In this document: one piece after another, positions 1-64,000 of the stretch | Layout of the letters: each line of letters begins with the position of its first letter | How positions within the stretch are numbered: the first letter of the stretch is position 1 | IMG/VR virus record: IMGVR_UViG_3300031993_000017 | Direction: 5' to 3' (one strand) | DNA length: 64,000 nt | DNA from: a virus | Lineage: Duplodnaviria; Caudoviricetes | Translations under genes and position numbers: made by a program | The notes under the pieces: model-generated | What the model saw: the letters and a program-made list of their open reading frames with translations, nothing else | What the model was told of the DNA's origin: nothing | The model's database searches: none

Positions 1-255
1 CCGCAAATCATGAACCTCATTACTGTTCTCCATTCGTTTCACCTTTCTAGACATCCACCAAGCTACATCATTTTGATATCTAAGCTCACTTGCAAGTGCG
101 TCTAAGTTAACTTTCACATCAGCAATTCTTTCCGCCAGAGCTTCACAGGTACTAGGAGATGCTCCGCTTTTCTTAAGCTCGATGATTTTACTAGAACACT
201 GACACATCGATTCAATGCTATCAATGATATCAAAATACAGTTTGTTTTCGTCCAT
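1..255 (-). CDS. hypothetical protein (runs off window start)
   Basis: ATG at 255 with GAGGT SD; reads MDENKLYFDIIDS... open to the window edge; ATCGTT motif upstream at ~302. Confidence 0.6.
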   Translation of the reverse strand, partial: MDENKLYFDIIDSIESMCQCSSKIIELKKSGASPSTCEALAERIADVKVNLDALASELRYQNDVAWWMSRKVKRMENSNEVHDLR

Positions 256-322
256 TTGCACTACCTCTTTACAAAATGTTTAAATTCCTACAATTTATCT
301 TAACGATCCTATAAGATTAAAA

Positions 323-799
323 TCATCCATTTTCTAAAAGTTCTTTGAATAATTCAATAGAGCAGATATAAACATTAGAATATGGATCAAATCCAGATAC
401 TACATAAATAGTGGAAGTTGATATGGTTTTTGGATTAACATGTATGTTCACAGATGTTGGTTCAAATGTTACAAGTTCATGAGTACTCAAACTGTCAAAT
501 TGATACTTGAAAACAACAAATGTATTTGAAATATCTTGAGTACCGTCATCTACGATCAAAACGGGGTTTCTGTGATGAAATACAGATTCATCTGAGATTT
601 TTATCCAATGATTTTTATTGAATACAACAGAGGGCTGTTTCGACACATGTGTTTTACACTCGCCTAACCATGATGAGGATATAACATCTCCATAATGAAA
701 ATCTCTAGCCCCGCTTCCAACTACAGTTTTCCATCCGAGGTACTTAGCTACCATTGACTCTTGTTTACTACTGTAATCTTTAGTTGCCATCGCCATCAT
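323..799 (-). CDS. PD-(D/E)XK nuclease, Holliday junction resolvase-like
   Basis: E...GSGA...GD...GECK pattern typical of Hjc-like resolvases. Confidence 0.65.
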   Translation of the reverse strand: MMAMATKDYSSKQESMVAKYLGWKTVVGSGARDFHYGDVISSSWLGECKTHVSKQPSVVFNKNHWIKISDESVFHHRNPVLIVDDGTQDISNTFVVFKYQFDSLSTHELVTFEPTSVNIHVNPKTISTSTIYVVSGFDPYSNVYICSIELFKELLENG

Positions 800-1043
800 C
801 CTCTAAAATAACAGTTTTGTTATCCTCAGACCATTGTGAATGCTCTAAGATATATTCATTATTCCCATTCTCATCTTTATCAGTAAGAATGAAGAATTGA
901 ACATAATCATCTTTCGGTGAGATATTTAAACAAAGTCTGTCATCGACTCCGCAATCTTTCATCGCATCCAAAAGTTGCAGGGACAGATTAAGAACTTTTT
1001 CATGTAACTTCTTGTTGATATTTCTAGTAGTCATATTCATCAT
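780..1043 (-). CDS. hypothetical protein
   Basis: ORF with GGGAG SD, packed in operon. Confidence 0.6.
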   Translation of the reverse strand: MMNMTTRNINKKLHEKVLNLSLQLLDAMKDCGVDDRLCLNISPKDDYVQFFILTDKDENGNNEYILEHSQWSEDNKTVILEDDGDGN

Positions 1044-1058
1044 CTCCCATTAAACACA

Positions 1059-1301
1059 CTATTCTTCGTCAGATAGGTAAATAGGAACATTCCCTGCTTG
1101 AATCATATTAGCAAGCTTTGTAAGATATTCAATCGCGGCTTCACGATTCTTAAACTTCCCGATTCTGTAAGTAAACAAATGTGCTGAACCATTCATCTTT
1201 GCATCAATTGCGGTGTATGAGTAATCTGTATCATGAATATCAAAACTGACAATGTATTCGGACATGATGTATGTACCTTGATCCTGACATCCGATTATCA
1301 T
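1059..1301 (-). CDS. hypothetical protein
   Basis: ORF with GGAGGTG SD. Confidence 0.6.
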   Translation of the reverse strand: MIIGCQDQGTYIMSEYIVSFDIHDTDYSYTAIDAKMNGSAHLFTYRIGKFKNREAAIEYLTKLANMIQAGNVPIYLSDEE

Positions 1302-1489
1302 ATCACCACCTCCATTCGTGTAATTTCTTTTCCTTTGATAACTTTTGATAATTCACACCCGTCTTGATCGTATTTGTTGAAAAGTCTAGGATTACACCAT
1401 TCATCAGATCAATCTTCAACCGATGTTTCTGTGCAAATTTAATATCGTACAGAAGTCTTTTGTGCTTCGGCATAAGCAAATATTGTAAT

Positions 1490-2026
1490 CTAGTCATCTG
1501 AGAAATCCTCCCACGCAGAAGATTTAGTTCCGAGCGGGTCTCCATCTTTTATCTTCATTACATTGTCAAGACTACAAGCGATCCCACAGACACCGGTATC
1601 TTTATTTGCAAATACATAAAAATGAATTGAAACTCTGGCATACACTCCTGAATAAATCTCAGAAGTATCTTCAATAGGATTCTTGTAAATGTCAATCACT
1701 TGGGGCTTACTTCCAGAAGTAGCATTAAGGAAGTAATGACCTACATAAGCTTCGTCCCAATCTCTTTCCTTGTCTCCATCACGAAGTGGATTCTTGATCT
1801 GAGAGAACTCTGGTATGAATCCAAATGCCTTTTCAAGTTTTCCGCTTCCTTCTACATAGGCTTGCCAAATTGCGTCTTGAATCTTTTTGATATCCGGGCT
1901 ATCCTTCGGAATCAGAATCGTTGTAGAATACTTTTCCGGACCACCATTAACGGATTTAGGATACCAAATATTAGCATAACTAAGCCTAGACTGTTTAGAA
2001 GTAATTACTTTTGTCTGATAACTCAT
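1490..2026 (-). CDS. phage ssDNA-binding protein (DUF2815 / T7 gp2.5-like)
   Basis: RLSYA..W, KYSTTILIPK, PLRDGD, YSGVYARVS, L.NVMKIKDG.PLG, acidic C-terminus. Confidence 0.85.
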   Translation of the reverse strand: MSYQTKVITSKQSRLSYANIWYPKSVNGGPEKYSTTILIPKDSPDIKKIQDAIWQAYVEGSGKLEKAFGFIPEFSQIKNPLRDGDKERDWDEAYVGHYFLNATSGSKPQVIDIYKNPIEDTSEIYSGVYARVSIHFYVFANKDTGVCGIACSLDNVMKIKDGDPLGTKSSAWEDFSDD

Positions 2027-2056
2027 AAAATCACCGCCTATATTTTTTTTATAATC

Positions 2057-2992
2057 TTACAAAGTAGTTTCTTCATATGTGTATAAGTACCTAAACCTGT
2101 CACTTCTCTCCGAATCAACAAGACAATCACTGTACCTACGTGCATCTCGCATATCAAGGAAGAAGTGAATTCCGTGTGAACATTCATTCCAACGCTCCTC
2201 GTCAAAGGAATCAGCGTATACCATTTCACCAACTTTATATGTGATTGGTGTGGTGACTTGCTTAAACGTAAAACCATCCATCAGACCTCTTGCACCAACA
2301 TTCAATTCATCTACAGTAGCTTCTGATAGGTCAAGTATGTTATAGATGCCTAAGACAAGTGCTTTATCGCATCTGCATTTCCTACTTGTTGCTGATGTTC
2401 TTTTTGCGTCTTCTGTGATTTTCAGTTTCACAAGATAGTTACCTACACGTTTCCAACCGATGAACTCACCTTCCGATGGGCAAGCCATAGGAACTGATGA
2501 AACATCAAATGCACCACTAAAATTCGCATAATCAAAAATAGTCCCATAATTTATACGACATCCTGTAAATTTAGCACCTCTGCAATCAGCACCGAACAAT
2601 ATCGTACCACATAAATTGGAGTACGACAAATCGATGTTACGTAAGTCACCTCGATACAAGTTACACGACATCAGATTCAGATACCGAAAGTCAATTTCCG
2701 GATGTTCTTCTGCTAACTCTCGGAATGACACACACTGAAATTTATGTTGATAGGAAAGACTGCTTTCAATCCGTCCATACTCACAACCTAACTGCTCACA
2801 TTTCATATCGTAGTAATGCTGAAATGATTCATCAGATATTCGATGACAACGCACATACACAGAAAATTCAGTGTAACTTTTCAATTTAGATAATTCTTCC
2901 TCACCGATCATTTTTAACAGTTCTGTGTGAGCAAGTAAAATTGATACCAAACTTGTCTCTTTGCCACATAATAAAATATTAACGTCATACAT
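2057..2992 (-). CDS. pentapeptide-repeat / DUF5758-like protein
   Basis: pentapeptide repeats (DLSYSNLCG..ADCRGAKF) then CP.EGEFIGWK, KCRCDKA, ECSHGIHFF. Confidence 0.8.
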   Translation of the reverse strand: MYDVNILLCGKETSLVSILLAHTELLKMIGEEELSKLKSYTEFSVYVRCHRISDESFQHYYDMKCEQLGCEYGRIESSLSYQHKFQCVSFRELAEEHPEIDFRYLNLMSCNLYRGDLRNIDLSYSNLCGTILFGADCRGAKFTGCRINYGTIFDYANFSGAFDVSSVPMACPSEGEFIGWKRVGNYLVKLKITEDAKRTSATSRKCRCDKALVLGIYNILDLSEATVDELNVGARGLMDGFTFKQVTTPITYKVGEMVYADSFDEERWNECSHGIHFFLDMRDARRYSDCLVDSERSDRFRYLYTYEETTL

Positions 2993-3047
2993 ATGATTAC
3001 CTCCTATATCATTCCCTTGAAATATTTACATCGTTCATGAGAAATTC

Positions 3048-3977
3048 TCAGACCGCTTCCTCAGCATAAACAAGTCGGTCTTTATATTGACGTGCCATAC
3101 TGTACTCTGTAAAGAAGTGTATTCCATGTGAACATTCATCCCAACGATCTTCGTCAAAGGAATCGGCATATGCTATTTCATCAACTTTATAAGTTATTGG
3201 TGCTGTGATCTGCTCGAATTTAACACCACCAACCATCAGACCTCTTGCAACAACATTCAATTCATCTAAATCTGCATCCGATCCGTCAAGATTATAAATT
3301 CCTAATACAAATGCTTTGTCACATCTACATTTATAACTTGTCGCAGATGATCTTTTAGCGTCTTCAGGAATTTTCAGTTTAACAAGATAATTTTTTACAC
3401 GCTTCCAACCTATAAACTCACCTGTTTCTGGACAAGCCATTGGTACGAAAGTAACATCAATTGAATGTATAAGATTTGCATATGTGAAATCAGTATAATA
3501 ATCCGTACTGCATCCAGTGAACTTAGCATCGCTGCAATCAGAAGCAAGGAACTTTGTACCACATAAGTTAGAGTATGATAAATCGATACCACGTAGAGCA
3601 CTCACGGATAGATCACTTTTTTCTAAATTCAGATACCGAAAGTCTGTTTCTGGATGATAGGATGCAAACATTGTGAAAGACACTCGCTGCATATTTATAT
3701 TACACAAGCTACGCTCAATCAATCCATATGGTTGACCTAACTGATCGCAAATTGTATCTGCATAGGGAAGAAACTTACCATCTTTCAATACATTAGTTTC
3801 TTGAATGTACTTCTCAAATTCAGCATAACTTGTTATATCATTCAGATCTACATTTTCACCAACCATCTTTAACAGGTCTGTGTGTGCAAGCAGAACATCA
3901 TCTAAATATACTTCTTTACCGCATAGGTAAATGGAGTCTTGTTTACCGCCGCCTAGGTAAATATGGTTATTGTTCAT
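3048..3977 (-). CDS. pentapeptide-repeat / DUF5758-like protein (tandem paralog)
   Basis: same motifs as 2057..2992; likely start ATG 3977 after GAGGGGG SD. Confidence 0.8.
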   Translation of the reverse strand: MNNNHIYLGGGKQDSIYLCGKEVYLDDVLLAHTDLLKMVGENVDLNDITSYAEFEKYIQETNVLKDGKFLPYADTICDQLGQPYGLIERSLCNINMQRVSFTMFASYHPETDFRYLNLEKSDLSVSALRGIDLSYSNLCGTKFLASDCSDAKFTGCSTDYYTDFTYANLIHSIDVTFVPMACPETGEFIGWKRVKNYLVKLKIPEDAKRSSATSYKCRCDKAFVLGIYNLDGSDADLDELNVVARGLMVGGVKFEQITAPITYKVDEIAYADSFDEDRWDECSHGIHFFTEYSMARQYKDRLVYAEEAV

Positions 3978-3990
3978 ACTATCCACCCCC

Positions 3991-4254
3991 TCATGACTTG
4001 TTTGCAATGTACCATACTGCGTAACTCACCGTATCCATAGTATCATAGGTGTTTACAGTAGTAGCATCTTTTACATATCCACTTCTATTGAGTGTAAGTT
4101 CTGATAAGATATAGTCACCTTTTGATAATCTGATCACATTGTAGTAATCATCACCACACTTGAAACTTACACCGGATTTTGTTGCCAATTCATTCTCAAA
4201 GAACTTATTAACTTCATTCAGGCTCTTTCTTGTAAGATCGACATAATTTTTCAT
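3991..4254 (-). CDS. hypothetical protein
   Basis: ORF downstream of ATCGTTATAT motif at ~4295. Confidence 0.55.
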   Translation of the reverse strand: MKNYVDLTRKSLNEVNKFFENELATKSGVSFKCGDDYYNVIRLSKGDYILSELTLNRSGYVKDATTVNTYDTMDTVSYAVWYIANKS

Positions 4255-4327
4255 AAACTTTGCTACTTTGAATTTTATTAGTTGTACTGTATATAACGAT
4301 TGAATTTTGAGAAATAATCAAGGTTAC

Positions 4328-4567
4328 TCAAAAATCTTCATCATATTCATCTTCTTCATCATATTCATCTAAACCAAGCCGTTCATTCACGGCATCAATG
4401 TATCTGTCACACACAGCGATCAAATTGTAGTAATCACCGCTAGTTGCCTCCTTATGCATCTGATCGATTTCTTCTCGGGTAAATTTAGCGTTCCTCATTG
4501 CCCTTGCAGTATACCCCATAATAGCAAATGCGTTTCCGTCAACGCCGATAAGTGTGTAAGCTTTCAT
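4328..4567 (-). CDS. conserved small phage protein (G.DGNAF.IMG family)
   Basis: LIGVDGNAFAIMG...SGDY motif; AAGGAGG SD. Confidence 0.7.
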   Translation of the reverse strand: MKAYTLIGVDGNAFAIMGYTARAMRNAKFTREEIDQMHKEATSGDYYNLIAVCDRYIDAVNERLGLDEYDEEDEYDEDF

Positions 4568-4595
4568 TTTTGTTTCCTCCTTAAATGTGTTTGGT

Positions 4596-4841
4596 TTAGT
4601 TTTCTGTGAACAGCTGATATTCTACAATATCTTCAGGAACATCGCAGTCAAAAAATCTGATATGCATTCCGTTAGAATTGGTGTATTCGACCAATGTTGC
4701 TTCAGCGAAGCTACCATCACGTAATTTAACTGCATAGTTGTTGTTTTCACTATTCCTGTAATCGTACTCTGGCAATCCATTTTCAATTGGAATCCAAGAC
4801 GCCGATGTACTGCTAGCTACTACAGACGTATTTAAGTTCAT
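4596..4841 (-). CDS. hypothetical protein (WIP..E.LP motif, DUF551-like)
   Basis: SWIPIENGLPE motif; GAGGAG SD. Confidence 0.5.
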   Translation of the reverse strand: MNLNTSVVASSTSASWIPIENGLPEYDYRNSENNNYAVKLRDGSFAEATLVEYTNSNGMHIRFFDCDVPEDIVEYQLFTEN

Positions 4842-4868
4842 TAGTGTTAGATCCTCCTCAGCATTTAT

Positions 4869-5549
4869 TCAAGAAACCTCTTCGAGTCGTCTGGATTCGA
4901 CAGCGGACTTTCCATCGTCTTTCCCTTTGTTGTACGCGTAAAGGTTGCTGTTAGTTGCTTTAACTACAGTGCTTATCTCACGCTTGCTACCCCCTCTAGT
5001 TATATCATCGAACTTATCATGTACTTCTTGAGAAGTTACAACGAGTAGTTCGTGAGCCTGTCGATCAAGAACATCATCTACTCCTCTTACGAAACCAATC
5101 TGATAAGCATAACACACACCCTTGGTTTCCTTACCCTCTTTGTAGAATTTATCATACAACTTGACAGAAAGCTTGTTTCCAGTAATGAAAAGATACTTGA
5201 ATGTTTCATTTGCGATATCTGCGTCAGTTTTGTACCCTACAAACACTACAGCCTTTCCAGAAAAGAAAACATCGCATCTGAAGTTCTTAGCTACGATCCT
5301 GGCTAGCTCGTATCTCCATTTGACATTTCCATACACATTGAGATCTGCTACATCTACATATCTCATGACGATTTCATGTTCAATAGATTCTACATCATCT
5401 AACTGACTCATGTGGATATCATATTTGGCCATAAGCTCCTGTGCTTTCATAGCAGCAGCTATGGCTTCGTTCTCGTTAGGATTGTTCTTGCTCAAATCGA
5501 ACAAGTTGTTGATTTTCTCAATGATCTTGTCTCTGTTGAAATTTTCCAT
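4869..5549 (-). CDS. DUF2786-domain protein
   Basis: KIIEKI..L..L...NPNENEA.AA..KAQELMAKY N-terminus. Confidence 0.8.
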   Translation of the reverse strand: MENFNRDKIIEKINNLFDLSKNNPNENEAIAAAMKAQELMAKYDIHMSQLDDVESIEHEIVMRYVDVADLNVYGNVKWRYELARIVAKNFRCDVFFSGKAVVFVGYKTDADIANETFKYLFITGNKLSVKLYDKFYKEGKETKGVCYAYQIGFVRGVDDVLDRQAHELLVVTSQEVHDKFDDITRGGSKREISTVVKATNSNLYAYNKGKDDGKSAVESRRLEEVS

Positions 5550-5606
5550 GTTTTGTCCTTTCTGAGCTCTAACCGGAGCCCTCGGAATACTATTGACTAT
5601 GGTTAT

Positions 5607-5635
5607 ATTATAATATGGAAGTTAGAAAAAGTCAA
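5607..5635 (-). promoter_or_regulatory. sigmaA-type (early) promoter
   Basis: TTGACT-17bp-TATAAT on minus strand upstream of the DUF2786 gene. Confidence 0.8.
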
Positions 5636-5653
5636 TAATGTAATTAAAAAAAA

Positions 5654-5833
5654 TTACTGATTTTCTTCTGGAACATCAAAATCTCTTGCTAAAATATATA
5701 AGATAGCTCGGAGACAATTCTTGATGTTGTGTAGAACGAACAACACCTCTAGCATGAAACTCATAACTACAATGATAGCTACATATGTCAATATAGGTAA
5801 GTCTCCTAATTCTTTAAAAAATTCAGCAATCAT
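5654..5833 (-). CDS. small membrane protein
   Basis: ATG 5833 after GGAGG; one hydrophobic helix. Confidence 0.5.
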   Translation of the reverse strand: MIAEFFKELGDLPILTYVAIIVVMSFMLEVLFVLHNIKNCLRAILYILARDFDVPEENQ

Positions 5834-5913
5834 GTTTTTATCCTCCTGTATCATTTTAAACGATTCAAATACATAGAAAATCGCCGACAAGTTTTTGCCG
5901 GCGAAATATAATT

Positions 5914-6588
5914 TCAATATGAAAAACTGAGTAACCATTTGACAGCTCTATCAATCTCTTTTGATATAAGGGATGGATTCTTGTAAAACTTAGCATCATT
6001 GAATGTAACTGCTTTCTCAAAATCTGACATAATATTCTCTTGACCTTGAGTCTTATCTGCTACATATATAACACCAGTAACTTCTCCAGAATGCACATTG
6101 TAATTTGTTTGATAACTAAAAGCAAGTTTCACCCTAGAATTTCTATATTTGATTACTAACCCTCTGCATAAGTTCCTAACATCTTCCTCGAATCTATCTA
6201 CCTTTGCAATAATCTTCTTCTCTTCTTCAAATTCCTTATAAGCTTGTCCTAGATTGAAGGTTATGACCATATCTAAATCTTCGGTGATATCTTCAATTGT
6301 GTTGAACCTTGTAGAAAATGTAGTGCTGTAAGTATTTGGAAGTGTCGTAGTATATGCTAGTTCATAACCTTTGTACTTTATAGTACCAAACTTAGATACA
6401 GGAAGTCCAAACAGCTTTGTGTAACGGAATGTATACTTAACTAAATTGTCAACTAATGATATTATCTCTACTTCACCAGAGCAGTTGTAACTACTTGCGG
6501 TGTGATCTAAAATCTTTTGCATTTCTTCTGTAATCTCAGAAACTGTTACAGACGTAGGATTGTGGCTAGCTAAAATGCGAATTCTCAT
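5914..6588 (-). CDS. hypothetical protein with degenerate basic N-terminal tag (MRIRILAS)
   Basis: ORF, GGAGG SD, ACCTTTTAT motif upstream. Confidence 0.65.
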   Translation of the reverse strand: MRIRILASHNPTSVTVSEITEEMQKILDHTASSYNCSGEVEIISLVDNLVKYTFRYTKLFGLPVSKFGTIKYKGYELAYTTTLPNTYSTTFSTRFNTIEDITEDLDMVITFNLGQAYKEFEEEKKIIAKVDRFEEDVRNLCRGLVIKYRNSRVKLAFSYQTNYNVHSGEVTGVIYVADKTQGQENIMSDFEKAVTFNDAKFYKNPSLISKEIDRAVKWLLSFSY

Positions 6589-6627
6589 AGGAACCTTCCT
6601 CCTTTGATGCTATAAAAGGTAAAAAGA

Positions 6628-6665
6628 AACGCATGTAGATACCAAATGAGATACCTACATGCGTT
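6628..6665. terminator. intrinsic terminator hairpin
   Basis: AACGCATGTAG...CTACATGCGTT inverted repeat with a U-rich tail on the minus strand. Confidence 0.65.
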
Positions 6666-6686
6666 GTGTTAATTGAGAATTTAGTA

Positions 6687-7418
6687 TCAGATCTTGTCAG
6701 TCAGATGTGCGTTGATGTATTCTCTTCCTACATCTTCTTTATCCCATCTCTTGACAATATGTAATCCTAAAGGACTGAATACAACTTCTACGAGTAATTC
6801 AATGAATCCTCCGACTACTGCTGTGCCGAGTGCGGTCCAAACTGGATAACTGAATCCCCAGAAGATCGGAGCAAAGATGCAATACAATCCTCCAAAGAAA
6901 AGGAAGTTATCTACAAACTGACCTACAAAAGTGGACACATAACTTCTAATGAAGAAAGCAACACCGCTGTCAGGATTCTTGACGAATATCTTACCTACAA
7001 TTGAATTCAAGATACTATTAACTACACCTGACACTACAAATGCTACAGTACTACAAAGAACAATGAACCATACAGACGCGAATACGGAATTGAATGCGGA
7101 ATAGTCCTGGCTGTTGTTAGGAATGGCTGCAACAATCCACAAGAATATTACAGAAAATAGATTACCAAGTGCAGAAAGAACATTGAGCATGATTGATGCT
7201 CTAGCACCAAAACGCTTTGTTACGGTATCCATGCATAAGAATGGACACCAGCTTAAGATAAATCCTCCTGTGAATGCTACATTGCTTATCTGGAAAATAA
7301 TTTTTCCTGCGGCTAGATTCATGAGTACTGTACTAAGTACAAATGCTACAGTTACTAGTGCAGGAATGTTCTTCAATAGCAGTTTATAGTCCGCTATAAG
7401 ACTCTTGTTTGAATTCAT
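6687..7418 (-). CDS. queuosine precursor (preQ0/preQ1) transporter, QPTR/VUT (YhhQ-like) family
   Basis: multi-TM protein; N..A.K, D...K.FG, S.VAF.VS, RS..ST.VGQ.VDN.LF motifs. Confidence 0.8.
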   Translation of the reverse strand: MNSNKSLIADYKLLLKNIPALVTVAFVLSTVLMNLAAGKIIFQISNVAFTGGFILSWCPFLCMDTVTKRFGARASIMLNVLSALGNLFSVIFLWIVAAIPNNSQDYSAFNSVFASVWFIVLCSTVAFVVSGVVNSILNSIVGKIFVKNPDSGVAFFIRSYVSTFVGQFVDNFLFFGGLYCIFAPIFWGFSYPVWTALGTAVVGGFIELLVEVVFSPLGLHIVKRWDKEDVGREYINAHLTDKI

Positions 7419-7471
7419 GATGAATTCCTCCTTTTTATGGTTTTGATTTATATAGACCGCAGGAATTCAGT

Positions 7472-7735
7472 TTAGGTCTGAGAACTGCGGTTGATATCAG
7501 ATTCTTCATCCTCTTTAGGTTTCTTATCATCTTTTTTCAGAAGATAGTAACCATTGATGAAAATCATGATTGCATTTGCAACCCAGGTGTATGTAGCTCC
7601 TATGTACAGCCCATATATAACAAACAAAACACTACCTGTAAGATTTAAAATTCTTATCAGTTTGACTGATTTAAAGCAAAATCCTATCACTATACAGGTA
7701 GTAGCTAGAAATCCAATTATTTCAAAAATATTCAT
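7472..7735 (-). CDS. small inner-membrane protein (YgjV-like)
   Basis: IG..A.....F......IR..N..GS..F.IYG pattern, three TM segments. Confidence 0.65.
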   Translation of the reverse strand: MNIFEIIGFLATTCIVIGFCFKSVKLIRILNLTGSVLFVIYGLYIGATYTWVANAIMIFINGYYLLKKDDKKPKEDEESDINRSSQT

Positions 7736-7895
7736 ATAATAATCCTCCGCAGATATCTCTAGTACAATAACGATTCGGTAACTGCAGATATCCGCGGAGT
7801 ATGAAAATTATTTTATGTTGTATTTCTTACACCAGGCTTTATACAATTTTTGACGTACCCATCGGCTAAAGCCAATAGGATTCGCAAGAAGTTTG

Positions 7896-9160
7896 CTACG
7901 AGAGCCTTATTCTTGCAGGACTCGCCAAAAGTCCCAGACACAGTTTGTCGAAATCGACATTCTGCTTACATTTTCTCATTATGTTTGCCGCACCATTTAC
8001 ATCTGCATTAACGATTGTACCATTCGCAGAACAATACAGACCTCGATGTAGTCTCTTACCACTAAACTTACCTGTATATGGTTGTTCAGGCTTGTATTCA
8101 GGCAATACATCTTTGTCAAGGAAACTGCTTTTAGATGTATATGCTTCTTCTTGTTCGATGTAGTCAATACCATACTTCCAACAAAGAAAACTCAACTGAT
8201 TTCTCAAATCTCCGAGAGGTATCTGAACAAAATTCTGATTGTTTACTTTGCCGATGTTAGAATTTCTTTTGAAGTCAGCATTATATCCAACGACAAGTGA
8301 ACCTATATCATTTTCTATACAATAGTCAATGATATATCGTGCAGTCTTTTTGATACAGTCATTTACCTGATTATTGCGTTTAGTAGTAATTCTCTGAATA
8401 CGATTAGTAGTTTTCAAATTCTGTTTCATAGCAATTGAGCGAAGCCTTGACATCTCTTTATTCCACTGGTGATTGATTGATTTAATTTTACGACCATCCA
8501 TTATGAATGATGTCCCAATTGTGGAAACGCAAGTTGCTAAATTATCTATTCCGAGGTCAATTGAAATTACATTGTCTTTATTCAGATTTATCGGTTCTTC
8601 GGTTACTTCATACACATACTGAATTTTGAATACTCTACCATTACCGCAAGGCAAGATACGAACTTCTTTAATAGTTTTATCTGAAAGCCTTTTAGGAAAT
8701 GGTATTGCAATCTCTTTAACTTCAGGATGTAATGCCCTAAACTCTCTACTCATAGGGAGCATCAGATAATCACCACGAATAATAATCGCATTAGTAGAAA
8801 GCACTAAATTGAATAATCCCCCGATTTTCTATAATGTGGTATCTTTACATCGTGGTAGCGGTAATCACCGACTTTACACTTTTTCAGCAAATTGAAGAAT
8901 GATTTGAAACTGCGGTCAACAACTTTCATAGTTTGTTGAGCCACACCTGCTTGCAGTAACTTGTAATTTTCATTAGTCTTACATTCGTGATAATTACTCT
9001 CGTAGGTCAAAAACATCTTGGTATCAAAATAATGTTGTCTTATATTGTAAAGAGCAACATTATACAGATTATTAGAATATCGACACATTTCTTTAAGTAG
9101 ATTATATTGCTTTTTGGATAATCCTCGAATGACATTACTTTGTACTGCGTAAGTTGACAT
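7896..9160 (-). pseudogene. tnpB: TnpB (frameshifted, two ORFs 8804..9160 and 7896..8804)
   Basis: collinear with intact 43809..45074; break at a G5 run near 8818-8822. Confidence 0.85.
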
Positions 9161-9263
9161 CTTATTCTCCTTTCTATAGATTTAACATCACATACATATA
9201 AGGTTATTTAATATATTCTAATTATATATTAAATCTAAACTAATCACAACCTTATATGAAAAT

Positions 9264-9677
9264 ATGAGTAACGAATATATTTCTAAAAATAGATGCAAAT
9301 TCCTATTAAGATACCACTTAATCTTTGTATGTAAGTATAGAAGAAACCTACTTGCAAGTAACAACATATCATCAGATATTAAGAAGTTATCGGAAGAAAT
9401 TGCTAATAATCATAATGTTACCATTAAGTATATGAAAACTGACAAAGACCATATTCATTATATGATTGAAACAAATCCAAATATCAATTTATCAGATTTT
9501 GTCAGAGTATTGAAACAATATACTACATATCATATTTGGAAGAAGTATGAACCATATTTATCCAAATGTTTCTGGCACGAACGTACCGTTTGGTCAGATG
9601 GATACTTTATAGCATCTATAGGAGAAGTGAGTTCACAAACTCTACAATACTACATTGAAAATCAAGGTAAGAAATAA
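9264..9677 (+). CDS. tnpA: IS200-type Y1 transposase
   Basis: YHLIFVCKYRR, DHIH (HUH), WSDGYF, YIENQG. Confidence 0.95.
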   Translation: MSNEYISKNRCKFLLRYHLIFVCKYRRNLLASNNISSDIKKLSEEIANNHNVTIKYMKTDKDHIHYMIETNPNINLSDFVRVLKQYTTYHIWKKYEPYLSKCFWHERTVWSDGYFIASIGEVSSQTLQYYIENQGKK

Positions 9678-9771
9678 GCCACCGTTTAGACGGTGGCATT
9701 ATATCGACATTCATCCAATGAACTAAAGTTCATCCAATGAACTAAAGTTCATTGGTTTTCTGTCAAGATTG

Positions 9772-9924
9772 TTATAAAACATATATCTTGCTGATGAACT
9801 CTTGCTCGTTGCGATATTCTACAGCTTCCGGATATTCGTTTAGAATCTCTGCAATATCTTCAAGAAGCGACTGCGCTTCAGATATTTTTGATCTTAGCTC
9901 TTGTATACGATATCTATCACCCAT
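9772..9924 (-). CDS. small hypothetical protein (MGDRYRIQELRSK...)
   Basis: GGAGG SD, 50 aa; stop coincides with the IS left-end junction. Confidence 0.5.
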   Translation of the reverse strand: MGDRYRIQELRSKISEAQSLLEDIAEILNEYPEAVEYRNEQEFISKIYVL

Positions 9925-9937
9925 ACTTAGACCTCCA

Positions 9938-10855
9938 TCATAAATGAGACATGTAATTTCTAGTGTCTTTCATGTAACTTTTTACTTTGTCAACATAATC
10001 TAAGAACACTGCTAATTGATAGTCATCATATTCGCCGTACTTCTCTGCGTCTTTGGCCGGCTTGAACTCATTATCATTGTTGAAACATTCTCTTAACATT
10101 GTTCTATAATTGCCGATAGCTCTAGAAAGTGAATCTATTGCCCTTTCATAGTTATCACTATAATTTTTTCTATCAACGCTCCGAATGTCAAACGATAAAA
10201 CCTCATCACGAAGATCTTGAAGTTCTGTATACAGCTTATCTACTTTAGCCATTGCAGCCTGTGGGAACTTCCTTACTGCACGGCCTAACATCTCAGAAGG
10301 ACTAGGAACGGAATATCCGGACTTGTCTCGATTCCTGTCGTTTCTCCAATATGCTCCCGATTCTGACCAGCGTCCTTCGCGGTCTTTGTGCTGACCTGCA
10401 TATTGTCCTTCATTAGACTGCCAATCATAATGATAACGAGGATCTCTGTATCGTTCTTCAGGAATATCAATCAAATTAGACGGATCATCTAAATCTACAT
10501 AAACTACGTCTTTCGTAACAGACCAAAGCGTGTCGTTTCCGAGCTTCTTTGGATCTCTCTCACGACCATTTATTCGTATTGTAAAGTTTTCCATCAGTCC
10601 TGGAGCGTAAACTTGATCGTACAAACCGTTTTTCAATAAGTAGAATGCTTGATAGTGCCCGGATTCCGGAGGTGTCTTCACGAATTTAGCACGATCCCAA
10701 GCGATAGAAGATTGTCGACCTAATTTAGCTATATTATATTTATCAAATTTAGGCGGATTCCAACCCCTTTTCGGCATACTTTTCTTCAGCCATTCTGGAA
10801 TAGACGGTGAAAATGAAGCCTTTACATAAGTAGCACTTTTAACGTATCTTTTCAT
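9938..10855 (-). CDS. KRY-tag protein; paralog of the C-terminal part of 57002..58234
   Basis: MKRYVKSA-TYVKAS; shares Y.DPR, YAGQ, RDKSGY.[VI]P.P with 57002..58234. Confidence 0.8.
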   Translation of the reverse strand: MKRYVKSATYVKASFSPSIPEWLKKSMPKRGWNPPKFDKYNIAKLGRQSSIAWDRAKFVKTPPESGHYQAFYLLKNGLYDQVYAPGLMENFTIRINGRERDPKKLGNDTLWSVTKDVVYVDLDDPSNLIDIPEERYRDPRYHYDWQSNEGQYAGQHKDREGRWSESGAYWRNDRNRDKSGYSVPSPSEMLGRAVRKFPQAAMAKVDKLYTELQDLRDEVLSFDIRSVDRKNYSDNYERAIDSLSRAIGNYRTMLRECFNNDNEFKPAKDAEKYGEYDDYQLAVFLDYVDKVKSYMKDTRNYMSHL

Positions 10856-10887
10856 TTGATTCTTCTCCTTATAATGTATTTAATATG

Positions 10888-11283
10888 TCAATAACCATAT
10901 TCGTCTCTTGTATCATCGATGATAGGCTCTAATTCAAATTCATCATGATCTTCTAATGCAGATACAATATCGTCAATCCTATTATACAGAGCCTTCTCAT
11001 ATTCAGAATATTCATTGGACCAATCGACAATAATAAATTGCATCATATTAATTGTCTTTGCAATTTCTATTGCATGATTCAAGTCTTCTGCAAATTTATC
11101 TGCAACATCTGGTGAAACACTTCCAATAGATGCCCAGTTGATTGTTGCTTTAATCACCTTGCCGTTAGAAAAGGCCCCGCCTTGAATAGAAATATCAATC
11201 CCATAATCATCAAAATTCTTTCGGCATAATCTACTTAGTGCGTTAGATATGATCGAATACTCATTGTAAGAAATTTCAAACAT
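10888..11283 (-). CDS. hypothetical protein
   Basis: ORF with GGAGGTG SD. Confidence 0.65.
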   Translation of the reverse strand: MFEISYNEYSIISNALSRLCRKNFDDYGIDISIQGGAFSNGKVIKATINWASIGSVSPDVADKFAEDLNHAIEIAKTINMMQFIIVDWSNEYSEYEKALYNRIDDIVSALEDHDEFELEPIIDDTRDEYGY

Positions 11284-11336
11284 AATTTTTCACCTCCGTT
11301 ATTTTGGAAAATAATTCCTACTATCATTTAAGGTTT

Positions 11337-11594
11337 TTAATCACGGACATAAATCTTATAAAGTTCTTCTCCTGATTCTTCTGTGATTTCACCGCTTTCA
11401 ATGGCATAAGAAATAGTACATGCTACTGCATCTTCGTAGAATGTCCGGTTGTAAGGATTCTCGTCACCGATTCTAGGGATCTCATTCTCCATCATGTTTG
11501 TTCTAAGAACTTCCAGTTCTTGCTGAACTCTAGGAAGGCTATAGAAACGATTCTCGGCATCAATTTCTGCAACAGTCAGCATAATTCCATCCAT
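11337..11594 (-). CDS. hypothetical protein
   Basis: ORF with GGAG SD. Confidence 0.6.
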   Translation of the reverse strand: MDGIMLTVAEIDAENRFYSLPRVQQELEVLRTNMMENEIPRIGDENPYNRTFYEDAVACTISYAIESGEITEESGEELYKIYVRD

Positions 11595-11599
11595 GGCAT

Positions 11600-12049
11600 T
11601 TACTCCTTTACGATAAGATCATACAACTTCGCCTTCAGTTCAAGAATGGTCTGATTGAGTCTTTCGATCTCATGTTCTGCTTCAAATCTCATATTCATCT
11701 CTTTCTTCAGAACATCGCAAGCCTGATCTCTTTCAGCCTTTATCCGGTTGAAATCTACTTCAGCGTTTGCTTCGATAATTTCAGCATTCTTTGTAAGTCT
11801 CTCAACCGTATCTTTAAGAGTGCTATTCTTTTGGATAAGACTTGTATTCTTAACAATGAGTTCAGCATTTCTCTTTACTTCGGAATCATAACGATCCTTC
11901 ATGCTACAAGCGAAATCATTCTCGATATTTCGCTCTGCATCTTCGAAACAACCTTCAAATGCTGTCGCTACATAACTACCTCTACCAAGTTCTTCGATAA
12001 TTTTCTTGATCTGTTCTAGTGCTTCTCTTTCTTGTTCTTTTGTTGTCAT
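11600..12049 (-). CDS. coiled-coil hypothetical protein
   Basis: TKEQER.AL..I, heptad-rich, ends LKAKLYD. Confidence 0.7.
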   Translation of the reverse strand: MTTKEQEREALEQIKKIIEELGRGSYVATAFEGCFEDAERNIENDFACSMKDRYDSEVKRNAELIVKNTSLIQKNSTLKDTVERLTKNAEIIEANAEVDFNRIKAERDQACDVLKKEMNMRFEAEHEIERLNQTILELKAKLYDLIVKE

Positions 12050-12266
12050 AAGATTACCTCCCTTGACTGACTTTCTGATATCTTTAACGATTCACAAGTT
12101 TCTATTTGTCAACACTTTACAGATTTGTTGAAATAAATTTCAAAAAGAATAGCCGCTACACCGAAAGCGTATCAGTGTAGCGACCATCATAAGTTTGGAA
12201 CTTATCATACTACTCAAAAAGGAGATTTGAGTCCAGTTCTTTATATAATCTTCATATAACTAGGAT

Positions 12267-12632
12267 TCAATACTGTTCAAAGCCAATTGCTTTAAGATGA
12301 CGTTTCAGATCGTAAAATGTGTCAAACTTATCTGAAATCAGCTTACAAACACGATGTAATTCAAGAAGTGCTTGAGCAGGAGTTCTATGACAGTCACCGC
12401 TAACACAGTCACCAAAAGAGTAATCCATATCATATTCATCAATTACATCTATTTCAATTCCGTTAACAGTTGACAAAATATCAAGAACTGTCCCGTCATC
12501 AAGAACAAGTTCTGCGATATACGGATCACTACCGTCATCAAATTCTTCGGCACCTCCCCATGCATACCAATCGTTCTTAGTGAATCTACGAGCGTTGTAA
12601 TTGTAACTACTAGCAAAAACACATTTTCTCAT
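12267..12632 (-). CDS. hypothetical protein with degenerate basic tag (MRKCVFASS)
   Basis: ORF directly after the endolysin. Confidence 0.65.
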   Translation of the reverse strand: MRKCVFASSYNYNARRFTKNDWYAWGGAEEFDDGSDPYIAELVLDDGTVLDILSTVNGIEIDVIDEYDMDYSFGDCVSGDCHRTPAQALLELHRVCKLISDKFDTFYDLKRHLKAIGFEQY

Positions 12633-12652
12633 AATATTTCATATCTCCTATC

Positions 12653-13477
12653 TTATACAATCTTCACATAACTCCGATTTACCCAACCGAAGTATTTACC
12701 TTCAATTCGGATGTAGAACCATTTCTGTGTATCGTCACGACCAACTACATCAATCTGATTACCATTTCCAAGATGTGCGTACTCCTTCAGCAGATCATAA
12801 TTCGCACCGGGCCCGATTCTCACATTCAGTGTGTCATTCTTCGGAACATTTACTACTACTCCGTAAAGCATATTAGATGATGGGTTCACGACTGTTTGTC
12901 CTCCTAAATATTCATAAATTACTTTTGCGTCGGTCTGTGCTAACTTTCTAAGGAAAGAATCTTGTTTCAGAAGTGCAACATCTGCAGGACATGTATGAAA
13001 TCCATGCTCTACAACCAGTCCAGGTGTTCCTACACTAGCCGCACCTCTCAACACTCCAAGATAATCCTGGTGATTAGCGTTTTGTTGAGAGTAACACTCC
13101 CACTTATTTGCGTTAAACAATGGCATCAGAGCCTTACCAATCCGATTTCCAATTTCTGTGCTTGCACCAGAAACCTGAACATAGCATACAGGCCAATTAG
13201 CAACATCCGATCCCTGTGAGTTTCCAGTCGCATTTGTATGGATTGAGACAAACAGATCATATCCTTTTGAATCCGTACCACGAGTAATAAGTGATGGATT
13301 TTCATCAATACTGTTTCTAGATAAATCTGCTTGTACTCCAAGTTTCCGTAATTCCTCTGCAACATAGTTTCCTAAGACCCACACAGTTGCAGATTCATAA
13401 TAAGTATGGTCAACAGGACTTTGGTTTACATACTTTCCGTGATGACCGGGGTCTACTCTTACCTTCATGTTATTCAC
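12653..13477 (-). CDS. endolysin: N-acetylmuramoyl-L-alanine amidase (Amidase_3) + SH3b
   Basis: DPGH, E, FVSIHTNA, VEHGF; C-terminal LNVR.GPG...W......GWV. Confidence 0.9.
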   Translation of the reverse strand: MNNMKVRVDPGHHGKYVNQSPVDHTYYESATVWVLGNYVAEELRKLGVQADLSRNSIDENPSLITRGTDSKGYDLFVSIHTNATGNSQGSDVANWPVCYVQVSGASTEIGNRIGKALMPLFNANKWECYSQQNANHQDYLGVLRGAASVGTPGLVVEHGFHTCPADVALLKQDSFLRKLAQTDAKVIYEYLGGQTVVNPSSNMLYGVVVNVPKNDTLNVRIGPGANYDLLKEYAHLGNGNQIDVVGRDDTQKWFYIRIEGKYFGWVNRSYVKIV

Positions 13478-13529
13478 ATCCTTTCCAAATTGTAATTAAC
13501 AATTTTCAAAGATTTCGTTTCTTTAAGTT

Positions 13530-13817
13530 TCACTCTTCTTGACTCTGTTCTTCAACAGCATCAACTTTTTCATCTTTATCATTCAGAGCTTCGATACTAG
13601 AAGCAACATCTGTCACAACTGTTTTGTGTTTCTTACTGTACTGTACCTTTGCAATCGTAACAATCGCACCGATTAAAACATCAATAGCAGCTAATGTAGC
13701 TATGATCTGATCTCCATACGGAATGTTCCAAATATTCACGATTGCAGTCAGAAATGTGATTACCGGAACAGCGATAAGTCCGATCCATTTCAAAACATCA
13801 TATGTGGAGTTTGACAT
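13530..13817 (-). CDS. holin (Dp-1-like)
   Basis: YDVLKW, two TM segments, adjacent to the endolysin. Confidence 0.8.
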   Translation of the reverse strand: MSNSTYDVLKWIGLIAVPVITFLTAIVNIWNIPYGDQIIATLAAIDVLIGAIVTIAKVQYSKKHKTVVTDVASSIEALNDKDEKVDAVEEQSQEE

Positions 13818-13851
13818 ACTAACACCTACCTTTCTTGGATTTGGTTCTATA

Positions 13852-14043
13852 TTAATAAAAGGTTAGATTTTCAATGTCCTGCTCCTCTCTTTGCTCCATG
13901 TTCTTTACAACAGCATAGCAAGAAGCAAATATGATCTGAGTACCTAACAATGTAAGTACAATGTTATTACACGGTATGAATATATTTGTAATTGCTATGA
14001 TCAAAATACATATCGGTAAAAACCAAGTTATGAGTTCTTCCAT
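13852..14043 (-). CDS. small membrane protein
   Basis: two hydrophobic segments. Confidence 0.45.
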   Translation of the reverse strand: MEELITWFLPICILIIAITNIFIPCNNIVLTLLGTQIIFASCYAVVKNMEQREEQDIENLTFY

Positions 14044-14045
14044 GA

Positions 14046-15146
14046 TTATTCACCACTGTTTTCATCTTCAGGGTTCTTCATGATATCATTAACTTTAGGA
14101 ACTGGATTAGTATAAGTGATTTGCATCTGACGGCTTTCATCCAGTGTATCTACACCAGGCTTCATTACAGGTTCTACGATAGTCTTATCGGTAGTTTTAT
14201 CATACCGAAGGTTCCATGCATAAGGCCCATCCATTTCATCAATGATATCAATATCCATTTGTGTATTTGTAACAGGACCATAACCAAGTCCGAAAATCTG
14301 TGGTAACAATGCTTTCACTACATGTTCATTATTACATAATTGTAATGAGTACAATGCTCTATATCCAGCATTGATACTCGGTTCCTCTTCTTCAACAGAA
14401 TTTCGATACCAAGCCAGGCGACGCCTATCTGTTGTATTTATATCATGTACAACTTTTGGTCCACCTGTATATGGATTAGTTGTGATACCATCTTCAACAT
14501 ACATTGTCTGCATCTTAGCATAATCATTTCTGCTATAATGACCGACATGTGTTGATCCGATAGAAATACCTATATCTTCTGTATTTGTCAATCTTGCATC
14601 AATAGAAATCTTATTTCTTGCATCACACCGTACCCCTGCAAACTGGAATAAATACATTCCGAGAGGTCTTACATATTCAATACAAGAATCAATCGGGATC
14701 TCTGTAGAAAAATATACAACATCTATGTATCCTTCTTCTACATGTGGTGTTACATAAGCACTATTCACAGGAATAGAGGTATCTTCCAAGCGGTTATAAA
14801 GGATATCATTTTCTTTTCCATAATCCAAAATATTGAATTGTGCTAGATTTGTTTCCGCTGCCAATGTAACTCCGTCTTTACTACCACGGTTTCTTATCAT
14901 TGACATAAAATACAAAAGGATCAATCTGTTGTATGCGGTCGGTAACCTGTCATCATATTTGAATCCCATTGTATCGGCAAGCATCCATAGCAATTCTTCT
15001 GGGCACCTAAGAGGATCATAAATATCTGGAAGATTTTCAGTATCATACTGAATCTTTGATAGTGAGTTTTCGAACCATTTCAGAAAGAACCGAAAATCAT
15101 CACTACTTTTATATATTTCAGGTACAGAAACTTTTGAAATGTCCAC
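14046..15146 (-). CDS. baseplate protein, P2 gpI-like
   Basis: DP..CP..LL..LA..MGF...R.RGS..G motif; follows the wedge gene. Confidence 0.7.
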   Translation of the reverse strand: MDISKVSVPEIYKSSDDFRFFLKWFENSLSKIQYDTENLPDIYDPLRCPEELLWMLADTMGFKYDDRLPTAYNRLILLYFMSMIRNRGSKDGVTLAAETNLAQFNILDYGKENDILYNRLEDTSIPVNSAYVTPHVEEGYIDVVYFSTEIPIDSCIEYVRPLGMYLFQFAGVRCDARNKISIDARLTNTEDIGISIGSTHVGHYSRNDYAKMQTMYVEDGITTNPYTGGPKVVHDINTTDRRRLAWYRNSVEEEEPSINAGYRALYSLQLCNNEHVVKALLPQIFGLGYGPVTNTQMDIDIIDEMDGPYAWNLRYDKTTDKTIVEPVMKPGVDTLDESRQMQITYTNPVPKVNDIMKNPEDENSGE

Positions 15147-15158
15147 TAACTCACCACC

Positions 15159-17207
15159 TTACTTCACGATATAATCAGGGCTAACACGAATGTTCTGTGC
15201 CGTAGAACCAGGATCACTGAATCTTGCGAAACTGATGTAATTGAACCATTCCGGATCACAATCAAAATACTTTATTACATCTGTATTCAGGCTACCCGCA
15301 TCAAAGTAATCAATTCTGCTATCTGCTTTTCTAACTACATTTATGATTTCCATTACAGTAGGCTTTTGACCTATCTCACGATTTGCAGGTGAAAAGTATA
15401 ATGCAAGAGCTTCCTTTACAGTTGCTATAATGTTATTTGCAACATCCTGGCTTACAGGTTTCTTCGGATAAATCTGACCGACAACATAGAATGGGAATAC
15501 TCTGACATATCCGAATTGTAATTCAACCGACATGGCTTGTAATGGTCTGTAATCTCTTACAACATTATCAATGAACTGTGTCGGCGGTTTGTATCTTGTA
15601 AATACCTTATAATTACGAACAGTTGCATTAGATGTTTTACCTTGTCCCCAAGAACTATTCTTGAAATCATTATGAATCGCAAAGCACATCGCAGTATATG
15701 TTTTGAAATTGGAAACCATACTCTTTGCTTTATCTGCAGAAAATCCACCAGGAATTCTGATACGTTCACCAACTTTAATATCTGATTCAGAATCCATATC
15801 ATTATATTGAAGTAATGTATCTACGGAAATATCATATGCGGTTGCGATACTTTCAGCAGTTTCACCATAGGCAACTAAATGCAACAAGGCTTTACTACTA
15901 AGACTTGCATTGAGTAAACTTGTCCAATCCGGTGATGTATCACCTACAGGGAAATCACTATTGGTGATATACATCTTCGCCTTTTGAGAATCTGTAAGGT
16001 TTTCATCTTCATAAATCGACATATTGATTTCAAGTGCTTTTTGGCAATCTATGACAACACCGCAATCAACACCAGGTTCACGATTAAGAAACCGATTGAA
16101 GTCTGGAAGTGTGATAAGACTATCCCATGTGTTTATGTAATTTCTGCTATTGTAATATGCTTCCTTTGCAGTCTCAGGACTTCTACCTGTCACCGTGTAT
16201 GTATGAGGAAGTTCAACTGTATTTGAAAGATTTGAAATCATAAGATTTCCAGATTCTTCGTTTACAACATCTCCTGTTTGTTTTGCCTGAAGATAATTGC
16301 TAAGTACATTTTCACCGACACAACCGATAACACCTGAACAATCGATCCAATATACTGTAAGATAATTGTTGCTGTAATTTTCAAGCTGATCAAGATAGTT
16401 ACTTACTTGAATCTGTGCATTAGAATAGGAATCATAAGTAACAGCGAATCTCGGTTCCGGTACAACAAATTCCGCTGCGTTAGAACACTGTTTCCATTGA
16501 GTTGCCAAGAAATCACTTGCACTGGATGATGCTTTTGCTTTCATCCAAATAGCAGTGGTATCAATATGCTGTGAAGGAATGCTGATTATGTAGTTATTTT
16601 TCTTTACTTGTTCAACAGAAACACTGTAACTTCTAAGTTCACCTTCAATACCTACACGAGTTACACTTTCACCAGGTTTCAAAGTAATCGGATCAGAAGT
16701 ATCAAAGATATTTACATCCTCTGTAGTAGTAACTCTACGACTTCTTGAATCCTTACTACCATAACTATTTGTTCTAGGTAAAATATTATAGGTGATAACT
16801 CTAGAATGATTTGTAATATCCGTATAAGCATTCACAGTTGAAAAGTTTGATCCGCTAAAACCGAAATCCAAATTGATCGCAGTTTCTGCAACATTTGTAA
16901 AAGTGATTTCAGTTCTTGCTGCCTTAAACCATCCGAGTTCATAACCGATCAAACCAAATAATTTTTCAGCATTCTTTCTCTGAGATACTGAAGGTGCGAA
17001 TAATTCATTCGCAAGTAAATCTACATTTACACCGAGCATATCTGCAACGGATGCTAAAAACTTACCCATAACAACACCGGGATCTGAATCAGATTCAGGT
17101 TTCCACAAGTCTGTCATAGTCGGAACGACTGACCAGAAATCTGCAAGAATTGATTGATAATCTCGTGATGTATATTTAACTACGCCTCTGCTTACATCCT
17201 CATTCAT
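15159..17207 (-). CDS. baseplate wedge protein (T4 gp6 / P2 gpJ-like) with internal LysM
   Basis: YTSRDY.SI, ESDSDPG; LysM HLVAYGETAESIA...IKVGERIRIP. Confidence 0.8.
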   Translation of the reverse strand: MNEDVSRGVVKYTSRDYQSILADFWSVVPTMTDLWKPESDSDPGVVMGKFLASVADMLGVNVDLLANELFAPSVSQRKNAEKLFGLIGYELGWFKAARTEITFTNVAETAINLDFGFSGSNFSTVNAYTDITNHSRVITYNILPRTNSYGSKDSRSRRVTTTEDVNIFDTSDPITLKPGESVTRVGIEGELRSYSVSVEQVKKNNYIISIPSQHIDTTAIWMKAKASSSASDFLATQWKQCSNAAEFVVPEPRFAVTYDSYSNAQIQVSNYLDQLENYSNNYLTVYWIDCSGVIGCVGENVLSNYLQAKQTGDVVNEESGNLMISNLSNTVELPHTYTVTGRSPETAKEAYYNSRNYINTWDSLITLPDFNRFLNREPGVDCGVVIDCQKALEINMSIYEDENLTDSQKAKMYITNSDFPVGDTSPDWTSLLNASLSSKALLHLVAYGETAESIATAYDISVDTLLQYNDMDSESDIKVGERIRIPGGFSADKAKSMVSNFKTYTAMCFAIHNDFKNSSWGQGKTSNATVRNYKVFTRYKPPTQFIDNVVRDYRPLQAMSVELQFGYVRVFPFYVVGQIYPKKPVSQDVANNIIATVKEALALYFSPANREIGQKPTVMEIINVVRKADSRIDYFDAGSLNTDVIKYFDCDPEWFNYISFARFSDPGSTAQNIRVSPDYIVK

Positions 17208-17673
17208 ACGTCTTCACCCCATTTTCATCAAGTGTATATGTTCTGTCTGTTCTAGAAATCAATCCATACCATTCATCATTTAATTTTACAATCAAGTTAT
17301 CACCATAAATGGTATGTAAACCTACAGTCATTTTCAATTGGTTGTCGTTAAATTCTTGATCATTTTGAAGATTTCCGGTAAACATCAACCCATCTGTAAA
17401 TTGTGTTTGTTCTGCATATACGCTAGGTTCAAACATATCTAATTGATCAATGATACGACTTTTTACTTGTGCTTTTGTGTTTTCATTATTATATTGCCAT
17501 AAGTATCTTTTTAATCCTACACCAAATTTCGGCTCATTATACAGCTCTGTCGGATCTGTAAGCATCAGCAATCTAACACGATTTACTACAGAAGCATCAT
17601 CATCTAGAACAGCTACATTGTTTCTTACGGGGTCCAATATGTTAGGAAATGCCCATGAAGATGTATTGCTCAT
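17200..17673 (-). CDS. baseplate gp25/GpW-like protein
   Basis: LLMLT.P.E....P.FG.GL..YL....I...L..FEP. Confidence 0.8.
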   Translation of the reverse strand: MSNTSSWAFPNILDPVRNNVAVLDDDASVVNRVRLLMLTDPTELYNEPKFGVGLKRYLWQYNNENTKAQVKSRIIDQLDMFEPSVYAEQTQFTDGLMFTGNLQNDQEFNDNQLKMTVGLHTIYGDNLIVKLNDEWYGLISRTDRTYTLDENGVKTYE

Positions 17674-17699
17674 TTTTACTACCTACCTTTCTGAAAGTT

Positions 17700-17990
17700 T
17701 CAGATTTGAGTTCCATTTTTGTATGAACCACCTGTCATACCTATCACTATGAATTCATAACTGTGTTCATTTAAGGATTGTAATACAACGACTTCTCCAT
17801 CTGTCGGAGTATGTGGTAAAAGTATGGAATTATAAAATGGTAAGTCACCATCTTGTGTATAGTTCCTTACTTTTTGTCCTCTGTATTCAGATTGTTTGTA
17901 TGGACCATGTATTGACGGAATCCTAACTTGAATCATCAATGCACCATCTTTATTATACTTATAACTTTTTGCATATCCATATACAATCAT
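17700..17990 (-). CDS. short baseplate spike OB-fold (gp5/GpV-like)
   Basis: IQVRIP.IHG...P..GEVV.......IVIG. Confidence 0.55.
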   Translation of the reverse strand: MIVYGYAKSYKYNKDGALMIQVRIPSIHGPYKQSEYRGQKVRNYTQDGDLPFYNSILLPHTPTDGEVVVLQSLNEHSYEFIVIGMTGGSYKNGTQI

Positions 17991-19351
17991 TTTTTGTCCT
18001 CAACTAACATCTTTTCATATTCATTGTAGCCCTTTAATGAACATGATTCCAAGATTGCTTTCGTGTAACCGGGATAGAATTCATCAAGCATTATCTCAAC
18101 ACTTTTCTTGATATACTTCTTCTCATTTTTAACGACTTCATTTTCCATTTTTGAAATGAAATCTTTATGATTCAAAGTAACATCAATCCACCAATAATCC
18201 ATTTGACCTGTGATATTATCTTGCCAAGTTTTACCACATGAACGGATTACTTTTTCAATATCTCCTTTGTCCCATCCCATTATACCATATCTTTGTTTTT
18301 CTTTATCAACAAAATCAGAATGAAATTCAGAAATTTTCCAAATTACTGCAAGAATCCCTATCATCTGAGATGCATTGAACCCTTTATCAAGAAGATATCT
18401 ACAAACTACTTTCTCTCTAGAATCTGTGAGTAGATCTGTATCAAGTCTACTTCCGTCAAAATAGTATTGAGCACTGCTATCATTTCTTACCAATTCTGAT
18501 AATGTATTTGTATAATTTATAACGGAAAGTTTGATGCCTGTATTGGAAGTTGTTTTATTTCCATTCCTATCAATATAACAAACTTCCCTTATGATTGCAT
18601 CTTCCTGTGTGTTTGTAGTAGTATATAAACTCTTTGAGATTAAAGTTGCAGGTTCAATAGGTTCAATATCTTGAACAGTATCTTTCACAACTGATTTTTG
18701 TGTATTGACTGCAGGTGTGATAACTGTAGGTGTTTGTGTTGTATCTGTTGGTTGTGTTGATGGTTGAACCTGTGAAGAATATATTATATTGCTTGCATTT
18801 TGGCTATTCATCAACACAGAATTTATTCCGCTATAACTACCGCCGATTACAGACCAATTAGGTCTACAATAAGCATAAATGGTAGGATCTCCTAAATCTC
18901 GTTCACGAGTATCACACATATTTGGCTGCATGGTGTTTATGTAAGTAACATTACCTTCTATGGTGTACACTTTTCCGTTTGCTACACCTCTTACAATACC
19001 TACATGGTAATTAGAAGGATACTTATATAAGATTATATCACCTGGGCTTGGAACTGCCACATTTCCAAGAATTGTTCCATTTATCCAAGTACCAGGATTT
19101 GCAATAAATGCACCATTGGCACTACTGCTGTACATTGTAATATCAAATGCAGCCCAGGAAAAGAAAATGACATTACCTATAACTGGCAACCCAATTTGTT
19201 GTTCTAGTTTTCTTCCACACGCTACAATGAATGCTGCACAGAATGCATAAGTCGGTGATAATCCTGAAAGTGAATATGCAAATGTTCCATCTTCCCCTCT
19301 GTGGCTCATAGCAATATCTATAAACATTTGAATAGGATTTGCCATAGTCAC
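17987..19351 (-). CDS. virion-associated peptidoglycan hydrolase: CHAP + phage-tail-lysozyme-like domain
   Basis: FCAAF...HVGIV...TIEGN; C-terminal GIL...YGIMGW...GQMDY. Confidence 0.7.
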   Translation of the reverse strand: MTMANPIQMFIDIAMSHRGEDGTFAYSLSGLSPTYAFCAAFIVACGRKLEQQIGLPVIGNVIFFSWAAFDITMYSSSANGAFIANPGTWINGTILGNVAVPSPGDIILYKYPSNYHVGIVRGVANGKVYTIEGNVTYINTMQPNMCDTRERDLGDPTIYAYCRPNWSVIGGSYSGINSVLMNSQNASNIIYSSQVQPSTQPTDTTQTPTVITPAVNTQKSVVKDTVQDIEPIEPATLISKSLYTTTNTQEDAIIREVCYIDRNGNKTTSNTGIKLSVINYTNTLSELVRNDSSAQYYFDGSRLDTDLLTDSREKVVCRYLLDKGFNASQMIGILAVIWKISEFHSDFVDKEKQRYGIMGWDKGDIEKVIRSCGKTWQDNITGQMDYWWIDVTLNHKDFISKMENEVVKNEKKYIKKSVEIMLDEFYPGYTKAILESCSLKGYNEYEKMLVEDKK

Positions 19352-19923
19352 ACCTCAACATTAAAGAACTCCGGGTCAAGTAATCCAGCTAAAACAGATG
19401 TATCATTCACATGATCTATTAACCATAAATACCAATTTAAGCATTGATCTTTCCATGTAATCTGTTTCAGAAAATATTTGTTGCAATATAATCCGATCCT
19501 ATCAGTTATTCCTAGTTTTGATAATTCTGAATAATAGGCATTCAGTAATCTGTCATTTGTAGCAATATCACTTGTCAAACTCGGAACCAACCAAACACCT
19601 AAATCAACATAATTATTCCGAATGATATTATCAACTCCGTCTATTTCTTCTTTCACCTGTGCAGTCGTTGAAGCTCTTGCATAGAAGAAAAGTCCGAGTT
19701 TCAGATCCGCCGCCTTTACCGCCTTTATTTGATCAGTCATTGATTTGTTTCTGATCCAATCAGAATTCAAAGCCAATCTTGTATGTGTCTGAGTATATAG
19801 ATATCCTGCATCGACAAACGCACCTACTACACCTATTTTCTTCAACTCTGATAAATCTACTGCAGGGGAAGAATTATCAAGTGTGATTATATATGGTGTT
19901 AATTTTGATGCATCTATATTCAT
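19348..19923 (-). CDS. GH25-like TIM-barrel protein (probably inactive)
   Basis: GA...AG, LGLFFYARA....EE, GLYC...W.LW; no DxE motif. Confidence 0.55.
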   Translation of the reverse strand: MNIDASKLTPYIITLDNSSPAVDLSELKKIGVVGAFVDAGYLYTQTHTRLALNSDWIRNKSMTDQIKAVKAADLKLGLFFYARASTTAQVKEEIDGVDNIIRNNYVDLGVWLVPSLTSDIATNDRLLNAYYSELSKLGITDRIGLYCNKYFLKQITWKDQCLNWYLWLIDHVNDTSVLAGLLDPEFFNVEV

Positions 19924-20013
19924 TTTCCACCCATTTCAAAATAGGGAAGTTCTCAGTCGTGAGAAACTTCCCTACCGGTTCGCTTGCCACCTGAACCATT
20001 TAATAATTTCAAA

Positions 20014-20373
20014 TTAAGTTAACTCTTGTGTATAACTCATGAACTCATCGTAGTTTACTTGCTTCATTGGCAGGGCTAAGAAATCCTCATGAGTTTGTTT
20101 CATCACACCATTTTTCCCGAGGGCTTCATACTGTGTCCACAGATTTTCAAAATTGTCACTTTCCTCCTTCGTTCTACATTTCCGTTTTTCTGCTCGGAAA
20201 TATATCTCATAAAGTCTATCACGGAGAAGTGCCTGAGTGCCGAGTTCGTTCGCTTTAATACGACCCCAAATTTTGAATAAAAATCCATAGATGGAAACAA
20301 GTATCCCGCCACCAAATAAAATAGATAACACTTGTAGAATTTTCAAGAAATCCATCATAATACCTCTCAACAT
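20014..20373 (-). CDS. holin-like/accessory membrane protein
   Basis: N-terminal TM then G.QALLRDRL...Y.ALG.NG motif common near Firmicute phage lysis genes. Confidence 0.6.
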   Translation of the reverse strand: MLRGIMMDFLKILQVLSILFGGGILVSIYGFLFKIWGRIKANELGTQALLRDRLYEIYFRAEKRKCRTKEESDNFENLWTQYEALGKNGVMKQTHEDFLALPMKQVNYDEFMSYTQELT

Positions 20374-20422
20374 CTAAAAATATGAATATACATAACCTAA
20401 TTTCCTATATTTATACAAGGTT

Positions 20423-21880
20423 TTACTTGATGTCTGTCATGTTAGGGTACAATTCACCAAAATCCGCATTATAAGGTCCAAGTATGTTACTTGTTGTTCT
20501 GAAAGAATTAGAATCATATCCAGAGCTGCCATTTACATAAATGCTACTAGTAGATGCCACCTGATTTGCGGTACCAAGTGTAAGTCTCTGCAATTGTAAA
20601 CCGGTTATGAAATTCTCACCTATCGTATGAGATACTGACATAATGCTATATACACCGGTGATAGGTGATAATGTGTTTCCGCTCATAACCAATAATGATA
20701 TAGGTTGTGCGATTTCATACTTTGTTAGGTTACCGGGAATCGTTACATTGAATGATCCTGAAAATTGGCTTGCGATTGCATTTACATCGTTTATGATATT
20801 AGCTGTTTGAAATACATCAGGTAAACTTGCACTCCAGCTATTCACAACACTTTCATCATTGATAATGGAATTACCACTTGCATCAAGAGTGAATCCTACG
20901 GATTTGAAATCCATATCTGTCATATTGTATGCAACACCATTGTAGGAACCGCTCAGACTAAGGACATTTGTATTTGATGTTCCATACTGTAATGTTTCTT
21001 CGGAATGTGATGTTAATAATCCCGCATCACTTTTGAAATGAATTATACCTCTTGATGTTGCTGTGGGTTCATCTATCCATGCAGAAAATGATGCACACTG
21101 AGGTGCAGTATCTGTTGTATATTCCTTCAAGAAATACTCAATTGGTGTGATTGATGCATTGTTTTGTATCTGACTTAAAGATCTTGCACGGTAGAAATTC
21201 AGACCTGTTGCGGTTCTCGCTCCGTTGTATGTTTTTGCATATCGTTCAAATCCAGCCCATTTGTCATATGATTCTGTACCGTCATAATTGCCTTTTATCA
21301 ACTGCCGTAAGCTCATATCCTGAGCACAACACTGAATCAATGTAGGCGAATCACAATGGTCAATATCATAATCGTAGTATTCATTTGCTTTAAGTGCGTT
21401 CAATATAGCTTCAAGAACAGATGAAGGTTGTGCATATCCGCAGAAGTCTGGAATATGTAGTACCGGCATATTTGATTGAACTGCCAGTTGAGCATATCCC
21501 TGAATTTCGTACCTCATAAACATACCAGATGTACTTACATTAAATTTCAATGTAAATCCCTGATAACTGATGTATGAGTCTACTCTACCATTTGCATCAA
21601 GCCAACCAAATGCAAATGACACTGGAATACCACTTGCGTTCGGGTAAGAACTTGTAGCCTGTGCTGCACTGTACAATAACGCTTCAAAAGCAGATACATT
21701 TACACTTCTGCTTGCATCACTCCCTATTGTAACTGACAAGGTGAAACTTGTCATCGAAGCGATTTCTGAATTGCTCAGAGAAAGTGATGTAAATGGTGAC
21801 GGTATTGTTAAACCATAATCTGTTAAAGATACGCCTGCCAATGTGACAGAACACCAATGTTGTAGTTTCACTGAAATCAC
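20423..21880 (-). CDS. baseplate hub protein (gp27/GpD-like)
   Basis: position; FGW motif and C-terminal G.Y.I.SVSH.I...F.T.L.L.R. Confidence 0.6.
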   Translation of the reverse strand: MISVKLQHWCSVTLAGVSLTDYGLTIPSPFTSLSLSNSEIASMTSFTLSVTIGSDASRSVNVSAFEALLYSAAQATSSYPNASGIPVSFAFGWLDANGRVDSYISYQGFTLKFNVSTSGMFMRYEIQGYAQLAVQSNMPVLHIPDFCGYAQPSSVLEAILNALKANEYYDYDIDHCDSPTLIQCCAQDMSLRQLIKGNYDGTESYDKWAGFERYAKTYNGARTATGLNFYRARSLSQIQNNASITPIEYFLKEYTTDTAPQCASFSAWIDEPTATSRGIIHFKSDAGLLTSHSEETLQYGTSNTNVLSLSGSYNGVAYNMTDMDFKSVGFTLDASGNSIINDESVVNSWSASLPDVFQTANIINDVNAIASQFSGSFNVTIPGNLTKYEIAQPISLLVMSGNTLSPITGVYSIMSVSHTIGENFITGLQLQRLTLGTANQVASTSSIYVNGSSGYDSNSFRTTSNILGPYNADFGELYPNMTDIK

Positions 21881-22305
21881 TCCGATCCAAGGTTCAATTT
21901 GTTCGGTGGAATAGGTTCAAGAATTTCACCGCGATTAAACAAGTCTGTAATCGAATTAGGAATCATCAACCTATCGCCCTCACGGATTGTAAATCCATCT
22001 TCAATCCCATTGAAATATGCGATTATCCAACTGTATGTAGAATCTCCTAAAAACATATTGGCTATAATGTCAAGTCTGTTTTCATAGATTGCAGGAACAT
22101 CATAATATCTTATCTTCAGATTTGTTGTAAATGGATTAACTGTTTCAAGAGCAACAAATCTTTCAGATTCCAAATCGGGATTATGAACTAACTGACGTAA
22201 TCCACGGTATCTGGATATGTGATTAAATTCTCGGCATACACCATATTGAATTCCACCATTACTATTCACTGTCCTATATGGTGTAAGTGTATTCAAAATC
22301 TTCAT
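21877..22305 (-). CDS. baseplate LysM-like protein (T4 gp53-like)
   Basis: RLD.IA..F.GD....WIIA..NGI.D......G..L.IP. Confidence 0.75.
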   Translation of the reverse strand: MKILNTLTPYRTVNSNGGIQYGVCREFNHISRYRGLRQLVHNPDLESERFVALETVNPFTTNLKIRYYDVPAIYENRLDIIANMFLGDSTYSWIIAYFNGIEDGFTIREGDRLMIPNSITDLFNRGEILEPIPPNKLNLGSE

Positions 22306-22327
22306 TATATGCTCCGATCTTATGCGA

Positions 22328-23335
22328 TTATCCGATAATCGGCATATTCATGATAGTATCATAACTAAGAGGTTTCTTAGAAATTTCAGTTATTGTTAAA
22401 CTCATATTACAGTTCAGATACCAACCGTCTAATCCAATTGGTCCGTCCCAATCGGTAGAAACATCTGTTAAAATTCCATGTATTGAAACTCTGCCATCAA
22501 TATATAAAGTGACAGTTGATGTGATTACACTGGAACCATTGTATCTAGGATAACAGTTCGCTTCGCAGAATCTTATAAGTTTATTTGCACCACCAAGCCT
22601 ATGATCTCCATTCCACATATCACGATGAAAATGGAATTTATATGTTACCTGTCTCGGACCGGAATTCTGATATAACATCCATGGTTCATATTGGTACAAT
22701 AAATCTCCAAGTTCTGTGTAACTTGCTTTTCTTGAATCACTGAAGTCTTCTGGGTAACAAGGTATATCCATACTTGAATCTGATAATGATGAATACAATG
22801 TTATCTTTCCCCATGGAAATTTGAAATCACCGAATATACCATTAGATTGCAAACTATTTGCCGGATTCAGCAATGTAGGTGCATTTGTATTACTCAAATC
22901 ACTGAAAATAGTAGGATTCACTTCACCAGTTGTTTGCATCTGAAGCATTGCAATTCTAAATGTAAGCTCAGATATATTTCCTGTACCACCTAAAACTTTA
23001 TCACTCGGAGGTAATTGACAATCATCAGGTAATTTCAAATATCCTGGAATGGTACCGAGTACATCCATTACTTTCCAGCTAGAATCACCCATAAGACAGC
23101 AATGTTCGAATACATCTGCATCAGATGAAAGTTTTCCTAGCATATTTATCTTTCTTTCTACGGAAACATCATCACCGGAGTACATTATTTCATTACACTT
23201 TGAAAGAAATTGACGTCCTACATTAGGTCCCCATTCCAACTCATTCAAGTGCAAAACATCATTGATATGTGCAGCACCTACAATTTCTGTCAATTCTTTT
23301 AATGTTGTCGTAGAATCTATCTTGAGAAATTGCAT
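22328..23335 (-). CDS. tail tube initiator-like baseplate protein
   Basis: PE..SDS..A.Y......EP...Y..SGPR...F.F motif. Confidence 0.55.
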   Translation of the reverse strand: MQFLKIDSTTTLKELTEIVGAAHINDVLHLNELEWGPNVGRQFLSKCNEIMYSGDDVSVERKINMLGKLSSDADVFEHCCLMGDSSWKVMDVLGTIPGYLKLPDDCQLPPSDKVLGGTGNISELTFRIAMLQMQTTGEVNPTIFSDLSNTNAPTLLNPANSLQSNGIFGDFKFPWGKITLYSSLSDSSMDIPCYPEDFSDSRKASYTELGDLLYQYEPWMLYQNSGPRQVTYKFHFHRDMWNGDHRLGGANKLIRFCEANCYPRYNGSSVITSTVTLYIDGRVSIHGILTDVSTDWDGPIGLDGWYLNCNMSLTITEISKKPLSYDTIMNMPIIG

Positions 23336-23339
23336 ACAA

Positions 23340-23894
23340 TCACCTCGTTGGAGTATTTGCTTTCAGTAATCTCAGATATTTTATTACATGTGGTTCACCA
23401 AATATTGTAGCTGGTCTATCTGTTTGATTTGTTCTCTTCAACCAAGCAGAACTTATCTGATAACAATATGTGCTAACCTGTGGAGTAAACTCTGGTTCCA
23501 TTGAATTGATTCCGAACAGCATCAACAATCCGTCAAGATCAAGATAGTCACTATGTCCAGATATTGTGGATTGATTCATATAAGATAATATCCAATCTGG
23601 TATTTTCTTATCATCTTCTATGGAATCACAGAATTCTTTTAATTCCTTTGCCATACCGGAAACTAATTCACGATATTGCGGTTCCAAGGATTTATCAGGT
23701 AGGCTGTAGTAATCCTTAAACATTGACAGATTTTCATCACCCATGAATCTATCCCATTCTGAATCAGTAATGGGATAGTCCATAGGGAGAAATGCTTCAC
23801 ACATCTCATTATCTGAAATCATATGCGGCGGATAATCCGGTAGATAACCTTCTTTCACCATTTTGATTTTTACTATGTCTGTATTCAAACTCAT
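23340..23894 (-). CDS. hypothetical protein (tail module)
   Basis: ORF in the structural operon. Confidence 0.6.
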   Translation of the reverse strand: MSLNTDIVKIKMVKEGYLPDYPPHMISDNEMCEAFLPMDYPITDSEWDRFMGDENLSMFKDYYSLPDKSLEPQYRELVSGMAKELKEFCDSIEDDKKIPDWILSYMNQSTISGHSDYLDLDGLLMLFGINSMEPEFTPQVSTYCYQISSAWLKRTNQTDRPATIFGEPHVIKYLRLLKANTPTR

Positions 23895-23905
23895 TGTTGA
23901 TCACC

Positions 23906-26662
23906 TCAATCAACCGCACCACCGTAGAAGATGTGGTACTGACCTGTAGCCCAACCATCTATTACTTGAGTTGCAGGAATATCACCGCTAACATTTTTAA
24001 CAGATTCTACTTTTGTTAAAAATGAAATTGTTCCTGACACATAGTTATCACTACTGTTTGTAACATATGGATTAGTGTATGCGGTGAATGTAGTTGTTTT
24101 AGTTATGTATCCAATCAATTGTGACTGACTGATCGGGTAAGCAGTTGTAAATGTTCCGGTTACTTTTAATGATTTATTGACCCTAGTAGGAGGATACTGC
24201 AAATCAGATCCTTGTGGTAACGAGAAGTTTGATGCAAAAATATATGTTCCGTCTGCATTGTTGCCTGTTATATCATCTGTAACATACATTGACAATCCGT
24301 TGATAGATCCGTCAGATCCAAATGTGATACTTCTAAGAGCATACCGATAATGGTTGTCATTAGGTGTTGATACATTCCAGTAATCTTCGTCACTTGAATT
24401 TGCAGAAGGTGAACCTATCAGTTCAACTGTCATTCCGTTCACCTGAAGATTAGGATCACTGTCCTCAACTCTCTCATACCACAAAGATAAATCTTGGATA
24501 GTAGTAAGTCTATCAATGATATCTGCATCATAATATAAGCATGAACGATATAATTTGATGGAAGGTGTGCCGCTATCTACAAGGATACGAATCTTTTCAC
24601 AATTCATAACATTTACGATAGTGTTTGAAGTTCCGCTTCCTGTAAGATGTAAGTACACAGGAGTTGAAAATCTACTATCAATATCATATACTGTGATTTC
24701 AACCTGACCATCATTCACATCTGTTTCTGGAAGTTCGATGTAGATATGAATATTCCTAGGTGATTCATTCGTACCATTTTCACTATTGTATTTCCGGTAA
24801 TTCAATAACTGTGTCGAATTAGGAAATGCTACACGGTCATTTACATATTGATCAAGTAAATTCTGGATTTCATCAATGGTTCCAGTAACCTTAAGATCCT
24901 GACCAAGCTGATATGCCAAAACTCCTGATGCTAAATACTGGTAATCTGCAAGCCTTAAGTGACCATATCCGTCACGATATACATATCCACCACCGAGAGC
25001 ATCGGAAGGAACATTTAAGAATCCACCCACCACATTTTCTTGTGCAAATGCAATAGCGCCTGTCACGAAAATCGGGTCATTTGCGAACTCCATGCCTCCA
25101 TTATTTTCACTTACCACATAGAAATAATATCTTACAGTTGCCGGTGTGGTAGAAGTATCATCCCACTCTACAACCATGTAATCCTTATTGATAGTTCCGC
25201 GATAGTTTCCAGATTCAAGACCGAACATTTCGGAAACTTTATTGATATTAGTATGAACAAAATCAGTTCCTGTATAAGTTGTATATCCTACAAGTACTCC
25301 GTCAACAAGACTAGATGGAAGGTCTGTTGAACTTGTCTTTACATCAACATATGTAATTCCACGATTTGCAACTCTAGGAGGCAGTACCACATACATTGTG
25401 GAAGGATATCTGCCATATACGGTTGTAGTGTCAATGGTTGAATCCGTATCAAGAATGTTTATCATTGTATCAGAAACTGTGGAATCCTGACTTACAAGGA
25501 TATAATCTCCTGGTGTCCAGGTACAATTTTCATATATGATAGGAAACTTTTCTTGCTTCTCCTTCGCAGTAAGAACTCCGTCATAATAATAACGCATTCT
25601 ACCATTAGGAAGATTGTAGAAATTCTGGATCTTTCTATCAATCTCACGGATAGCACTTGTGTAAGATTTTGTTAAAACGCCACCAGCTCCTGTTCCGTAA
25701 TCGGCAGACGGCACATTCAAAATCTTATCTTCATAATGCCACTGTTCATTATTTGTACCGTAAATGCCACCATCAGGTTGTTTATGAGGAATTTGAAGAT
25801 ATACTTTATCAGCAAGTCTATCATAGATGAAAGAAGCAGAATTGATACCATTAGGAGCACCTGGAACCGGTTGAGGGTCATTGTCCCAAATCATGAGACT
25901 GTCCATTGAATCGCACCAAGTATCATATTCTGTATCAGCACCTTTACCCGAATAAGTATAAATCTTCCAAGGATCAAGTCCTGTCTTCTTTACATAAACA
26001 GTTGAGATGAAACTATTTACACTTGAAATTCTATCTGCGGACAGAATACTTACCTTATCATCATTCCGAACAATATTAGAAACTAATCCGTTATCAAATG
26101 TAAATTCTGCCAATTTCAAATGTGCATTTACTTTTGTTTCATCTGTAGGGCTATCAGAAGGAAGTGTAAACCTTTCTCCTAAATTTCCGTCTTTTGGGAG
26201 AATTACAATCTGAATACCTTGATAAACACCGTCGGTATCATCTTCTACAAGCATTGCACCATTCATTGTCTGAGTAGTGCTATACATGATCCTAAGCCCA
26301 ATACAGAGTCTTCCTTTTAAGATAGGCAAACCTTCCTGCTGTAATTTTGCATTCAATGCGGAAAGGTCAAGTGAAATCGGAACAAGCGATTCGATGTAAT
26401 GGCCGTTTACTAATGCGCGACCTTCTGTTAGTAAGATTGATGTAGAACTTATCACAGCTCCTGAACCGTCAGTTAAAAGAGTTACATCAAAATCATCAAG
26501 TGAATGTGTATAAGACGGTCCGATAGAATATTGAACATTTGGATCTGTTCCTACGCTTTCTCTTGAACGAATGTTATATTCCGTCAATAACTGGCCACCA
26601 GCATGACTGTTACTGATTGGAAATATGTTTGTAGTTTCAACAGTAAATGCGGTAATGTTCAT
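23906..26662 (-). CDS. large virion structural protein (baseplate/fibre-associated)
   Basis: 918 aa, beta-rich, G.ALVNG.Y motif, in the tail operon. Confidence 0.6.
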   Translation of the reverse strand: MNITAFTVETTNIFPISNSHAGGQLLTEYNIRSRESVGTDPNVQYSIGPSYTHSLDDFDVTLLTDGSGAVISSTSILLTEGRALVNGHYIESLVPISLDLSALNAKLQQEGLPILKGRLCIGLRIMYSTTQTMNGAMLVEDDTDGVYQGIQIVILPKDGNLGERFTLPSDSPTDETKVNAHLKLAEFTFDNGLVSNIVRNDDKVSILSADRISSVNSFISTVYVKKTGLDPWKIYTYSGKGADTEYDTWCDSMDSLMIWDNDPQPVPGAPNGINSASFIYDRLADKVYLQIPHKQPDGGIYGTNNEQWHYEDKILNVPSADYGTGAGGVLTKSYTSAIREIDRKIQNFYNLPNGRMRYYYDGVLTAKEKQEKFPIIYENCTWTPGDYILVSQDSTVSDTMINILDTDSTIDTTTVYGRYPSTMYVVLPPRVANRGITYVDVKTSSTDLPSSLVDGVLVGYTTYTGTDFVHTNINKVSEMFGLESGNYRGTINKDYMVVEWDDTSTTPATVRYYFYVVSENNGGMEFANDPIFVTGAIAFAQENVVGGFLNVPSDALGGGYVYRDGYGHLRLADYQYLASGVLAYQLGQDLKVTGTIDEIQNLLDQYVNDRVAFPNSTQLLNYRKYNSENGTNESPRNIHIYIELPETDVNDGQVEITVYDIDSRFSTPVYLHLTGSGTSNTIVNVMNCEKIRILVDSGTPSIKLYRSCLYYDADIIDRLTTIQDLSLWYERVEDSDPNLQVNGMTVELIGSPSANSSDEDYWNVSTPNDNHYRYALRSITFGSDGSINGLSMYVTDDITGNNADGTYIFASNFSLPQGSDLQYPPTRVNKSLKVTGTFTTAYPISQSQLIGYITKTTTFTAYTNPYVTNSSDNYVSGTISFLTKVESVKNVSGDIPATQVIDGWATGQYHIFYGGAVD

Positions 26663-26714
26663 TGAAAACCTCCGAGAAAAAGTTTTTCTTATTTATATAC
26701 AAGGTAGTAACTAG

Positions 26715-29700
26715 TTATCTACCACCCATCGCCATACTACCGAGTGTTTCAGGAAGCGTTGTGGAACCGAAACTTCCGCCCTGTTGCATGATAGTAGTTG
26801 CTACTATGAGAATCTTTGCTAAAAGTGCGTTTGTCTGAACCATAGGATCTGTAAGGTCTGTTGAATTTGCTGTTAATGCTTCTGCAAGTGCTAAGATAGC
26901 ATCGCCTGTTCCATTTGTTTCTGCCTGACGGATTCTTTCAACATCTGCTGCATTATACGACTTACTGTATACAGAATGCTGGATAAAATACTCCGAAAAT
27001 TCTGTTACATAATTCTTAAGAAGATCTGTGATAGTATCTACTCTATCAAACATACCGTTCCACTGACTTGTTTCCTGGTTGATGTAACTATCCCAGGTTG
27101 TAGAATAGAATTTACTTCCGCCTTCGTAAAATGATTGTTCATTACTCAGTTGTTTTCTTCTTTCATCAAGAGATTGTTCAAATTGAGCATTGTTATAAAT
27201 ACGTTCTAGATCTTCTGTGGTTTTTCCTGCTGCAGATAATGCACCTTGGACATCGAATCCAGCAGACTTCACCCAATCCGTAAAACTGCTGAATGTATCC
27301 GGTATATCTTTTACAAAATCATTCAATTTGCCTACAAGTGTTCCAAGAGTTCCAGTTCCAAGCCCAGGTGTTCCGAGAAGTCCTTTTCCAAGTCCAGGTG
27401 TTCCTAGAGTTCCTTTTCCAAGCCCTTTACTAATATCAATAGCGGTGTCAGTTACATTTTTTACAACACCTGAAACAGACTGTATTCCAAGGAGACTATA
27501 ATAATCACCAATAAGATTCAAATCTTTTCCAGTTGTCATCAGACCGTACAGTTCTTTTACATTACCCGAACCTACTTTTTGATATTCAAGTATCTTTTTC
27601 ATGTCCTGTCTTTGCAACAGAGCTTCGTCAAGAGTGAATAAAACATCTTCAGCCATTCGTTCTAGCTTATCGCCGGGATGTAAAAATTCAAATAATTGTT
27701 GAACTCCAATTTTTAAATCTGTTAATAATTGAAGTGCAGCACCTGTGATTTCTACTCCATAAGTTGTTTCCTGAAGTTCTCTTGCTATTTGCTCTTGCCA
27801 CATATGTTCCTGAACTGCTCTTGCAACTTCATTATCAAGAACATATGAAAGACCTTCATCAATGAGGTACTTATTGATTTGCTCATTCACCTGCTGTTCT
27901 TTTGTAAGTGTTGTCTGACCGGAAGTAAGTAGCTTTACGTTTTTACGATATTCGCTACTTCCATCAGCCATATCAAGTACAGCTTTTCCAAGTGCTTGCC
28001 AATCAACTCGTTGAAACGCTTCTGCAGATAATCCGAAAAGATCTGCATATCCTTCAGCCTTTTCCATGTAAGCATCTGAAGAATCTGTAAACATTTCACC
28101 TAGTTTCGTGAATATCTTTTCAAGTGCAAGTCTTGGATTCTTTACAAATCCTTTTAAGAATTCAGTATTACTTGCATTTCCACCCCACAAGGATCTAAGT
28201 GCTACGATAGAACTATCATTACCACCTACTGCAAGTTTTACAACTGCATCTGTAATAGAACTTGCAAGGTCTGGAGCAACAGCACCTAAATATCCCTGAA
28301 CTGCAGTAAGCGCAGACGAAATCTCTGAAATATTACTTGCTTTTGCAGCTTGTGCTATTTCTACAGAACTCTTGTACAGATTCTCCCAACTGGATAAACC
28401 TGTTGTAGCACCGTTATTCAATACACGGCTTGCATAAAGTGCATTACTTGCAAAATCTTCCAAAGATTTATTTGCAATCGCAAGTGCTTCTGCTTGGGAC
28501 TTACCGCTCTTGATAGCACTGTTGAATACTACGGTGTAGTCTTCAACATATCCGAAGAAATCTTGTGTAGGAATTGCGGCGTTTAATTTGGTTGCAATAT
28601 ATGCAAATTCTTCTGCAACAGAACCGCTTAAACCTGCTTGAAGTACCTTTGTCAGATTAGAAGTAGTGTCGGCACCTGAAATATACGAAGAAAGGCCTTC
28701 TTTGGAAAGTCTTTCTGCATATCTTTGCATAAGATCCTGAACACCAGCTTTTGAATACTGTTGAGTAGCTGCAATGACTTTAAGGTTCTGATCCCATGCA
28801 CTCTGTACTGACTTTGCAGCCTCTTCCAATATTTCAAACGGTTTACGAACAATTGTTTCAATATCCTTTTGAAGTCGTTCTCTCTGATACTGTAGCTTCT
28901 TTGACTGTTCATCATAAGTTCTATTCAGCAATGATTTTATCAATGTGAAGATATTTTTTATATCATCACCTACACGGCTGAAACTTTCCAAAGATTGAAA
29001 TGGTTTGAACCAATCAATTAGATTTGCACCAATATGAATCAGATGACGATTGACCTGTGCTAACGGGTTTATTATGAACATTATTTTTTCAGTAAACAAT
29101 GTCCATGCTAAACCAAGCCCCTTTGCTCCAATTTTAATTAAGGGCATAATATCATCTGAGATTTTTACAACATCACCTATGAGCCGTTTTATAGTAGGAC
29201 CCATGATTGCCAATGCTACTCCAATAGCTGGTAATGCTTCAGCTGCAAGACCTACAGCCCCCTCATATCCACCTATTTTTGCAAACATACCTGCAGCTTT
29301 TTCGGATAATCCGGACATTCCCGGTAATTTGCTAAAGTCCGGTATTGACTTAGAAATATTACTGAAAACTTTTTCGCCAACATCATAAGCAAATTTTCCA
29401 GGTAAATCTCTAATAGAATCAACGCCTAATTGATCTACAAGGTCATTTAAGGCACCACCTAATTTTTTACCGAATTCAGAGCGTTTTACAGCTTCTTTAA
29501 GTTGCCTTCTGATTCCATTTTCAAATTCATCTAAAATGTTTCCGTACCGAGATCGTTGGCCTTCAAAATTAACTTTTCCAAAATCACTACTACGTTTACG
29601 ATAAGCAGCACTATCTCTGAATAATCTTGCAGATGACTGAGATGTTTTAGTAGGATCTATTCCACCATTGACAGCATTGGCCAACTTTTCGATAGATTGT

Positions 29701-29771
29701 GATAACTGTTCAAATTTACTTCCGAACTGACGTTCAAGTTGTTTAAGTACATTTGGATCCATTTCTGCCAT
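26715..29771 (-). CDS. tape measure protein
   Basis: ~1018 aa helical A/L/S-rich protein after the chaperone genes and before the baseplate genes. Confidence 0.7.
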   Translation of the reverse strand: MAEMDPNVLKQLERQFGSKFEQLSQSIEKLANAVNGGIDPTKTSQSSARLFRDSAAYRKRSSDFGKVNFEGQRSRYGNILDEFENGIRRQLKEAVKRSEFGKKLGGALNDLVDQLGVDSIRDLPGKFAYDVGEKVFSNISKSIPDFSKLPGMSGLSEKAAGMFAKIGGYEGAVGLAAEALPAIGVALAIMGPTIKRLIGDVVKISDDIMPLIKIGAKGLGLAWTLFTEKIMFIINPLAQVNRHLIHIGANLIDWFKPFQSLESFSRVGDDIKNIFTLIKSLLNRTYDEQSKKLQYQRERLQKDIETIVRKPFEILEEAAKSVQSAWDQNLKVIAATQQYSKAGVQDLMQRYAERLSKEGLSSYISGADTTSNLTKVLQAGLSGSVAEEFAYIATKLNAAIPTQDFFGYVEDYTVVFNSAIKSGKSQAEALAIANKSLEDFASNALYASRVLNNGATTGLSSWENLYKSSVEIAQAAKASNISEISSALTAVQGYLGAVAPDLASSITDAVVKLAVGGNDSSIVALRSLWGGNASNTEFLKGFVKNPRLALEKIFTKLGEMFTDSSDAYMEKAEGYADLFGLSAEAFQRVDWQALGKAVLDMADGSSEYRKNVKLLTSGQTTLTKEQQVNEQINKYLIDEGLSYVLDNEVARAVQEHMWQEQIARELQETTYGVEITGAALQLLTDLKIGVQQLFEFLHPGDKLERMAEDVLFTLDEALLQRQDMKKILEYQKVGSGNVKELYGLMTTGKDLNLIGDYYSLLGIQSVSGVVKNVTDTAIDISKGLGKGTLGTPGLGKGLLGTPGLGTGTLGTLVGKLNDFVKDIPDTFSSFTDWVKSAGFDVQGALSAAGKTTEDLERIYNNAQFEQSLDERRKQLSNEQSFYEGGSKFYSTTWDSYINQETSQWNGMFDRVDTITDLLKNYVTEFSEYFIQHSVYSKSYNAADVERIRQAETNGTGDAILALAEALTANSTDLTDPMVQTNALLAKILIVATTIMQQGGSFGSTTLPETLGSMAMGGR
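27340..27428 (-). repeat. ~3 imperfect 30-bp tandem repeats (GLGKGTLGTP)
   Basis: CCAAG(C/T)CCAGGTGTTCC units on the + strand. Confidence 0.8.
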
Positions 29772-29835
29772 TTTAATCACCTGCCTTAAATACAAAAATG
29801 GGACTGATAAAACTATCAGCCCCACAGATACAAAA

Positions 29836-30120
29836 TCACCGACTAGAAGAATTAGGTTTTTTGTTCATTCGTTCTTCCCGTTCTCTCAGTTCTTTTGTAA
29901 AACTTTCCACATATTTTTTGCGAATAAATATAGGCTGTTCCATTATCCAATCAGCGGTCACGGCACCTTCTGATGCTCTTGCTATGAACAATGCTTCATC
30001 AACTATATTCTCATATAATTGTTTTCGCACTTCATCAAATGTTTTCCGTGCTCCCTGAATTTCTAGATCGTTTCCATTCCCGTAAATCTCCCAAGGTCGG
30101 ACGAAAAAATTTATCATCAT
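29836..30120 (-). CDS. tail assembly chaperone C-terminal ORF (possible frameshift product)
   Basis: overlaps the preceding gene by 86 nt in the +1 frame; lies just before the tape measure gene. Confidence 0.6.
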   Translation of the reverse strand: MMINFFVRPWEIYGNGNDLEIQGARKTFDEVRKQLYENIVDEALFIARASEGAVTADWIMEQPIFIRKKYVESFTKELREREERMNKKPNSSSR

Positions 30121-30838
30121 TCAGTGCGAAGAATCCTGCCTCCATGTTACCACATTTTGGACAACTACAATTACCGCCGACACGAAGACCATAATCTGTA
30201 AGTTCTCTTGCAACTTCCTTCAGAATCGTATAATCTGCAGGTGAAAATCTACTCTGAATGATTTGATATACTTCCATGGAAGTAAGTCCACTGGATTGAC
30301 CAATTGAATGAATCATCTGGCAAATCACCATCAACTCATCATTCTTCTCATTTGTAGATTTAATCTTTAATTCTCTTGCGGTTTTATTGTTTTGGATATC
30401 AAGCACTTCTCCGACACGGAGCAAATGTAAATGAACATCTTCATCAAAATCAATAAATTCATCTTTACTGATTACAACGTCATTTACAAATCCTTCAGGT
30501 AACATTTTCACTTCAATGTTTCTGAGATCAACACGAGTTTCAGTTGAAACGATTCCACATTTCGGACAAAATATAGAACTTGCTGTGTAATACGGACCGT
30601 AGTTTAAAATTCTTAATGCCCTGCAGATCCAAGCATAATCAATATCTAATAATTTACGGAAATCAATCTGCTCTTCGACTGCTTGCGGAAGAATCTTAGT
30701 CAACATAGTTTGTTGGAAATCTTCTGCGCTCACATAGTCCAATTCACTAGCCGTAGGTAAACTCTTTAATGTAAGGACATCTGGAATATCCTTATAAAGT
30801 CCTTTACCAAGAAGTTCTACTTTCTCTGTAATCGCCAT
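30035..30838 (-). CDS. baseplate hub/tail assembly chaperone (T4 gp26-like, two CxxC)
   Basis: LL..D......LR..YG..Y....CPKCG...VDL; CPKCG...FF.P. Confidence 0.7.
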   Translation of the reverse strand: MAITEKVELLGKGLYKDIPDVLTLKSLPTASELDYVSAEDFQQTMLTKILPQAVEEQIDFRKLLDIDYAWICRALRILNYGPYYTASSIFCPKCGIVSTETRVDLRNIEVKMLPEGFVNDVVISKDEFIDFDEDVHLHLLRVGEVLDIQNNKTARELKIKSTNEKNDELMVICQMIHSIGQSSGLTSMEVYQIIQSRFSPADYTILKEVARELTDYGLRVGGNCSCPKCGNMEAGFFALNDDKFFRPTLGDLREWKRSRNSGSTENI

Positions 30839-30951
30839 TATTCAATTTTCTCCTTTCAAAAACAGTTTTCTTGAATGGTTTTACAATATGATATAAGGTT
30901 AGATCAACTGATTTTGACCTAACCTCATTTTAACATTTTCTATTTGAATGT

Positions 30952-31251
30952 TTAGTATTCATTCTCATTTAAGATACTCTCCGGCGGAGTTTCTTCATAG
31001 ATATCATATCGCTTCAGTGCATCAGTTGTAAGCACCTGGTCGGCTAAGAACCAGCACCTCCCATAACCATCATCTACAACATCGTAGATATTTAAACCCT
31101 GTGGAACACTTCCGGGTTGAACTCCGTGATTAGTGCGATACCAATACAATCCTTCACGACCATAGGAAGAATATTCATCGGAAGGAGTTACAGGACGCTT
31201 CTCGAAACTTCGATTTCCGTATGAATAATTTGATTTGATATATCGTTTCAT
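30952..31251 (-). CDS. KRY-tag protein with DarA C-terminal-like domain
   Basis: MKRYIKSN; YWY...HGVQPGSVP...G......LT..AL..YDI. Confidence 0.6.
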   Translation of the reverse strand: MKRYIKSNYSYGNRSFEKRPVTPSDEYSSYGREGLYWYRTNHGVQPGSVPQGLNIYDVVDDGYGRCWFLADQVLTTDALKRYDIYEETPPESILNENEY

Positions 31252-31254
31252 TTA

Positions 31255-31641
31255 TCAAACACCTCCAAATTCAAATGTTCCATCACTGTATGTTATAAGT
31301 CTGTCACCATCTAAGTTGTAAACATTTGTTCCGTTCTTTGCGTTCCAGATGACATCATCAGGTTTTATGTCCCAAAACTGCCAAAGAGGTTCTTCTGTTA
31401 CAGCATCGAAGATTTCTGTGAAAGTTTCATCCATGTTGATGTCCAAGTCATCTTCGTTTACATATTTCTTCAAGAATTTCTGTGCTTTCAATAATTCAAA
31501 CAGATCTATTGAATCATAATTATTAGGCACTTCAAAAATATCACCCTTTACAATGTCGTTGATCTCAAATCCGTCTTCTGTATTACCAGAAGCATCTAAT
31601 TTATAGATCTGTACAAATGTACCTGTAAGTTTATCTGCCAT
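31255..31641 (-). CDS. acidic hypothetical protein
   Basis: D..GN.EDGFE.ND motif; GGAGG SD. Confidence 0.6.
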   Translation of the reverse strand: MADKLTGTFVQIYKLDASGNTEDGFEINDIVKGDIFEVPNNYDSIDLFELLKAQKFLKKYVNEDDLDINMDETFTEIFDAVTEEPLWQFWDIKPDDVIWNAKNGTNVYNLDGDRLITYSDGTFEFGGV

Positions 31642-31665
31642 GTAATCCTCCATTTATATAAGATA

Positions 31666-32442
31666 CTACCTACCAATAAGTGTATAGACATAAATGTTAC
31701 AGTTTGGATTTAATTCATTTATCTGTCTTATAATTTCATACAAAGTAGAACCAGATGTGTTTATATCATCTACAACAAGAATGTTTGTTCCATGTTGTAA
31801 TTTTTGTATTTTAGCTAGATCAGAATCCTTGAATTGAATAAAATTTCGAATATATGGTCTGTACTTAGGTTTCACATTTTTTGCAAGTGAGAAATAATCA
31901 AGATTATGAATCTTTGGCATCAGAACCTTGTTTATATACTTCTTTGTTTCTCTATAAACATTTATATCCGAACCATAATCTGATTCAAACAAATCCCAGT
32001 CAAAATAAATATCAGTTGGAATAGACTTCACAAGTTGAAAACTGCATCTAGTCATATCTCGGCTTGTCATTCTATTTATAACTTGAATCATCTTTTCAAC
32101 AAGTTTACTTCTCCCTGACAGTGGATATGCAAATGCATCAATATGATATGTGTTTATTGATTCATTTAACAATGACAAAGGTATTGATAAAAATCTTTCA
32201 AACTCAGATTCAGATAACCTTGCATCAGACAATCCCTTTATTGTATTGATAAAATTTGTCTTATCCTTAGAACTCACGTTAGAATTAAATTCATACCCAA
32301 ACCAGTAAACATTGTTTGCAATATCTGATTGATATATCTGCGGTGTAACAAACTGAATTAAATCCTCAGGCAAATTGTTCGAATAATCCATGTAATAGGA
32401 GTTGTCATTCGGTCTAACACCACAATGAATATATCGTTTCAT
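31666..32442 (-). CDS. KRY-tag type I phosphoribosyltransferase-fold protein
   Basis: MKRYIHCG start at 32442; PRPP-binding loop ILVVDDINTSGSTL. Confidence 0.75.
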   Translation of the reverse strand: MKRYIHCGVRPNDNSYYMDYSNNLPEDLIQFVTPQIYQSDIANNVYWFGYEFNSNVSSKDKTNFINTIKGLSDARLSESEFERFLSIPLSLLNESINTYHIDAFAYPLSGRSKLVEKMIQVINRMTSRDMTRCSFQLVKSIPTDIYFDWDLFESDYGSDINVYRETKKYINKVLMPKIHNLDYFSLAKNVKPKYRPYIRNFIQFKDSDLAKIQKLQHGTNILVVDDINTSGSTLYEIIRQINELNPNCNIYVYTLIGR

Positions 32443-32533
32443 AAAAACACCACTTTCTACAGGCTTTAAAAACACTGTTACAAGAATACGATCAGCTTAA
32501 GTTTCATCGTATTCCCAATCATCATACTAAAAT

Positions 32534-33970
32534 CGTTCAAATTCTACTGAAATTATAGTAAAATTCTAATAAATTTTATTTATAAGAAGTTTGCTTTCAT
32601 TGCGAAAGCCTTATTCTTAAAGGCGTAATGACTTCGCCTCTACACTGTTCCAAATGTTGTATTTGGTTCAGCTTACTTTTTCTCATTATATTGAGAGCTC
32701 CGTTGACATCTGCGTTTAGTACTTGACCATTCGATCTTTGATAGAGACCGCGATAAATTCTTTTTCCTGTGAAGCTACCTTGATGCGGGTTTTGTGGATT
32801 CCAAATTGGTATCTTGTCACTGTCGAAAAAGCTTGCCTTTGAAGTGTAACTTTCTTCTTGTTCAATGTAGTTAATACCGAATCGATTACACAAGAATTTC
32901 AATCGATTTTTGAATTTGCCGTAAGGAATCATGACGAAGTTTTGATTATTGACTTTACCTAGATTAGGATTTTCTTGAAATCCATCATTGAACCCTACTA
33001 CAATGTTTCCTATCTTATGTGTTAGGCAATAGTCAACAATGTACTTTGCAGAACAATAGACAAAATCTTGGATGCGACGATTTCGCTTTTCAGTAGTTGC
33101 AGACATTCGAGATGTATCACATTTAATCCCTTGCTTGGCTTTCACGCTTGATAGTCTGGCACGCTGTTTGTTGTACCATTGGTTTTGTGATTTTAATTTT
33201 CTACCGTCAATTATGAATGCTTCTCCAGTTGAGGTTGCACAAGTTGCAAAATTATTGATACCAAGATCGATACTCAAAGCTTTATTCAGATCAAGATCTT
33301 GAATCTCGTCATACTCTACGTCGAACAAATATCTTGCTTCAAACCACTTGCCACCTTGCCTAGGAACAATGTGAATTTGATGAACTTTCTTATCTCTAAG
33401 TTGAGGTGGAAAATGCAACTTGATTCTTGTGTCAGTTTGTTTCTTCATTAAAGGCGACATCGGAATAATCATTGTACCATCTTCCTTCATAAATGATTCC
33501 GGAAGGTGTATAGGATACAATCCATCTTTCGGCAAGTAATAGGGCATATTGACTGCATCTTTTGAATACTGCTTCTTTTGAACTAGTTTAAGCAATGCGA
33601 AAAATGAACGAAAAGCTGCATCAACGCATTTCATAGTTTGTTGAGCGATGTTAGCTCCGAGCAACTTATAATTCTCACTCGTTTTTTCAATCGGGTAGGT
33701 GGCTTCATATCGTAAGAAAGACCCTTCACTGAAGTAGTGCTGACGAATGTTGTACAGAGATTCGTTATACACATTTTTGCTTAGACGACACATTTCTTTC
33801 AACAGCATATACTCATCTTTGGATAAGTGTTTTAAGTTTTGTTTCCAAGTTACTAGCATGTTTTCACCTCCTTTCTTTTGCTGTTCATATTAAAGGTTAG
33901 GAATTACAATCAAATCGGCTGAATTGATTGTAAAATTAAATTTTAATAGAATTTCAATATAGTTTACACG
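32534..33970 (-). mobile_element. non-autonomous tnpB-only element with IS607-like ends
   Basis: imperfect AT-rich inverted termini, each bounded by a CG dinucleotide (32534-32535, 33969-33970); no transposase. Confidence 0.6.
32597..33859 (-). CDS. tnpB: TnpB RNA-guided nuclease
   Basis: SIDLGINN, EESYTSKAS, NADVNGALNI. Confidence 0.9.
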   Translation of the reverse strand: MLVTWKQNLKHLSKDEYMLLKEMCRLSKNVYNESLYNIRQHYFSEGSFLRYEATYPIEKTSENYKLLGANIAQQTMKCVDAAFRSFFALLKLVQKKQYSKDAVNMPYYLPKDGLYPIHLPESFMKEDGTMIIPMSPLMKKQTDTRIKLHFPPQLRDKKVHQIHIVPRQGGKWFEARYLFDVEYDEIQDLDLNKALSIDLGINNFATCATSTGEAFIIDGRKLKSQNQWYNKQRARLSSVKAKQGIKCDTSRMSATTEKRNRRIQDFVYCSAKYIVDYCLTHKIGNIVVGFNDGFQENPNLGKVNNQNFVMIPYGKFKNRLKFLCNRFGINYIEQEESYTSKASFFDSDKIPIWNPQNPHQGSFTGKRIYRGLYQRSNGQVLNADVNGALNIMRKSKLNQIQHLEQCRGEVITPLRIRLSQ

Positions 33971-34185
33971 ATGCTGCTGTAGTTTAGTATAGCATGTTCT
34001 ACAGCATCAATGTTGTAGTAATCTGTATTCTTTAAATCCTTCATGTAATCTCGAAGCTCAGACCAACTTCCTGTGAATTCTTCGGATACTGTATGTCTTC
34101 CAAAGTCATCATCGTAGTCCATGTAGATGGTCCAAGTTGTCGAGGCTTTAACTGGTTGTATAGAACACTTAACAAGTCTTTTCAT
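33964..34185 (-). CDS. KRY-like-tag protein (MKRLVKCS-IQPVKAS), C-terminus cut by the element
   Basis: ATG 34185 after AAAGGA; stop lies inside the element end. Confidence 0.6.
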   Translation of the reverse strand: MKRLVKCSIQPVKASTTWTIYMDYDDDFGRHTVSEEFTGSWSELRDYMKDLKNTDYYNIDAVEHAILNYSSIV

Positions 34186-34238
34186 TGTGAATTTCAATCC
34201 TTTCTGTTAGTTAATGGCGTATCTACTGCCCAATACAT

Positions 34239-34577
34239 TTAAGGTTTCAATTGATTCAAATAAGACGATATAACGATAATTGTACTACTTGTGTTTGTGT
34301 TCTTTTTGATAAACTCAACAAAAATTAAATCAAGCAATTTGTCCTTATCATAGTAGATAGGATGCGCATGTTGTTTATCATCATATCTGTAAAACAGATA
34401 CTCAGATTGCATTTCAACGCAAGTTAGTTTGCAATATTCACATGATTTTTCTAATATAAGTTTACATAACTCAGTAGCGGTTCCATTGAATGTTTCTGTT
34501 TTCTGTTTTGCACTACATCTAGTGGAATTTTTCTTAGAAGATCCATAAGGTGTATCGGATACATTTATAGACGCCAT
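34239..34577 (-). CDS. hypothetical protein
   Basis: ORF with GAGGGGG SD. Confidence 0.5.
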   Translation of the reverse strand: MASINVSDTPYGSSKKNSTRCSAKQKTETFNGTATELCKLILEKSCEYCKLTCVEMQSEYLFYRYDDKQHAHPIYYDKDKLLDLIFVEFIKKNTNTSSTIIVISSYLNQLKP

Positions 34578-34617
34578 CAGGTCCCCCTCACAGAATTTTT
34601 ATGAGCATAGATCATCA

Positions 34618-35085
34618 TTATCCCAATGTTCGTTTCCTCTTAACATATTGTATATGTCGTTCTTTTTCAAAATTTGCATATGCTTCAATGACTTTGCGAA
34701 TTTTAGATTCATCAAAATCAATTTCTACAAGAACTCTTTTACGACTAAGATTTGGATCGTAGACAGTATGACACTTGTAAAATTGCTTACTTAACCTGCT
34801 AACTGTAGTTGCAGTTAATCGGAACTTGTGGCCGTCATTAAAATGATTTTCTAATTCTGTGACACATTCGCTCCAGATGCGATCAAAATAGTTAGTCTTA
34901 AAGTAGTCTTTAAACGCGAATCCTACAGATCCAGGCAATGATTCATAATCATATCTACCATCTACCAATTCAAACATGGAATATCCATGTGCAACAGCAT
35001 ACTCCAGATCTTTGTATACATTCTTGCGTTGCTCTGATAGATCTCGTTTTTCAAATCTAGGAATGTGGTCAACCTCAATGATCAT
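34618..35085 (-). CDS. hypothetical protein
   Basis: ORF with GAGGAG SD. Confidence 0.65.
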   Translation of the reverse strand: MIIEVDHIPRFEKRDLSEQRKNVYKDLEYAVAHGYSMFELVDGRYDYESLPGSVGFAFKDYFKTNYFDRIWSECVTELENHFNDGHKFRLTATTVSRLSKQFYKCHTVYDPNLSRKRVLVEIDFDESKIRKVIEAYANFEKERHIQYVKRKRTLG

Positions 35086-35356
35086 GTGTAAGTTCTCCTC
35101 TCTAACAACTCACAATTCCGTTTTATTTCTCTTGCCACTTCGATCAGCTCTTATTCGATCACTCATCCTCGCAATCCTCTGAGTCCTCGTCCTCTTCTTC
35201 ATCCTCAACAAGTCCCAACCTATACCGTGCAAACTCTGCCCGAATATCGTCTAGTTCATACTCCATAGCATATTCGTCATCTGAAATCATACCGTACTTC
35301 CACTCTTTGTAACTCATCTAGCTACCTCCTTATAATAATAGACCTGTGTATGTGAG

Positions 35357-36511
35357 TCATGAAGCGTATTCAAATTTGCATCTGGTGAGCTCTGTCTGCT
35401 TGATGCCTCTGTACTCTTCATGAGATTTAATAGTTCCAGCTATCTTAGCAAGCACTTTATCTGTGTCAATGTACTTAGAAGTTCTCCAGATGAATACATT
35501 ACCACAACTGTCGAGGATCTGAAAGATGTAGGTTAAACCGTATACTGTTTCATAAGAGGTTACAAGACGAACGGACTGAAGGTCTGTTAATGTAACTTTA
35601 TCACCTACGGTTCCGTAGTATTCAGAAGAACCTAAATTCTGCTTCCGCTCATCTTCCTGCTTCTTGTATCTCAAATAGGAAGGAACTGCGGAAACGATGT
35701 ATCCGATATCTCTCCAAGACGCGTATTCATTAGAGAGAAGAGTTCTAACATTCAGCACGTATTCAGAAGAAGAGTCGGAACTATTCTGGAAATACTCGAG
35801 AACAGAAGATGTAAGATCTTTCGCATAATCGCTTTCACAATCAATGCTCTTATCCTTTTCAGATACTACCTGGTTGGTGAGATATCCAACAACCCGATCC
35901 TTAGTAGAGGGTTCACATTCGTCATTGACGGTCTTAACATATCCATGAAGCTTGATGATCTCACAAGCAACTCTGAGGATTTCTTCTACAGCTTCATATC
36001 TGTTACAGTTAGACAAAGAACATAACGGCTCAGAATAGGTTTCACACTCGGAAATGAATGTGCAGATATAAGTGATAAGTTCTGCGTCTAATCCGCCTGT
36101 GAAGTCTTTGAGGCAGTTCTTACCTACTTGCTTGAATTCGCCTGTATCGGTGTTGCGAACTAAGTAAGTATCTTTTCTGTATCTAAGAGTGTTGCAATGC
36201 TCACATGTGCAGGGAGCAGTATAGAATCTTTCAGGAACTTCATAAGAAGTTGTGTTACGGATCACATTTCCTGCTTCGGTGTGCTCGATGGTTCCTACGA
36301 ACTCCCACCCATTTATCCTTGCGTAACCCTCAGCTTCGACTTCTTTGCACTTGAGAGTAACTGTTACTCCATCAATAGTAAAATCCTGGTAGACATCGCC
36401 AAGCACAACGAATTTGAAAGGGTTGCCGTATTTAGCACTCTTGTTTCTGATAGTTACGATTTTAGCAGCTAACTTTGCTAAGTTCTCTTCGGGAATGATG
36501 TATCTTGACAT
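35357..36511 (-). CDS. conserved large-phage early protein (CxxC/C zinc site, C-terminal OB-like domain)
   Basis: GW.FV..IEH, CEHC...R.RK..Y, QVG..CLKDF, K.H.EYRG.KQT.LTR. Confidence 0.7.
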   Translation of the reverse strand: MSRYIIPEENLAKLAAKIVTIRNKSAKYGNPFKFVVLGDVYQDFTIDGVTVTLKCKEVEAEGYARINGWEFVGTIEHTEAGNVIRNTTSYEVPERFYTAPCTCEHCNTLRYRKDTYLVRNTDTGEFKQVGKNCLKDFTGGLDAELITYICTFISECETYSEPLCSLSNCNRYEAVEEILRVACEIIKLHGYVKTVNDECEPSTKDRVVGYLTNQVVSEKDKSIDCESDYAKDLTSSVLEYFQNSSDSSSEYVLNVRTLLSNEYASWRDIGYIVSAVPSYLRYKKQEDERKQNLGSSEYYGTVGDKVTLTDLQSVRLVTSYETVYGLTYIFQILDSCGNVFIWRTSKYIDTDKVLAKIAGTIKSHEEYRGIKQTELTRCKFEYAS

Positions 36512-36572
36512 ATGGTTTTCCTCCTTCTCTTGAAGCATTGAAAAAATTCACCCTATGTGTTCCTACAGTTTA

Positions 36573-36601
36573 ATTATATGATAATTGTAGAAAAAAGTCA
36601 A
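36573..36601 (-). promoter_or_regulatory. sigmaA-type (early) promoter
   Basis: TTGACT-17bp-TATAAT. Confidence 0.8.
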
Positions 36602-36668
36602 TACCTAAATTAAAAAATACTTAACAAAAAAGACATTGTAGAGATTCTACAATGTCTTAGTTGATTGA

Positions 36669-37208
36669 TCAAACTACCTGAAAGAATCTATTTGCACTTC
36701 CAAGGTTGCTGAAATATATTCTCCCGCAGCATTCCACGCCGTCTGATACGTTCTGGATACTTTCAACTAAACATCTACTCTCTCCTGGGTGGTGAGTAGT
36801 TACTTTAACCTCATACACTTTATCGTGTTCAAATCCGCATGAAGTTCTACCAATATATCTAGCATTGACATATTCTTCAGATGATAATGAAACTGCATCA
36901 GACTTAGAAGTTGTTACAAGTGGTACATCTGCAACTATATCTTCTGAAGAATCAGATGCCGGATCATTTGTATCGTACGAGAACTCTGATACAGAGGCTT
37001 CATAACTTGTTCTAGGCTTGTTACCGTTCTTTCTGAATTCACTACTACAACTTCTACAGCAGAACGGAGTAGGATCAGATAAGTACTTGATCAAGATAGG
37101 CTTCCCACAGTTGGGACATCCTCTGTAGTGTTCTCTGCTACAGTACTTAACTCTGTTAGAACTAGCTTCAAATTCTTTTCCACATTCAGCGCAAATTTTA
37201 GTAATCAT
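36669..37208 (-). CDS. Cys-rich zinc-finger protein
   Basis: CAECGKEF...YCS...CPNCGK...FCCRSC. Confidence 0.6.
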   Translation of the reverse strand: MITKICAECGKEFEASSNRVKYCSREHYRGCPNCGKPILIKYLSDPTPFCCRSCSSEFRKNGNKPRTSYEASVSEFSYDTNDPASDSSEDIVADVPLVTTSKSDAVSLSSEEYVNARYIGRTSCGFEHDKVYEVKVTTHHPGESRCLVESIQNVSDGVECCGRIYFSNLGSANRFFQVV

Positions 37209-37279
37209 AAACTTGTCTCCTTCTCTTGAAGTATTGATGCCACCGCTATCCGCGGACACTGTATATGTGTTACAATTAT

Positions 37280-37308
37280 ATTATATGATGAAACTACAAA
37301 AAAGTCAA
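37280..37308 (-). promoter_or_regulatory. sigmaA-type (early) promoter
   Basis: TTGACT-17bp-TATAAT. Confidence 0.8.
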
Positions 37309-37354
37309 TACCCAAATTTTAATTGTTGAGTAAACTTGGTTATGTATCACCTAA

Positions 37355-37807
37355 TCATCGCTGTCCTGTAGAACCAAATCCACCGTCACCACGTACTGTA
37401 TCTTCAAGTTCATTCACTTCCATAAATTCAACATCGTGAACTGGCACAAACATGATCTGCGCAATCCGATCTCCGTCATGAACAGTCCTTGTTACCATTC
37501 CTTCATTGAAAAGATCCACAATCACTTCTCCGGTGTAATCTGAATCAATTACACCTACAGAATTACTTGGCGATAATTTGTACTTACTTGCCATTCCACT
37601 TCTAGCATAAACCAACCCACACCAACCTGGTTCGATCTTGAATGCAAGTCCTATCCCAATTTTCACAGATTGATTTGGACAAATAGTAACGCTTTCTAAT
37701 CCGTCTAAGCAAGCGTAGACATCATAACAGGCAGATTCAGGTGTTGCTTTAAACAGCATCTTTGAATTTTCTCTGAGTTTCTTTACTTTTACAATACAAT
37801 CAGGCAT
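37355..37807 (-). CDS. dut: trimeric dUTPase
   Basis: SACYD, ARSG, GVIDSDYTGE, GDRIAQ, RGDGGFGSTG. Confidence 0.95.
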   Translation of the reverse strand: MPDCIVKVKKLRENSKMLFKATPESACYDVYACLDGLESVTICPNQSVKIGIGLAFKIEPGWCGLVYARSGMASKYKLSPSNSVGVIDSDYTGEVIVDLFNEGMVTRTVHDGDRIAQIMFVPVHDVEFMEVNELEDTVRGDGGFGSTGQR

Positions 37808-37829
37808 CTGATAATCTCCAATCATATAT

Positions 37830-38048
37830 CTATTTCAAATTTTTCAGTACTTCGGATTCAGGTACATTTTCTATTGCACTTACATAATACACATAATCTT
37901 CTATTTGTTCATCAGAAAATCCGATCAGCTTCAAATCGGAAATATTGGCACCAGAGCAAACTAACATATCAATGACCTCTTCCACTGCTTCGCCATCGTC
38001 TATGATCGCATTACATAAATTATTCAAAATTGATAAAATTTTCTCCAT
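37830..38048 (-). CDS. hypothetical protein
   Basis: ORF with GAGGTG SD. Confidence 0.6.
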   Translation of the reverse strand: MEKILSILNNLCNAIIDDGEAVEEVIDMLVCSGANISDLKLIGFSDEQIEDYVYYVSAIENVPESEVLKNLK

Positions 38049-38057
38049 ATCAACACC

Positions 38058-38411
38058 TCATTTCAACTTGCGTAACTGTGTTAATGCTTCCTTATCACTT
38101 ATTTCACCATTCCATTGACGTAGCAGTACATCCTTATTTAACTTGATCCACTTTATTATTTCATTTTCATGTTTCACTTTTGCACGAACTAATAACCTAG
38201 GTTCGTCTTCTACAGAAAATGGAACTTTATTTCCATCCACATCTGCTTTAACTCTTGGAAGATTATGTGCAACCTTCCTAGTATTTGCCGCACGATCAAT
38301 CCATACATCATAGGGAATGTTAAATTCACTTTTAGTAGCAACTGCCATACAATAGATTCTAACTGAATGTTTACTGTTAATATCTTTTGAGCTATGTATG
38401 TATCTTTTCAC
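38058..38411 (-). CDS. KRY-tag protein, DUF4160-like
   Basis: GTG start (KRYIHSS) after GGAGGTG; H..PRVK...I..WI..N...L...WN. Confidence 0.6.
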   Translation of the reverse strand: MKRYIHSSKDINSKHSVRIYCMAVATKSEFNIPYDVWIDRAANTRKVAHNLPRVKADVDGNKVPFSVEDEPRLLVRAKVKHENEIIKWIKLNKDVLLRQWNGEISDKEALTQLRKLK

Positions 38412-38509
38412 ATTATCACCTCCAATACTTTTCATGTTACATAACGATTCAAAAAATCAACATAGTCAAATCAATAGAAATGACTATGTTGACTTACATG
38501 ATAACTTAG

Positions 38510-38728
38510 TTAAAACATCACAGCATCAGATTCTTCTGAATCACGATACATAAGCATTTCTTCAACAATTGCTTCAATATCGCCTTGGAACATATCTTCT
38601 ACATAATCTTGAAACATATCTTCAAGTTCATAAGTAGTATTACCAGAAAATACTTCCAATAATGCTTCTAAAAAATCTTTGTATGATGTTATTTTATATT
38701 CTTTTGAAGCTGTTTTTAAGTAGTACAT
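38510..38728 (-). CDS. acidic hypothetical protein
   Basis: ORF after a GAATCGTTAT motif. Confidence 0.55.
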   Translation of the reverse strand: MYYLKTASKEYKITSYKDFLEALLEVFSGNTTYELEDMFQDYVEDMFQGDIEAIVEEMLMYRDSEESDAVMF

Positions 38729-38841
38729 CTGTAACCGCCTTTCACACTTTCTACTGTATATAACGATTCAACTTATCCAAATTAGGTTGCCACAGCAGAT
38801 ATAATTGCTGATAACACAACTTCGTTCATTCGATCACACCA

Positions 38842-39522
38842 TTATATCGTCCTAATCTTAAGGGATTCAATAGTCATATTATAAAAACTATTGTTTCCAG
38901 GACCGCCAATCTTAAAGTTAATGATTCCGTCCATAGGGAATGCACTTGTTGGTTCAAACAATAATACATCATCTTTATAAATCTTCCATAGCCTATCTGC
39001 ACCAATTACGATTTTTATGGTACTGTTTGCAAAATAATTCGAATCGGAAATATTGGTATCTCTCCAACCATTCACAGAATCCCATACACCCCATTTGCTA
39101 GTTGCAGTATGATATGCAAATCCGTGTGTACTACTATTTGTAGAAATATTGTAACCGAACACTGCACCATTATTAAATGATTGTGCATTCATCGCTCCAA
39201 CTTCTATCTCATAGGTTTTCAAAACACCTAAAAGAACACTAGGAAGATTTATCATATCACCCGGACCAGTATAATGCACACCACTAGAATCACGTGTTGC
39301 AGATGTCAATGTTGCAGTGAATCCATTTACAGAACCTACAAGACTTTGAGTAAAATCAAATCTTTCAACATATCCACCACCGCCGGATATCTGAGATACC
39401 TTAGTCGCATAAGTATTGAATGGGTCGCTATCAGATACAGAAACCCCCTGTGCGATTATTGCTGATTTCAAATCTGCTTTAATTTGTGCTAATTCTGCTA
39501 ATTGTTGTGCTATTGTAGCCAT
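38842..39522 (-). CDS. tail-fibre-associated protein (coiled coil + lectin/LamG-like domain)
   Basis: N-terminal L..IK..LK.AI...GV......Y..K.; beta-rich C-terminal domain. Confidence 0.6.
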   Translation of the reverse strand: MATIAQQLAELAQIKADLKSAIIAQGVSVSDSDPFNTYATKVSQISGGGGYVERFDFTQSLVGSVNGFTATLTSATRDSSGVHYTGPGDMINLPSVLLGVLKTYEIEVGAMNAQSFNNGAVFGYNISTNSSTHGFAYHTATSKWGVWDSVNGWRDTNISDSNYFANSTIKIVIGADRLWKIYKDDVLLFEPTSAFPMDGIINFKIGGPGNNSFYNMTIESLKIRTI

Positions 39523-39542
39523 TATAAAATCACCTCATAATA

Positions 39543-42386
39543 TCAAGTATTTCCTAAAATAGCCGCAAGTGCTATGTTGATACTACCTACGATATCATCA
39601 ACATAGTGTTTAGTTGCGACTTCATAATTCGCAGTAGGATCACTTGCTACTGTCAAAGTACCTGCCAATGTCATATCACCACTGTAATCAAGTGTCAATG
39701 CGTTAGACCTTGCGTTTGAAGCGGTTCCATTACCTACTGCAAAAGCGACATCTTGGAAATCATCATAGGCATAATCATTAAATTTACCGGTCACAAACTT
39801 TGGGTTTGCAACAGTTGTATCCGGATTATAATTCGGATCAGTAGAATCTGCATTTACACTTATGATGTTATTGTATCCACTTACATGAGAAGCACCCCAA
39901 CTTGAAATGTTTCCATATCCTTCAGCATGACTCGCTTCTCCGTGAACTTGGTTCCCTTCGCCCTCTACATGACCTGCTTTAGATGTTACCAACTGTTGAA
40001 TGGAAACAGTCGTAGGATCTACAGAATCCATTACAGATGCACCTTCTGCATGACCGTAAGAACCGTTTACTTGTGTTCTAAAACCTTCGGCATGACTGGC
40101 AATTCCACCGCCATTGACTACAGAAAGTTGACCTTCTGAATGTGATCCTGTTGCATATGCAGTACAATCATAACCTTCTGCATGAGATGCAGTTCCGTAG
40201 GATTCACTAGAATAACCTTCTGCGTGCGATGAAACCGTATATGCACCACAACTCCAACCTTCTGCGTGTGATGCAGCACCATATACAAAAGAATTTATAC
40301 CTTCAGCATGTCCACCTTTTCCACTTACAGTTGTACAAACACCTTCAGTATGTCCACCGAATCCAGTACAACTAGTTGCTACACCTTCTGCATGACCGGT
40401 ATAAGCAGTAGTTTTATTAGTTGCATGTCCTATCGTTACACTTGTTCCAGTAGGATCTGTTTCAGTAGCAGTTCCAGGACCACCTTCGCTGTGGGCATTT
40501 GTACTATTTGCAACAGACTGACCTTCGGCATGTGCGTACCAAGCACTATCATATCCTACAACACCTTGACCTTCTGCATGTGATCCTTGACCGTGTGCTT
40601 CTGATTGATAACCCTCAGCATGAGAAGAATTACCATATGCACGTGTTTCACAACCTTCTGCATGGGAATTATGACCTTCCTCTGCTACAGGTGCTCCAGA
40701 AGCGGTGTTCTTACCGGCAATTGTGTTATAACCTTCAGCATGTGCTCTTAAACCAGAAGCAAGAGTTTCTCTACCTTCTGCGTGAGAAGCGTCTTCAAAT
40801 GCTTTAGTCTGCTGACCTTCTGCATGGGAATAATCCTCCAAAGCGAGTGAATAATATCCTTCGGCATGTGCATAACTACCACCGAGAACAGTAGGATAAT
40901 CTGAATTAGTTCCACCGGCTTGTGTATAATAACCTTCAGCATGTGAAGCATTTAATTTAGTTAGTGTATGATAGCCTTCATTATGTCCATAAGGACCATT
41001 CACAGTATTCTCATATCCTTCTGCATGACCATATTCACCATAGTCAGATCTTCCGGATACACCGATAGTATTATATCCACCTTCTACATGTGCAGCAACT
41101 GAATGAACGGTATTATTAGTACCTTCACTATGAGAATAGTTTCCATTGGCTGTTGTTGTGGAACCTTCACTGTGGGCTGAATTTCCTACAGCATTCGTAT
41201 AATAACCTTCACTGTGTGAGTGATTTCCAGAAGCGACGGTTCCTTGACCTTCACTGTGTGAATCATCTCCGTAAGATTTCGTTGAACAACCTTCTGCATG
41301 TGCTGCAGTATGTGAAAAACTAGGATTAGACGGATCATAACCTGCAATATTATTCTCACCTTCTACATGTGCAGCCCACCCTTTTACAATATTGCCCACA
41401 CCTTCTGCATGAGCACACTCATAAAGAGCTTTGTTCCCGCGACCTTCTACATGAGACCAATCGGCTAATGCAATCTGTGGCTTATCTACAACTTCATATG
41501 GTTCTCCTGTCTCAGGATCGTATTCAGTACGCATAGACGGAGCACCTTCTGCATGAGAAAATTTTCCGATTGCAATATTGTTTTCATAATCATTGAAAAT
41601 CTCAGCGTGTTCATCAACCGTGTAAGTAGTTCCATCAATTACAACAGTTGTTCCTTCAGGAGCTGTTTTACCTGCATCATACTCTTCAGAAGTAAGTGCA
41701 TTTGCAATCTTAGTTTTCTCCGCAGATGTCACAAATTTATGATCGTGATTTGTATCATCAACTAAATCAGATGATAACATACTCTGGGATGTAATTGCAT
41801 CTTGCTTTCCACTCCAAGTAGATTTATCGGATGTCGTTACAAATTTATTATCAGAACTTGTATCATCCACCAAATCTGCGGAAAGCATACTTTGTGAAGT
41901 GATTTTCGATTGTAAATCACGAACATCGACTCCGGTAGCATCATCTGCAACATGAATTTTACCGTCCCAATCAACTGCAAATGCGTTTGATCTATGACTA
42001 CTATCAGAACCATTACCGATAATCATAGCATATTTATTTAATTGATCAGCGATATTATAAGTTCCACCTACATGCTGGTTTGCACCTGATGCGATAGTTC
42101 CAGAACCTTCAGCAAATGAATTCTCACCGCTTGCGACATCTGTTGAGTTCATCTTTAATGCGGAATCTACAGTACCTGTAAAGATACTAGGTCTGTTTGT
42201 AATACCATCATCTGCACTAGGATTTGCATTCCAATCAGGTTTCGGAACCTCACCGGAAAATTCTACATCACCGACAGAAATACTATGATCATTTTCATCA
42301 AAATAAACTGTATCATCATCACGACCTAGTACAGTTTCACCGTCAGTAATATAATGGAATTTCACATTATGATTATTTAAAGGCAT
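39543..42386 (-). CDS. tail fibre/adhesin with YadA-head-like HAEG repeats
   Basis: dozens of ~14-aa SHAEG..T.A repeats, GNG....RSNA neck motifs, ATKHYVD. Confidence 0.8.
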   Translation of the reverse strand: MPLNNHNVKFHYITDGETVLGRDDDTVYFDENDHSISVGDVEFSGEVPKPDWNANPSADDGITNRPSIFTGTVDSALKMNSTDVASGENSFAEGSGTIASGANQHVGGTYNIADQLNKYAMIIGNGSDSSHRSNAFAVDWDGKIHVADDATGVDVRDLQSKITSQSMLSADLVDDTSSDNKFVTTSDKSTWSGKQDAITSQSMLSSDLVDDTNHDHKFVTSAEKTKIANALTSEEYDAGKTAPEGTTVVIDGTTYTVDEHAEIFNDYENNIAIGKFSHAEGAPSMRTEYDPETGEPYEVVDKPQIALADWSHVEGRGNKALYECAHAEGVGNIVKGWAAHVEGENNIAGYDPSNPSFSHTAAHAEGCSTKSYGDDSHSEGQGTVASGNHSHSEGYYTNAVGNSAHSEGSTTTANGNYSHSEGTNNTVHSVAAHVEGGYNTIGVSGRSDYGEYGHAEGYENTVNGPYGHNEGYHTLTKLNASHAEGYYTQAGGTNSDYPTVLGGSYAHAEGYYSLALEDYSHAEGQQTKAFEDASHAEGRETLASGLRAHAEGYNTIAGKNTASGAPVAEEGHNSHAEGCETRAYGNSSHAEGYQSEAHGQGSHAEGQGVVGYDSAWYAHAEGQSVANSTNAHSEGGPGTATETDPTGTSVTIGHATNKTTAYTGHAEGVATSCTGFGGHTEGVCTTVSGKGGHAEGINSFVYGAASHAEGWSCGAYTVSSHAEGYSSESYGTASHAEGYDCTAYATGSHSEGQLSVVNGGGIASHAEGFRTQVNGSYGHAEGASVMDSVDPTTVSIQQLVTSKAGHVEGEGNQVHGEASHAEGYGNISSWGASHVSGYNNIISVNADSTDPNYNPDTTVANPKFVTGKFNDYAYDDFQDVAFAVGNGTASNARSNALTLDYSGDMTLAGTLTVASDPTANYEVATKHYVDDIVGSINIALAAILGNT

Positions 42387-42543
42387 GCTACTATCCCTCC
42401 TTCTTATATTGATTCTACCTTCATACAAGGTTATACAACAAAATGCCAACCGGCTATGTTAAGTCGATTGGCACTTTGTTAATTTATACAAAGGACGAAA
42501 TAAGCTAGTTTTAGAAATCAATGATCATTGGCATCTGTCGATA

Positions 42544-43122
42544 TCATATTGCTCCGAAAAGTCTGCCGCTAGAATTTGTAACATCAGCATCTGCTTTCAG
42601 ATAAATAGCTCTTGAAATTACAAAAGTTACAGAAACCTTTACGATTTCACTTTGACCCTGAGACATTTCACCATTGTTAAGTCCCTTGATCCAAGTACCA
42701 GGACAACGAATAACATCCCTCGGATTTCCTTGACCGTCATACTTAATAAAGTAAACCTGCTTCATATATTGGCTCGGAAGACCCATCTTCTCAGTAACAG
42801 GATCATAGATCTGCCGTCTCCAAGCACGAAGAGATTCCAAAACATTTGGATAACAATAGCAGTTAAGATCCCAATCAACATCGTTGTAATCAATCTTGGT
42901 AGGAAACTTAATAACACCATTTCCGTAATGTACTACGATATTATCCTGTTGTTCAGAAATCTGTCCTACGGAATCTGTTGATAATGTAAGATATTCATAA
43001 GACTGACCAAGATCAGATCCGTCATTATCATAAATTCTAACTTCAAAATTGTTCTGCATCAAAGGAACATAATTATCAACACCGATCATGTGATTTGTTC
43101 CCATTTTTAAAGGTGTGAACAT
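42544..43122 (-). CDS. tail tube protein (T4 gp19-like)
   Basis: NNFEV.I, V.YGN..K.P.K, W...YDP....G....Y, G.W. Confidence 0.75.
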   Translation of the reverse strand: MFTPLKMGTNHMIGVDNYVPLMQNNFEVRIYDNDGSDLGQSYEYLTLSTDSVGQISEQQDNIVVHYGNGVIKFPTKIDYNDVDWDLNCYCYPNVLESLRAWRRQIYDPVTEKMGLPSQYMKQVYFIKYDGQGNPRDVIRCPGTWIKGLNNGEMSQGQSEIVKVSVTFVISRAIYLKADADVTNSSGRLFGAI

Positions 43123-43278
43123 AAATTTGATCTCCTTTCACGGAAAGTTTTTGTCTAGTATCATAAAAGGTTTATAGATGTTATGCGTAGTGTAACATAA
43201 ATCACGCAATCATCACTGTATTCTTCATGATCCTCTCCTTATATCACTGACATATAAGGTTTCCGTGAAAAGAGATCA

Positions 43279-43758
43279 TTATTCACTCTCTTCATCGTAA
43301 TGAGTCCATTCGTACCTTTTTCTGTTCTTTGCCCGGTGTACTAACTCTCGGTACTCTGTATCAAATTTCTTTTCTAACTTGGCAATCATATCATACAACT
43401 CTAGTACCGCTTCCACACGGTCTTTGTTATACTCAGCATTTTCTCCAACAGATTCCAAATACTGATCTAATTCTCTTTTTGATCTCTCAGCCCCGTAAAG
43501 ACACGGCAGGTTAAATCGAACAACCTCATCGCATAAACTTTCTATGCGATTCCATGAATTGATTTTAGCACCATTCCTTATAAGGCAGATTCCATTCGGG
43601 TAACAATGTTCACGATAGAGATATACACCACATAACACATCATCGAAAACATAGTTTCCTACATCATCATTGTAATCTTCCTGATGCCACTCTCTTAGGT
43701 CTGCGATCAATTCAAATTCATCTAAAATTTCATCTGTCAGTCGGATTCGGCTATTGTA
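43279..43758 (-). pseudogene. 3' gene fragment beginning exactly at the IS right end
   Basis: frame is open from the first base after TCAA (YNSRIRLTDE...); no good SD/start. Confidence 0.55.
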
Positions 43759-43808
43759 TTGACCTACCCATCGGCTGAAGCCAATGGGATTCGCAAGAAG
43801 TTTGATAT

Positions 43809-45074
43809 CTAAGATAGCCTTATTCTTGCAGGGCTGGTCAAAAGCCCATTACACAGTTTGTCGAAATCGACATTCTGCTTACATTTTCTTAGAATGTTTG
43901 CGGCACCATTTACATCTGCATTGAGGATTGTGCCATTTTTAGATTGGTATAGTCCTCTTTTTATGCGTTTGCCAGAAAATGTGCCCTCATAAGGCTGTTC
44001 TGATTTATATTCTGGAAGTGCATCTCTGTCTAAGAAGCTGCTTTTAGAAGTGTAACTTTCTTCTTGTTCGATGTAATCAATCTGATACTTCCAACAGAGG
44101 AATTCAAGCTGTTGACGAAGGTCACCTAAAGGTATCTGAACAAAGTTCTGATTGTTAATCTTGCCGAGATTAGAGCACCTTTTGAAATCCGCATTATATC
44201 CTACAATGAGTGTACCAATGTTGTTCTTGATACAATAGTTGATTATATATCTTGCTGACTTCTTGATAATGTCATTGACTTGATTGTTTCGCTTTGTTGT
44301 AATATTCTGGATACGCTTTGTTGTCTTCAACTTCTGTTTCATAGAAATAGAACGGAGTCTTGCTAATTCTTTATTCCACTGATGGTTGATTGATTTGAGT
44401 TTACGACCGTCCATAATGAACGGTGTCCCAACAGTTGAAACACAGGTAGCAAGATTATCCACCCCTAAATCTATTGACAGAATGTTGTTCTTGTCAACAT
44501 ACACATCTTCCTGTTCAACTTCATACACATACTGTATCTTAAAGTAACGACCATTGTTAAAAGGCAAGATGCGAACTTCTTTGATAGTCTTATCAGCTAA
44601 TCGTTCAGGAAACGCAATCTTGATTTCCTTGACATCGGGGTGTAAAGCTCTAAAGTTCCTACTCATCGGGACATACAGGTAGCCATTCTTAACTACAAAA
44701 GCATTTGTAGACATTATAAGATTAAACATTCCACCTTTAGGTCTATAATGCGGAACATTGACATCATGGTATCTGTAATCGCTAGTTTTGCATTTCTTCA
44801 AAAGATTAAAAAATGATTTAAAACTTCTATCTACAACTTTCATAATCTGCTGTGATATTCCAGCTTGTAAAAGTCCATAGTTTTCATTTGTCTTACATTC
44901 GTGATAGTTGCTCTCATAAGTCAGAAATTGCTTTGTATTGAAGTAGTGTTGACGGATAGTGTAGAGTGCAACATTGTACAGATTATTTGAATATCTGCAC
45001 ATTTCACGAAGTAGGTCATATTGACATTTAGTTAATCCTCTGATTACATTACTCTGTACACAGTATGTAGACAT
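43809..45074 (-). CDS. tnpB: TnpB RNA-guided nuclease (intact)
   Basis: SIDLGVDN, EESYTSKSS, NADVNGAANI. Confidence 0.92.
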   Translation of the reverse strand: MSTYCVQSNVIRGLTKCQYDLLREMCRYSNNLYNVALYTIRQHYFNTKQFLTYESNYHECKTNENYGLLQAGISQQIMKVVDRSFKSFFNLLKKCKTSDYRYHDVNVPHYRPKGGMFNLIMSTNAFVVKNGYLYVPMSRNFRALHPDVKEIKIAFPERLADKTIKEVRILPFNNGRYFKIQYVYEVEQEDVYVDKNNILSIDLGVDNLATCVSTVGTPFIMDGRKLKSINHQWNKELARLRSISMKQKLKTTKRIQNITTKRNNQVNDIIKKSARYIINYCIKNNIGTLIVGYNADFKRCSNLGKINNQNFVQIPLGDLRQQLEFLCWKYQIDYIEQEESYTSKSSFLDRDALPEYKSEQPYEGTFSGKRIKRGLYQSKNGTILNADVNGAANILRKCKQNVDFDKLCNGLLTSPARIRLS

Positions 45075-45203
45075 TTCTATCTCACCTCCTTCTGATTGTA
45101 TTTGTTATTAGTTACTATATCTTTATTATATAGCAAATCGTTATGATAGTCAACCATTTTTAATTCATTGACCTTATATGAAGATTAAAGGAGGTCTGAA
45201 TAT

Positions 45204-45620
45204 ATGATACATAACGATTACAAGCATGGAAATAGAAATAAGTCCTTACTAAGATATCATCTTATATTTGTATGTAAATATAGAAAACATTTGCTTACGC
45301 ACAACAATATCATTGGCGATGTCAAACGCTTATCAACAGAAATATCGGAAAAGCATGATGTTAAAATTAAATACATGGAAGTTGACAAGGATCATATTCA
45401 TTACATGATAGAAACAGCCCCAAATATTAACTTATCAGACTTCGTGAGAGTCTTAAAACAGTATACTTCGTATCATCTTTGGCAAAAATATACTGCATAT
45501 TTGTCAAAAGTATTCTGGCATGAAAGAACATTCTGGTCTGACGGATATTTTATTGCAACTATCGGAGAGGTTAGCGCCGAAACACTAAAACACTATATTG
45601 AGAATCAAGGTAAGAAATAG
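45204..45620 (+). CDS. tnpA: IS200-type Y1 transposase
   Basis: YHLIFVCKYRK, DHIH, FWSDGYF, YIENQG. Confidence 0.95.
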   Translation: MIHNDYKHGNRNKSLLRYHLIFVCKYRKHLLTHNNIIGDVKRLSTEISEKHDVKIKYMEVDKDHIHYMIETAPNINLSDFVRVLKQYTSYHLWQKYTAYLSKVFWHERTFWSDGYFIATIGEVSAETLKHYIENQGKK

Positions 45621-45663
45621 CCTCCACTTAAAGTAAAGGCAGGCGTAGCATTCATCTAAGAAG

Positions 45664-46349
45664 CTAAAGCTTCTTGATTTTCTGCAAAAGATTGTAATAG
45701 GCGTCACGCTCTTCTTCATCTTTAAACTTCAAGAAATCATAAAATCCGGATCGTAATTCTCTCGGAAGAAACTTTTTCATTTGAAATAACTGATTTGATT
45801 TTTTCAATTCTTCAAATTGTTCCAATGCCTTATCAATTTCATTTTTCGCAACAGTCCGTGAATAACCGGCACTAATCATTGCATTGAATGCAGTGTTATA
45901 ATCGAACTTCACATCACGATAGAGTTTTTAATCAACTCAAAGTAAATCAGATTGTGCGAGATGTTTTCCAACAGGTATGTATGGACTCTACTTACCAACG
46001 AGTGCGGTTTACTCTGAGTGCATACAATTGCAGAAAACTTGTTAATGTCTGTATATGTACCTATATTCAGAACACCAAGTTCAACAAAATCATCCCACAG
46101 TTTTGATTCCGCCATAGTCGGATTTTTCAGATGATCTCGAAATCGTTGTTTTTGAGTTTTATCAGTGCAATCATCATTGTAACTATATGAGTAAATATAC
46201 TGAACTCCATTGTCTACGAATGATCCGTCAGACTGCCTATTCAGAAGGATAATATCACGATGAGTATTATCCTTCTTTGTGTTTATTCTCAAATCATTGT
46301 GTTCATCAATAAACACACCTGCATGAATATAGGACTTTTTGATCTTCAT
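45664..46349 (-). pseudogene. frameshifted, IS-truncated paralog of the PRTase-fold gene 31666..32442
   Basis: MKIKKSYIHAG; FELIK..(fs)..VKFDY, FQMKK..P...R..F.DFLKFKD match the paralog; PRPP loop missing. Confidence 0.65.
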
Positions 46350-46430
46350 AACTATCTCCTCTTTCTGACACCGGATGATGTTAGCCAATGTCTTAATGTG
46401 ATTTGATTGTACTACTTACAGTTCAGTTTG

Positions 46431-46850
46431 TTATTTTCGATCTGAGGTATCATCAGATTCTAAAACGTGCTCCGTTAAATACGAAATAGTTAGTTCAACC
46501 GGAATTTTACTATCCTTAAATTTCTGCAAATCCTCTAAGGTGTTCACATTTTTAAGTTTATTTCTCCAAATATCATAAGTCCTCTGACTGATGCAGTGAA
46601 CAAGCCGAAGGTCCATCAGTCTGTCTGCAATCTGCTTCTTTTCTTTAACAAGTTGACGTGATTTGAAATACTCAGAATCTAAGTTCTTCTCTAACCACGG
46701 ACATTCTTTCCTTAAACAATCATGAGATTTAATATGTTTGGACAGTAAGTATCCCGGATGTTTATACAGGTGGCAGTAACCAACTATTTCCCCATTTTCG
46801 ATCAGACCACCATGGATCGTTTTTGGTTTGTACTTTTCAGAAAATTCCAC
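46431..46850 (-). CDS. hypothetical protein (C/H metal motif)
   Basis: GYC..H.GYL......H.C..K.C.W. Confidence 0.6.
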   Translation of the reverse strand: MEFSEKYKPKTIHGGLIENGEIVGYCHLYKHPGYLLSKHIKSHDCLRKECPWLEKNLDSEYFKSRQLVKEKKQIADRLMDLRLVHCISQRTYDIWRNKLKNVNTLEDLQKFKDSKIPVELTISYLTEHVLESDDTSDRK

Positions 46851-46873
46851 ATAACCACCACCCTATAAATAAA

Positions 46874-47560
46874 TTACCGCTTCCCACGAAATGATGTCTT
46901 AGTATCGAATCCGTGCATAATGATTTTATCATCATTCGTAGCACCTTTTGGCTCAGTTGTTTCTGAAGCAGTTTTCTCCATTGAAAAGTATTCTTCAATG
47001 GCATAGAAAATTGTAAACGGATCGACAAGATTTGCAATACCGCAACCTTTGAGAAGTGGAATATTTGAAGTAGATGTAACAAATCCACCCTTATGATCCT
47101 TATATACTTTCATAGTATCAAGTCTAGAACTAACTTCATACTCATTATGATCTATAGCGTACTGCAGCTTATCAACTGATTTCATGATACGATCATGTAC
47201 CTGATCTTTCTCGCTATGCTTTGAAAACAAAGTCCGATAAGTGAAATTGAATTTGATAATCTCAAAGGAAATACACTTCCTTGGCTTATCATAATTCTTC
47301 CATGAAGTCAGCAATTCAATATCATAATCTTCTGGTCCACCATAAGTGTTAAGTTTTGTTGCGGTTAGAAGGAAAAGCCAAAATGTTGATCCGCATTGAA
47401 GAAGTAGAAATTTGGTTGTATCCTCACCTCTTAAAAATATGATCCGGTCACAGATCACCTTCTTTGTCAGCAGGAAAGAATTTCTGCGATCAAATACAAT
47501 AGTATCTGTTGGACTCTGTAAATAATCATAAAAATCGGTATTCTTATCAATGATCCGCAA
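46874..47560 (-). CDS. conserved phage hypothetical protein
   Basis: RIID...DFYDY N-terminus; ends D.KI..HGFD.K.SFR. Confidence 0.7.
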   Translation of the reverse strand: MRIIDKNTDFYDYLQSPTDTIVFDRRNSFLLTKKVICDRIIFLRGEDTTKFLLLQCGSTFWLFLLTATKLNTYGGPEDYDIELLTSWKNYDKPRKCISFEIIKFNFTYRTLFSKHSEKDQVHDRIMKSVDKLQYAIDHNEYEVSSRLDTMKVYKDHKGGFVTSTSNIPLLKGCGIANLVDPFTIFYAIEEYFSMEKTASETTEPKGATNDDKIIMHGFDTKTSFRGKR

Positions 47561-47674
47561 ATAAACTCACCACCTTCTAGTTAATCCCAATACCAATCCT
47601 TTTGTTTTCTCAAATATCTTCGAAGATTCAAACTCGTTCTCCTATGAAACAGACTGTGAAAATAATTGTAGATT

Positions 47675-48298
47675 TCAATGATCTTCGCACTCATTCCAAT
47701 TTTTCCTCGCTTCCTCACTCATGAAGTACCACATTTTTCTTTCTGAATCCCACCTTGCTCCAAATTTCTTTGCCTGCTCCTTTGCATCATATGGAACCTT
47801 TGCGTAATATCTACCATTGATTGGATTTGAAATATCACAATCAATTCCGGTAAGTCCTTTTACTTTTTCATAAAGTTCTGATTCATCTAATGTCCATTTG
47901 AACTTTGACCGAATAGACCAGATTCGGAAGGCTTCTTTATAATCCTCGTCTGCTTGTTCTTTTGTAATATTATTTACTTCGACATAATGCTGGAGCGCCT
48001 GGTCACCAATACCTTCTACATTTGAGTGCCCAATATGAATGGAGTTATGACAATCTTCGCAAACACAGATGATAGACTTCAAGCTTTGCTTATGATTTGT
48101 ATCATCATATGACCATACTTCATGTGCATGTAATTCATTCATCTGCTTCTCAGAACCACAGATCGAACATTTACAAGGCTTACGAATATAATTCGAGATT
48201 TCTGACCAGTTTGGCAAAATTGACCGGAGATTACTATACCAACAGGTAGATGGTACTAATTGAAAATTTAATTTTCTTGTTTCATATACATACTTCAT
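47675..48298 (-). CDS. HNH-like protein with C-terminal DUF5710-like domain
   Basis: LVP...W..NLRS, CSICG, HAHE.W.Y, C..CH...H.G; VPY..KE.AK..GARWD...K.W. Confidence 0.7.
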   Translation of the reverse strand: MKYVYETRKLNFQLVPSTCWYSNLRSILPNWSEISNYIRKPCKCSICGSEKQMNELHAHEVWSYDDTNHKQSLKSIICVCEDCHNSIHIGHSNVEGIGDQALQHYVEVNNITKEQADEDYKEAFRIWSIRSKFKWTLDESELYEKVKGLTGIDCDISNPINGRYYAKVPYDAKEQAKKFGARWDSERKMWYFMSEEARKNWNECEDH

Positions 48299-48584
48299 TA
48301 TTGATCACCTTTAACCACTCACTATAAATAGTAGTTTCCCAAATGTTTCCACCAAACTCTAAACCAGCTAGTTTATAGATTCCGGTATTCTTTCCAAGAT
48401 CTGTAATCTCAAACTGTTTCATAGACGTATTCATGAACCTGATCCAACCACGAAATTCTAATTCATAGAGTATGTCAATTTGAATATTACAAGTTTCGGT
48501 AACATATGAAACATCTAACGGTTCACCCCAGTTTTTCAAATACAGAAAACAAATCCTAAAAAATTCATTATTGACATCATCCAT
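48282..48584 (-). CDS. hypothetical protein (possible wHTH)
   Basis: L..LE.RG.I......ITD.GK. Confidence 0.5.
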   Translation of the reverse strand: MDDVNNEFFRICFLYLKNWGEPLDVSYVTETCNIQIDILYELEFRGWIRFMNTSMKQFEITDLGKNTGIYKLAGLEFGGNIWETTIYSEWLKVINNEVCI

Positions 48585-48587
48585 ACA

Positions 48588-49463
48588 TCATTCCCCCGAA
48601 TCAATCTTGTAGCAAACTGCAATGAATGTGTCACTGACAGCATTGTTATCATTATCTGGATCAAGCAGCGACTTCAGTTCACTAACACTTAACTTATTCA
48701 AGTCAATGGTACGAGTATGTACAAGCCTGCCTGTTTCTGGATCTTTTGTTACTTGAAGATCAAACACGTCATAACCAGACTGGAGTGATCCCCAAACGTA
48801 GCTTCGTTCAATCATGAAAGAAGTCTTGATTATCTTAGGTTCATTACTATTCTGGCAAGGTTCATCAGATTCAATATCTTCCGTAGGAGTTTCCTCTGTA
48901 TAATCATCTTCCTCAGAATCATCTTCGGTGATGTCAACACTATCTTCGGCAGAATTATCTTCTTCAGAATTATCTTTGGTAGAATTATCTTTGTTATCGC
49001 CAAAAATACATTCACCATACAACAATTTAGTTATTGCATCTTCGCCATATAACAATTTAACCCCGTCTTGAATGTATTTACCATATGATTTTGCTTTATC
49101 TTCTAAGTTCTTATATGTCCAATCTGTGTGTTCTATTTCACGATTTACTTTTTCATTGTAATCATCAAGTCCATCAGACTTCTCCCGATCACGAATAACC
49201 GTTTTCTCATTTTCACGAATTATAATGTATTTCTTTGCACCTCTAAATCGATCTACATATCCAGTGTAAACGGAAAACAGCCAAGAATAAATGTCCACTC
49301 CATTAAGTTCCATAAGTCTTTCATAAAACTTATCAAAATCAGTGATAACTGTTTCTTCTTCACCGTCTAAAGATTCTGCAGCCATGAAAATAGCGTTTCG
49401 AATCAATTCATCTAATTCATAGTGTAAATCGCTGAGTCGAATTTTATCACTTGTTACAAACAT
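48588..49463 (-). CDS. acidic hypothetical protein
   Basis: long ORF with DNS.E repeats, GGAGG SD. Confidence 0.65.
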   Translation of the reverse strand: MFVTSDKIRLSDLHYELDELIRNAIFMAAESLDGEEETVITDFDKFYERLMELNGVDIYSWLFSVYTGYVDRFRGAKKYIIIRENEKTVIRDREKSDGLDDYNEKVNREIEHTDWTYKNLEDKAKSYGKYIQDGVKLLYGEDAITKLLYGECIFGDNKDNSTKDNSEEDNSAEDSVDITEDDSEEDDYTEETPTEDIESDEPCQNSNEPKIIKTSFMIERSYVWGSLQSGYDVFDLQVTKDPETGRLVHTRTIDLNKLSVSELKSLLDPDNDNNAVSDTFIAVCYKIDSGE

Positions 49464-49477
49464 ATTTAAGGCCTCCT

Positions 49478-49684
49478 TTATTCGTCATCTTCAATCTTTT
49501 TGAAGAATACTTCTCTTTCTGATGTACTTGAAACTAAGTTATTTACCGTGTTGATGCTCTGATCATTTAGCATGATAACTTTACTGGTAAGATTCTCATG
49601 AAATCTAACACACCATACAACTGTACCTTCTTGTAAATTCTTCCAAATATCTGATCTCGGAATTTGTTCAACCTTCATAAGCAT
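49478..49684 (-). CDS. hypothetical protein
   Basis: short ORF in operon. Confidence 0.5.
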   Translation of the reverse strand: MLMKVEQIPRSDIWKNLQEGTVVWCVRFHENLTSKVIMLNDQSINTVNNLVSSTSEREVFFKKIEDDE

Positions 49685-49705
49685 TCCTATCTTAAAGTTA
49701 CTACC

Positions 49706-50215
49706 TTAAACCTTAACAGGAGCATCAAATGATTTACTAATAGTTAACTCAGAAAAGTCAATAGTTTCATATAATTCTCTAAGCTTCTCATGCGAACTTG
49801 CAGGGGATATGATTCCTACAGTAGATAACTGCCCAGATAACCATTCAAAATATCCGGTAAATATAGGTTCAAATTGTCTAATTACAGCATCTGTATCATA
49901 AATATTGCTATAAGACTCAACTTCACAACAAGTTTCTATTAAAACTTTCATATAATCTTTATCTGTGATAACATCTCTGCGCTTATCAGAAGTCCACAAA
50001 ATAATCTGTCGCTTTGTTGGAAACTTATTAGTACCCTTCAACTTTGGTGATCTTGAAAAGAACGAGTATACTTCCTGCTCCCAATGTGAAACATATGGAC
50101 TTGTAGGAAACAGTAACACGTAAAGCATATGTTCAACGCATAGATCAATGCATGAAGACAGCTGCATCTCTAAATCTTTTTTATTTTCTGCAAAACATCT
50201 TATGTATCTCTTCAT
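49706..50215 (-). CDS. KRY-tag protein, DUF29-like helical domain
   Basis: MKRYIRCF; EH.L......HW..EV..F. Confidence 0.55.
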   Translation of the reverse strand: MKRYIRCFAENKKDLEMQLSSCIDLCVEHMLYVLLFPTSPYVSHWEQEVYSFFSRSPKLKGTNKFPTKRQIILWTSDKRRDVITDKDYMKVLIETCCEVESYSNIYDTDAVIRQFEPIFTGYFEWLSGQLSTVGIISPASSHEKLRELYETIDFSELTISKSFDAPVKV

Positions 50216-50232
50216 ACCATTCACCTCACAAT

Positions 50233-51117
50233 TTAAGGCCTAAGCTCATTCGCACGATTGATAACCCAATCAGCATACTCCTGTGTAGAAGGAGTTCCCA
50301 CAAGTCCTGGACCGCCATTGTATTTCATGAGTGCATATCTTACACCTTTTCCTTCTTTTACATAATCATTGTAAATCTCAGAACCGATCATAATGTTGTT
50401 CTGAGCATACATCAAGTCTTCGTTAGTGAGCCCATGTGCTCTCAGCCGATCCTGTACCCAACGTACCTGAATCTGCATCATTCCATAGGCCTTTCCATTA
50501 TCTCCATAGATATTGGCAATGCAACAAGATTCTCTCTCGCAGATCGCCATAATGATGTATGGGTCAATACCTTGTGATGTGCAATAATCGTATGTCCATC
50601 TCTGCAGATCAGGATTCATCATACTTGCAACAGGTGTAAAAGTTGGAACAGCTTGTGTTGTTTCAACTTCTGTCGGAATTTCTGAAATACTGGCAGATTC
50701 TAGCTCTGTTGTTTCAATTTCCGTTTCAACTTCTTCAACAGTTGTTTCTAATGCAAGAATCACTTCGAGATCAGGAACAAAATGCTCAGGCTCTTCCTCT
50801 GTTGCTGTTTCTGATTTTGTCTCGATCATGTACTCTGGTTCCTCTGCCCGTACAATCTCCGCATCACGATCTACAGTGATTTTAGCATCCTGATCAGCTA
50901 ACTCTAACAGACTATCCAGATATTCTTTATTCTGCGAGATAGCCATCTCATAACCTGCAACCGCTTCATCGAGAGTGCAAGGTTCATTTTTCAATCCAGT
51001 CTCAGGCATTTCTGGAACCGAATTGAATGTAGAATATCCGAAGATACCAATAGAAAGTACGACGACACTTCCTACTATAACTCCGATGTAACTTGCGTAG
51101 AATTCTAATTTTCGCAT
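50233..51117 (-). CDS. membrane-anchored lytic transglycosylase (SLT)
   Basis: N-terminal TM, acidic linker, AICERES...GMMQI...YNGG. Confidence 0.85.
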   Translation of the reverse strand: MRKLEFYASYIGVIVGSVVVLSIGIFGYSTFNSVPEMPETGLKNEPCTLDEAVAGYEMAISQNKEYLDSLLELADQDAKITVDRDAEIVRAEEPEYMIETKSETATEEEPEHFVPDLEVILALETTVEEVETEIETTELESASISEIPTEVETTQAVPTFTPVASMMNPDLQRWTYDYCTSQGIDPYIIMAICERESCCIANIYGDNGKAYGMMQIQVRWVQDRLRAHGLTNEDLMYAQNNIMIGSEIYNDYVKEGKGVRYALMKYNGGPGLVGTPSTQEYADWVINRANELRP

Positions 51118-51223
51118 AAGATACCTCCAAAATGATGTTATTGTTGTGTTTTACTATAACGAACCAGTTACTACAAAATTATAGAATTGGAATAAAAAAA
51201 TTAAATAAGTCCAAATTCAAACT

Positions 51224-51418
51224 TCACTTTTTGAACTTGGACTTCTTAGTACGTGATGAAATATAAGCATTGAATAGAGATTGTTCTGATTTACGGGCGC
51301 AATATGCCTTATGAAGTTCATTCATCTGTTCTTTGTATGACCTGTATTGCTCGCAGTCACTGTGACAACCTTCGTGACGATCAGAACAATTGTGACATGG
51401 GGTATCTATCTTCGGCAT
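51224..51418 (-). CDS. small Cys-rich phage protein
   Basis: PC..C.DR..GCH..C..Y. Confidence 0.7.
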   Translation of the reverse strand: MPKIDTPCHNCSDRHEGCHSDCEQYRSYKEQMNELHKAYCARKSEQSLFNAYISSRTKKSKFKK

Positions 51419-51450
51419 AGTGGTACCTCACTTTTACATAAAATAGAAAG

Positions 51451-51525
51451 TCGGAATGACAGGATTCGAACCTGCGACCTCTTGATCCCAAATCAAGCAT
51501 TCTAGCCAAACTGAACTACATCCCG
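51451..51525 (-). tRNA. tRNA-Pro(TGG)
   Basis: cloverleaf; anticodon arm CTTGA-TTTGGGA-TCAAG; GGTTCGAATCC. Confidence 0.92.
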
Positions 51526-51667
51526 ATGATTCGTTTCGAGTTTTTTACTAGGTCAAAACGCATCCACAGAACCATACAGATTTTGTGCTTACCTTTAAGC
51601 ACCTAAAACCAGTAATCGCATTACGAAAACTAGAGACCTTCTCTAAACATGTTAGATGGGTGTTGAA

Positions 51668-51867
51668 TATCTCAGGTGAGGATTTGCACCTCACATGATT
51701 GGAGTTTTGGGATATTATTGCTCTCGATTACCTCCCTGTGTTACACCCGAAGGCTCAAGACTGGTCTTGCACTGACTCGATGATTATTTTACACGGCACA
51801 ACATCAATCCGTAACCAACCTATAAGAAGCCACACTTTAGCGTCTACCTATTCTCGCCACTGAGATA
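51668..51867 (-). ncRNA. tRNA-like RNA A (no anticodon arm, ~140-nt insert)
   Basis: TATCTCAG/CTGAGATA stem, Leu-like D-arm, T-arm GTGAGG-TGCAAAT-CCTCAC. Confidence 0.65.
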
Positions 51868-51928
51868 CAATGATCAAGACCGTTCAATTAAAGCACCTGC
51901 AAGCAGACACCACTGAAAAGCCTTGCAA

Positions 51929-52016
51929 TTGAGAGAATGGGATTCGAACCCATGCACGAGTTATCTCGTCTAGCAGATTTCAAGTCTGCACTCTTAAACC
52001 GCTTGAGTATCTCCCC
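51929..52016 (-). tRNA. tRNA-Ser(TGA)
   Basis: GCAGA-CTTGAAA-TCTGC, long variable arm; 1:72 mismatch. Confidence 0.85.
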
Positions 52017-52023
52017 ATGTCCT

Positions 52024-52776
52024 TCAATCGTTACAATTTTCATACAATTCTTCTAATCGATTATAAGAATAAGATGACCTAACATACTCAAATATTTCCT
52101 TTAAATCTGATTCTGTTAGATTCACTATCTTTCTATCTTTAACAGACTTTAACTTAGCATATTTACGTCCTGTCATGTATCCAGATATTTCTACAATTGT
52201 TCCATCTTCTAGTTCAAAATCTGGATAATATTTACATATTTCCCCATTGTATTCATATTCATAGTAACGTATACACCTCTTAAATGATACACCATGATCT
52301 ATGTTGTATATTACATATGCAAGTTCATATGTAGAATCACAGAAGTAACCTTTGTACCAACCTTTTTTGCCTCTACCTGACCTGGTTCTTAATCCTCCAC
52401 AATTAGTAGATAAACGCATACTTTTTGAAATCTTACATTTTCTGTTAGCTTCAATTTCATAAGTTGAACCTCGTCCAGTTGACCAACTATGACCATTCAA
52501 TTTAATATAATCATGAGAAGATTTGCGCATACTTTCGGACATTCGCATTACTCTATCATCTGTTTCCTTTGTAAGACCTTTATTCCACGGACTTCTGCCA
52601 CTGTTTTGATGTCTCGAAAATTCAGGATTTGAAAACGGGCTCTTTATAGGAATTCTATTAGGATTCACTCTACATCTGATTTCATGTTGTTTTAAAGAGT
52701 TTATGTTTTTACATTTTTTCTTGCAATACGAACAGTACAAATCATCTCTATCTTCTAAATAATGATTGTTAGACAT
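52024..52776 (-). CDS. free-standing homing-endonuclease-like protein (Zn finger, NUMOD-like, PD-(D/E)XK-like)
   Basis: C..C.K......L.QH..RC, PWNKGLTKETD, DS.YE...Y.PDF...VEI(S)GY. Confidence 0.7.
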   Translation of the reverse strand: MSNNHYLEDRDDLYCSYCKKKCKNINSLKQHEIRCRVNPNRIPIKSPFSNPEFSRHQNSGRSPWNKGLTKETDDRVMRMSESMRKSSHDYIKLNGHSWSTGRGSTYEIEANRKCKISKSMRLSTNCGGLRTRSGRGKKGWYKGYFCDSTYELAYVIYNIDHGVSFKRCIRYYEYEYNGEICKYYPDFELEDGTIVEISGYMTGRKYAKLKSVKDRKIVNLTESDLKEIFEYVRSSYSYNRLEELYENCND

Positions 52777-52871
52777 CTTAACTATCTCCTTAACGATAAA
52801 TGATGAAATGAGCTTGAAGTTAATGCTTCATTATTTCGAAGGTTAGCTATTCTATCTCTACCCCATTTCAA

Positions 52872-52948
52872 CAGACCAGAGGTTGGATTCGAACTGACGA
52901 TGAAACGCTGTCAGCTATGGCTCGTTATGACCACTTCGATATCTCTCC
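52872..52948 (-). pseudogene. degenerate tRNA (Ser-like 5' end)
   Basis: GGAGAGATATCGAAGTGG...GTTCGAATC but broken anticodon, T and acceptor stems. Confidence 0.55.
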
Positions 52949-52952
52949 ATAA

Positions 52953-53053
52953 TCCAAGCATAGAATAGAGTTTATAGTTGTTTTGTTGCTGAGGGAAACA
53001 ACAGGTTTGAGAGTGTTGCAGGATAAACTTTAGAGGGCTATCCTATGCTTGGA
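52953..53053 (-). ncRNA. unknown structured RNA F
   Basis: 16-bp terminal stem with a G-U pair on the minus strand only; inner stems; wedged between tRNA genes. Confidence 0.5.
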
Positions 53054-53056
53054 AAA

Positions 53057-53134
53057 CTGGACTGGTTGGATTCGAACCAACGAAAAAATGCAGGCGTCAA
53101 AGACCCGTGACTTAAACCACTTGTCGACAGTCCA
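53057..53134 (-). tRNA. tRNA-Gln(TTG)
   Basis: CGGGT-CTTTGAC-GCCTG; T1-A72. Confidence 0.85.
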
Positions 53135-53161
53135 ATGTATTGACTACTAGATCATAGAAGG

Positions 53162-53335
53162 TTATTCAGATTCTTCGTCCTTTTCGCCGACAGATACACG
53201 ATACTCAATCTGTGCTCCGCAGTTTGCACAATGGCATACATGAACGATTCCGTCTCCTTCATACCCAAAATCACTGAAACTGAAATCAGCGTCCCAAACT
53301 ACTCCTTTGGTACAACAGTGAAAACATTCAAACAT
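53162..53335 (-). CDS. small Zn-ribbon protein (MFECFHC...CANCGA)
   Basis: 57 aa, two CxxC motifs, SD AAGGG. Confidence 0.6.
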   Translation of the reverse strand: MFECFHCCTKGVVWDADFSFSDFGYEGDGIVHVCHCANCGAQIEYRVSVGEKDEESE

Positions 53336-53572
53336 AATCGTAACACCCTTTCAATGAAACTGAAAACTTTTAAAACAAATGCATCATTCAGAAGTTAGGT
53401 CTATAAAAATTAGGTATTATATGGTAGTTCCTAGTTTCAACTACCAAGCCACCAATTCTTGTTAGGAGCAAAGAATCTGAGTTTCGGTACGAGTCCTACC
53501 GGACTTTGTATGAGGTTGCTACTCAATCATGCGAGCTGTTGAAATCTTAATTTTCAATATCCAATTCATCTA

Positions 53573-53740
53573 CTAAAGAAAATCCCCCCAACAACTGCAT
53601 CCGTATTTGATAGCGTTTTTGATAATATCAGAATCTGGCATCTCATCCACCGCTTTATATAACGACGGAACTGCGACTTTTATAGCCATTTTTGCAGCAT
53701 CAAGATCAATTTTCACAGTTAAGATTTTTTCATTTGCCAT
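53573..53740 (-). CDS. small hypothetical protein (MANEKILTVK...)
   Basis: AAGGTG SD; possible frameshift at a G6 run near the end. Confidence 0.45.
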   Translation of the reverse strand: MANEKILTVKIDLDAAKMAIKVAVPSLYKAVDEMPDSDIIKNAIKYGCSCWGDFL

Positions 53741-53903
53741 AACTATTCACCTTATTCACAAGTATCCAAAACAACCACCTGACCGGATTGCGTATGAATT
53801 GTTCGGATTCTTCGGCATGTAAGTCAGATGGTTGATAGATAGGATCAACCTGCACACTGGTTGTTCTTCATAGAATCAACACGCGTCATGGATTGATCAC
53901 AAG

Positions 53904-53977
53904 TGGAACATGTAGGATTCGAACCTACAACCGCTCGGTTATGAGCCGAGAACTCTAACCAGTTGAGTTAATGTTCC
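53904..53977 (-). tRNA. tRNA-Ile2 (CAT; lysidine type) rather than Met
   Basis: CTCGG-CTCATAA-CCGAG; body resembles Firmicute tRNA-Ile(CAU). Confidence 0.8.
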
Positions 53978-53985
53978 TTGAAAGA

Positions 53986-54094
53986 ATGGGTGTCCGAATC
54001 TTTGCAGGTGTCTCCCGTAGGAGCATAGGACTATCCTGTTCACGCATCCCTAAGTTTTCGGAAACGGGTATCACTTACGTTTTAGCCCACCCAT
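53986..54094 (-). ncRNA. unknown structured RNA D
   Basis: ATGGGTG/CACCCAT closing stem, GC-rich internal hairpins. Confidence 0.4.
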
Positions 54095-54102
54095 CCAGTA
54101 AA

Positions 54103-54241
54103 AGATGATTGCAGAATCGAACTGCCTTCGCTCCACGCTTCAATACAAAAGGTTACGAATCTCTTGTATTTCTATGGTCTCGAACCACTTTCAACCCTTC
54201 ACCCGTCGGTACGTCAGGTCCCTCCCACTAAGAAATCATCT
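54103..54241 (-). ncRNA. RNA C with tRNA-like acceptor/T-arm
   Basis: AGATGATT/AATCATCT stem stacked on GCAG-TTCGATT-CTGC. Confidence 0.55.
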
Positions 54242-54250
54242 AAGTCAATT

Positions 54251-54344
54251 TTGTGCAATGGCAGTTTCTACAGCCCCACGCTAACTGGACTACTCATTCA
54301 CGGCTGAGTAATCTATGCCGACCCGATTTGCCCTCGGAGCACAA
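54251..54344 (-). ncRNA. unknown structured RNA E
   Basis: TTGTGC/GCACAA closing stem with internal hairpins. Confidence 0.4.
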
Positions 54345-54347
54345 GCA

Positions 54348-54476
54348 TGATTCAATGGTAAGGATTTGCACCCTACAGAATGAGTCCTATTTAGGCATCA
54401 GTTTCAGCCACGGCTATCTCCATACTCATTCGTCTCGCCACCCGCCTATGTTTACCTTTTCCACCACATTGAATCA
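54348..54476 (-). ncRNA. tRNA-like RNA B (no anticodon arm)
   Basis: 10-bp TGATTCAATG/CATTGAATCA stem, Leu-like D-arm, T-arm GTAGGG-TGCAAAT-CCTTAC. Confidence 0.65.
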
Positions 54477-54478
54477 CA

Positions 54479-54562
54479 TGCACCTAAACGGATTCGAACC
54501 GTCACGAGAATATTCTCAATGGATTTTAAGTCCATCGTGTATTCCAATTCCACCATAGGTGC
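54479..54562 (-). tRNA. tRNA-Leu(TAA)
   Basis: ATGGA-CTTAAAA-TCCAT, variable arm. Confidence 0.92.
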
Positions 54563-54669
54563 TTTTGTGTGAGACTCACCCAACCCATATCTCACCTGGA
54601 GTTGCTCCCCATGGGTCTCCACCAATGCGCAACTCTATCCACCAAACATCTAGGAGGTATCTAAATGTA

Positions 54670-54740
54670 CTGGACTAGCTGGATTCGAACCAGCGTTGAC
54701 GGAATCAAAATCCGTTGACTAACCTCTTGTCGATAGTCCA
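54670..54740 (-). tRNA. tRNA-Gln(TTG)
   Basis: ACGGA-TTTTGAT-TCCGT. Confidence 0.9.
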
Positions 54741-54847
54741 ATGATTCTGTTTCAGCTATCTGCCCTACCTAGTTCAACAGAGATGCCTAGAATTCTCTAA
54801 ACACCTCTGCCGAACTCTAAAGAGGTATCTTATAGGCAGGAGTAATC

Positions 54848-55135
54848 TTAGTCATTTGTTACAGCTGTAATCTTGAACATGATCGAAGTCGTTGTCTTTG
54901 AGTACTGATCATACAGACCTGCATCCTTCAGCTTCTTGGTGTCTACAGCCTTCTTATCGTAGGCTTCATAAAAGATGCGATAGATTCCTGTATCTACCAT
55001 ATCAACCTTGCGATCGTCCAATTCTGACTTGAGATCAGCCTTTGTAGAATCTACAATAGCTTTGAGCTCTTTGATCTGAGCTTCAAGCAGTTCAATCTGA
55101 GTGATCTTTGCGTTAATCTGTTCGTTTGTCATCAT
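54848..55135 (-). CDS. small coiled-coil phage protein
   Basis: D.K.LK...LY..Y.K motif; AGGAGG SD. Confidence 0.7.
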   Translation of the reverse strand: MMTNEQINAKITQIELLEAQIKELKAIVDSTKADLKSELDDRKVDMVDTGIYRIFYEAYDKKAVDTKKLKDAGLYDQYSKTTTSIMFKITAVTND

Positions 55136-55251
55136 TATTTCCTCCTAAGATTGTGCTTACATGTTGTTCCTTTGTGCCTGGCAGATGACCTAATGTGACA
55201 ATCATCTGCCAGACAACTGTAAGGTAACTATGACAGGGAAAGTAAGCTGAT

Positions 55252-56181
55252 TTATGCAGGTACTGCCTGTAACTTCTTGAACATTGTGTCTACAAATGGA
55301 TGGCCGACAATTACAGCGTTCCATCTGCTCTCATCTGCGTTCTTTGTGACGCGAAGTGGCTTGGAATGATCCGCGAAGTCTGTAGCCGCCATCATTGCAG
55401 CATAAGCAGTGCCTCTATACTGAGCGACATCCGGCATATCTAAGCATCTGAAATACTCTGCTTTGACAAGATCGATTCTAGACTTGGTAAGATCAGAAGT
55501 CTCAGCAGTTACCGGATACATGATATCTAAGATGCCTTCGATGGTTTCATCAGATACACGAACATTTGCGAGATTCTCAGCTTCCTGCTTAAGTGCTGAG
55601 ATGTATTCGTTGATGAGACCTAATGTTGCCTGAGCCTCCTGTACCTTCGCCTGAATGTCGCCAATGTGTCTAGTAGACCAGGATCTCTTAGCAGTAGATA
55701 ATGCAAGATTAAGTGTGTTGTTGCAGACAACTCTTATAGGAGTCATGCAAACTCTAACTGCTCCGGTACCGTCGTGTGTGTTAGTAAAGCACACATAAGG
55801 TTCAAGATCTTCGCCTAAGATATTGTCCTTCGGAAGCTTTCCTAAGAGCCAGATCTGCTTGCCGTTTCTAAGAGATCCGGCGGTTTCATATGTAAGGCCT
55901 TCGTCTACTAAGCTGTCGGTAAACTCAAATGCTTCGCTGTTCTGAACGATCGTGTATCTGTTAGATACTACTCCTAAGATAGAGTTATCAGAGTCACGTA
56001 CGTTAGCTACGTAACCAGGTGCCTTAACACCGTCTACGAATACATCCTTCTTAACTACGTTCCAATCAAGACCTGCTGCTACGATGGCCTCTTTGGATGT
56101 TAAAGGGTTGTCAAGAACGGTACCAAGACCGTGCCACGGAACTTCTCTTACTGAAAACATTGTTTCTACATTAGCTGACAT
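55252..56181 (-). CDS. DUF932 family phage/plasmid protein
   Basis: MSANVETMF.VRE.PWHGLG, AGLDW, ETAGSL..G, TPIRVVCNNTL. Confidence 0.9.
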   Translation of the reverse strand: MSANVETMFSVREVPWHGLGTVLDNPLTSKEAIVAAGLDWNVVKKDVFVDGVKAPGYVANVRDSDNSILGVVSNRYTIVQNSEAFEFTDSLVDEGLTYETAGSLRNGKQIWLLGKLPKDNILGEDLEPYVCFTNTHDGTGAVRVCMTPIRVVCNNTLNLALSTAKRSWSTRHIGDIQAKVQEAQATLGLINEYISALKQEAENLANVRVSDETIEGILDIMYPVTAETSDLTKSRIDLVKAEYFRCLDMPDVAQYRGTAYAAMMAATDFADHSKPLRVTKNADESRWNAVIVGHPFVDTMFKKLQAVPA

Positions 56182-56245
56182 AATTTGTACCTCCTGTACT
56201 GTTGATAAGATATTTATTTCAGCCGGTCTATTGACGACTGTTTTT

Positions 56246-56274
56246 ATTATAAGAAAAAACTTACAAAAAGTCAA
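56246..56274 (-). promoter_or_regulatory. sigmaA-type (early) promoter
   Basis: TTGACT-17bp-TATAAT. Confidence 0.8.
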
Positions 56275-56310
56275 TAGGTTTTTTAAAATTTTTTTGAATT
56301 GTTGCGATAA

Positions 56311-56736
56311 TTAGAAAAGCCGCTTAACTGAATAAGATTTCAGCTTCTTATCCTCTACATCTTCTTTAACGATTCGCTCTTTATATTTCTGGATATTATT
56401 TGCAGAAATTTCAGATGGAAGATTTGTTCTTGTCAATCTATGTGCAGTAGAAACAACATAAGGATCATCTAGTGGAAAGAATGCTCCGGTGGTTCCATCA
56501 AAATCTTTGAATTCATCATAGTAAACAACTTGCTTAGAGATATCTTCATTACCATTCTGTAACTGAACTAGTTCCTTTGCCCACAAGTCCCACTGTCTAT
56601 CTGACACCAGGTTGTTGCTCATTCGATAGTATATGAAACTATGTACTAAGATATTGAGTCGAAGTCTTTGTATTCTATCAGCTAAGATCAGATCTTCTCC
56701 GGAAAATACTTCATAGTTCCTCTTGTTTTCTTTCAT
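56311..56736 (-). CDS. stand-alone NAD+-ligase domain Ia-like protein
   Basis: HS..YY......VSD..WD....EL..L resembles the LigA N-terminal Ia domain. Confidence 0.6.
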   Translation of the reverse strand: MKENKRNYEVFSGEDLILADRIQRLRLNILVHSFIYYRMSNNLVSDRQWDLWAKELVQLQNGNEDISKQVVYYDEFKDFDGTTGAFFPLDDPYVVSTAHRLTRTNLPSEISANNIQKYKERIVKEDVEDKKLKSYSVKRLF

Positions 56737-57001
56737 AGTTATCCTCCAAGCATTCTTCTATATGAATAGACAAAAGTATTCTAAGTAGAAGTTCCACTAC
56801 ATCTGAATCTTCTGAGGTTGTTATTTGATATTCAATTTCTTGAATCAAGTCCTTACTAATCATTTCAGATGTTCTCCACTAGGTGTTATATGTATTTAAA
56901 CGATTCACGAGTAAAACAAATAGATGTCAGCTAGAAAAGATTTTGTCTTCTAACTGGCATCTATTTGACTTAAGGAGCTATGATTGAAGTGTTCGCTGAG
57001 T

Positions 57002-58234
57002 TTACCGACCTATCTTTCCTAAACATTCATCTATATAATCAATATCATTTCTAACGTCGTTGATGTATTTAAACAGGGTGGAGACCTTGTACTCTCTGTA
57101 TCTTCCGCCTGTTACCGTACTAGGTATGTTCTGTAACACTCGGTTGTAATCTCTAACAGCCTCTCCAAGATATCTTAATGCTTGTGAATAGTTTTCAGCG
57201 TCCTGAGATTCAATGTATCCGTAATCGTCATCAAGTTGAGGTCTAGTATTAGGCACATCTATAGATAAAACACGATCTCTTGTATCTACTAACCTTCTGT
57301 AAATATCTTCTACTTTATCTGCAAGTTTACCAAGATTAGACGGATCCCTGTAGAATTCTACTAACTTCTCTTTCGGATTTGGAATGCGGTATCCTGATTT
57401 ATCGCGCCCTCTATTAGTGATCCAAGAATAATTGTCTGATCCAATACGCTTTTGACCGGCATATCCCCTTTCGTAATCACGACTGTCGAAGAATCTAGGA
57501 TCCTGATATTTTTCTCTAGCTACGGGCGGTGCCTGCTCTAAATCTACATAAGTAATATCGTCTGCATTATCAAGTAACGCTGACCTTGACATTTTTCCGA
57601 GTGTACGAGAACGTCCATTTACAACTATTTGATCCTCGTCATTTACACCAGGAAAATAAATAGTGCGACCAAACTTGTAAATAGGATAGTAGTTGCCAGA
57701 AGGCGCGTCTAAGAATTTTGCAGTGCTTAGATCAAACTCCTTTGCCAACCTATCTTTAGTAAATTGCCTTATTCTCCACCTATTATTGAACCCTTCTCTC
57801 AACCAATCAGGTGCACTAGGATCAATGGAAGCAGTTATCCGACGACTCCTTCTTAATCTTGTTGAGGTGTTTACAATATCAAAAATCTCTTCATAAGATT
57901 CAACTGTCAGATCATTGCAGGCCTCTTGAAATGCTTCGTCTATTGCATCTTCCTCGCTATCTGCATATACACTATAAGTTTCATCCAGTCCGATGTAAGT
58001 TGCAAAGTTATAAGTTACTTCGTACTCTCCATCGGCTGTTTCTTCAACATCTACATCAGAAAGAAGATCACTGGCTATATCGTTATCAGGATCCTGAATA
58101 AAGATGCACAAACTTTCTTCAAGATCGTCCTCGTTCCAGTAAGATTCGTTATCAGGATCTACATAAACATCTACGGTTTCATATCCATTGATATATCCTG
58201 CGAATCCTACTTCTACACTAAAGTGTCTCTGCAT
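57002..58234 (-). CDS. fusion protein: acidic N-terminal repeats + internal basic tag + paralog of 9938..10855
   Basis: two F.[GT]YI..E...VY repeats; RLRRSRRITAS linker; YQDPR, YAGQ, RDKSGY. Confidence 0.75.
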   Translation of the reverse strand: MQRHFSVEVGFAGYINGYETVDVYVDPDNESYWNEDDLEESLCIFIQDPDNDIASDLLSDVDVEETADGEYEVTYNFATYIGLDETYSVYADSEEDAIDEAFQEACNDLTVESYEEIFDIVNTSTRLRRSRRITASIDPSAPDWLREGFNNRWRIRQFTKDRLAKEFDLSTAKFLDAPSGNYYPIYKFGRTIYFPGVNDEDQIVVNGRSRTLGKMSRSALLDNADDITYVDLEQAPPVAREKYQDPRFFDSRDYERGYAGQKRIGSDNYSWITNRGRDKSGYRIPNPKEKLVEFYRDPSNLGKLADKVEDIYRRLVDTRDRVLSIDVPNTRPQLDDDYGYIESQDAENYSQALRYLGEAVRDYNRVLQNIPSTVTGGRYREYKVSTLFKYINDVRNDIDYIDECLGKIGR

Positions 58235-58255
58235 TATAATATCCTCCCATAGTTG

Positions 58256-58564
58256 TTATTTGCATAATATGTAATAAGTATGAGTTGCTGGGTAAGAATC
58301 TTCTCCAGTATCCTCTAATTCTTTTTCATCTATTCTAGGCATACAGTCGAAATTTTCACGAATAAGCTCATCAGCGTAAAGATGATCATGTTTCCAATCA
58401 CCATCAATCTTGAATGTAATCTTAGCTACGGGTAGATCTTCGAAGTAATCTAAGTCCCATAGCTCTGCCCAGATATGAGCGTCTGAAAGAACTTTATCCA
58501 TTCTTGCTGCAAGATCATTCAGCTTATCTCGATCTTGTGTGCTAGCTTTGATGTATCGTTTCAT
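58256..58564 (-). CDS. KRY-tag protein
   Basis: MKRYIKAS; I.GDWKH.H motif. Confidence 0.75.
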   Translation of the reverse strand: MKRYIKASTQDRDKLNDLAARMDKVLSDAHIWAELWDLDYFEDLPVAKITFKIDGDWKHDHLYADELIRENFDCMPRIDEKELEDTGEDSYPATHTYYILCK

Positions 58565-58573
58565 GTTTCCACC

Positions 58574-58777
58574 TCACAACTCCCACTGATAAGGATCACG
58601 ATTATACTCATATGAATCGGAAAGTTCTCGCTTGTATATCTCAATCAAATCAAATATCTCGTCACGTTCGATCCAAGATAAATTAGGATCGTCTAACTTC
58701 TCCTTTAACTCAGATATTTTGTTTTCCAGTTCTTCAGGGTCAACTGACCTGTATGATGATTTAATGTATCTTTTCAT
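58574..58777 (-). CDS. KRY-tag protein
   Basis: MKRYIKSS. Confidence 0.7.
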   Translation of the reverse strand: MKRYIKSSYRSVDPEELENKISELKEKLDDPNLSWIERDEIFDLIEIYKRELSDSYEYNRDPYQWEL

Positions 58778-58791
58778 AAGTTATTGTCTCC

Positions 58792-59250
58792 TTATATAAT
58801 TCCGTACTCTACAAGCAGACCGTAAGATACTTTGGGAATAGCTCCAATTCTAGCTACTCGATCCATAATAAAATAAAATGAACTTGATGAAAGATAACTA
58901 ACTAGTGACTCCTCGCTCCACATATCTTCTGTGTCATCACCAGGTGCTGGATTAGACAGAGCGTCAACAGCAGCATAAGGATCTTCAGCAAGTGCTTCCA
59001 TTGCTTCCTGCTCACTAGAACAGTCTGTATCTTCAATAAAATTGCTGTCAGCAATCAAGTAGTTAGTAATCATATCAGCTACCGCTTGACCATCTGTTTC
59101 ATAGGGAACTGAAAAATCTACGTATTCTCTCCAACCAGAATTGCAATAATCTAAGAAATTTTCGATGTTTCCTCCGAATTTTCTGTCAATTATCTGCTTT
59201 ACCTGAGAATACACAGTGTCAAAATAATTACCTTTCACTAAATATGACAT
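58792..59250 (-). CDS. acidic hypothetical protein
   Basis: ORF with GAGG SD. Confidence 0.6.
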   Translation of the reverse strand: MSYLVKGNYFDTVYSQVKQIIDRKFGGNIENFLDYCNSGWREYVDFSVPYETDGQAVADMITNYLIADSNFIEDTDCSSEQEAMEALAEDPYAAVDALSNPAPGDDTEDMWSEESLVSYLSSSSFYFIMDRVARIGAIPKVSYGLLVEYGII

Positions 59251-59266
59251 ATCCTCTTATCCTCCA

Positions 59267-59473
59267 TTAAATTGTCAAGCACTTTTCAACAATTTCAATC
59301 GTGTCGATGTCAGGTGCAGATGCATACATATCACGATTCTTCCACAGTGAATATGACTTACCATCGTACCGAATAGCATACTTACCTTGATACCGAACAA
59401 GATCAGGCAATTTACTGTTGCCTTCAAAATGTGTATAAGCCGTTACTTTAGCCTTCCGTCTTAAAATCTTCAT
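59267..59473 (-). CDS. hypothetical protein with basic N-terminus (MKILRRKAKVTAY)
   Basis: GGAGG SD; ACCTTTAAT motif upstream. Confidence 0.55.
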   Translation of the reverse strand: MKILRRKAKVTAYTHFEGNSKLPDLVRYQGKYAIRYDGKSYSLWKNRDMYASAPDIDTIEIVEKCLTI

Positions 59474-59545
59474 TACAAAACCTCCAAATTCAGAAATATT
59501 GTTTATAACTACAATAACTTTATTGCATTGTTATCTCTGAATTCA

Positions 59546-61585
59546 TTAAAGGTTGGAGGTAAATTGCCATCTTACCTTCCCGCAGTCGTAAACTTTAACA
59601 AATCCGTGCTCCAGCATGATCTGACTTTCTGTTTTTCCTGATACATCAATGATTTCATCTGGAAACAATCTTTGAATATTTGATTTTTGAGTGGAAACAC
59701 GATTTATCATGTATTCACTAACGGGATCCGCCCAACAATAACTAGGATCTGAAATATTTACAGCTTTGAATCCAAGTGTTTCATACAAACCACCCTTTAC
59801 ATGTGCAATATCTGAAAATGAAATTATTTGATCAAAATCATAATGTTCTTTGAAATACTTAAATAATTTTGATGCACCACCTACAACAGATGTATTAAGT
59901 TTATTACAGAAACGACTGAGTTCATAGGTATTTTCTGTAATGGATTCTGTGTATCCTATGGTACCACGTATTTTATTAAAGGTCATAACGGATACAAGTT
60001 CACCATTGTATTTTAACCCGAGCCGCACACTAGCATTTGTAGATCCTTGTAGATGATTTTCTTCAAGAAATGCACAACATGTTTTATTATCTAGTTCAAC
60101 TATTTCAGTATTTCTTGCATATATCTTTGTTTCAGTTTTTCCTAAGACATTTCGAATCATTGACAAAATCTGATCTTTTCTTGAAACCCACTCATATCCA
60201 AAAATGTGAAAAAGAAAAATCCCGGCTTGTTTTGCAAGGTCTGATTTCATTTTATGATATCCAATTGGTTTTCTGTCATTTTCAGCATAAGAATCAATAG
60301 ACGAGTTGTGTGTATAAGTCGGATTACATTCAAATCCAATCTTATATTCAGGTAAATATATATCTATTTCATATGGGCTTATGATACTTCTTGTATGCTG
60401 CATAATTGTAGTATCTGGAACAATTTCCTCTATGCAATCTAAAATTTCTGATTCCATTTTTAATGGTCTATATTGAATCAAATCTTGACAATTTGTTTTA
60501 ATTACATATGCGGAAACAGTTTCCATTCGAACACCAATAGATTCGGCAACTTGATCAAGAGTTGGCTTTATATCAAAGTGACCAACAATGTAGGAACGTA
60601 TGTCATTCTTAAATTCAATGAAACTATCTGCTTTTGATGGATCGATTAATTGTGTTTGCAAGGAAACAATTGATTGATTATAAGTTCTTGCACCATATCT
60701 TTCCAAATTTGTAGCATAAACACGTTCTTTAATTTGATCTGATTTCAAAGGATTATCAACACCATATCGTTCCATTAAAGTATCGCGGATAGTTTGCTGA
60801 ACCTCTTCCGATGCAAATGGATTTTCTACTCCATAGTGTTCTAAGGTAGAAGCGATTGCCTTTTGCTTGATCTCTGGATCATTTAAAGTACATACAGAAC
60901 CATAACGCTCAAGATTTGTCTGGTGTAATTTTGCTTTAATCTCTGCGGATTGTAGTGGATTTTCCACTCCATAACGCTCTAAAGTTGTCTGCAGTACCTT
61001 TGCTTTGATGATATCAGATGCAGATCCCCATCCACCATATCGTTCAATCATAGTTTCTCGTATCCTACTAACTAAATCTCCACCAAATCCAACACCACCA
61101 TATCTTTCTATCATAGTATCAATTGATTTTTTCATAACCTCAGGATCACATGTAGGTGCAATACCTCCATATCGTTCTAAATTAGTTGCTTGAACCCTCT
61201 GCTTTATTTCTTCAGATTGTAGTGGGTTCTCAACACCATATCTTTCTAACATTATCTGTTTGAATTGTTCTTTAAATTCATCAGATTGTGTATAATATTC
61301 AACACCGTATTTCTCTAAACAAGTCTTTCTAGCTTTGGCTTTACTTGACTCCGAGTTTACTGCACAAGTATCGCCATAGCGCTCTAAACATGTTGCCGCA
61401 ATTTTCTTTTGACGACATTCTTCGGAGCAACATTGAACACCTACATAATAATCTTTGATCTTGACCTTCTTCCCACAAATAGGACATTCGCCATAATCGT
61501 CTTTACAATACATCTGCCTCGATGCTGTAGTATCAAATTCTTTTCCGCACCATTTACACTTCTTATGATAAGTAACCTTCTTCAA
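59546..61585 (-). CDS. homing-endonuclease-like protein (Zn finger, ERYGVENP repeats, very-short-patch/Hef-like nuclease)
   Basis: TTG start after GGAGG; ~10 LERYG repeats; E.DIY.P....FE.N..H; ELSRFC...VVGGASKL. Confidence 0.75.
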   Translation of the reverse strand: MKKVTYHKKCKWCGKEFDTTASRQMYCKDDYGECPICGKKVKIKDYYVGVQCCSEECRQKKIAATCLERYGDTCAVNSESSKAKARKTCLEKYGVEYYTQSDEFKEQFKQIMLERYGVENPLQSEEIKQRVQATNLERYGGIAPTCDPEVMKKSIDTMIERYGGVGFGGDLVSRIRETMIERYGGWGSASDIIKAKVLQTTLERYGVENPLQSAEIKAKLHQTNLERYGSVCTLNDPEIKQKAIASTLEHYGVENPFASEEVQQTIRDTLMERYGVDNPLKSDQIKERVYATNLERYGARTYNQSIVSLQTQLIDPSKADSFIEFKNDIRSYIVGHFDIKPTLDQVAESIGVRMETVSAYVIKTNCQDLIQYRPLKMESEILDCIEEIVPDTTIMQHTRSIISPYEIDIYLPEYKIGFECNPTYTHNSSIDSYAENDRKPIGYHKMKSDLAKQAGIFLFHIFGYEWVSRKDQILSMIRNVLGKTETKIYARNTEIVELDNKTCCAFLEENHLQGSTNASVRLGLKYNGELVSVMTFNKIRGTIGYTESITENTYELSRFCNKLNTSVVGGASKLFKYFKEHYDFDQIISFSDIAHVKGGLYETLGFKAVNISDPSYCWADPVSEYMINRVSTQKSNIQRLFPDEIIDVSGKTESQIMLEHGFVKVYDCGKVRWQFTSNL

Positions 61586-61623
61586 AGCAAACACCTCCGT
61601 TGGAAAAGTATTTATTACCATAA

Positions 61624-61652
61624 TTATAAGTTGAAATTTGAAATTTGTCAAT
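61624..61652 (-). promoter_or_regulatory. sigmaA-type promoter
   Basis: TTGACA-17bp-TATAAT. Confidence 0.8.
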
Positions 61653-61753
61653 AGAAAAATAAATATTTCCAAATAAAAAATCACTACCTAGAATGAAAAA
61701 TCAAACTAGGTAGTGACTTCAATCATTCATCTAATAAGGAATAGACGATCTAA

Positions 61754-64000
61754 TTAAATACTGATCGAATTGAGATCAACCGATGCAGGTAATGCAATAA
61801 GATCAATAAAGATATCGTTCACGATACCGTGTACGGTGATGTAAACCTTACCTATTACAGTGTTGGCGTTCACACTATCAAGTCCGTTGATATCTGCTCT
61901 CATTACAACTCTGTAATCATCGATCGCACCTACATTCCGCATAGTATCAAGCAGAGGTGTTACACCTGCGTAGAACTTGCTGTATGCTTGTTCGTTGTTG
62001 TACTGGAATGTGATAGAGATTCCTACTCTGTAGCAAACATCTTTGATTGCGTCTACAAGGAATCTTGTGGAAAGATTCTCAAGTGCATTGTAGGTTGCAG
62101 GTGGAATATCCCAACCCGTGTAATTTCCCCAAAGGTTTGTTCCGAGATCCGGAATATTTGTAATAGCGTTTACATTTACACCTTCACCTGACTGCCATTC
62201 ATCGAGGTACTTCTTAGGAACGATGTAGTCAAGTTTTCCAATGGCAACATTGTGCTTTCTGTTAGTAGGAAGTGCCCAGGAGTACTGAATACTCTGATTT
62301 GCCATCTGTGACCGTTCGATCATCAGCTTGAGGAAAGAAGGCGGTGCGATACTAGAACGACTTGTTCCAGCATATACGAAATGTCCCCAAGGTGCGAAGT
62401 AAGCACTATGAGTAGCGAATAATGGTTCGGTATTCTTATAATCTGTGGAAAGTTTAGTAAAGTATTTTTGTGCGTCACTACGCTTTAATGTTCTAGGAAC
62501 ATCGATCAGACCTGCTGCACATCTACTATAATAGGAAACAAACATAATTGCTTTGTGCATAGGTGAAAGGCTGATATTCTGCCAAGTTACAGGTGCCCAA
62601 GACTCTGCATCAATTACATCACCGAACCAAGTGAAGTCTTGATCATCCCAAGGGCTGATGATTCTATCAGGATTATAGGTAAGTCTATCAGTCAGAAGAT
62701 AAAGAATACCATCTTCCCAATCATTGACATTAGCAGAAGCATTGTCTGTAGGCTTACCGGTTGTATTTGTATAAAGCCATTCACGATAATAGAATCCGTC
62801 TGCATCAACCTTATCAACACCTGCATCCTTTACAGCTTTAAGACCCTTGATGTAAATTGTTTCCTCACCGAATCTTGCTTGAGCAAGTGCAAGTGCCTTA
62901 GTCATCGCATCATCTGCAGATTCCGTAAATCCATGATCGTCACCACCGGTAAGAGATACTTCAAATGTATCTTCTGCTTCATCGAAGTTTCCGAACAGTT
63001 CGATATCTACAAACTTAGATGTTACTTCATCAATGTAAAGGATTGTATCAGTAGTTGCAAGTTCATCCATGGTGAACACAAGGTTCTCTACAGCTGTCAG
63101 AGCTCCTGTGGAATCTTTGATATAAGTAATCATGTTCCAATACTTGTAATTTCCATAAGTTACTCTTGCGAGTTTGATAACTAAGGAATCACCAAAGGAG
63201 CCAGGATACTTAGCTTTAAACAGAACTCTGTTATCTACTTGCTCAGGATCTGCAACTGAAACTACTTCTGTCCAGTTACTAGGATCAAATGCATTAGTCC
63301 ATTCACCTTGCCATTCACTTGCATCCCAACGTCTACCAAGTTCCCAATCAGATTGATTAAATGCACCAGGAGTTTCAACAGCATTAACACAATTGTAAAT
63401 GTTTCCATCATATCTAACAAGATCACCTACAGCATAAGTGGATTGATCACTAAATGCATCCGGTTCTGCCATATTAGAAGAACATACCTTATACTGCCCG
63501 TCATATACACAAGCATCGCCTTCAGAATAGATTGTTTGATTACTGAACGGATCTGCTGTAGGATTGTCAACTTTTGCTTTGTAAATCAATCCATTGTAAT
63601 TTACATAAGCACCAGTTGTATACTGAGCATGTTCAGAAAAATCATTGATAGAAATATTTGCATCAATGTGTTCATTTGCCTGTACTAACTGTCCATTGGT
63701 AGCTGGATAGTAAAAATCATCACCAGCTTCATATGACTTTGTGTTGTCATAATTCTCTGCACAGAAAATATTACCTTCTGACTTAGTTCCGGGGCAAAGT
63801 CTGCACACAAGAACATCATATCCTGCAGTAAGAAGTGTGATAGCAGTCTGATAGGAGTAATCTCCATACAAGCGATAGTTAGTAGCAGGTCCACGATAGG
63901 TAGAGATAAATGCTTCAAGTCCTGCCTGGTTTGCAGGAAACTTCGCCCATGTTGTTTCGTCCAAGATTTCATCTTTGGATTTCTTACCAACAGCTTCATA
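61754..64000 (-). CDS. tail sheath protein (5' truncated by window) with CBM-like insertion
   Basis: AKYPGS.G, GG.D, Y..PW, PPS, VN.I, WG..T, F..N, G.I.DY.V; frame open to 64000. Confidence 0.85.
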   Translation of the reverse strand, partial: YEAVGKKSKDEILDETTWAKFPANQAGLEAFISTYRGPATNYRLYGDYSYQTAITLLTAGYDVLVCRLCPGTKSEGNIFCAENYDNTKSYEAGDDFYYPATNGQLVQANEHIDANISINDFSEHAQYTTGAYVNYNGLIYKAKVDNPTADPFSNQTIYSEGDACVYDGQYKVCSSNMAEPDAFSDQSTYAVGDLVRYDGNIYNCVNAVETPGAFNQSDWELGRRWDASEWQGEWTNAFDPSNWTEVVSVADPEQVDNRVLFKAKYPGSFGDSLVIKLARVTYGNYKYWNMITYIKDSTGALTAVENLVFTMDELATTDTILYIDEVTSKFVDIELFGNFDEAEDTFEVSLTGGDDHGFTESADDAMTKALALAQARFGEETIYIKGLKAVKDAGVDKVDADGFYYREWLYTNTTGKPTDNASANVNDWEDGILYLLTDRLTYNPDRIISPWDDQDFTWFGDVIDAESWAPVTWQNISLSPMHKAIMFVSYYSRCAAGLIDVPRTLKRSDAQKYFTKLSTDYKNTEPLFATHSAYFAPWGHFVYAGTSRSSIAPPSFLKLMIERSQMANQSIQYSWALPTNRKHNVAIGKLDYIVPKKYLDEWQSGEGVNVNAITNIPDLGTNLWGNYTGWDIPPATYNALENLSTRFLVDAIKDVCYRVGISITFQYNNEQAYSKFYAGVTPLLDTMRNVGAIDDYRVVMRADINGLDSVNANTVIGKVYITVHGIVNDIFIDLIALPASVDLNSISI

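Follow-up and report, generated by a model that had tools for sequence, protein, structure and literature searches.

Eight of the approximately 85 genes in the 64,000-nucleotide stretch of DNA from a large uncultured phage that we analysed (the window), about a tenth by a reading of N-termini, begin with the short basic peptide MKR[YL][IV]x[ASC]. Judging from sequence and by analogy with phage T4, we read this tag with moderate confidence as a T4-like propeptide for capsid targeting, removed by a prohead protease whose specificity has switched to one like that of assemblin. The first-pass annotation had proposed capsid targeting; a peptide-level signal, a T4-type head, a motif match to the head proteins and co-variation between leader and head-protein sites support that part of the proposal, and targeting, cleavage, packaging and delivery are steps that we infer.

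A shared N-terminal tag on unrelated proteins

All twelve N-termini listed in the first-pass annotation were confirmed on re-reading, and a Shine-Dalgarno site is present at each of the eight strict tag starts. These genes, all on the minus strand, are named here by the position of their start. Gene 10855 (9938..10855, 305 aa) encodes MKRYVKSA followed by a second site, TYVKAS; the body of the protein shows weak similarity to window 57002-58234. Gene 34185 (33964..34185, 73 aa) encodes MKRLVKCS followed by a second site, PVKAS; the doubled sites YVKSA-TYVKAS and LVKCS-IQPVKAS are thus present as first described. Gene 31251 (30952..31251, 99 aa, MKRYIKSN) falls in a BLASTP single-linkage cluster that includes methyltransferase-domain proteins of 591 and 1171 aa with tag-like starts from relatives. 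Gene 32442 (31666..32442, 258 aa, MKRYIHCG-VR) encodes a protein with a PRTase/ComF-like fold, residues 1-6 of which are predicted to be disordered and lie outside the fold in the AF2 model (pLDDT < 50). Gene 38411 (38058..38411, 117 aa, (M)KRYIHSS) has a GTG start codon with GGAGGTG 6 nt upstream. Homologs of the product of gene 50215 (49706..50215, 169 aa, MKRYIRCF) in G001 and G045 start with MKRVIYCF, MKILCF and MRIIIGH. The remaining two are gene 58564 (58256..58564, 102 aa, MKRYIKAS) and gene 58777 (58574..58777, 67 aa, MKRYIKSS).

Four looser versions had also been suggested. Two of these, 6588 (5914..6588, minus strand, 224 aa, MRIRILAS, with a late-type motif upstream) and 12632 (12267..12632, minus strand, 121 aa, MRKCVFAS), keep the exact register, with I/V at residue 5 and small residues at 7 and 8. 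The other two are off register and are weak candidates: 46349 (45909..46349, minus strand, MKIKKSYIHAG), in which the site is shifted by 3 residues, and 59473 (59267..59473, minus strand, MKILRRKAKVTAY), which probably does not carry the tag.

The bodies of the tagged window proteins had been described as mostly unrelated, and this was borne out by pairwise BLASTP, which found no similarity (all E > 0.1). Nearly all tagged proteins lack a known family, and the anti-host role suggested for them in the first-pass annotation is conjectural. The PRTase fold assigned to 32442 was supported; the DUF4160-like match fell below threshold, and we found no support for the DarA_C-like or DUF29-like assignments, the sole match for the latter being an unnamed PHROG (E 0.001). 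Unrelated bodies, differing upstream DNA and variable synonymous codons place selection on the tag at the level of the peptide, as had been suggested.

The tag is a trait of a phage clade

A scan of related IMG/VR contigs identified the tag as a clade trait: at least 50 contigs of 120-250 kb with T4-type head genes carry 0-27 exact copies each, and the four zero-copy relatives that were read carry the variant MKRVI[RK]S[SA]. The clade consensus is M-K-[RK]-[YV]-[IV]-[KR]-[SAC]-[SAN], so that tags end in S/A/C-S/A/N. The register is fixed, with I/V at residue 5 in 78/1614 proteins compared with ~0.6% elsewhere, and extra sites within 32 residues occur in 7/102 tagged proteins versus 40/1512 others (p = 0.025). 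Beyond tag residue 8 we found neither conservation nor a hydrophobic run. A Sec or lipoprotein signal peptide was ruled out by the absence of a hydrophobic h-region past this residue and by the hydrophilic bodies (median GRAVY -0.63).

Tagged proteins are small and acidic (median pI 4.55, 84% below 5.5). Such strong acidity is unexpected for cargo packed against DNA, and counts against packaging. The load of up to ~30-35 tagged genes per relative genome (G004, G006), or up to ~17% of genes, likewise counts against a simple head-loading picture. In three genomes (G001, G043, G045) a small gene (65-73 aa) with a tagged or tag-like start lies within the head module. In an orthologous family of 68-89 aa from seven genomes, basic leaders of varied lengths precede a conserved acidic body, and [IV]-x-[AS]-A or [IV]-x-x-A-A abuts the body in 6/7, the seventh having I-V-G-A.

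The second half of the tag recurs in head proteins

The phage's own genome encodes, a few kb past the window start, a 497 aa S77 protease-scaffold protein (the S77 match being weak) and a 489 aa Gp23 capsid protein; in the 92%-related contig G002 both matches were above cut-off (Peptidase_S77, 32.1 bits with a cut-off of 27; Gp23, 76 bits). The second half of the tag matches [IV]-x-[AS]-[AGST], which is present in 3-5 copies in every clade capsid propeptide. Across seven genomes this motif occurs 26 times in 538 aa of propeptide and 34 times in 2885 aa of mature capsid protein (Fisher p = 2.6e-7), and [LIV]xE was not found in these seven propeptides. In a larger set of 69 clade propeptides (4924 aa) the counts were 241 for [IV]x[AS][AGST] and 3 for [LIV]xE; across the proteome, 0.5-0.7 per 100 aa is the background rate. 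Aligned propeptides conserve P[IV]TAG, SIT[AS]G and, immediately ahead of a conserved TNT, [IV]-x-[AG]-A.

The protease-scaffold protein shows the same pattern. In 8/8 genomes the S77 protease domain is immediately followed by an invariant [IVL]AAS[ST], in 5/8 there is an SVTAS|T 39-47 residues before the C-terminus, and the motif is found 74 times in 2560 aa of the scaffold part against 12 times in 1273 aa. Sites of the kind that the first-pass annotation had proposed to look for (internal [IV]x[ASC][SA]) recur in both the capsid propeptide and the protease-scaffold, at conserved places. The cut motif of the protease is deduced here from motif enrichment and conservation. Position P2 does not match, being Lys/Arg in tags and mostly Thr in capsid sites.

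Outgroups that share the gene layout have Glu-type sites; in one of them, Streptococcus phage GXN1, the propeptide contains LVE, LIE, LLE and LLE, and the tag is absent. As the clade tags end in S/A/C-S/A/N and its propeptides hold only 3 [LIV]xE in 4924 aa, we regard the tag system as a variant rather than a plain member of the T4 type.

Leader and head-protein sites co-vary in the PRTase family

Head proteins in this clade share the small-residue site type of the tag, and this switch made it possible to test for co-variation in the family of the 32442 PRTase. Among 120 homologs, the residue before the invariant Gly8 is mostly S/G/A/T/C and is Glu in ~12; the leader ends in [IV]-x-[SAG] in the tag clade, and in [LY]-N-E in two Glu-type lineages. 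Both genes could be read in two genomes of each type. In G054 the PRTase leader is ...ELNE|GIR, the capsid protein has MNLLE...HLTE and the protease ...SLISE|G; in G055 the corresponding sequences are ...YNE|GIR, ...RMVE|ATN and ...AVVE|S. The RMVE|ATN of G055 aligns within one residue of the clade ITA|ATN. In G048 and G031, a small-type PRTase leader accompanies a small-type capsid propeptide. This supports, at the sequence level, co-variation of the predicted-cut residue with the head-protein site type, in a sample in which the two Glu-type genomes may represent one single lineage. The Glu-type contigs themselves showed no repeated leader of the Glu type, which counts against the model.

A model for tag function

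In the T4 capsid-targeting sequence (CTS) MKTYQEFIAE, residues 4 and 7 are required for targeting. By analogy, the basic MK(R) start and Tyr/Val4 of the clade tag would bring a protein into the assembling prohead core. Residues [YV]4-[IV]5-x6-[SAC]7|[SAN]8 would then be positions P4-P1' of a site at which the prohead protease encoded by the phage, a gp21-family enzyme (Peptidase_S77), would clip the tag off inside the head. For this protease we predict a small residue at P1 and Ile/Val at P3, as for assemblin, whereas the T4 and phiKZ enzymes cut after Glu. Small, mostly acidic, fast-evolving proteins, along with a few enzymes, would travel in the head as cargo and be delivered together with the DNA.

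A broader version, which we hold only tentatively and think somewhat less probable than not, combines three elements: P1 switched from Glu to a small residue (site Y-[IV]-K-[AS]|S), with propeptide, scaffold and 8-residue tag co-evolving; the tag loads up to ~30 small acidic proteins (10-17% of genes) into heads; and an accessory gene entering a new lineage acquires the tag in use there. If this were true, a switched-protease tag system would extend through a large phage clade from gut and rumen.

Alternative explanations

The timing of expression bears on a different reading, in which the tag has nothing to do with the capsid, acts as a recognition signal in the cytoplasm and resembles the head sites by coincidence; it could be an N-terminal degron or adaptor-binding peptide through which a host AAA+ protease, or a factor of the phage, times the turnover of small early proteins. 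It had been claimed that no tagged gene lies directly downstream of a sigmaA (sigma-70-type) promoter. This is correct, but several lie in operons headed by one. Consensus TTGACA/T-17-TATAAT promoters head the operons of 58777 (TTGACA-17-TATAAT, ~61650-61622) and 58564, and probably, from its sequence, that of 34185. Most tagged genes had also been placed behind the ACCTT motif that precedes virion genes. Among the strict tagged window genes this late-type motif is clear only for 10855, which is second in line after a promoter-like motif of the AACCTT type, while 38411 and 50215 lie behind a third motif, GAATCGTT. In G004, the late-type motif is found at -44 to -63 for five tagged genes, the same as for virion genes, and also for an off-register gene starting MMKKYIKSA. 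As judged from these motifs, several tagged genes are probably transcribed from early-type promoters, which counts against simple head loading. A cytoplasmic signal would also suit the small, acidic and hydrophilic character of the tagged proteins, which resemble early host-takeover proteins, and the register fixed from Met1 would suit recognition of a free N-terminus; N-terminal motifs recognized by E. coli ClpX are Met-basic-hydrophobic. However, it leaves unexplained the crowding of [IV]-x-small-small in the capsid propeptide and scaffold, the switch of the PRTase junction to Glu exactly in the lineages with Glu-type heads, and the retention of the site beside the body across varied leader lengths. 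We consider this explanation unlikely.

The tag might instead dock proteins to a phage partner other than the prohead core and protease, such as a RiPP-like modifying enzyme, a chaperone or the tail/ejection apparatus. The clade does have other sorts of N-terminal docking peptide, as G001 carries a second, different leader family, MSIYVKTSxGA, on 16 genes adjoining tail-fibre genes. However, a search confined to CxxxCxxC enzymes found no radical-SAM/SPASM or other candidate enzyme common to the tag-bearing genomes except QueE-type proteins; the one further radical-SAM gene is unique to G001. The head-motif match and co-variation point to the head protease, and we view docking elsewhere as improbable.

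A translation-level optimum, in the form of an A/U-rich start, a favourable nascent peptide or a RegA-like repressor operator copied by recombination among new genes, could account for A/T-rich codons and for Lys2, which is common in bacteria. The first-pass annotation had itself named an A-rich initiation bias as a result that would count against its proposal. Lys, Arg and Ser codons are indeed mildly A-shifted in tags, but the shift is equal at codons 2-8 of untagged genes. In 111 tags from 11 genomes, five residues (Tyr, Ile, Val, Ala, Cys) show the same codon preferences as in the gene bodies (p = 0.85 for Tyr, 0.23 for Ile, 0.94 for Val and 0.76 for Ala). In the window genes synonymous sites vary at the tag Arg, Tyr, Ile and Ser codons. 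Tags use both AGA and CGN for Arg and both TCN and AGY for Ser; residue 7 is defined by its size (S/A/C) rather than by a codon class, and the DNA upstream of the genes is unrelated. This makes a translational origin very unlikely. Descent from one paralogous family, as for some tagged genes (seven tagged copies in G004), or chance merits hardly any credence, given 74 BLASTP singletons among 111 tagged proteins (11 genomes), eight N-terminal against no internal MKR[YLIV][IV]x[ASC] in the 91 called window proteins (19,018 aa), and reversed-pattern controls of 0-2 per genome against up to 27 real tags.

Comparison with known prohead proteases

The interpretation as a capsid-targeting propeptide has its closest precedent in T4, whose CTS and L/I-x-E cleavage rule have been reviewed (PMC9026906) and whose CTS sequence has been given as MKTYQEFIAE (PMC8442874). 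The T4 CTS, found on IPII and IPIII, with related propeptides on IPI and Alt, is removed by gp21; like the clade tag it is short, in fixed register and on unrelated proteins. In each system the protease belongs to the gp21 family (S77) and the capsid protein to the gp23 family, both tags begin M-K-x-Y and end in a motif that recurs in the capsid propeptide and scaffold, and in both the cargo loci are fast-evolving. In contrast to T4, the clade tag has 7-8 rather than 10 residues, is basic rather than acidic, has its predicted cut after Ser/Ala/Cys rather than Glu, and occurs on tens of genes per genome rather than ~4-6, with mostly very acidic cargo.

The predicted specificity resembles that of the herpesvirus assemblin, which cuts pUL26 at an R-site, Y-[LV]-x-A|[ST] (e.g. 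YLQA|T), and an M-site, V-x-A|S (VQA|S). In the same notation the tag is Y-[IV]-[KR]-[AS]|S, and the second site of 10855 is YVKA|S. To our knowledge, no herpesvirus uses a cleavage site as an N-terminal cargo tag. The herpesvirus layout is protease, R-site, scaffold, M-site (PMC4498786). As in pUL26, the phage protein joins its protease domain to a coiled-coil scaffold, with an Ala-Ser site directly after the protease and a second ~40 residues from the C-terminus (5/8 genomes). The phage and herpesvirus proteases are considered to have related folds (Cheng et al. 2004, as cited in PMC9026906). However, by sequence the phage enzyme is a Peptidase_S77 of the T4 gp21 family, and we therefore do not claim membership of the herpesvirus assemblins.

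In the giant phages phiKZ, 201phi2-1 and SPN3US, whose head and ejection proteins are processed, many proteins inside the head similarly have N-terminal propeptides with redundant sites, which a diverged gp21 homolog removes. Their propeptides (cut motif S/A/G-x-E) differ from the clade tag in being long, not common to several proteins and cut after Glu.

A short N-terminal tag is shared by unrelated proteins

The string MKR[YL][IV]x[ASC] opened eight genes of the window, and these eight N-terminal copies were its only occurrences in the 19,018 residues of called window proteins. The first-pass annotation had quoted twelve such N-termini, all of which were present, and had described the protein bodies as mostly unrelated; this held for the eight tagged proteins, as every pairwise BLASTP comparison gave E > 0.1. 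Among its looser versions, those of genes 6588 (MRIRILAS) and 12632 (MRKCVFAS; genes are named by start coordinate) were in register, but the other two were not. The DNA upstream of the eight genes was unrelated, and their codons for Arg, Tyr, Ile and Ser differed.

In IMG/VR we found at least 70 related contigs, with capsid proteins 50-60% identical, and additionally contig G002, whose baseplate protein was about 92% identical to that of the window. At the DNA level, a degenerate pattern encoding MK[RK]Y[IV][KR] matched 0-27 times per genome, on the coding strand only, while a reversed-pattern control matched 0-2 times. In the four zero-hit genomes that were read (G043, G045, G040 and G030), a variant, MKRVI[RK]S[SA], was present on roughly 3-9 genes each. 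The consensus of 92 tags was M1 K2 R/K3 Y/V4 I/V5 K/R6 S/A/C7 S/A/N8, with no conservation beyond. The site motif peaked sharply in one register, with its I/V as residue 5, which was seen in 78 of 1614 proteins compared with about 0.6% for other positions. A literature search for the string 'MKRYIK' found no paper.

Head proteins carry the same motif at putative cleavage sites

According to the gene table of the window's own genome, genes for an S77 protease-scaffold and a Gp23 capsid protein lie outside the window, a few kb from its start; the head-protein sequences analysed here were those of relatives. Their capsid propeptides were 57-112 aa long. Each had [IV]-x-[AS]-[AGST] at between 2 and 5 conserved positions (3-5 in most), and the final copy directly preceded the conserved TNT.NI that starts the gp23-like domain. 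Across seven genomes, 26 motifs fell in 538 aa of propeptide versus 34 in 2885 aa of mature capsid protein (p = 2.6e-7), and [LIV]-x-E was absent from the propeptides. Extended to 69 loci, the propeptides held 241 copies of [IV]-x-[AS]-[AGST] versus three of [LIV]-x-E (proteome background 0.5-0.7 per 100 aa). In the protease-scaffold protein, [IVL]-A-A-S-[ST] directly followed the protease domain in eight of eight genomes, the coiled-coil scaffold part was enriched in [IV]-x-[AS]-[AGST], and SVTAS|T lay about 40 residues from the C-terminus in five of the eight. Internal sites of this type, which the first-pass annotation had proposed looking for in capsid and scaffold proteins, were thus present and enriched in propeptides and scaffold. 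PDB sequence searches gave no match for the capsid protein, and coiled-coil matches only for the protease-scaffold.

The tag, as Y-[IV]-[KR]-[SA]|[SA], corresponds to P4 to P1' of a putative site of the herpesvirus type, and gene 10855 has YVKA|S as its doubled site. The known model for a tag of this kind is the capsid targeting sequence of T4 (PMC9026906), MKTYQEFIAE (PMC8442874). On balance we lean slightly towards the tag being a T4-type head-loading signal that would be clipped by the prohead protease at a small-residue site. The P2 residue weakens this reading, being Lys or Arg in the tags versus mostly Thr in the capsid sites. The related Streptococcus phage GXN1 shares the gene layout, but its propeptide reads LVE, LIE, LLE and LLE, and a search for the tag in it found none.

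Junction type co-varies with the head genes

The strongest evidence for a protease site came from the family of PRTase/ComF-like proteins (window member 31666-32442, 258 aa), which has at least 234 homologues. Of the 120 homologues read, 75 began with the canonical 8-mer and an invariant Gly after it, and many others had longer basic leaders whose ends still matched [IV]-x-[SAG]|G-[VI]-R. The leaders of about 12 ended in Glu, with examples being LLE|G, KLIE|G, FIE|G, MVE|G, YNE|G and ELNE|G. Two Glu-type members with head genes were read in IMG/VR records, and the head genes were Glu-type in both: G054 had MNLLE...HLTE in the capsid protein and ...SLISE|G in the protease, and G055 had ...GLVE...RMVE|ATN and ...AVVE|S. 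The G055 sequence RMVE|ATN aligned to within one residue with ITA|ATN of the clade, that is, the window phage and its relatives with T4-type head genes. The genomes of two small-type members, G048 and G031, had small-type capsid propeptides. This co-variation, in four genomes only, points to the PRTase junction as a putative prohead-protease site. An AF2 model of the PRTase placed residues 1-6 outside the fold. Several clade genomes did not carry the family, which is therefore an accessory gene with the leader of the phage lineage it resides in.

An orthologous family of 68-89 aa proteins in seven genomes had basic leaders of 6 to 23 residues. Six of the seven ended [IV]-x-[AS]-A or [IV]-x-x-A-A, abutting a conserved acidic body, and the seventh (G040) had I-V-G-A. 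Tried as a second case of co-variation, this family proved to have no homologue in G054, G055 or GXN1. A methyltransferase beside the G054 PRTase gene was rejected as a second case, being unrelated to the clade's tagged methyltransferase, and no head genes were found within 10 kb of the other Glu-type PRTase genes. In the 202 kb record of G054 (L278), MK[LIM]xE starts on the coding strand numbered 15 versus six control matches, a mild excess, and MKL[STGN]E recurred, a weak hint that these may be a short Glu-type leader of that lineage. A search for a repeated Glu-type leader in contig L286 found no enrichment of KLIE.

In three Logan/ENA contigs with a Glu-type PRTase (L282, L286 and L288), the neighbours were a CCA-adding enzyme, RlaP, a T4 Rnl1-type RNA ligase and Thg1, together with a Zeta/AAA_33-type kinase, NADAR and dUTPase. 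The RNA-repair-type neighbours hint at an RNA or nucleotide repair role for the PRTase/ComF-like protein.

Timing and nature of the tagged genes

Three classes of promoter-like motif were present in the window. A sigma-70 type, TTGAC[AT]-17-TATAAT, occurred at 61622-61650, 37280-37308 and 36573-36601. A late type, AACCTT..TAT, at about 30900, 26706, 20422 and 11335, lay at -40 to -65 of tail, lysis and other genes. The third motif, GAATCGTT, read as [GC]AATCGTT, lay at about 38450, 38769, 51165 and 12093, 33-48 nt before a third gene set. The first-pass annotation had placed the ACCTT motif ahead of most tagged genes; it did precede tail and lysis genes, but among tagged genes clearly only 10855. 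Genes 58777 and 58564 belong to an operon headed by a perfect TTGACA-17-TATAAT. In the related genome G004, by contrast, the late-type motif, there of the form AATCTT, preceded five tagged genes, and also an off-register gene starting MMKKYIKSA, with the spacing found for virion genes. The timing suggested by these promoter-like motifs is mixed, which weakens the case for head loading.

Tagged proteins were short, with a median length of 116 aa, and both hydrophilic and acidic (median pI 4.55); 74 of 111 were singletons. Such numerous and very acidic cargo also counts against head loading. Pfam and PHROGs assigned almost no family to 91 of them, and an Atlas search with the 305 aa protein of gene 10855 returned no usable result on function. 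Because these searches gave almost nothing, the 'anti-host effector' role is still a guess. A recognisable fold was seen in the window PRTase/ComF-like protein, and one exception among the tagged proteins had BspA-type leucine-rich repeats; large methyltransferase-domain proteins in relatives had merely tag-like N-termini. In three genomes, a 65-73 aa gene with a tagged or tag-like start lay within the head module. The small core proteins of T4 are encoded at a comparable place.

Small, acidic and early-looking proteins would also suit a tag acting as a cytoplasmic degron or as a docking peptide for another partner. This explanation leaves the head-protein motif and the junction co-variation unaccounted for. 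A tag working with a radical-SAM partner enzyme would call for such an enzyme; among CxxxCxxC enzymes, none but QueE-type proteins was common to the tag-bearing genomes. A translation-level cause of the shared N-terminus is opposed by the codon data: Tyr, Ile, Val, Ala and Cys codons in the tag were chosen as in gene bodies, and the mild A-richness of Lys, Arg and Ser codons recurred at codons 2-8 of untagged genes, so that selection acts on the peptide, as the first-pass annotation had claimed.

In several genomes (G001, G004 and G002), genes with tagged or tag-like starts lay directly downstream of an SNF2-type helicase gene, which in G002 (L016:8838-11108) contains an intein splicing domain (Pfam 39 bits). 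A second leader family in G001 (L009-L011, 75123-109714) comprised 16 genes of 101-151 aa starting MSIYVKTSxGA..L, clustered beside tail-fibre-like genes. Most of their bodies were unrelated, with similarity in 2 of 120 pairs; their leaders have Y4-[IV]5-K6 in common with the main tag, with a residue 7 that is not small.

Comparison with known maturation systems

The clade's protease-scaffold, here read from sequence alone, has the layout of herpesvirus pUL26: protease, R-site YLQA|T, scaffold and M-site VQA|S, in that order (PMC4498786). A literature search found no report of an S77 protease with non-Glu specificity. New here are the putative assemblin-like site type with a small P1, its apparent co-evolution with capsid propeptide and scaffold, and natural Glu-type/small-type pairs within one protein family, which offer a clean and cheap handle on protease-substrate co-evolution. 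If head loading is correct, this would be a natural T4-type head protease with assemblin-like specificity, linking phage and herpesvirus maturation through substrate recognition, beyond fold alone. The tag would then be a minimal 8-residue packaging signal for a large uncultured phage group, probably of gut/rumen Clostridia, and would flag, by sequence alone, orphan proteins carried in the virion and acting first in the cell.

Genomic setting of the window

The window belongs to a large phage genome of 36-37% G+C with no megablast match among cultured phages; the capsid protein of the nearest isolates was only about 25% identical. Two homologues have database names, one a Lachnospiraceae MAG and the other Anaeromassilibacillus, that suggest a host among gut Clostridia. 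The minus strand carries almost all of the genes. The window contains a tail and baseplate block at about 14-31 kb, a six-tRNA cluster (Pro, Ser, Gln, Met, Leu, Gln; 51450-54741, minus strand), lysis genes, IS200/IS605-type genes and numerous small orphan genes. The own-genome gene table lists a Vut_1 gene (queuosine-precursor transporter family; 6687-7418) and an Enc34-type ssDNA-binding protein gene (1490-2026), and two adjoining pentapeptide/DUF5758 genes occupy 2057-3977. IS200/IS605-like pairs were seen at 43809-45620 and 8804-9677, each with a plus-strand Y1-transposase-like gene (45204-45620 and 9264-9677) divergent from a TnpB-like gene, full length in the first (43809-45074, 421 aa) and truncated in the second (8804-9160, 118 aa). 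At 32597-33859 there is a third TnpB-like gene.

Follow-up and report, generated by a model that had tools for sequence, protein, structure and literature searches.

Two predicted tRNA-Leu-like RNAs without anticodon arms belong to a large unannotated family in phages of Gram-positive bacteria

Introduction

Among described RNAs, the nearest counterparts of those considered here are tRNA-like stable RNAs encoded by phages T5 and T4. RNA1 of T5 (AY543070, 30501-30644), annotated as a 'tRNA-like stable RNA with unknown functions' and grouped with T5 RNA2 and RNA3, lies in a phage tRNA cluster and displays a tRNA-Leu-like D arm (GCCGGAAUUGGUAGACGG) and a T arm at a place where no tRNA is annotated. 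The species 1 and 2 RNAs of T4 (rnaC and rnaD) are likewise annotated small stable RNAs that adjoin tRNA genes, and rnaC bears a terminal T arm (CCGGG-UUCGAAU-CCCGG) followed by an acceptor-like strand. In the engineered tRNA scaffold, a laboratory design for making recombinant RNA, a foreign RNA domain replaces the anticodon arm, and the chimera is processed by tRNA enzymes and spared by nucleases. The tRNA-like domain of tmRNA also presents an acceptor/T-arm stack with a large insert between its parts. [quoted passage not shown]

The present analysis concerns two RNAs, RNA A and RNA B, encoded in a 64-kb window, which is the whole stretch of phage DNA that was analysed. Like RNA1 and RNA2 of T5 and species 1 and 2 of T4, they lie inside a phage tRNA cluster and possess a tRNA-like acceptor/T end. 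A preliminary description, made from the letters of this DNA, had listed them as a pair of tRNA mimics without anticodons. That observation is confirmed, and the interpretation attached to it is partly supported.

RNA A, RNA B and the surrounding tRNA cluster

The cluster (51450-54741, minus strand) contains six tRNAs found by ARAGORN and Rfam, namely tRNA-Gln, Leu(UAA), Met, Gln, Ser and Pro, none of which encodes CCA. An endonuclease-like open reading frame (52024-52776) is found within the cluster, and small open reading frames also occur between the tRNAs. A scan of the cluster for promoters and terminators gave results on the minus strand no better than those of shuffled sequences, and no antisense target of either insert within the window rose above chance. 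When the region was compared by megablast with 50,697 phage records, only tRNA-sized matches came back, so none of these records is from a closely related phage.

RNA A (51668-51866, minus strand) comprises 199 nt, including a discriminator A at 51668. The 5' strand of its acceptor stem, AUCUCAG (51860-51866), is paired with CUGAGAU (51669-51675), and U8 and G9 (51859-51858) directly precede a D arm of the tRNA-Leu type (51840-51857; GCG / AGAAUAGGUAGA / CGC) that has one A more than the family consensus. An insert of 145 nt (51695-51839), whose last bases are A47 and U48, stands in place of the anticodon and variable arms and leads into the T arm (51676-51694; GUGAGG-UGCAAAU-CCUCAC), with its 6-bp stem and a G at position 55. 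RNA B (54350-54473, minus strand) is built in the same manner from 124 nt, including a discriminator U at 54350. Its acceptor strand UUCAAUG (54467-54473) faces CAUUGAA (54351-54357), its D arm (54448-54464; GUG / GAAAAGGUAAA / CAU) follows U8 and G9 and retains pairing in a stem altered from the GCG/CGC consensus, and its T arm (54358-54376) reads GUAGGG-UGCAAAU-CCUUAC. The 71-nt insert of RNA B (54377-54447) is predicted by folding to form an 8-bp helix, GAAUGAGU/ACUCAUUC, that abuts U48.

The tRNA parts of both RNAs can thus be read directly on the minus strand as a 7-bp acceptor stem, U8 and a D arm with G18 and G19, and the T arms include G53:C61, U54, C56 and A58, all of which are conserved family-wide. 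The TG at positions 8-9, the 3-bp D arm of the Leu type and the 6-bp T stem closing a TGCAAAT loop were correctly identified at the outset, as was the lack of an anticodon arm. Acceptor-like stems of 8 and 10 bp had also been proposed, and both do pair: in RNA A the U at -1 (51867) pairs with the discriminator to give 8 bp, and in RNA B three extra flanking pairs give 10 bp (54348-54476). The stem under selection in relatives is nevertheless 7 bp, and since pairing beyond it is only slightly above chance in them, the longer stems are local extensions. Counted from the 7-bp stem, RNA B starts 5 nt past tRNA-Leu(UAA) rather than the 2 nt first given, and the spacers between family RNAs and adjoining tRNAs amount to a few nt. 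Both RNAs do contain the GTGGC noted downstream of the D arm, which the consensus of 51 aligned relatives lacks.

Across the 64-kb window, the exact word GGTGCAAATCC occurs at two sites only, RNA A and RNA B. For each RNA, the fold predicted without constraints includes the terminal stem and the T hairpin; the folding-energy z-scores are weak (-1.3 and -1.2), and the case for these RNAs rests on comparative data rather than on folding energy.

Distribution of the family

The shared T-arm word has matches in over 119 IMG/VR contigs and 115 contigs of bacterial genomes, and most of the loci confirmed on re-checking with a covariance model belong to Bacillota. The 112 members extracted, with acceptor pairing as one criterion of extraction, have the same architecture throughout. 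The covariance model R1 was trained on 51 sequences, RNA B among them and RNA A not. In cmsearch, R1 matches RNA A with 61.3 bits (E ~1e-13, full model length) and RNA B with 64.1 bits (E ~2e-14), each over model positions 1-114. Family members score 47-85 bits, as against weak matches of 21-43 bits to true phage tRNA-Leu(UAA) genes. Further copies that R1 detects, all of them unannotated, are those of Bacillus phage SPP1, Leuconostoc phage LN34, Enterococcus phage EFDG1 and Listeria phage P100. Judged by sequence, A and B are members of a large unannotated RNA family of phages infecting Gram-positive bacteria; its great size and its centring on Bacillota phages had been missed at first, as had the specific tRNA-Leu nature of its frame. 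Relatives of a DUF932 protein that neighbours the RNAs (L120-L122) were also followed, and the DNA fetched for them contained no tRNA call and no R1 member.

Single contigs carry up to three or four copies, with differing inserts. Lytic Leuconostoc phages of 28 kb keep the RNA with no annotated tRNA genes nearby, and SPP1 keeps it too. At least 66 of 229 contexts show an arrangement found in small phages, where a late-gene regulator (phrog_36 or phrog_248) stands on one side of the element and HNH/terminase genes on the other, all on the same strand; in SPP1 the element lies inside the late operon. Such positions are those expected if the tRNA shape merely steers cleavage by RNases P and Z in cis, separating or stabilising the transcripts on either side, for instance where the late packaging operon begins. 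This reading is improbable, for any tRNA-like hairpin would serve that purpose, which leaves the invariant Leu-type elbow, G55 and the conserved inserts unexplained, and both copies in this window sit among tRNAs rather than beside mRNAs. The SPP1 copy (6647-6756) overlaps a doubtful open reading frame, 'gene 10'.

Full-text literature searches, whether based on concepts or on conserved sequence words, turned up no account of the family, and the word tRNA is absent from the SPP1 re-annotation paper. The family may be among the 10,006 viral candidate RNAs of one catalogue, although its text allows no match to be made. A link to a hyper-expressed non-coding region of Listeria phage CKA15 was considered and rejected. 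Comparison of the coordinates stated for CKA15 with phage A511 places this region, by estimate, between gp59 and tRNA-Pro rather than at the member near tRNA-Asn, and it therefore lends the family no expression support.

The conserved tRNA-Leu frame

Double changes that preserve pairing occur at 7 of 7 acceptor pairs, 2 of 3 D-stem pairs and 4 of 6 T-stem pairs. Of the cells in these stems 96-98% are paired, compared with ~40% when the partner strand is slid, a fraction that for the acceptor stem is partly a matter of construction because acceptor pairing was used to extract members. Between the stems, every one of 48 members has U48, the 51 aligned relatives share A14 and A15 without exception, and the T loop is UGCAAAU in 44 of 48; RNA A, RNA B and 44 of 48 relatives have G at position 55. 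The T stem has 6 bp, the outer pair of which covaries, giving an acceptor/T stack of 7 + 6 = 13 bp instead of 12. Pair 3:70 is mostly Watson-Crick (C:G in both A and B), with G:U in just 4 of 51. Since the Levitt pair A15:U48 as well as G19:C56 and U54:A58 are all possible, the RNAs should fold into a tRNA elbow and an acceptor/T stack.

This frame resembles class II tRNA-Leu of bacteria and phages in its 7-bp acceptor stem, its U8, its 3-bp D stem with the loop AAUxGGUAGA and its capacity for the three tertiary pairs just named, and the family hairpin abuts U48 in the way that a long variable arm does. The D arm is one base removed from that of E. coli tRNA-Leu. The family frame differs from tRNA-Leu in having no anticodon arm, in G55 for U55, in the 6-bp T stem and 13-bp stack, in a frequent U1:A72 and in a variable discriminator (A 80, U 56, G 15 and C 13, so that A accounts for 49%). 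On this comparison, and on the weak R1 matches to true phage tRNA-Leu(UAA) genes, the family is derived from class II tRNA-Leu with loss of the anticodon arm.

An origin in tRNA-Leu, together with the adjacency of RNA B to tRNA-Leu(UAA) and the existence of other phage tRNAs with inserts in the anticodon loop (L041), might suggest broken genes, or precursors that are spliced to a decoding tRNA. ARAGORN allowing introns, however, calls only 1 of 99 members, no group I intron is matched, and the shortest member, L015, has 80 nt and no room for an anticodon arm. Hundreds of copies with covariation in all stems rule out decay, and this explanation as a whole is very improbable. The earlier argument against simple decay is in this respect borne out by compensatory changes in the acceptor, D and T stems of a maintained family.

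The frame also raises the possibility of a leucine-accepting, non-decoding mimic that is charged by LeuRS, either sequestering the enzyme or feeding leucine to a non-ribosomal acceptor. Neither the anticodon nor the variable arm matters to E. coli LeuRS, which still charges truncated tRNA-Leu without either arm provided that A73 and the D/T-loop contacts are preserved (PMC9976931). Among the identity elements A15:U48, G18 G19 and A20a (PMC9976931), the family keeps A15:U48 and G18 G19, along with A14. Yet A73 and a G18:U55 contact are listed as required (PMC9976931), and against these stand G55 in 44 of 48 members, a discriminator A in only about half of them with U73 in RNA B, and the 13-bp stack. 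Leucine charging thus looks unlikely in view of the G at position 55 and the varying discriminator.

Signals around the ends fit maturation by tRNA enzymes. U is found at -1 in 49% of members and at 74 in 54%, over a background of 29%, and CCA is encoded in 2 of 164. Of the earlier proposal of processed, tRNA-shaped scaffold RNAs, the tRNA-shaped family stands, and processing is what these sequence signals would fit.

Comparison with described RNAs

Neither Rfam 15, searched to E<=10, nor ARAGORN, run with or without introns, gave a match at A or B; the checks first suggested for them accordingly returned no known Rfam family and no intron-containing tRNA. Rfam 15 (gathering threshold and E<=10) over the window region and 29 related loci reported only tRNAs and one int-alpA motif, which lies downstream of a family member. 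A canonical tRNA was rejected at A and B in the absence of an RF00005 match at E<=10, of an ARAGORN call and of the anticodon arm (5-bp stem, 7-nt loop), and where U55 and a 12-bp stack would be expected there are G55 and a 6-bp T stem. A tRNA-Leu with a group I intron was likewise rejected, there being no Intron_gpI match, no flanking anticodon stem halves and members as short as L015.

The tmRNA candidate fared no better: ARAGORN calls no tmRNA, pair 3:70 is not G3:U70, the D arm is complete and no tag reading frame was identified. A Y-RNA kinship, raised in the preliminary description, is not upheld. No YrlA match appears in Rfam at E<=10, and the topology differs, for the ends of YrlA form the Ro-binding helix and its acceptor-like stem is a closed hairpin, whereas the family RNAs end at the acceptor stem. 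The 20 largest open reading frames of the window, which is part of a genome, contain no Ro60/TROVE domain.

The phage stable RNAs remain the nearest comparison. R1 matches T5 RNA1 with 31.3 bits (E ~1e-6 in 13 kb), against 20.5 bits for the true tRNA-Leu of T5. Homology of RNA1 to the family is possible on this basis, at a score far below the members' own range; RNA1 differs in its Gram-negative host, canonical UUCAACU T loop and 5-bp T stem. The T4 species 1 and 2 RNAs differ in having a canonical T loop and no tRNA-Leu D arm, and R1 finds no match at the T4 locus at E<=1.

Inserts and possible function

Inserts range from ~25 to ~300 nt and are nearly all different, the 165 unique members falling into 133 insert clusters, and none matches a known RNA family in Rfam. 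Some members have a second insert site, in the D loop. The insert of RNA A is conserved in four IMG/VR contigs (L043, L255, L256 and L258), A-type RNAs showing a mean column identity of 88% over the whole RNA, and is shared by contigs with differing acceptor and T stems. Hairpins in it, read off the alignment, keep their pairing through changes such as those of ACGG/CCGU to AUGG/CCAU and of CAAGA/UCUUG to GAUAAC/GUUAUC; RNAalifold on five A-type sequences was unreliable and broke the T arm. The insert of RNA B has no relative among the 165 unique family members, and insert conservation in this pair therefore applies to A only.

D-loop, T-loop and T-stem sequences are near-invariant across very different phages, while the acceptor stem and insert are free to vary. 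This is the pattern expected of an elbow decoy or sponge, in which the tRNA-Leu elbow and acceptor/T stack are the active part, titrating a tRNA-binding host factor (such as RNase P, a modification enzyme, or a nuclease or nucleotidyltransferase that serves defence), and the insert fills a gap. Retention of the RNA by small lytic dairy phages and the extra canonical T-arm hairpins within some inserts (L006, L097) are consistent with such a role. A filler, on the other hand, would need neither 133 types of insert nor the conservation seen in that of RNA A, the idea does not readily account for several paralogues of one phage that differ in their inserts, and a decoy for an anticodon nuclease would require an anticodon loop. 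The decoy is accordingly doubtful, if less so than leucine charging or a role in cis, and inserts that are conserved yet exchangeable favour the idea of a cargo over a plain decoy.

The reading preferred here, with a probability of roughly 55%, is that A and B are real, selected RNA genes, non-decoding and derived from tRNA-Leu, that would be excised by RNases P and Z and whose frame would present an exchangeable RNA domain. The RNA would be transcribed as part of the tRNA cluster, RNase P would generate its 5' end and RNase Z its 3' end, and CCA addition would probably come next. The tRNA frame would then act as a nuclease-resistant chassis that shows a variable folded domain at the position of the anticodon and variable arms, with G55, the 13-bp stack and the missing anticodon excluding the RNA from translation. 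The working part would be the insert, whose binding partner in the infected cell is probably a protein or a second RNA.

A more specific and quite tentative form of this proposal is a natural modular RNA display, in which phages swap RNA domains among themselves at two fixed ports of a tRNA-Leu chassis, namely the anticodon/variable-arm position and a site between G18 and G19 of the D loop, each domain binding and neutralising a different host protein such as a defence factor.

Implications

A few 'stable RNAs of unknown function' have long been recognised in phage tRNA clusters, in T4 and T5. One such kind emerges from this comparison as a very large and sharply defined family, present yet unannotated in well-studied phage records that include SPP1, P100, EFDG1 and the dairy Leuconostoc phages. 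For SPP1, the overlap with 'gene 10' is a matter of annotation. SPP1 in B. subtilis is a genetically tractable model, and its copy makes the function of the family directly testable. If the inserts are the working modules, nature would have its own equivalent of the engineered tRNA scaffold, and these RNAs would form a new class of phage effectors; and if the modular display holds true, phages of Bacillota would gain a fast-evolving, RNA-based repertoire for counter-defence or takeover of the host.

Distribution and structure of the RNAs

RNA A (51668-51866, minus strand, 199 nt) reads AUCUCAG-UG-GCG(AGAAUAGGUAGA)CGC-[145 nt]-GUGAGG(UGCAAAU)CCUCAC-CUGAGAU-A, and RNA B (54350-54473, minus strand, 124 nt) reads UUCAAUG-UG-GUG(GAAAAGGUAAA)CAU-[71 nt]-GUAGGG(UGCAAAU)CCUUAC-CAUUGAA-U. 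All of the features listed in the preliminary description are visible in these minus-strand sequences, and its proposal of a family of tRNA-shaped RNAs proved right. The terminal stem and T hairpin of both RNAs are recovered by unconstrained folding, with weak folding-energy z-scores (-1.3 for A and -1.2 for B). ARAGORN calls neither of them, and a search with 4227 Rfam models gave no match to either, even with the threshold relaxed to E<=10.

The 20-nt T-arm word common to A and B (GTRRGGTGCAAATCCTYACC) matches at least 119 IMG/VR stretches and 115 stretches in species-representative bacterial genomes. At 112 of 124 sites of this word, the 7 nt located 3' of the T arm pair with an upstream 7-mer, itself followed by TG and then by a near-invariant GCGGAATAGGTAGACGC. 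A covariance model (R1) built from 51 aligned members of up to 140 nt each (alignment A2) finds solely B (64.1 bits) and A (61.3 bits) in the window, the next-best match reaching 12 bits.

Bacillota (Weissella, Leuconostoc, Lactobacillaceae, Lachnospiraceae, Oscillospiraceae, Megasphaera and Bacillaceae) account for the named hosts and for most genome-contig matches that R1 re-checked and confirmed; a few other confirmed matches lie in metagenome-assembled genomes of other phyla. R1 failed to confirm several matches to the T-arm word in Acidobacteria, Ktedonobacter and Methanobrevibacter. Unannotated members are present in Leuconostoc phage LN34 (97 nt, near the end of the linear record after an HNH gene; 79.7 bits), Enterococcus phage EFDG1 (205 nt, inside a tRNA cluster; 67.6 bits), Listeria phage P100 (adjoining tRNA-Asn; 46.1 bits) and Bacillus phage SPP1 (NC_004166, 6647-6756, plus strand, between genes 9 and 11; 75.5 bits). 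The SPP1 member lies opposite and overlaps 'gene 10' (6525-6734, minus strand), which the record flags as conflicting with its own translation and which is therefore probably not a gene. Full-text literature searches found no description of the family.

On A2, whose members were extracted with acceptor pairing as a criterion, changes on both sides are seen in 7/7 acceptor pairs and 2/3 D pairs, and 97.8% of alignment cells are paired, as opposed to 37-45% with the 3' partner slid. A second alignment (A5), in which 48 cmsearch hits are fitted to the model, takes in copies found independently of the T-arm word; here four of the six T-stem pairs covary, including the outermost sixth (G:C to A:U), and the observed covariation was reached by none of 500 shuffles. 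The 8- and 10-bp acceptor-like stems originally ascribed to A and B do pair, but only 7 bp are general; because pairing past this length exceeds chance only slightly (55 of 98 members have one extra pair or more), the remainder are local extensions. The conserved single positions are those of the tRNA tertiary core, namely U8, A14, A15, G18 G19, U48 (48/48), G53:C61, U54, C56 and A58. Equally conserved are two departures from tRNA, G55 (44/48) and the 6-bp T stem, the latter producing a 13-bp acceptor/T stack.

Relationship to tRNA-Leu

The D arm of the family differs by one base from that of E. coli tRNA-Leu, and R1 matches true phage tRNA-Leu(UAA) genes weakly (21-43 bits). The hairpin of the insert, the domain replacing the anticodon and variable arms, usually stops two nucleotides before the T stem and leaves A47 U48, in the manner of a class II variable arm. 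In the shortest member (L015, 80 nt), the stretch between the D and T arms has room for just six nucleotides and one 8-bp hairpin, and thus the anticodon arm is truly absent. Decay or splicing of a tRNA is excluded by the covariation, by ARAGORN with introns and by this 80-nt member.

Leucine charging of these RNAs has some appeal, as E. coli LeuRS needs neither the anticodon nor the variable arm, and the family keeps the A15:U48 and G18 G19 used by this enzyme (PMC9976931). However, A73 and a G18:U55 contact are listed as required (PMC9976931), and charging is considered of low likelihood because the family bears G55 and has a discriminator A in only 49% of members, with a U in B.

Genomic context and putative processing signals

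A tRNA lies within 1.5 kb of the member in 37% of 229 non-redundant contexts. In at least 29%, the member shares its strand with a late-gene regulator (phrog_36 or phrog_248) and HNH/terminase genes and sits between them; a single contig can carry 3-4 copies. Position -1 is U in 49% of members and position 74 is U in 54%, where the background is 29%, and CCA is encoded in only 2 of 164. Bacterial RNase P prefers a U at -1, and the RNase Z of B. subtilis acts on CCA-less precursors; the U at -1 and the near-absence of an encoded CCA would fit processing by these two enzymes. Were the tRNA-like parts punctuation alone, the Leu-specific core would be left unexplained.

About 100 nt downstream of one member is an int-alpA RNA motif (L010:3402-3472, minus strand; RF02996, 46 bits), and a similar GC-rich trailer is found behind several members sharing the acceptor stem UGAGCGG. 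In Listeria phages P100 (NC_007610, 119-129 kb) and A511 (NC_009811, 21-31 kb), the genes that follow the member-holding tRNA cluster are annotated as RNA-binding protein, HD phosphohydrolase and RtcB-type 'tRNA splicing ligase'. The homologue of this RNA-binding protein in the related phage CKA15 was likened to Ro60 in a 2025 paper, which also described hugely expressed non-coding regions in CKA15. By our own estimate from A511 coordinates, these regions lie near the member-holding tRNA cluster.

The window belongs to a large phage, has a GC content of about 36% and carries its genes on the minus strand; tail-sheath-like, CHAP/LysM lysin, HNH and TnpB proteins are among those encoded. No close relative was found among 50,697 phage records. 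Two TnpB-like ORFs (43809-45074 and 32597-33859, minus strand) carry OrfB_IS605 and Cas12f-like TNB domains. ARAGORN and Rfam agree on six tRNAs (Gln, Leu(UAA), Met, Gln, Ser and Pro; 51450-54741, minus strand), of which the second tRNA-Gln(UUG) copy (53056-53135, minus strand) is long for tRNA-Gln at 80 nt and, with 49 bits, scores below the first copy. Between tRNA-Ser and the next RNA units, a 250-aa ORF (52024-52776, minus strand) with an N-terminal zinc finger and weak matches to endonuclease PHROGs is probably a homing endonuclease, SegB-like as in the T4 tRNA region. Three further closed-stem non-coding units are tightly packed between RNA B and tRNA-Met (53986-54344, minus strand; folding z-scores -1.9, -1.0 and -0.8), none matched by R1. 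One of them (54103-54241) has an 8-bp terminal stem directly followed by a canonical T arm (GCAG-UUCGAUU-CUGC); it also has an inner hairpin (UGG-UUCGAGA-CCA) but no D arm.

Variable inserts

The RNAs range from 80 to 377 nt (median 130), and all-against-all blastn of the inserts of 165 unique members yields 133 clusters, 115 of them singletons. An exact 21-mer of A's insert recovered four further contigs in addition to the known relative L043. Of these five, L257, which scored the same as L043, was left out, and the remaining four were aligned with A. In them the insert is alignable over its full length, with a mean column identity of 88%, and its hairpins, on reading the alignment, stay paired despite changes on both sides. 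These relatives differ in the acceptor stem, the T stem and even the T loop, where UGCAAGU and UUCAAAU occur. The inserts, at least that of A, are not junk. No relative of B's insert was found in the family set, the inserts match no Rfam family, and no antisense targets were found within the window. A pure elbow decoy would account for the invariant loops, but would leave unexplained why the inserts are conserved and diversified and why one phage carries several paralogues.

Some members (e.g. L061, L097 and L105) reveal a second insertion site on A5, with 50-90 nt placed in the D loop between G18 and G19 (GGAAUAG-[insert]-GUAGACGC). Two phage tRNAs (L041:4216-4366 and L041:5279-5402, minus strand; 50-54 bits to RF00005) are fully canonical in their acceptor, D, anticodon-stem and T arms and bear anticodon-loop inserts of 81 and 52 nt, too short for group I introns, which may be a related way to load a domain onto a tRNA frame.

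Proposed function and relationship to known RNAs

The most economical reading is that of an excised, tRNA-like, non-decoding RNA presenting a variable domain. The RNA would be excised by tRNA enzymes and fold into a tRNA-like, L-shaped upper body that would be unable to decode and would instead present its variable domain.

The tRNA-mimic families skipping-rope, DUF2693-FD and salivarius-1 are presumably part of the Rfam library. If so, these families, taken from a 2026 preprint, gave no match in the Rfam searches. The topology of YrlA is opposite to that of the family, while T4 rnaC shares the tRNA-like type of 3' end but lacks the Leu D arm. RNA1 of phage T5, annotated as a 'tRNA-like stable RNA with unknown functions', carries a D arm of the Leu type and reaches 31.3 bits with R1, more than T5's own tRNA-Leu, but differs from the family in its canonical T loop and 5-bp T stem; it may be a distant relative. 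The family represents a new, very large variant of an old class of phage tRNA-like stable RNAs.
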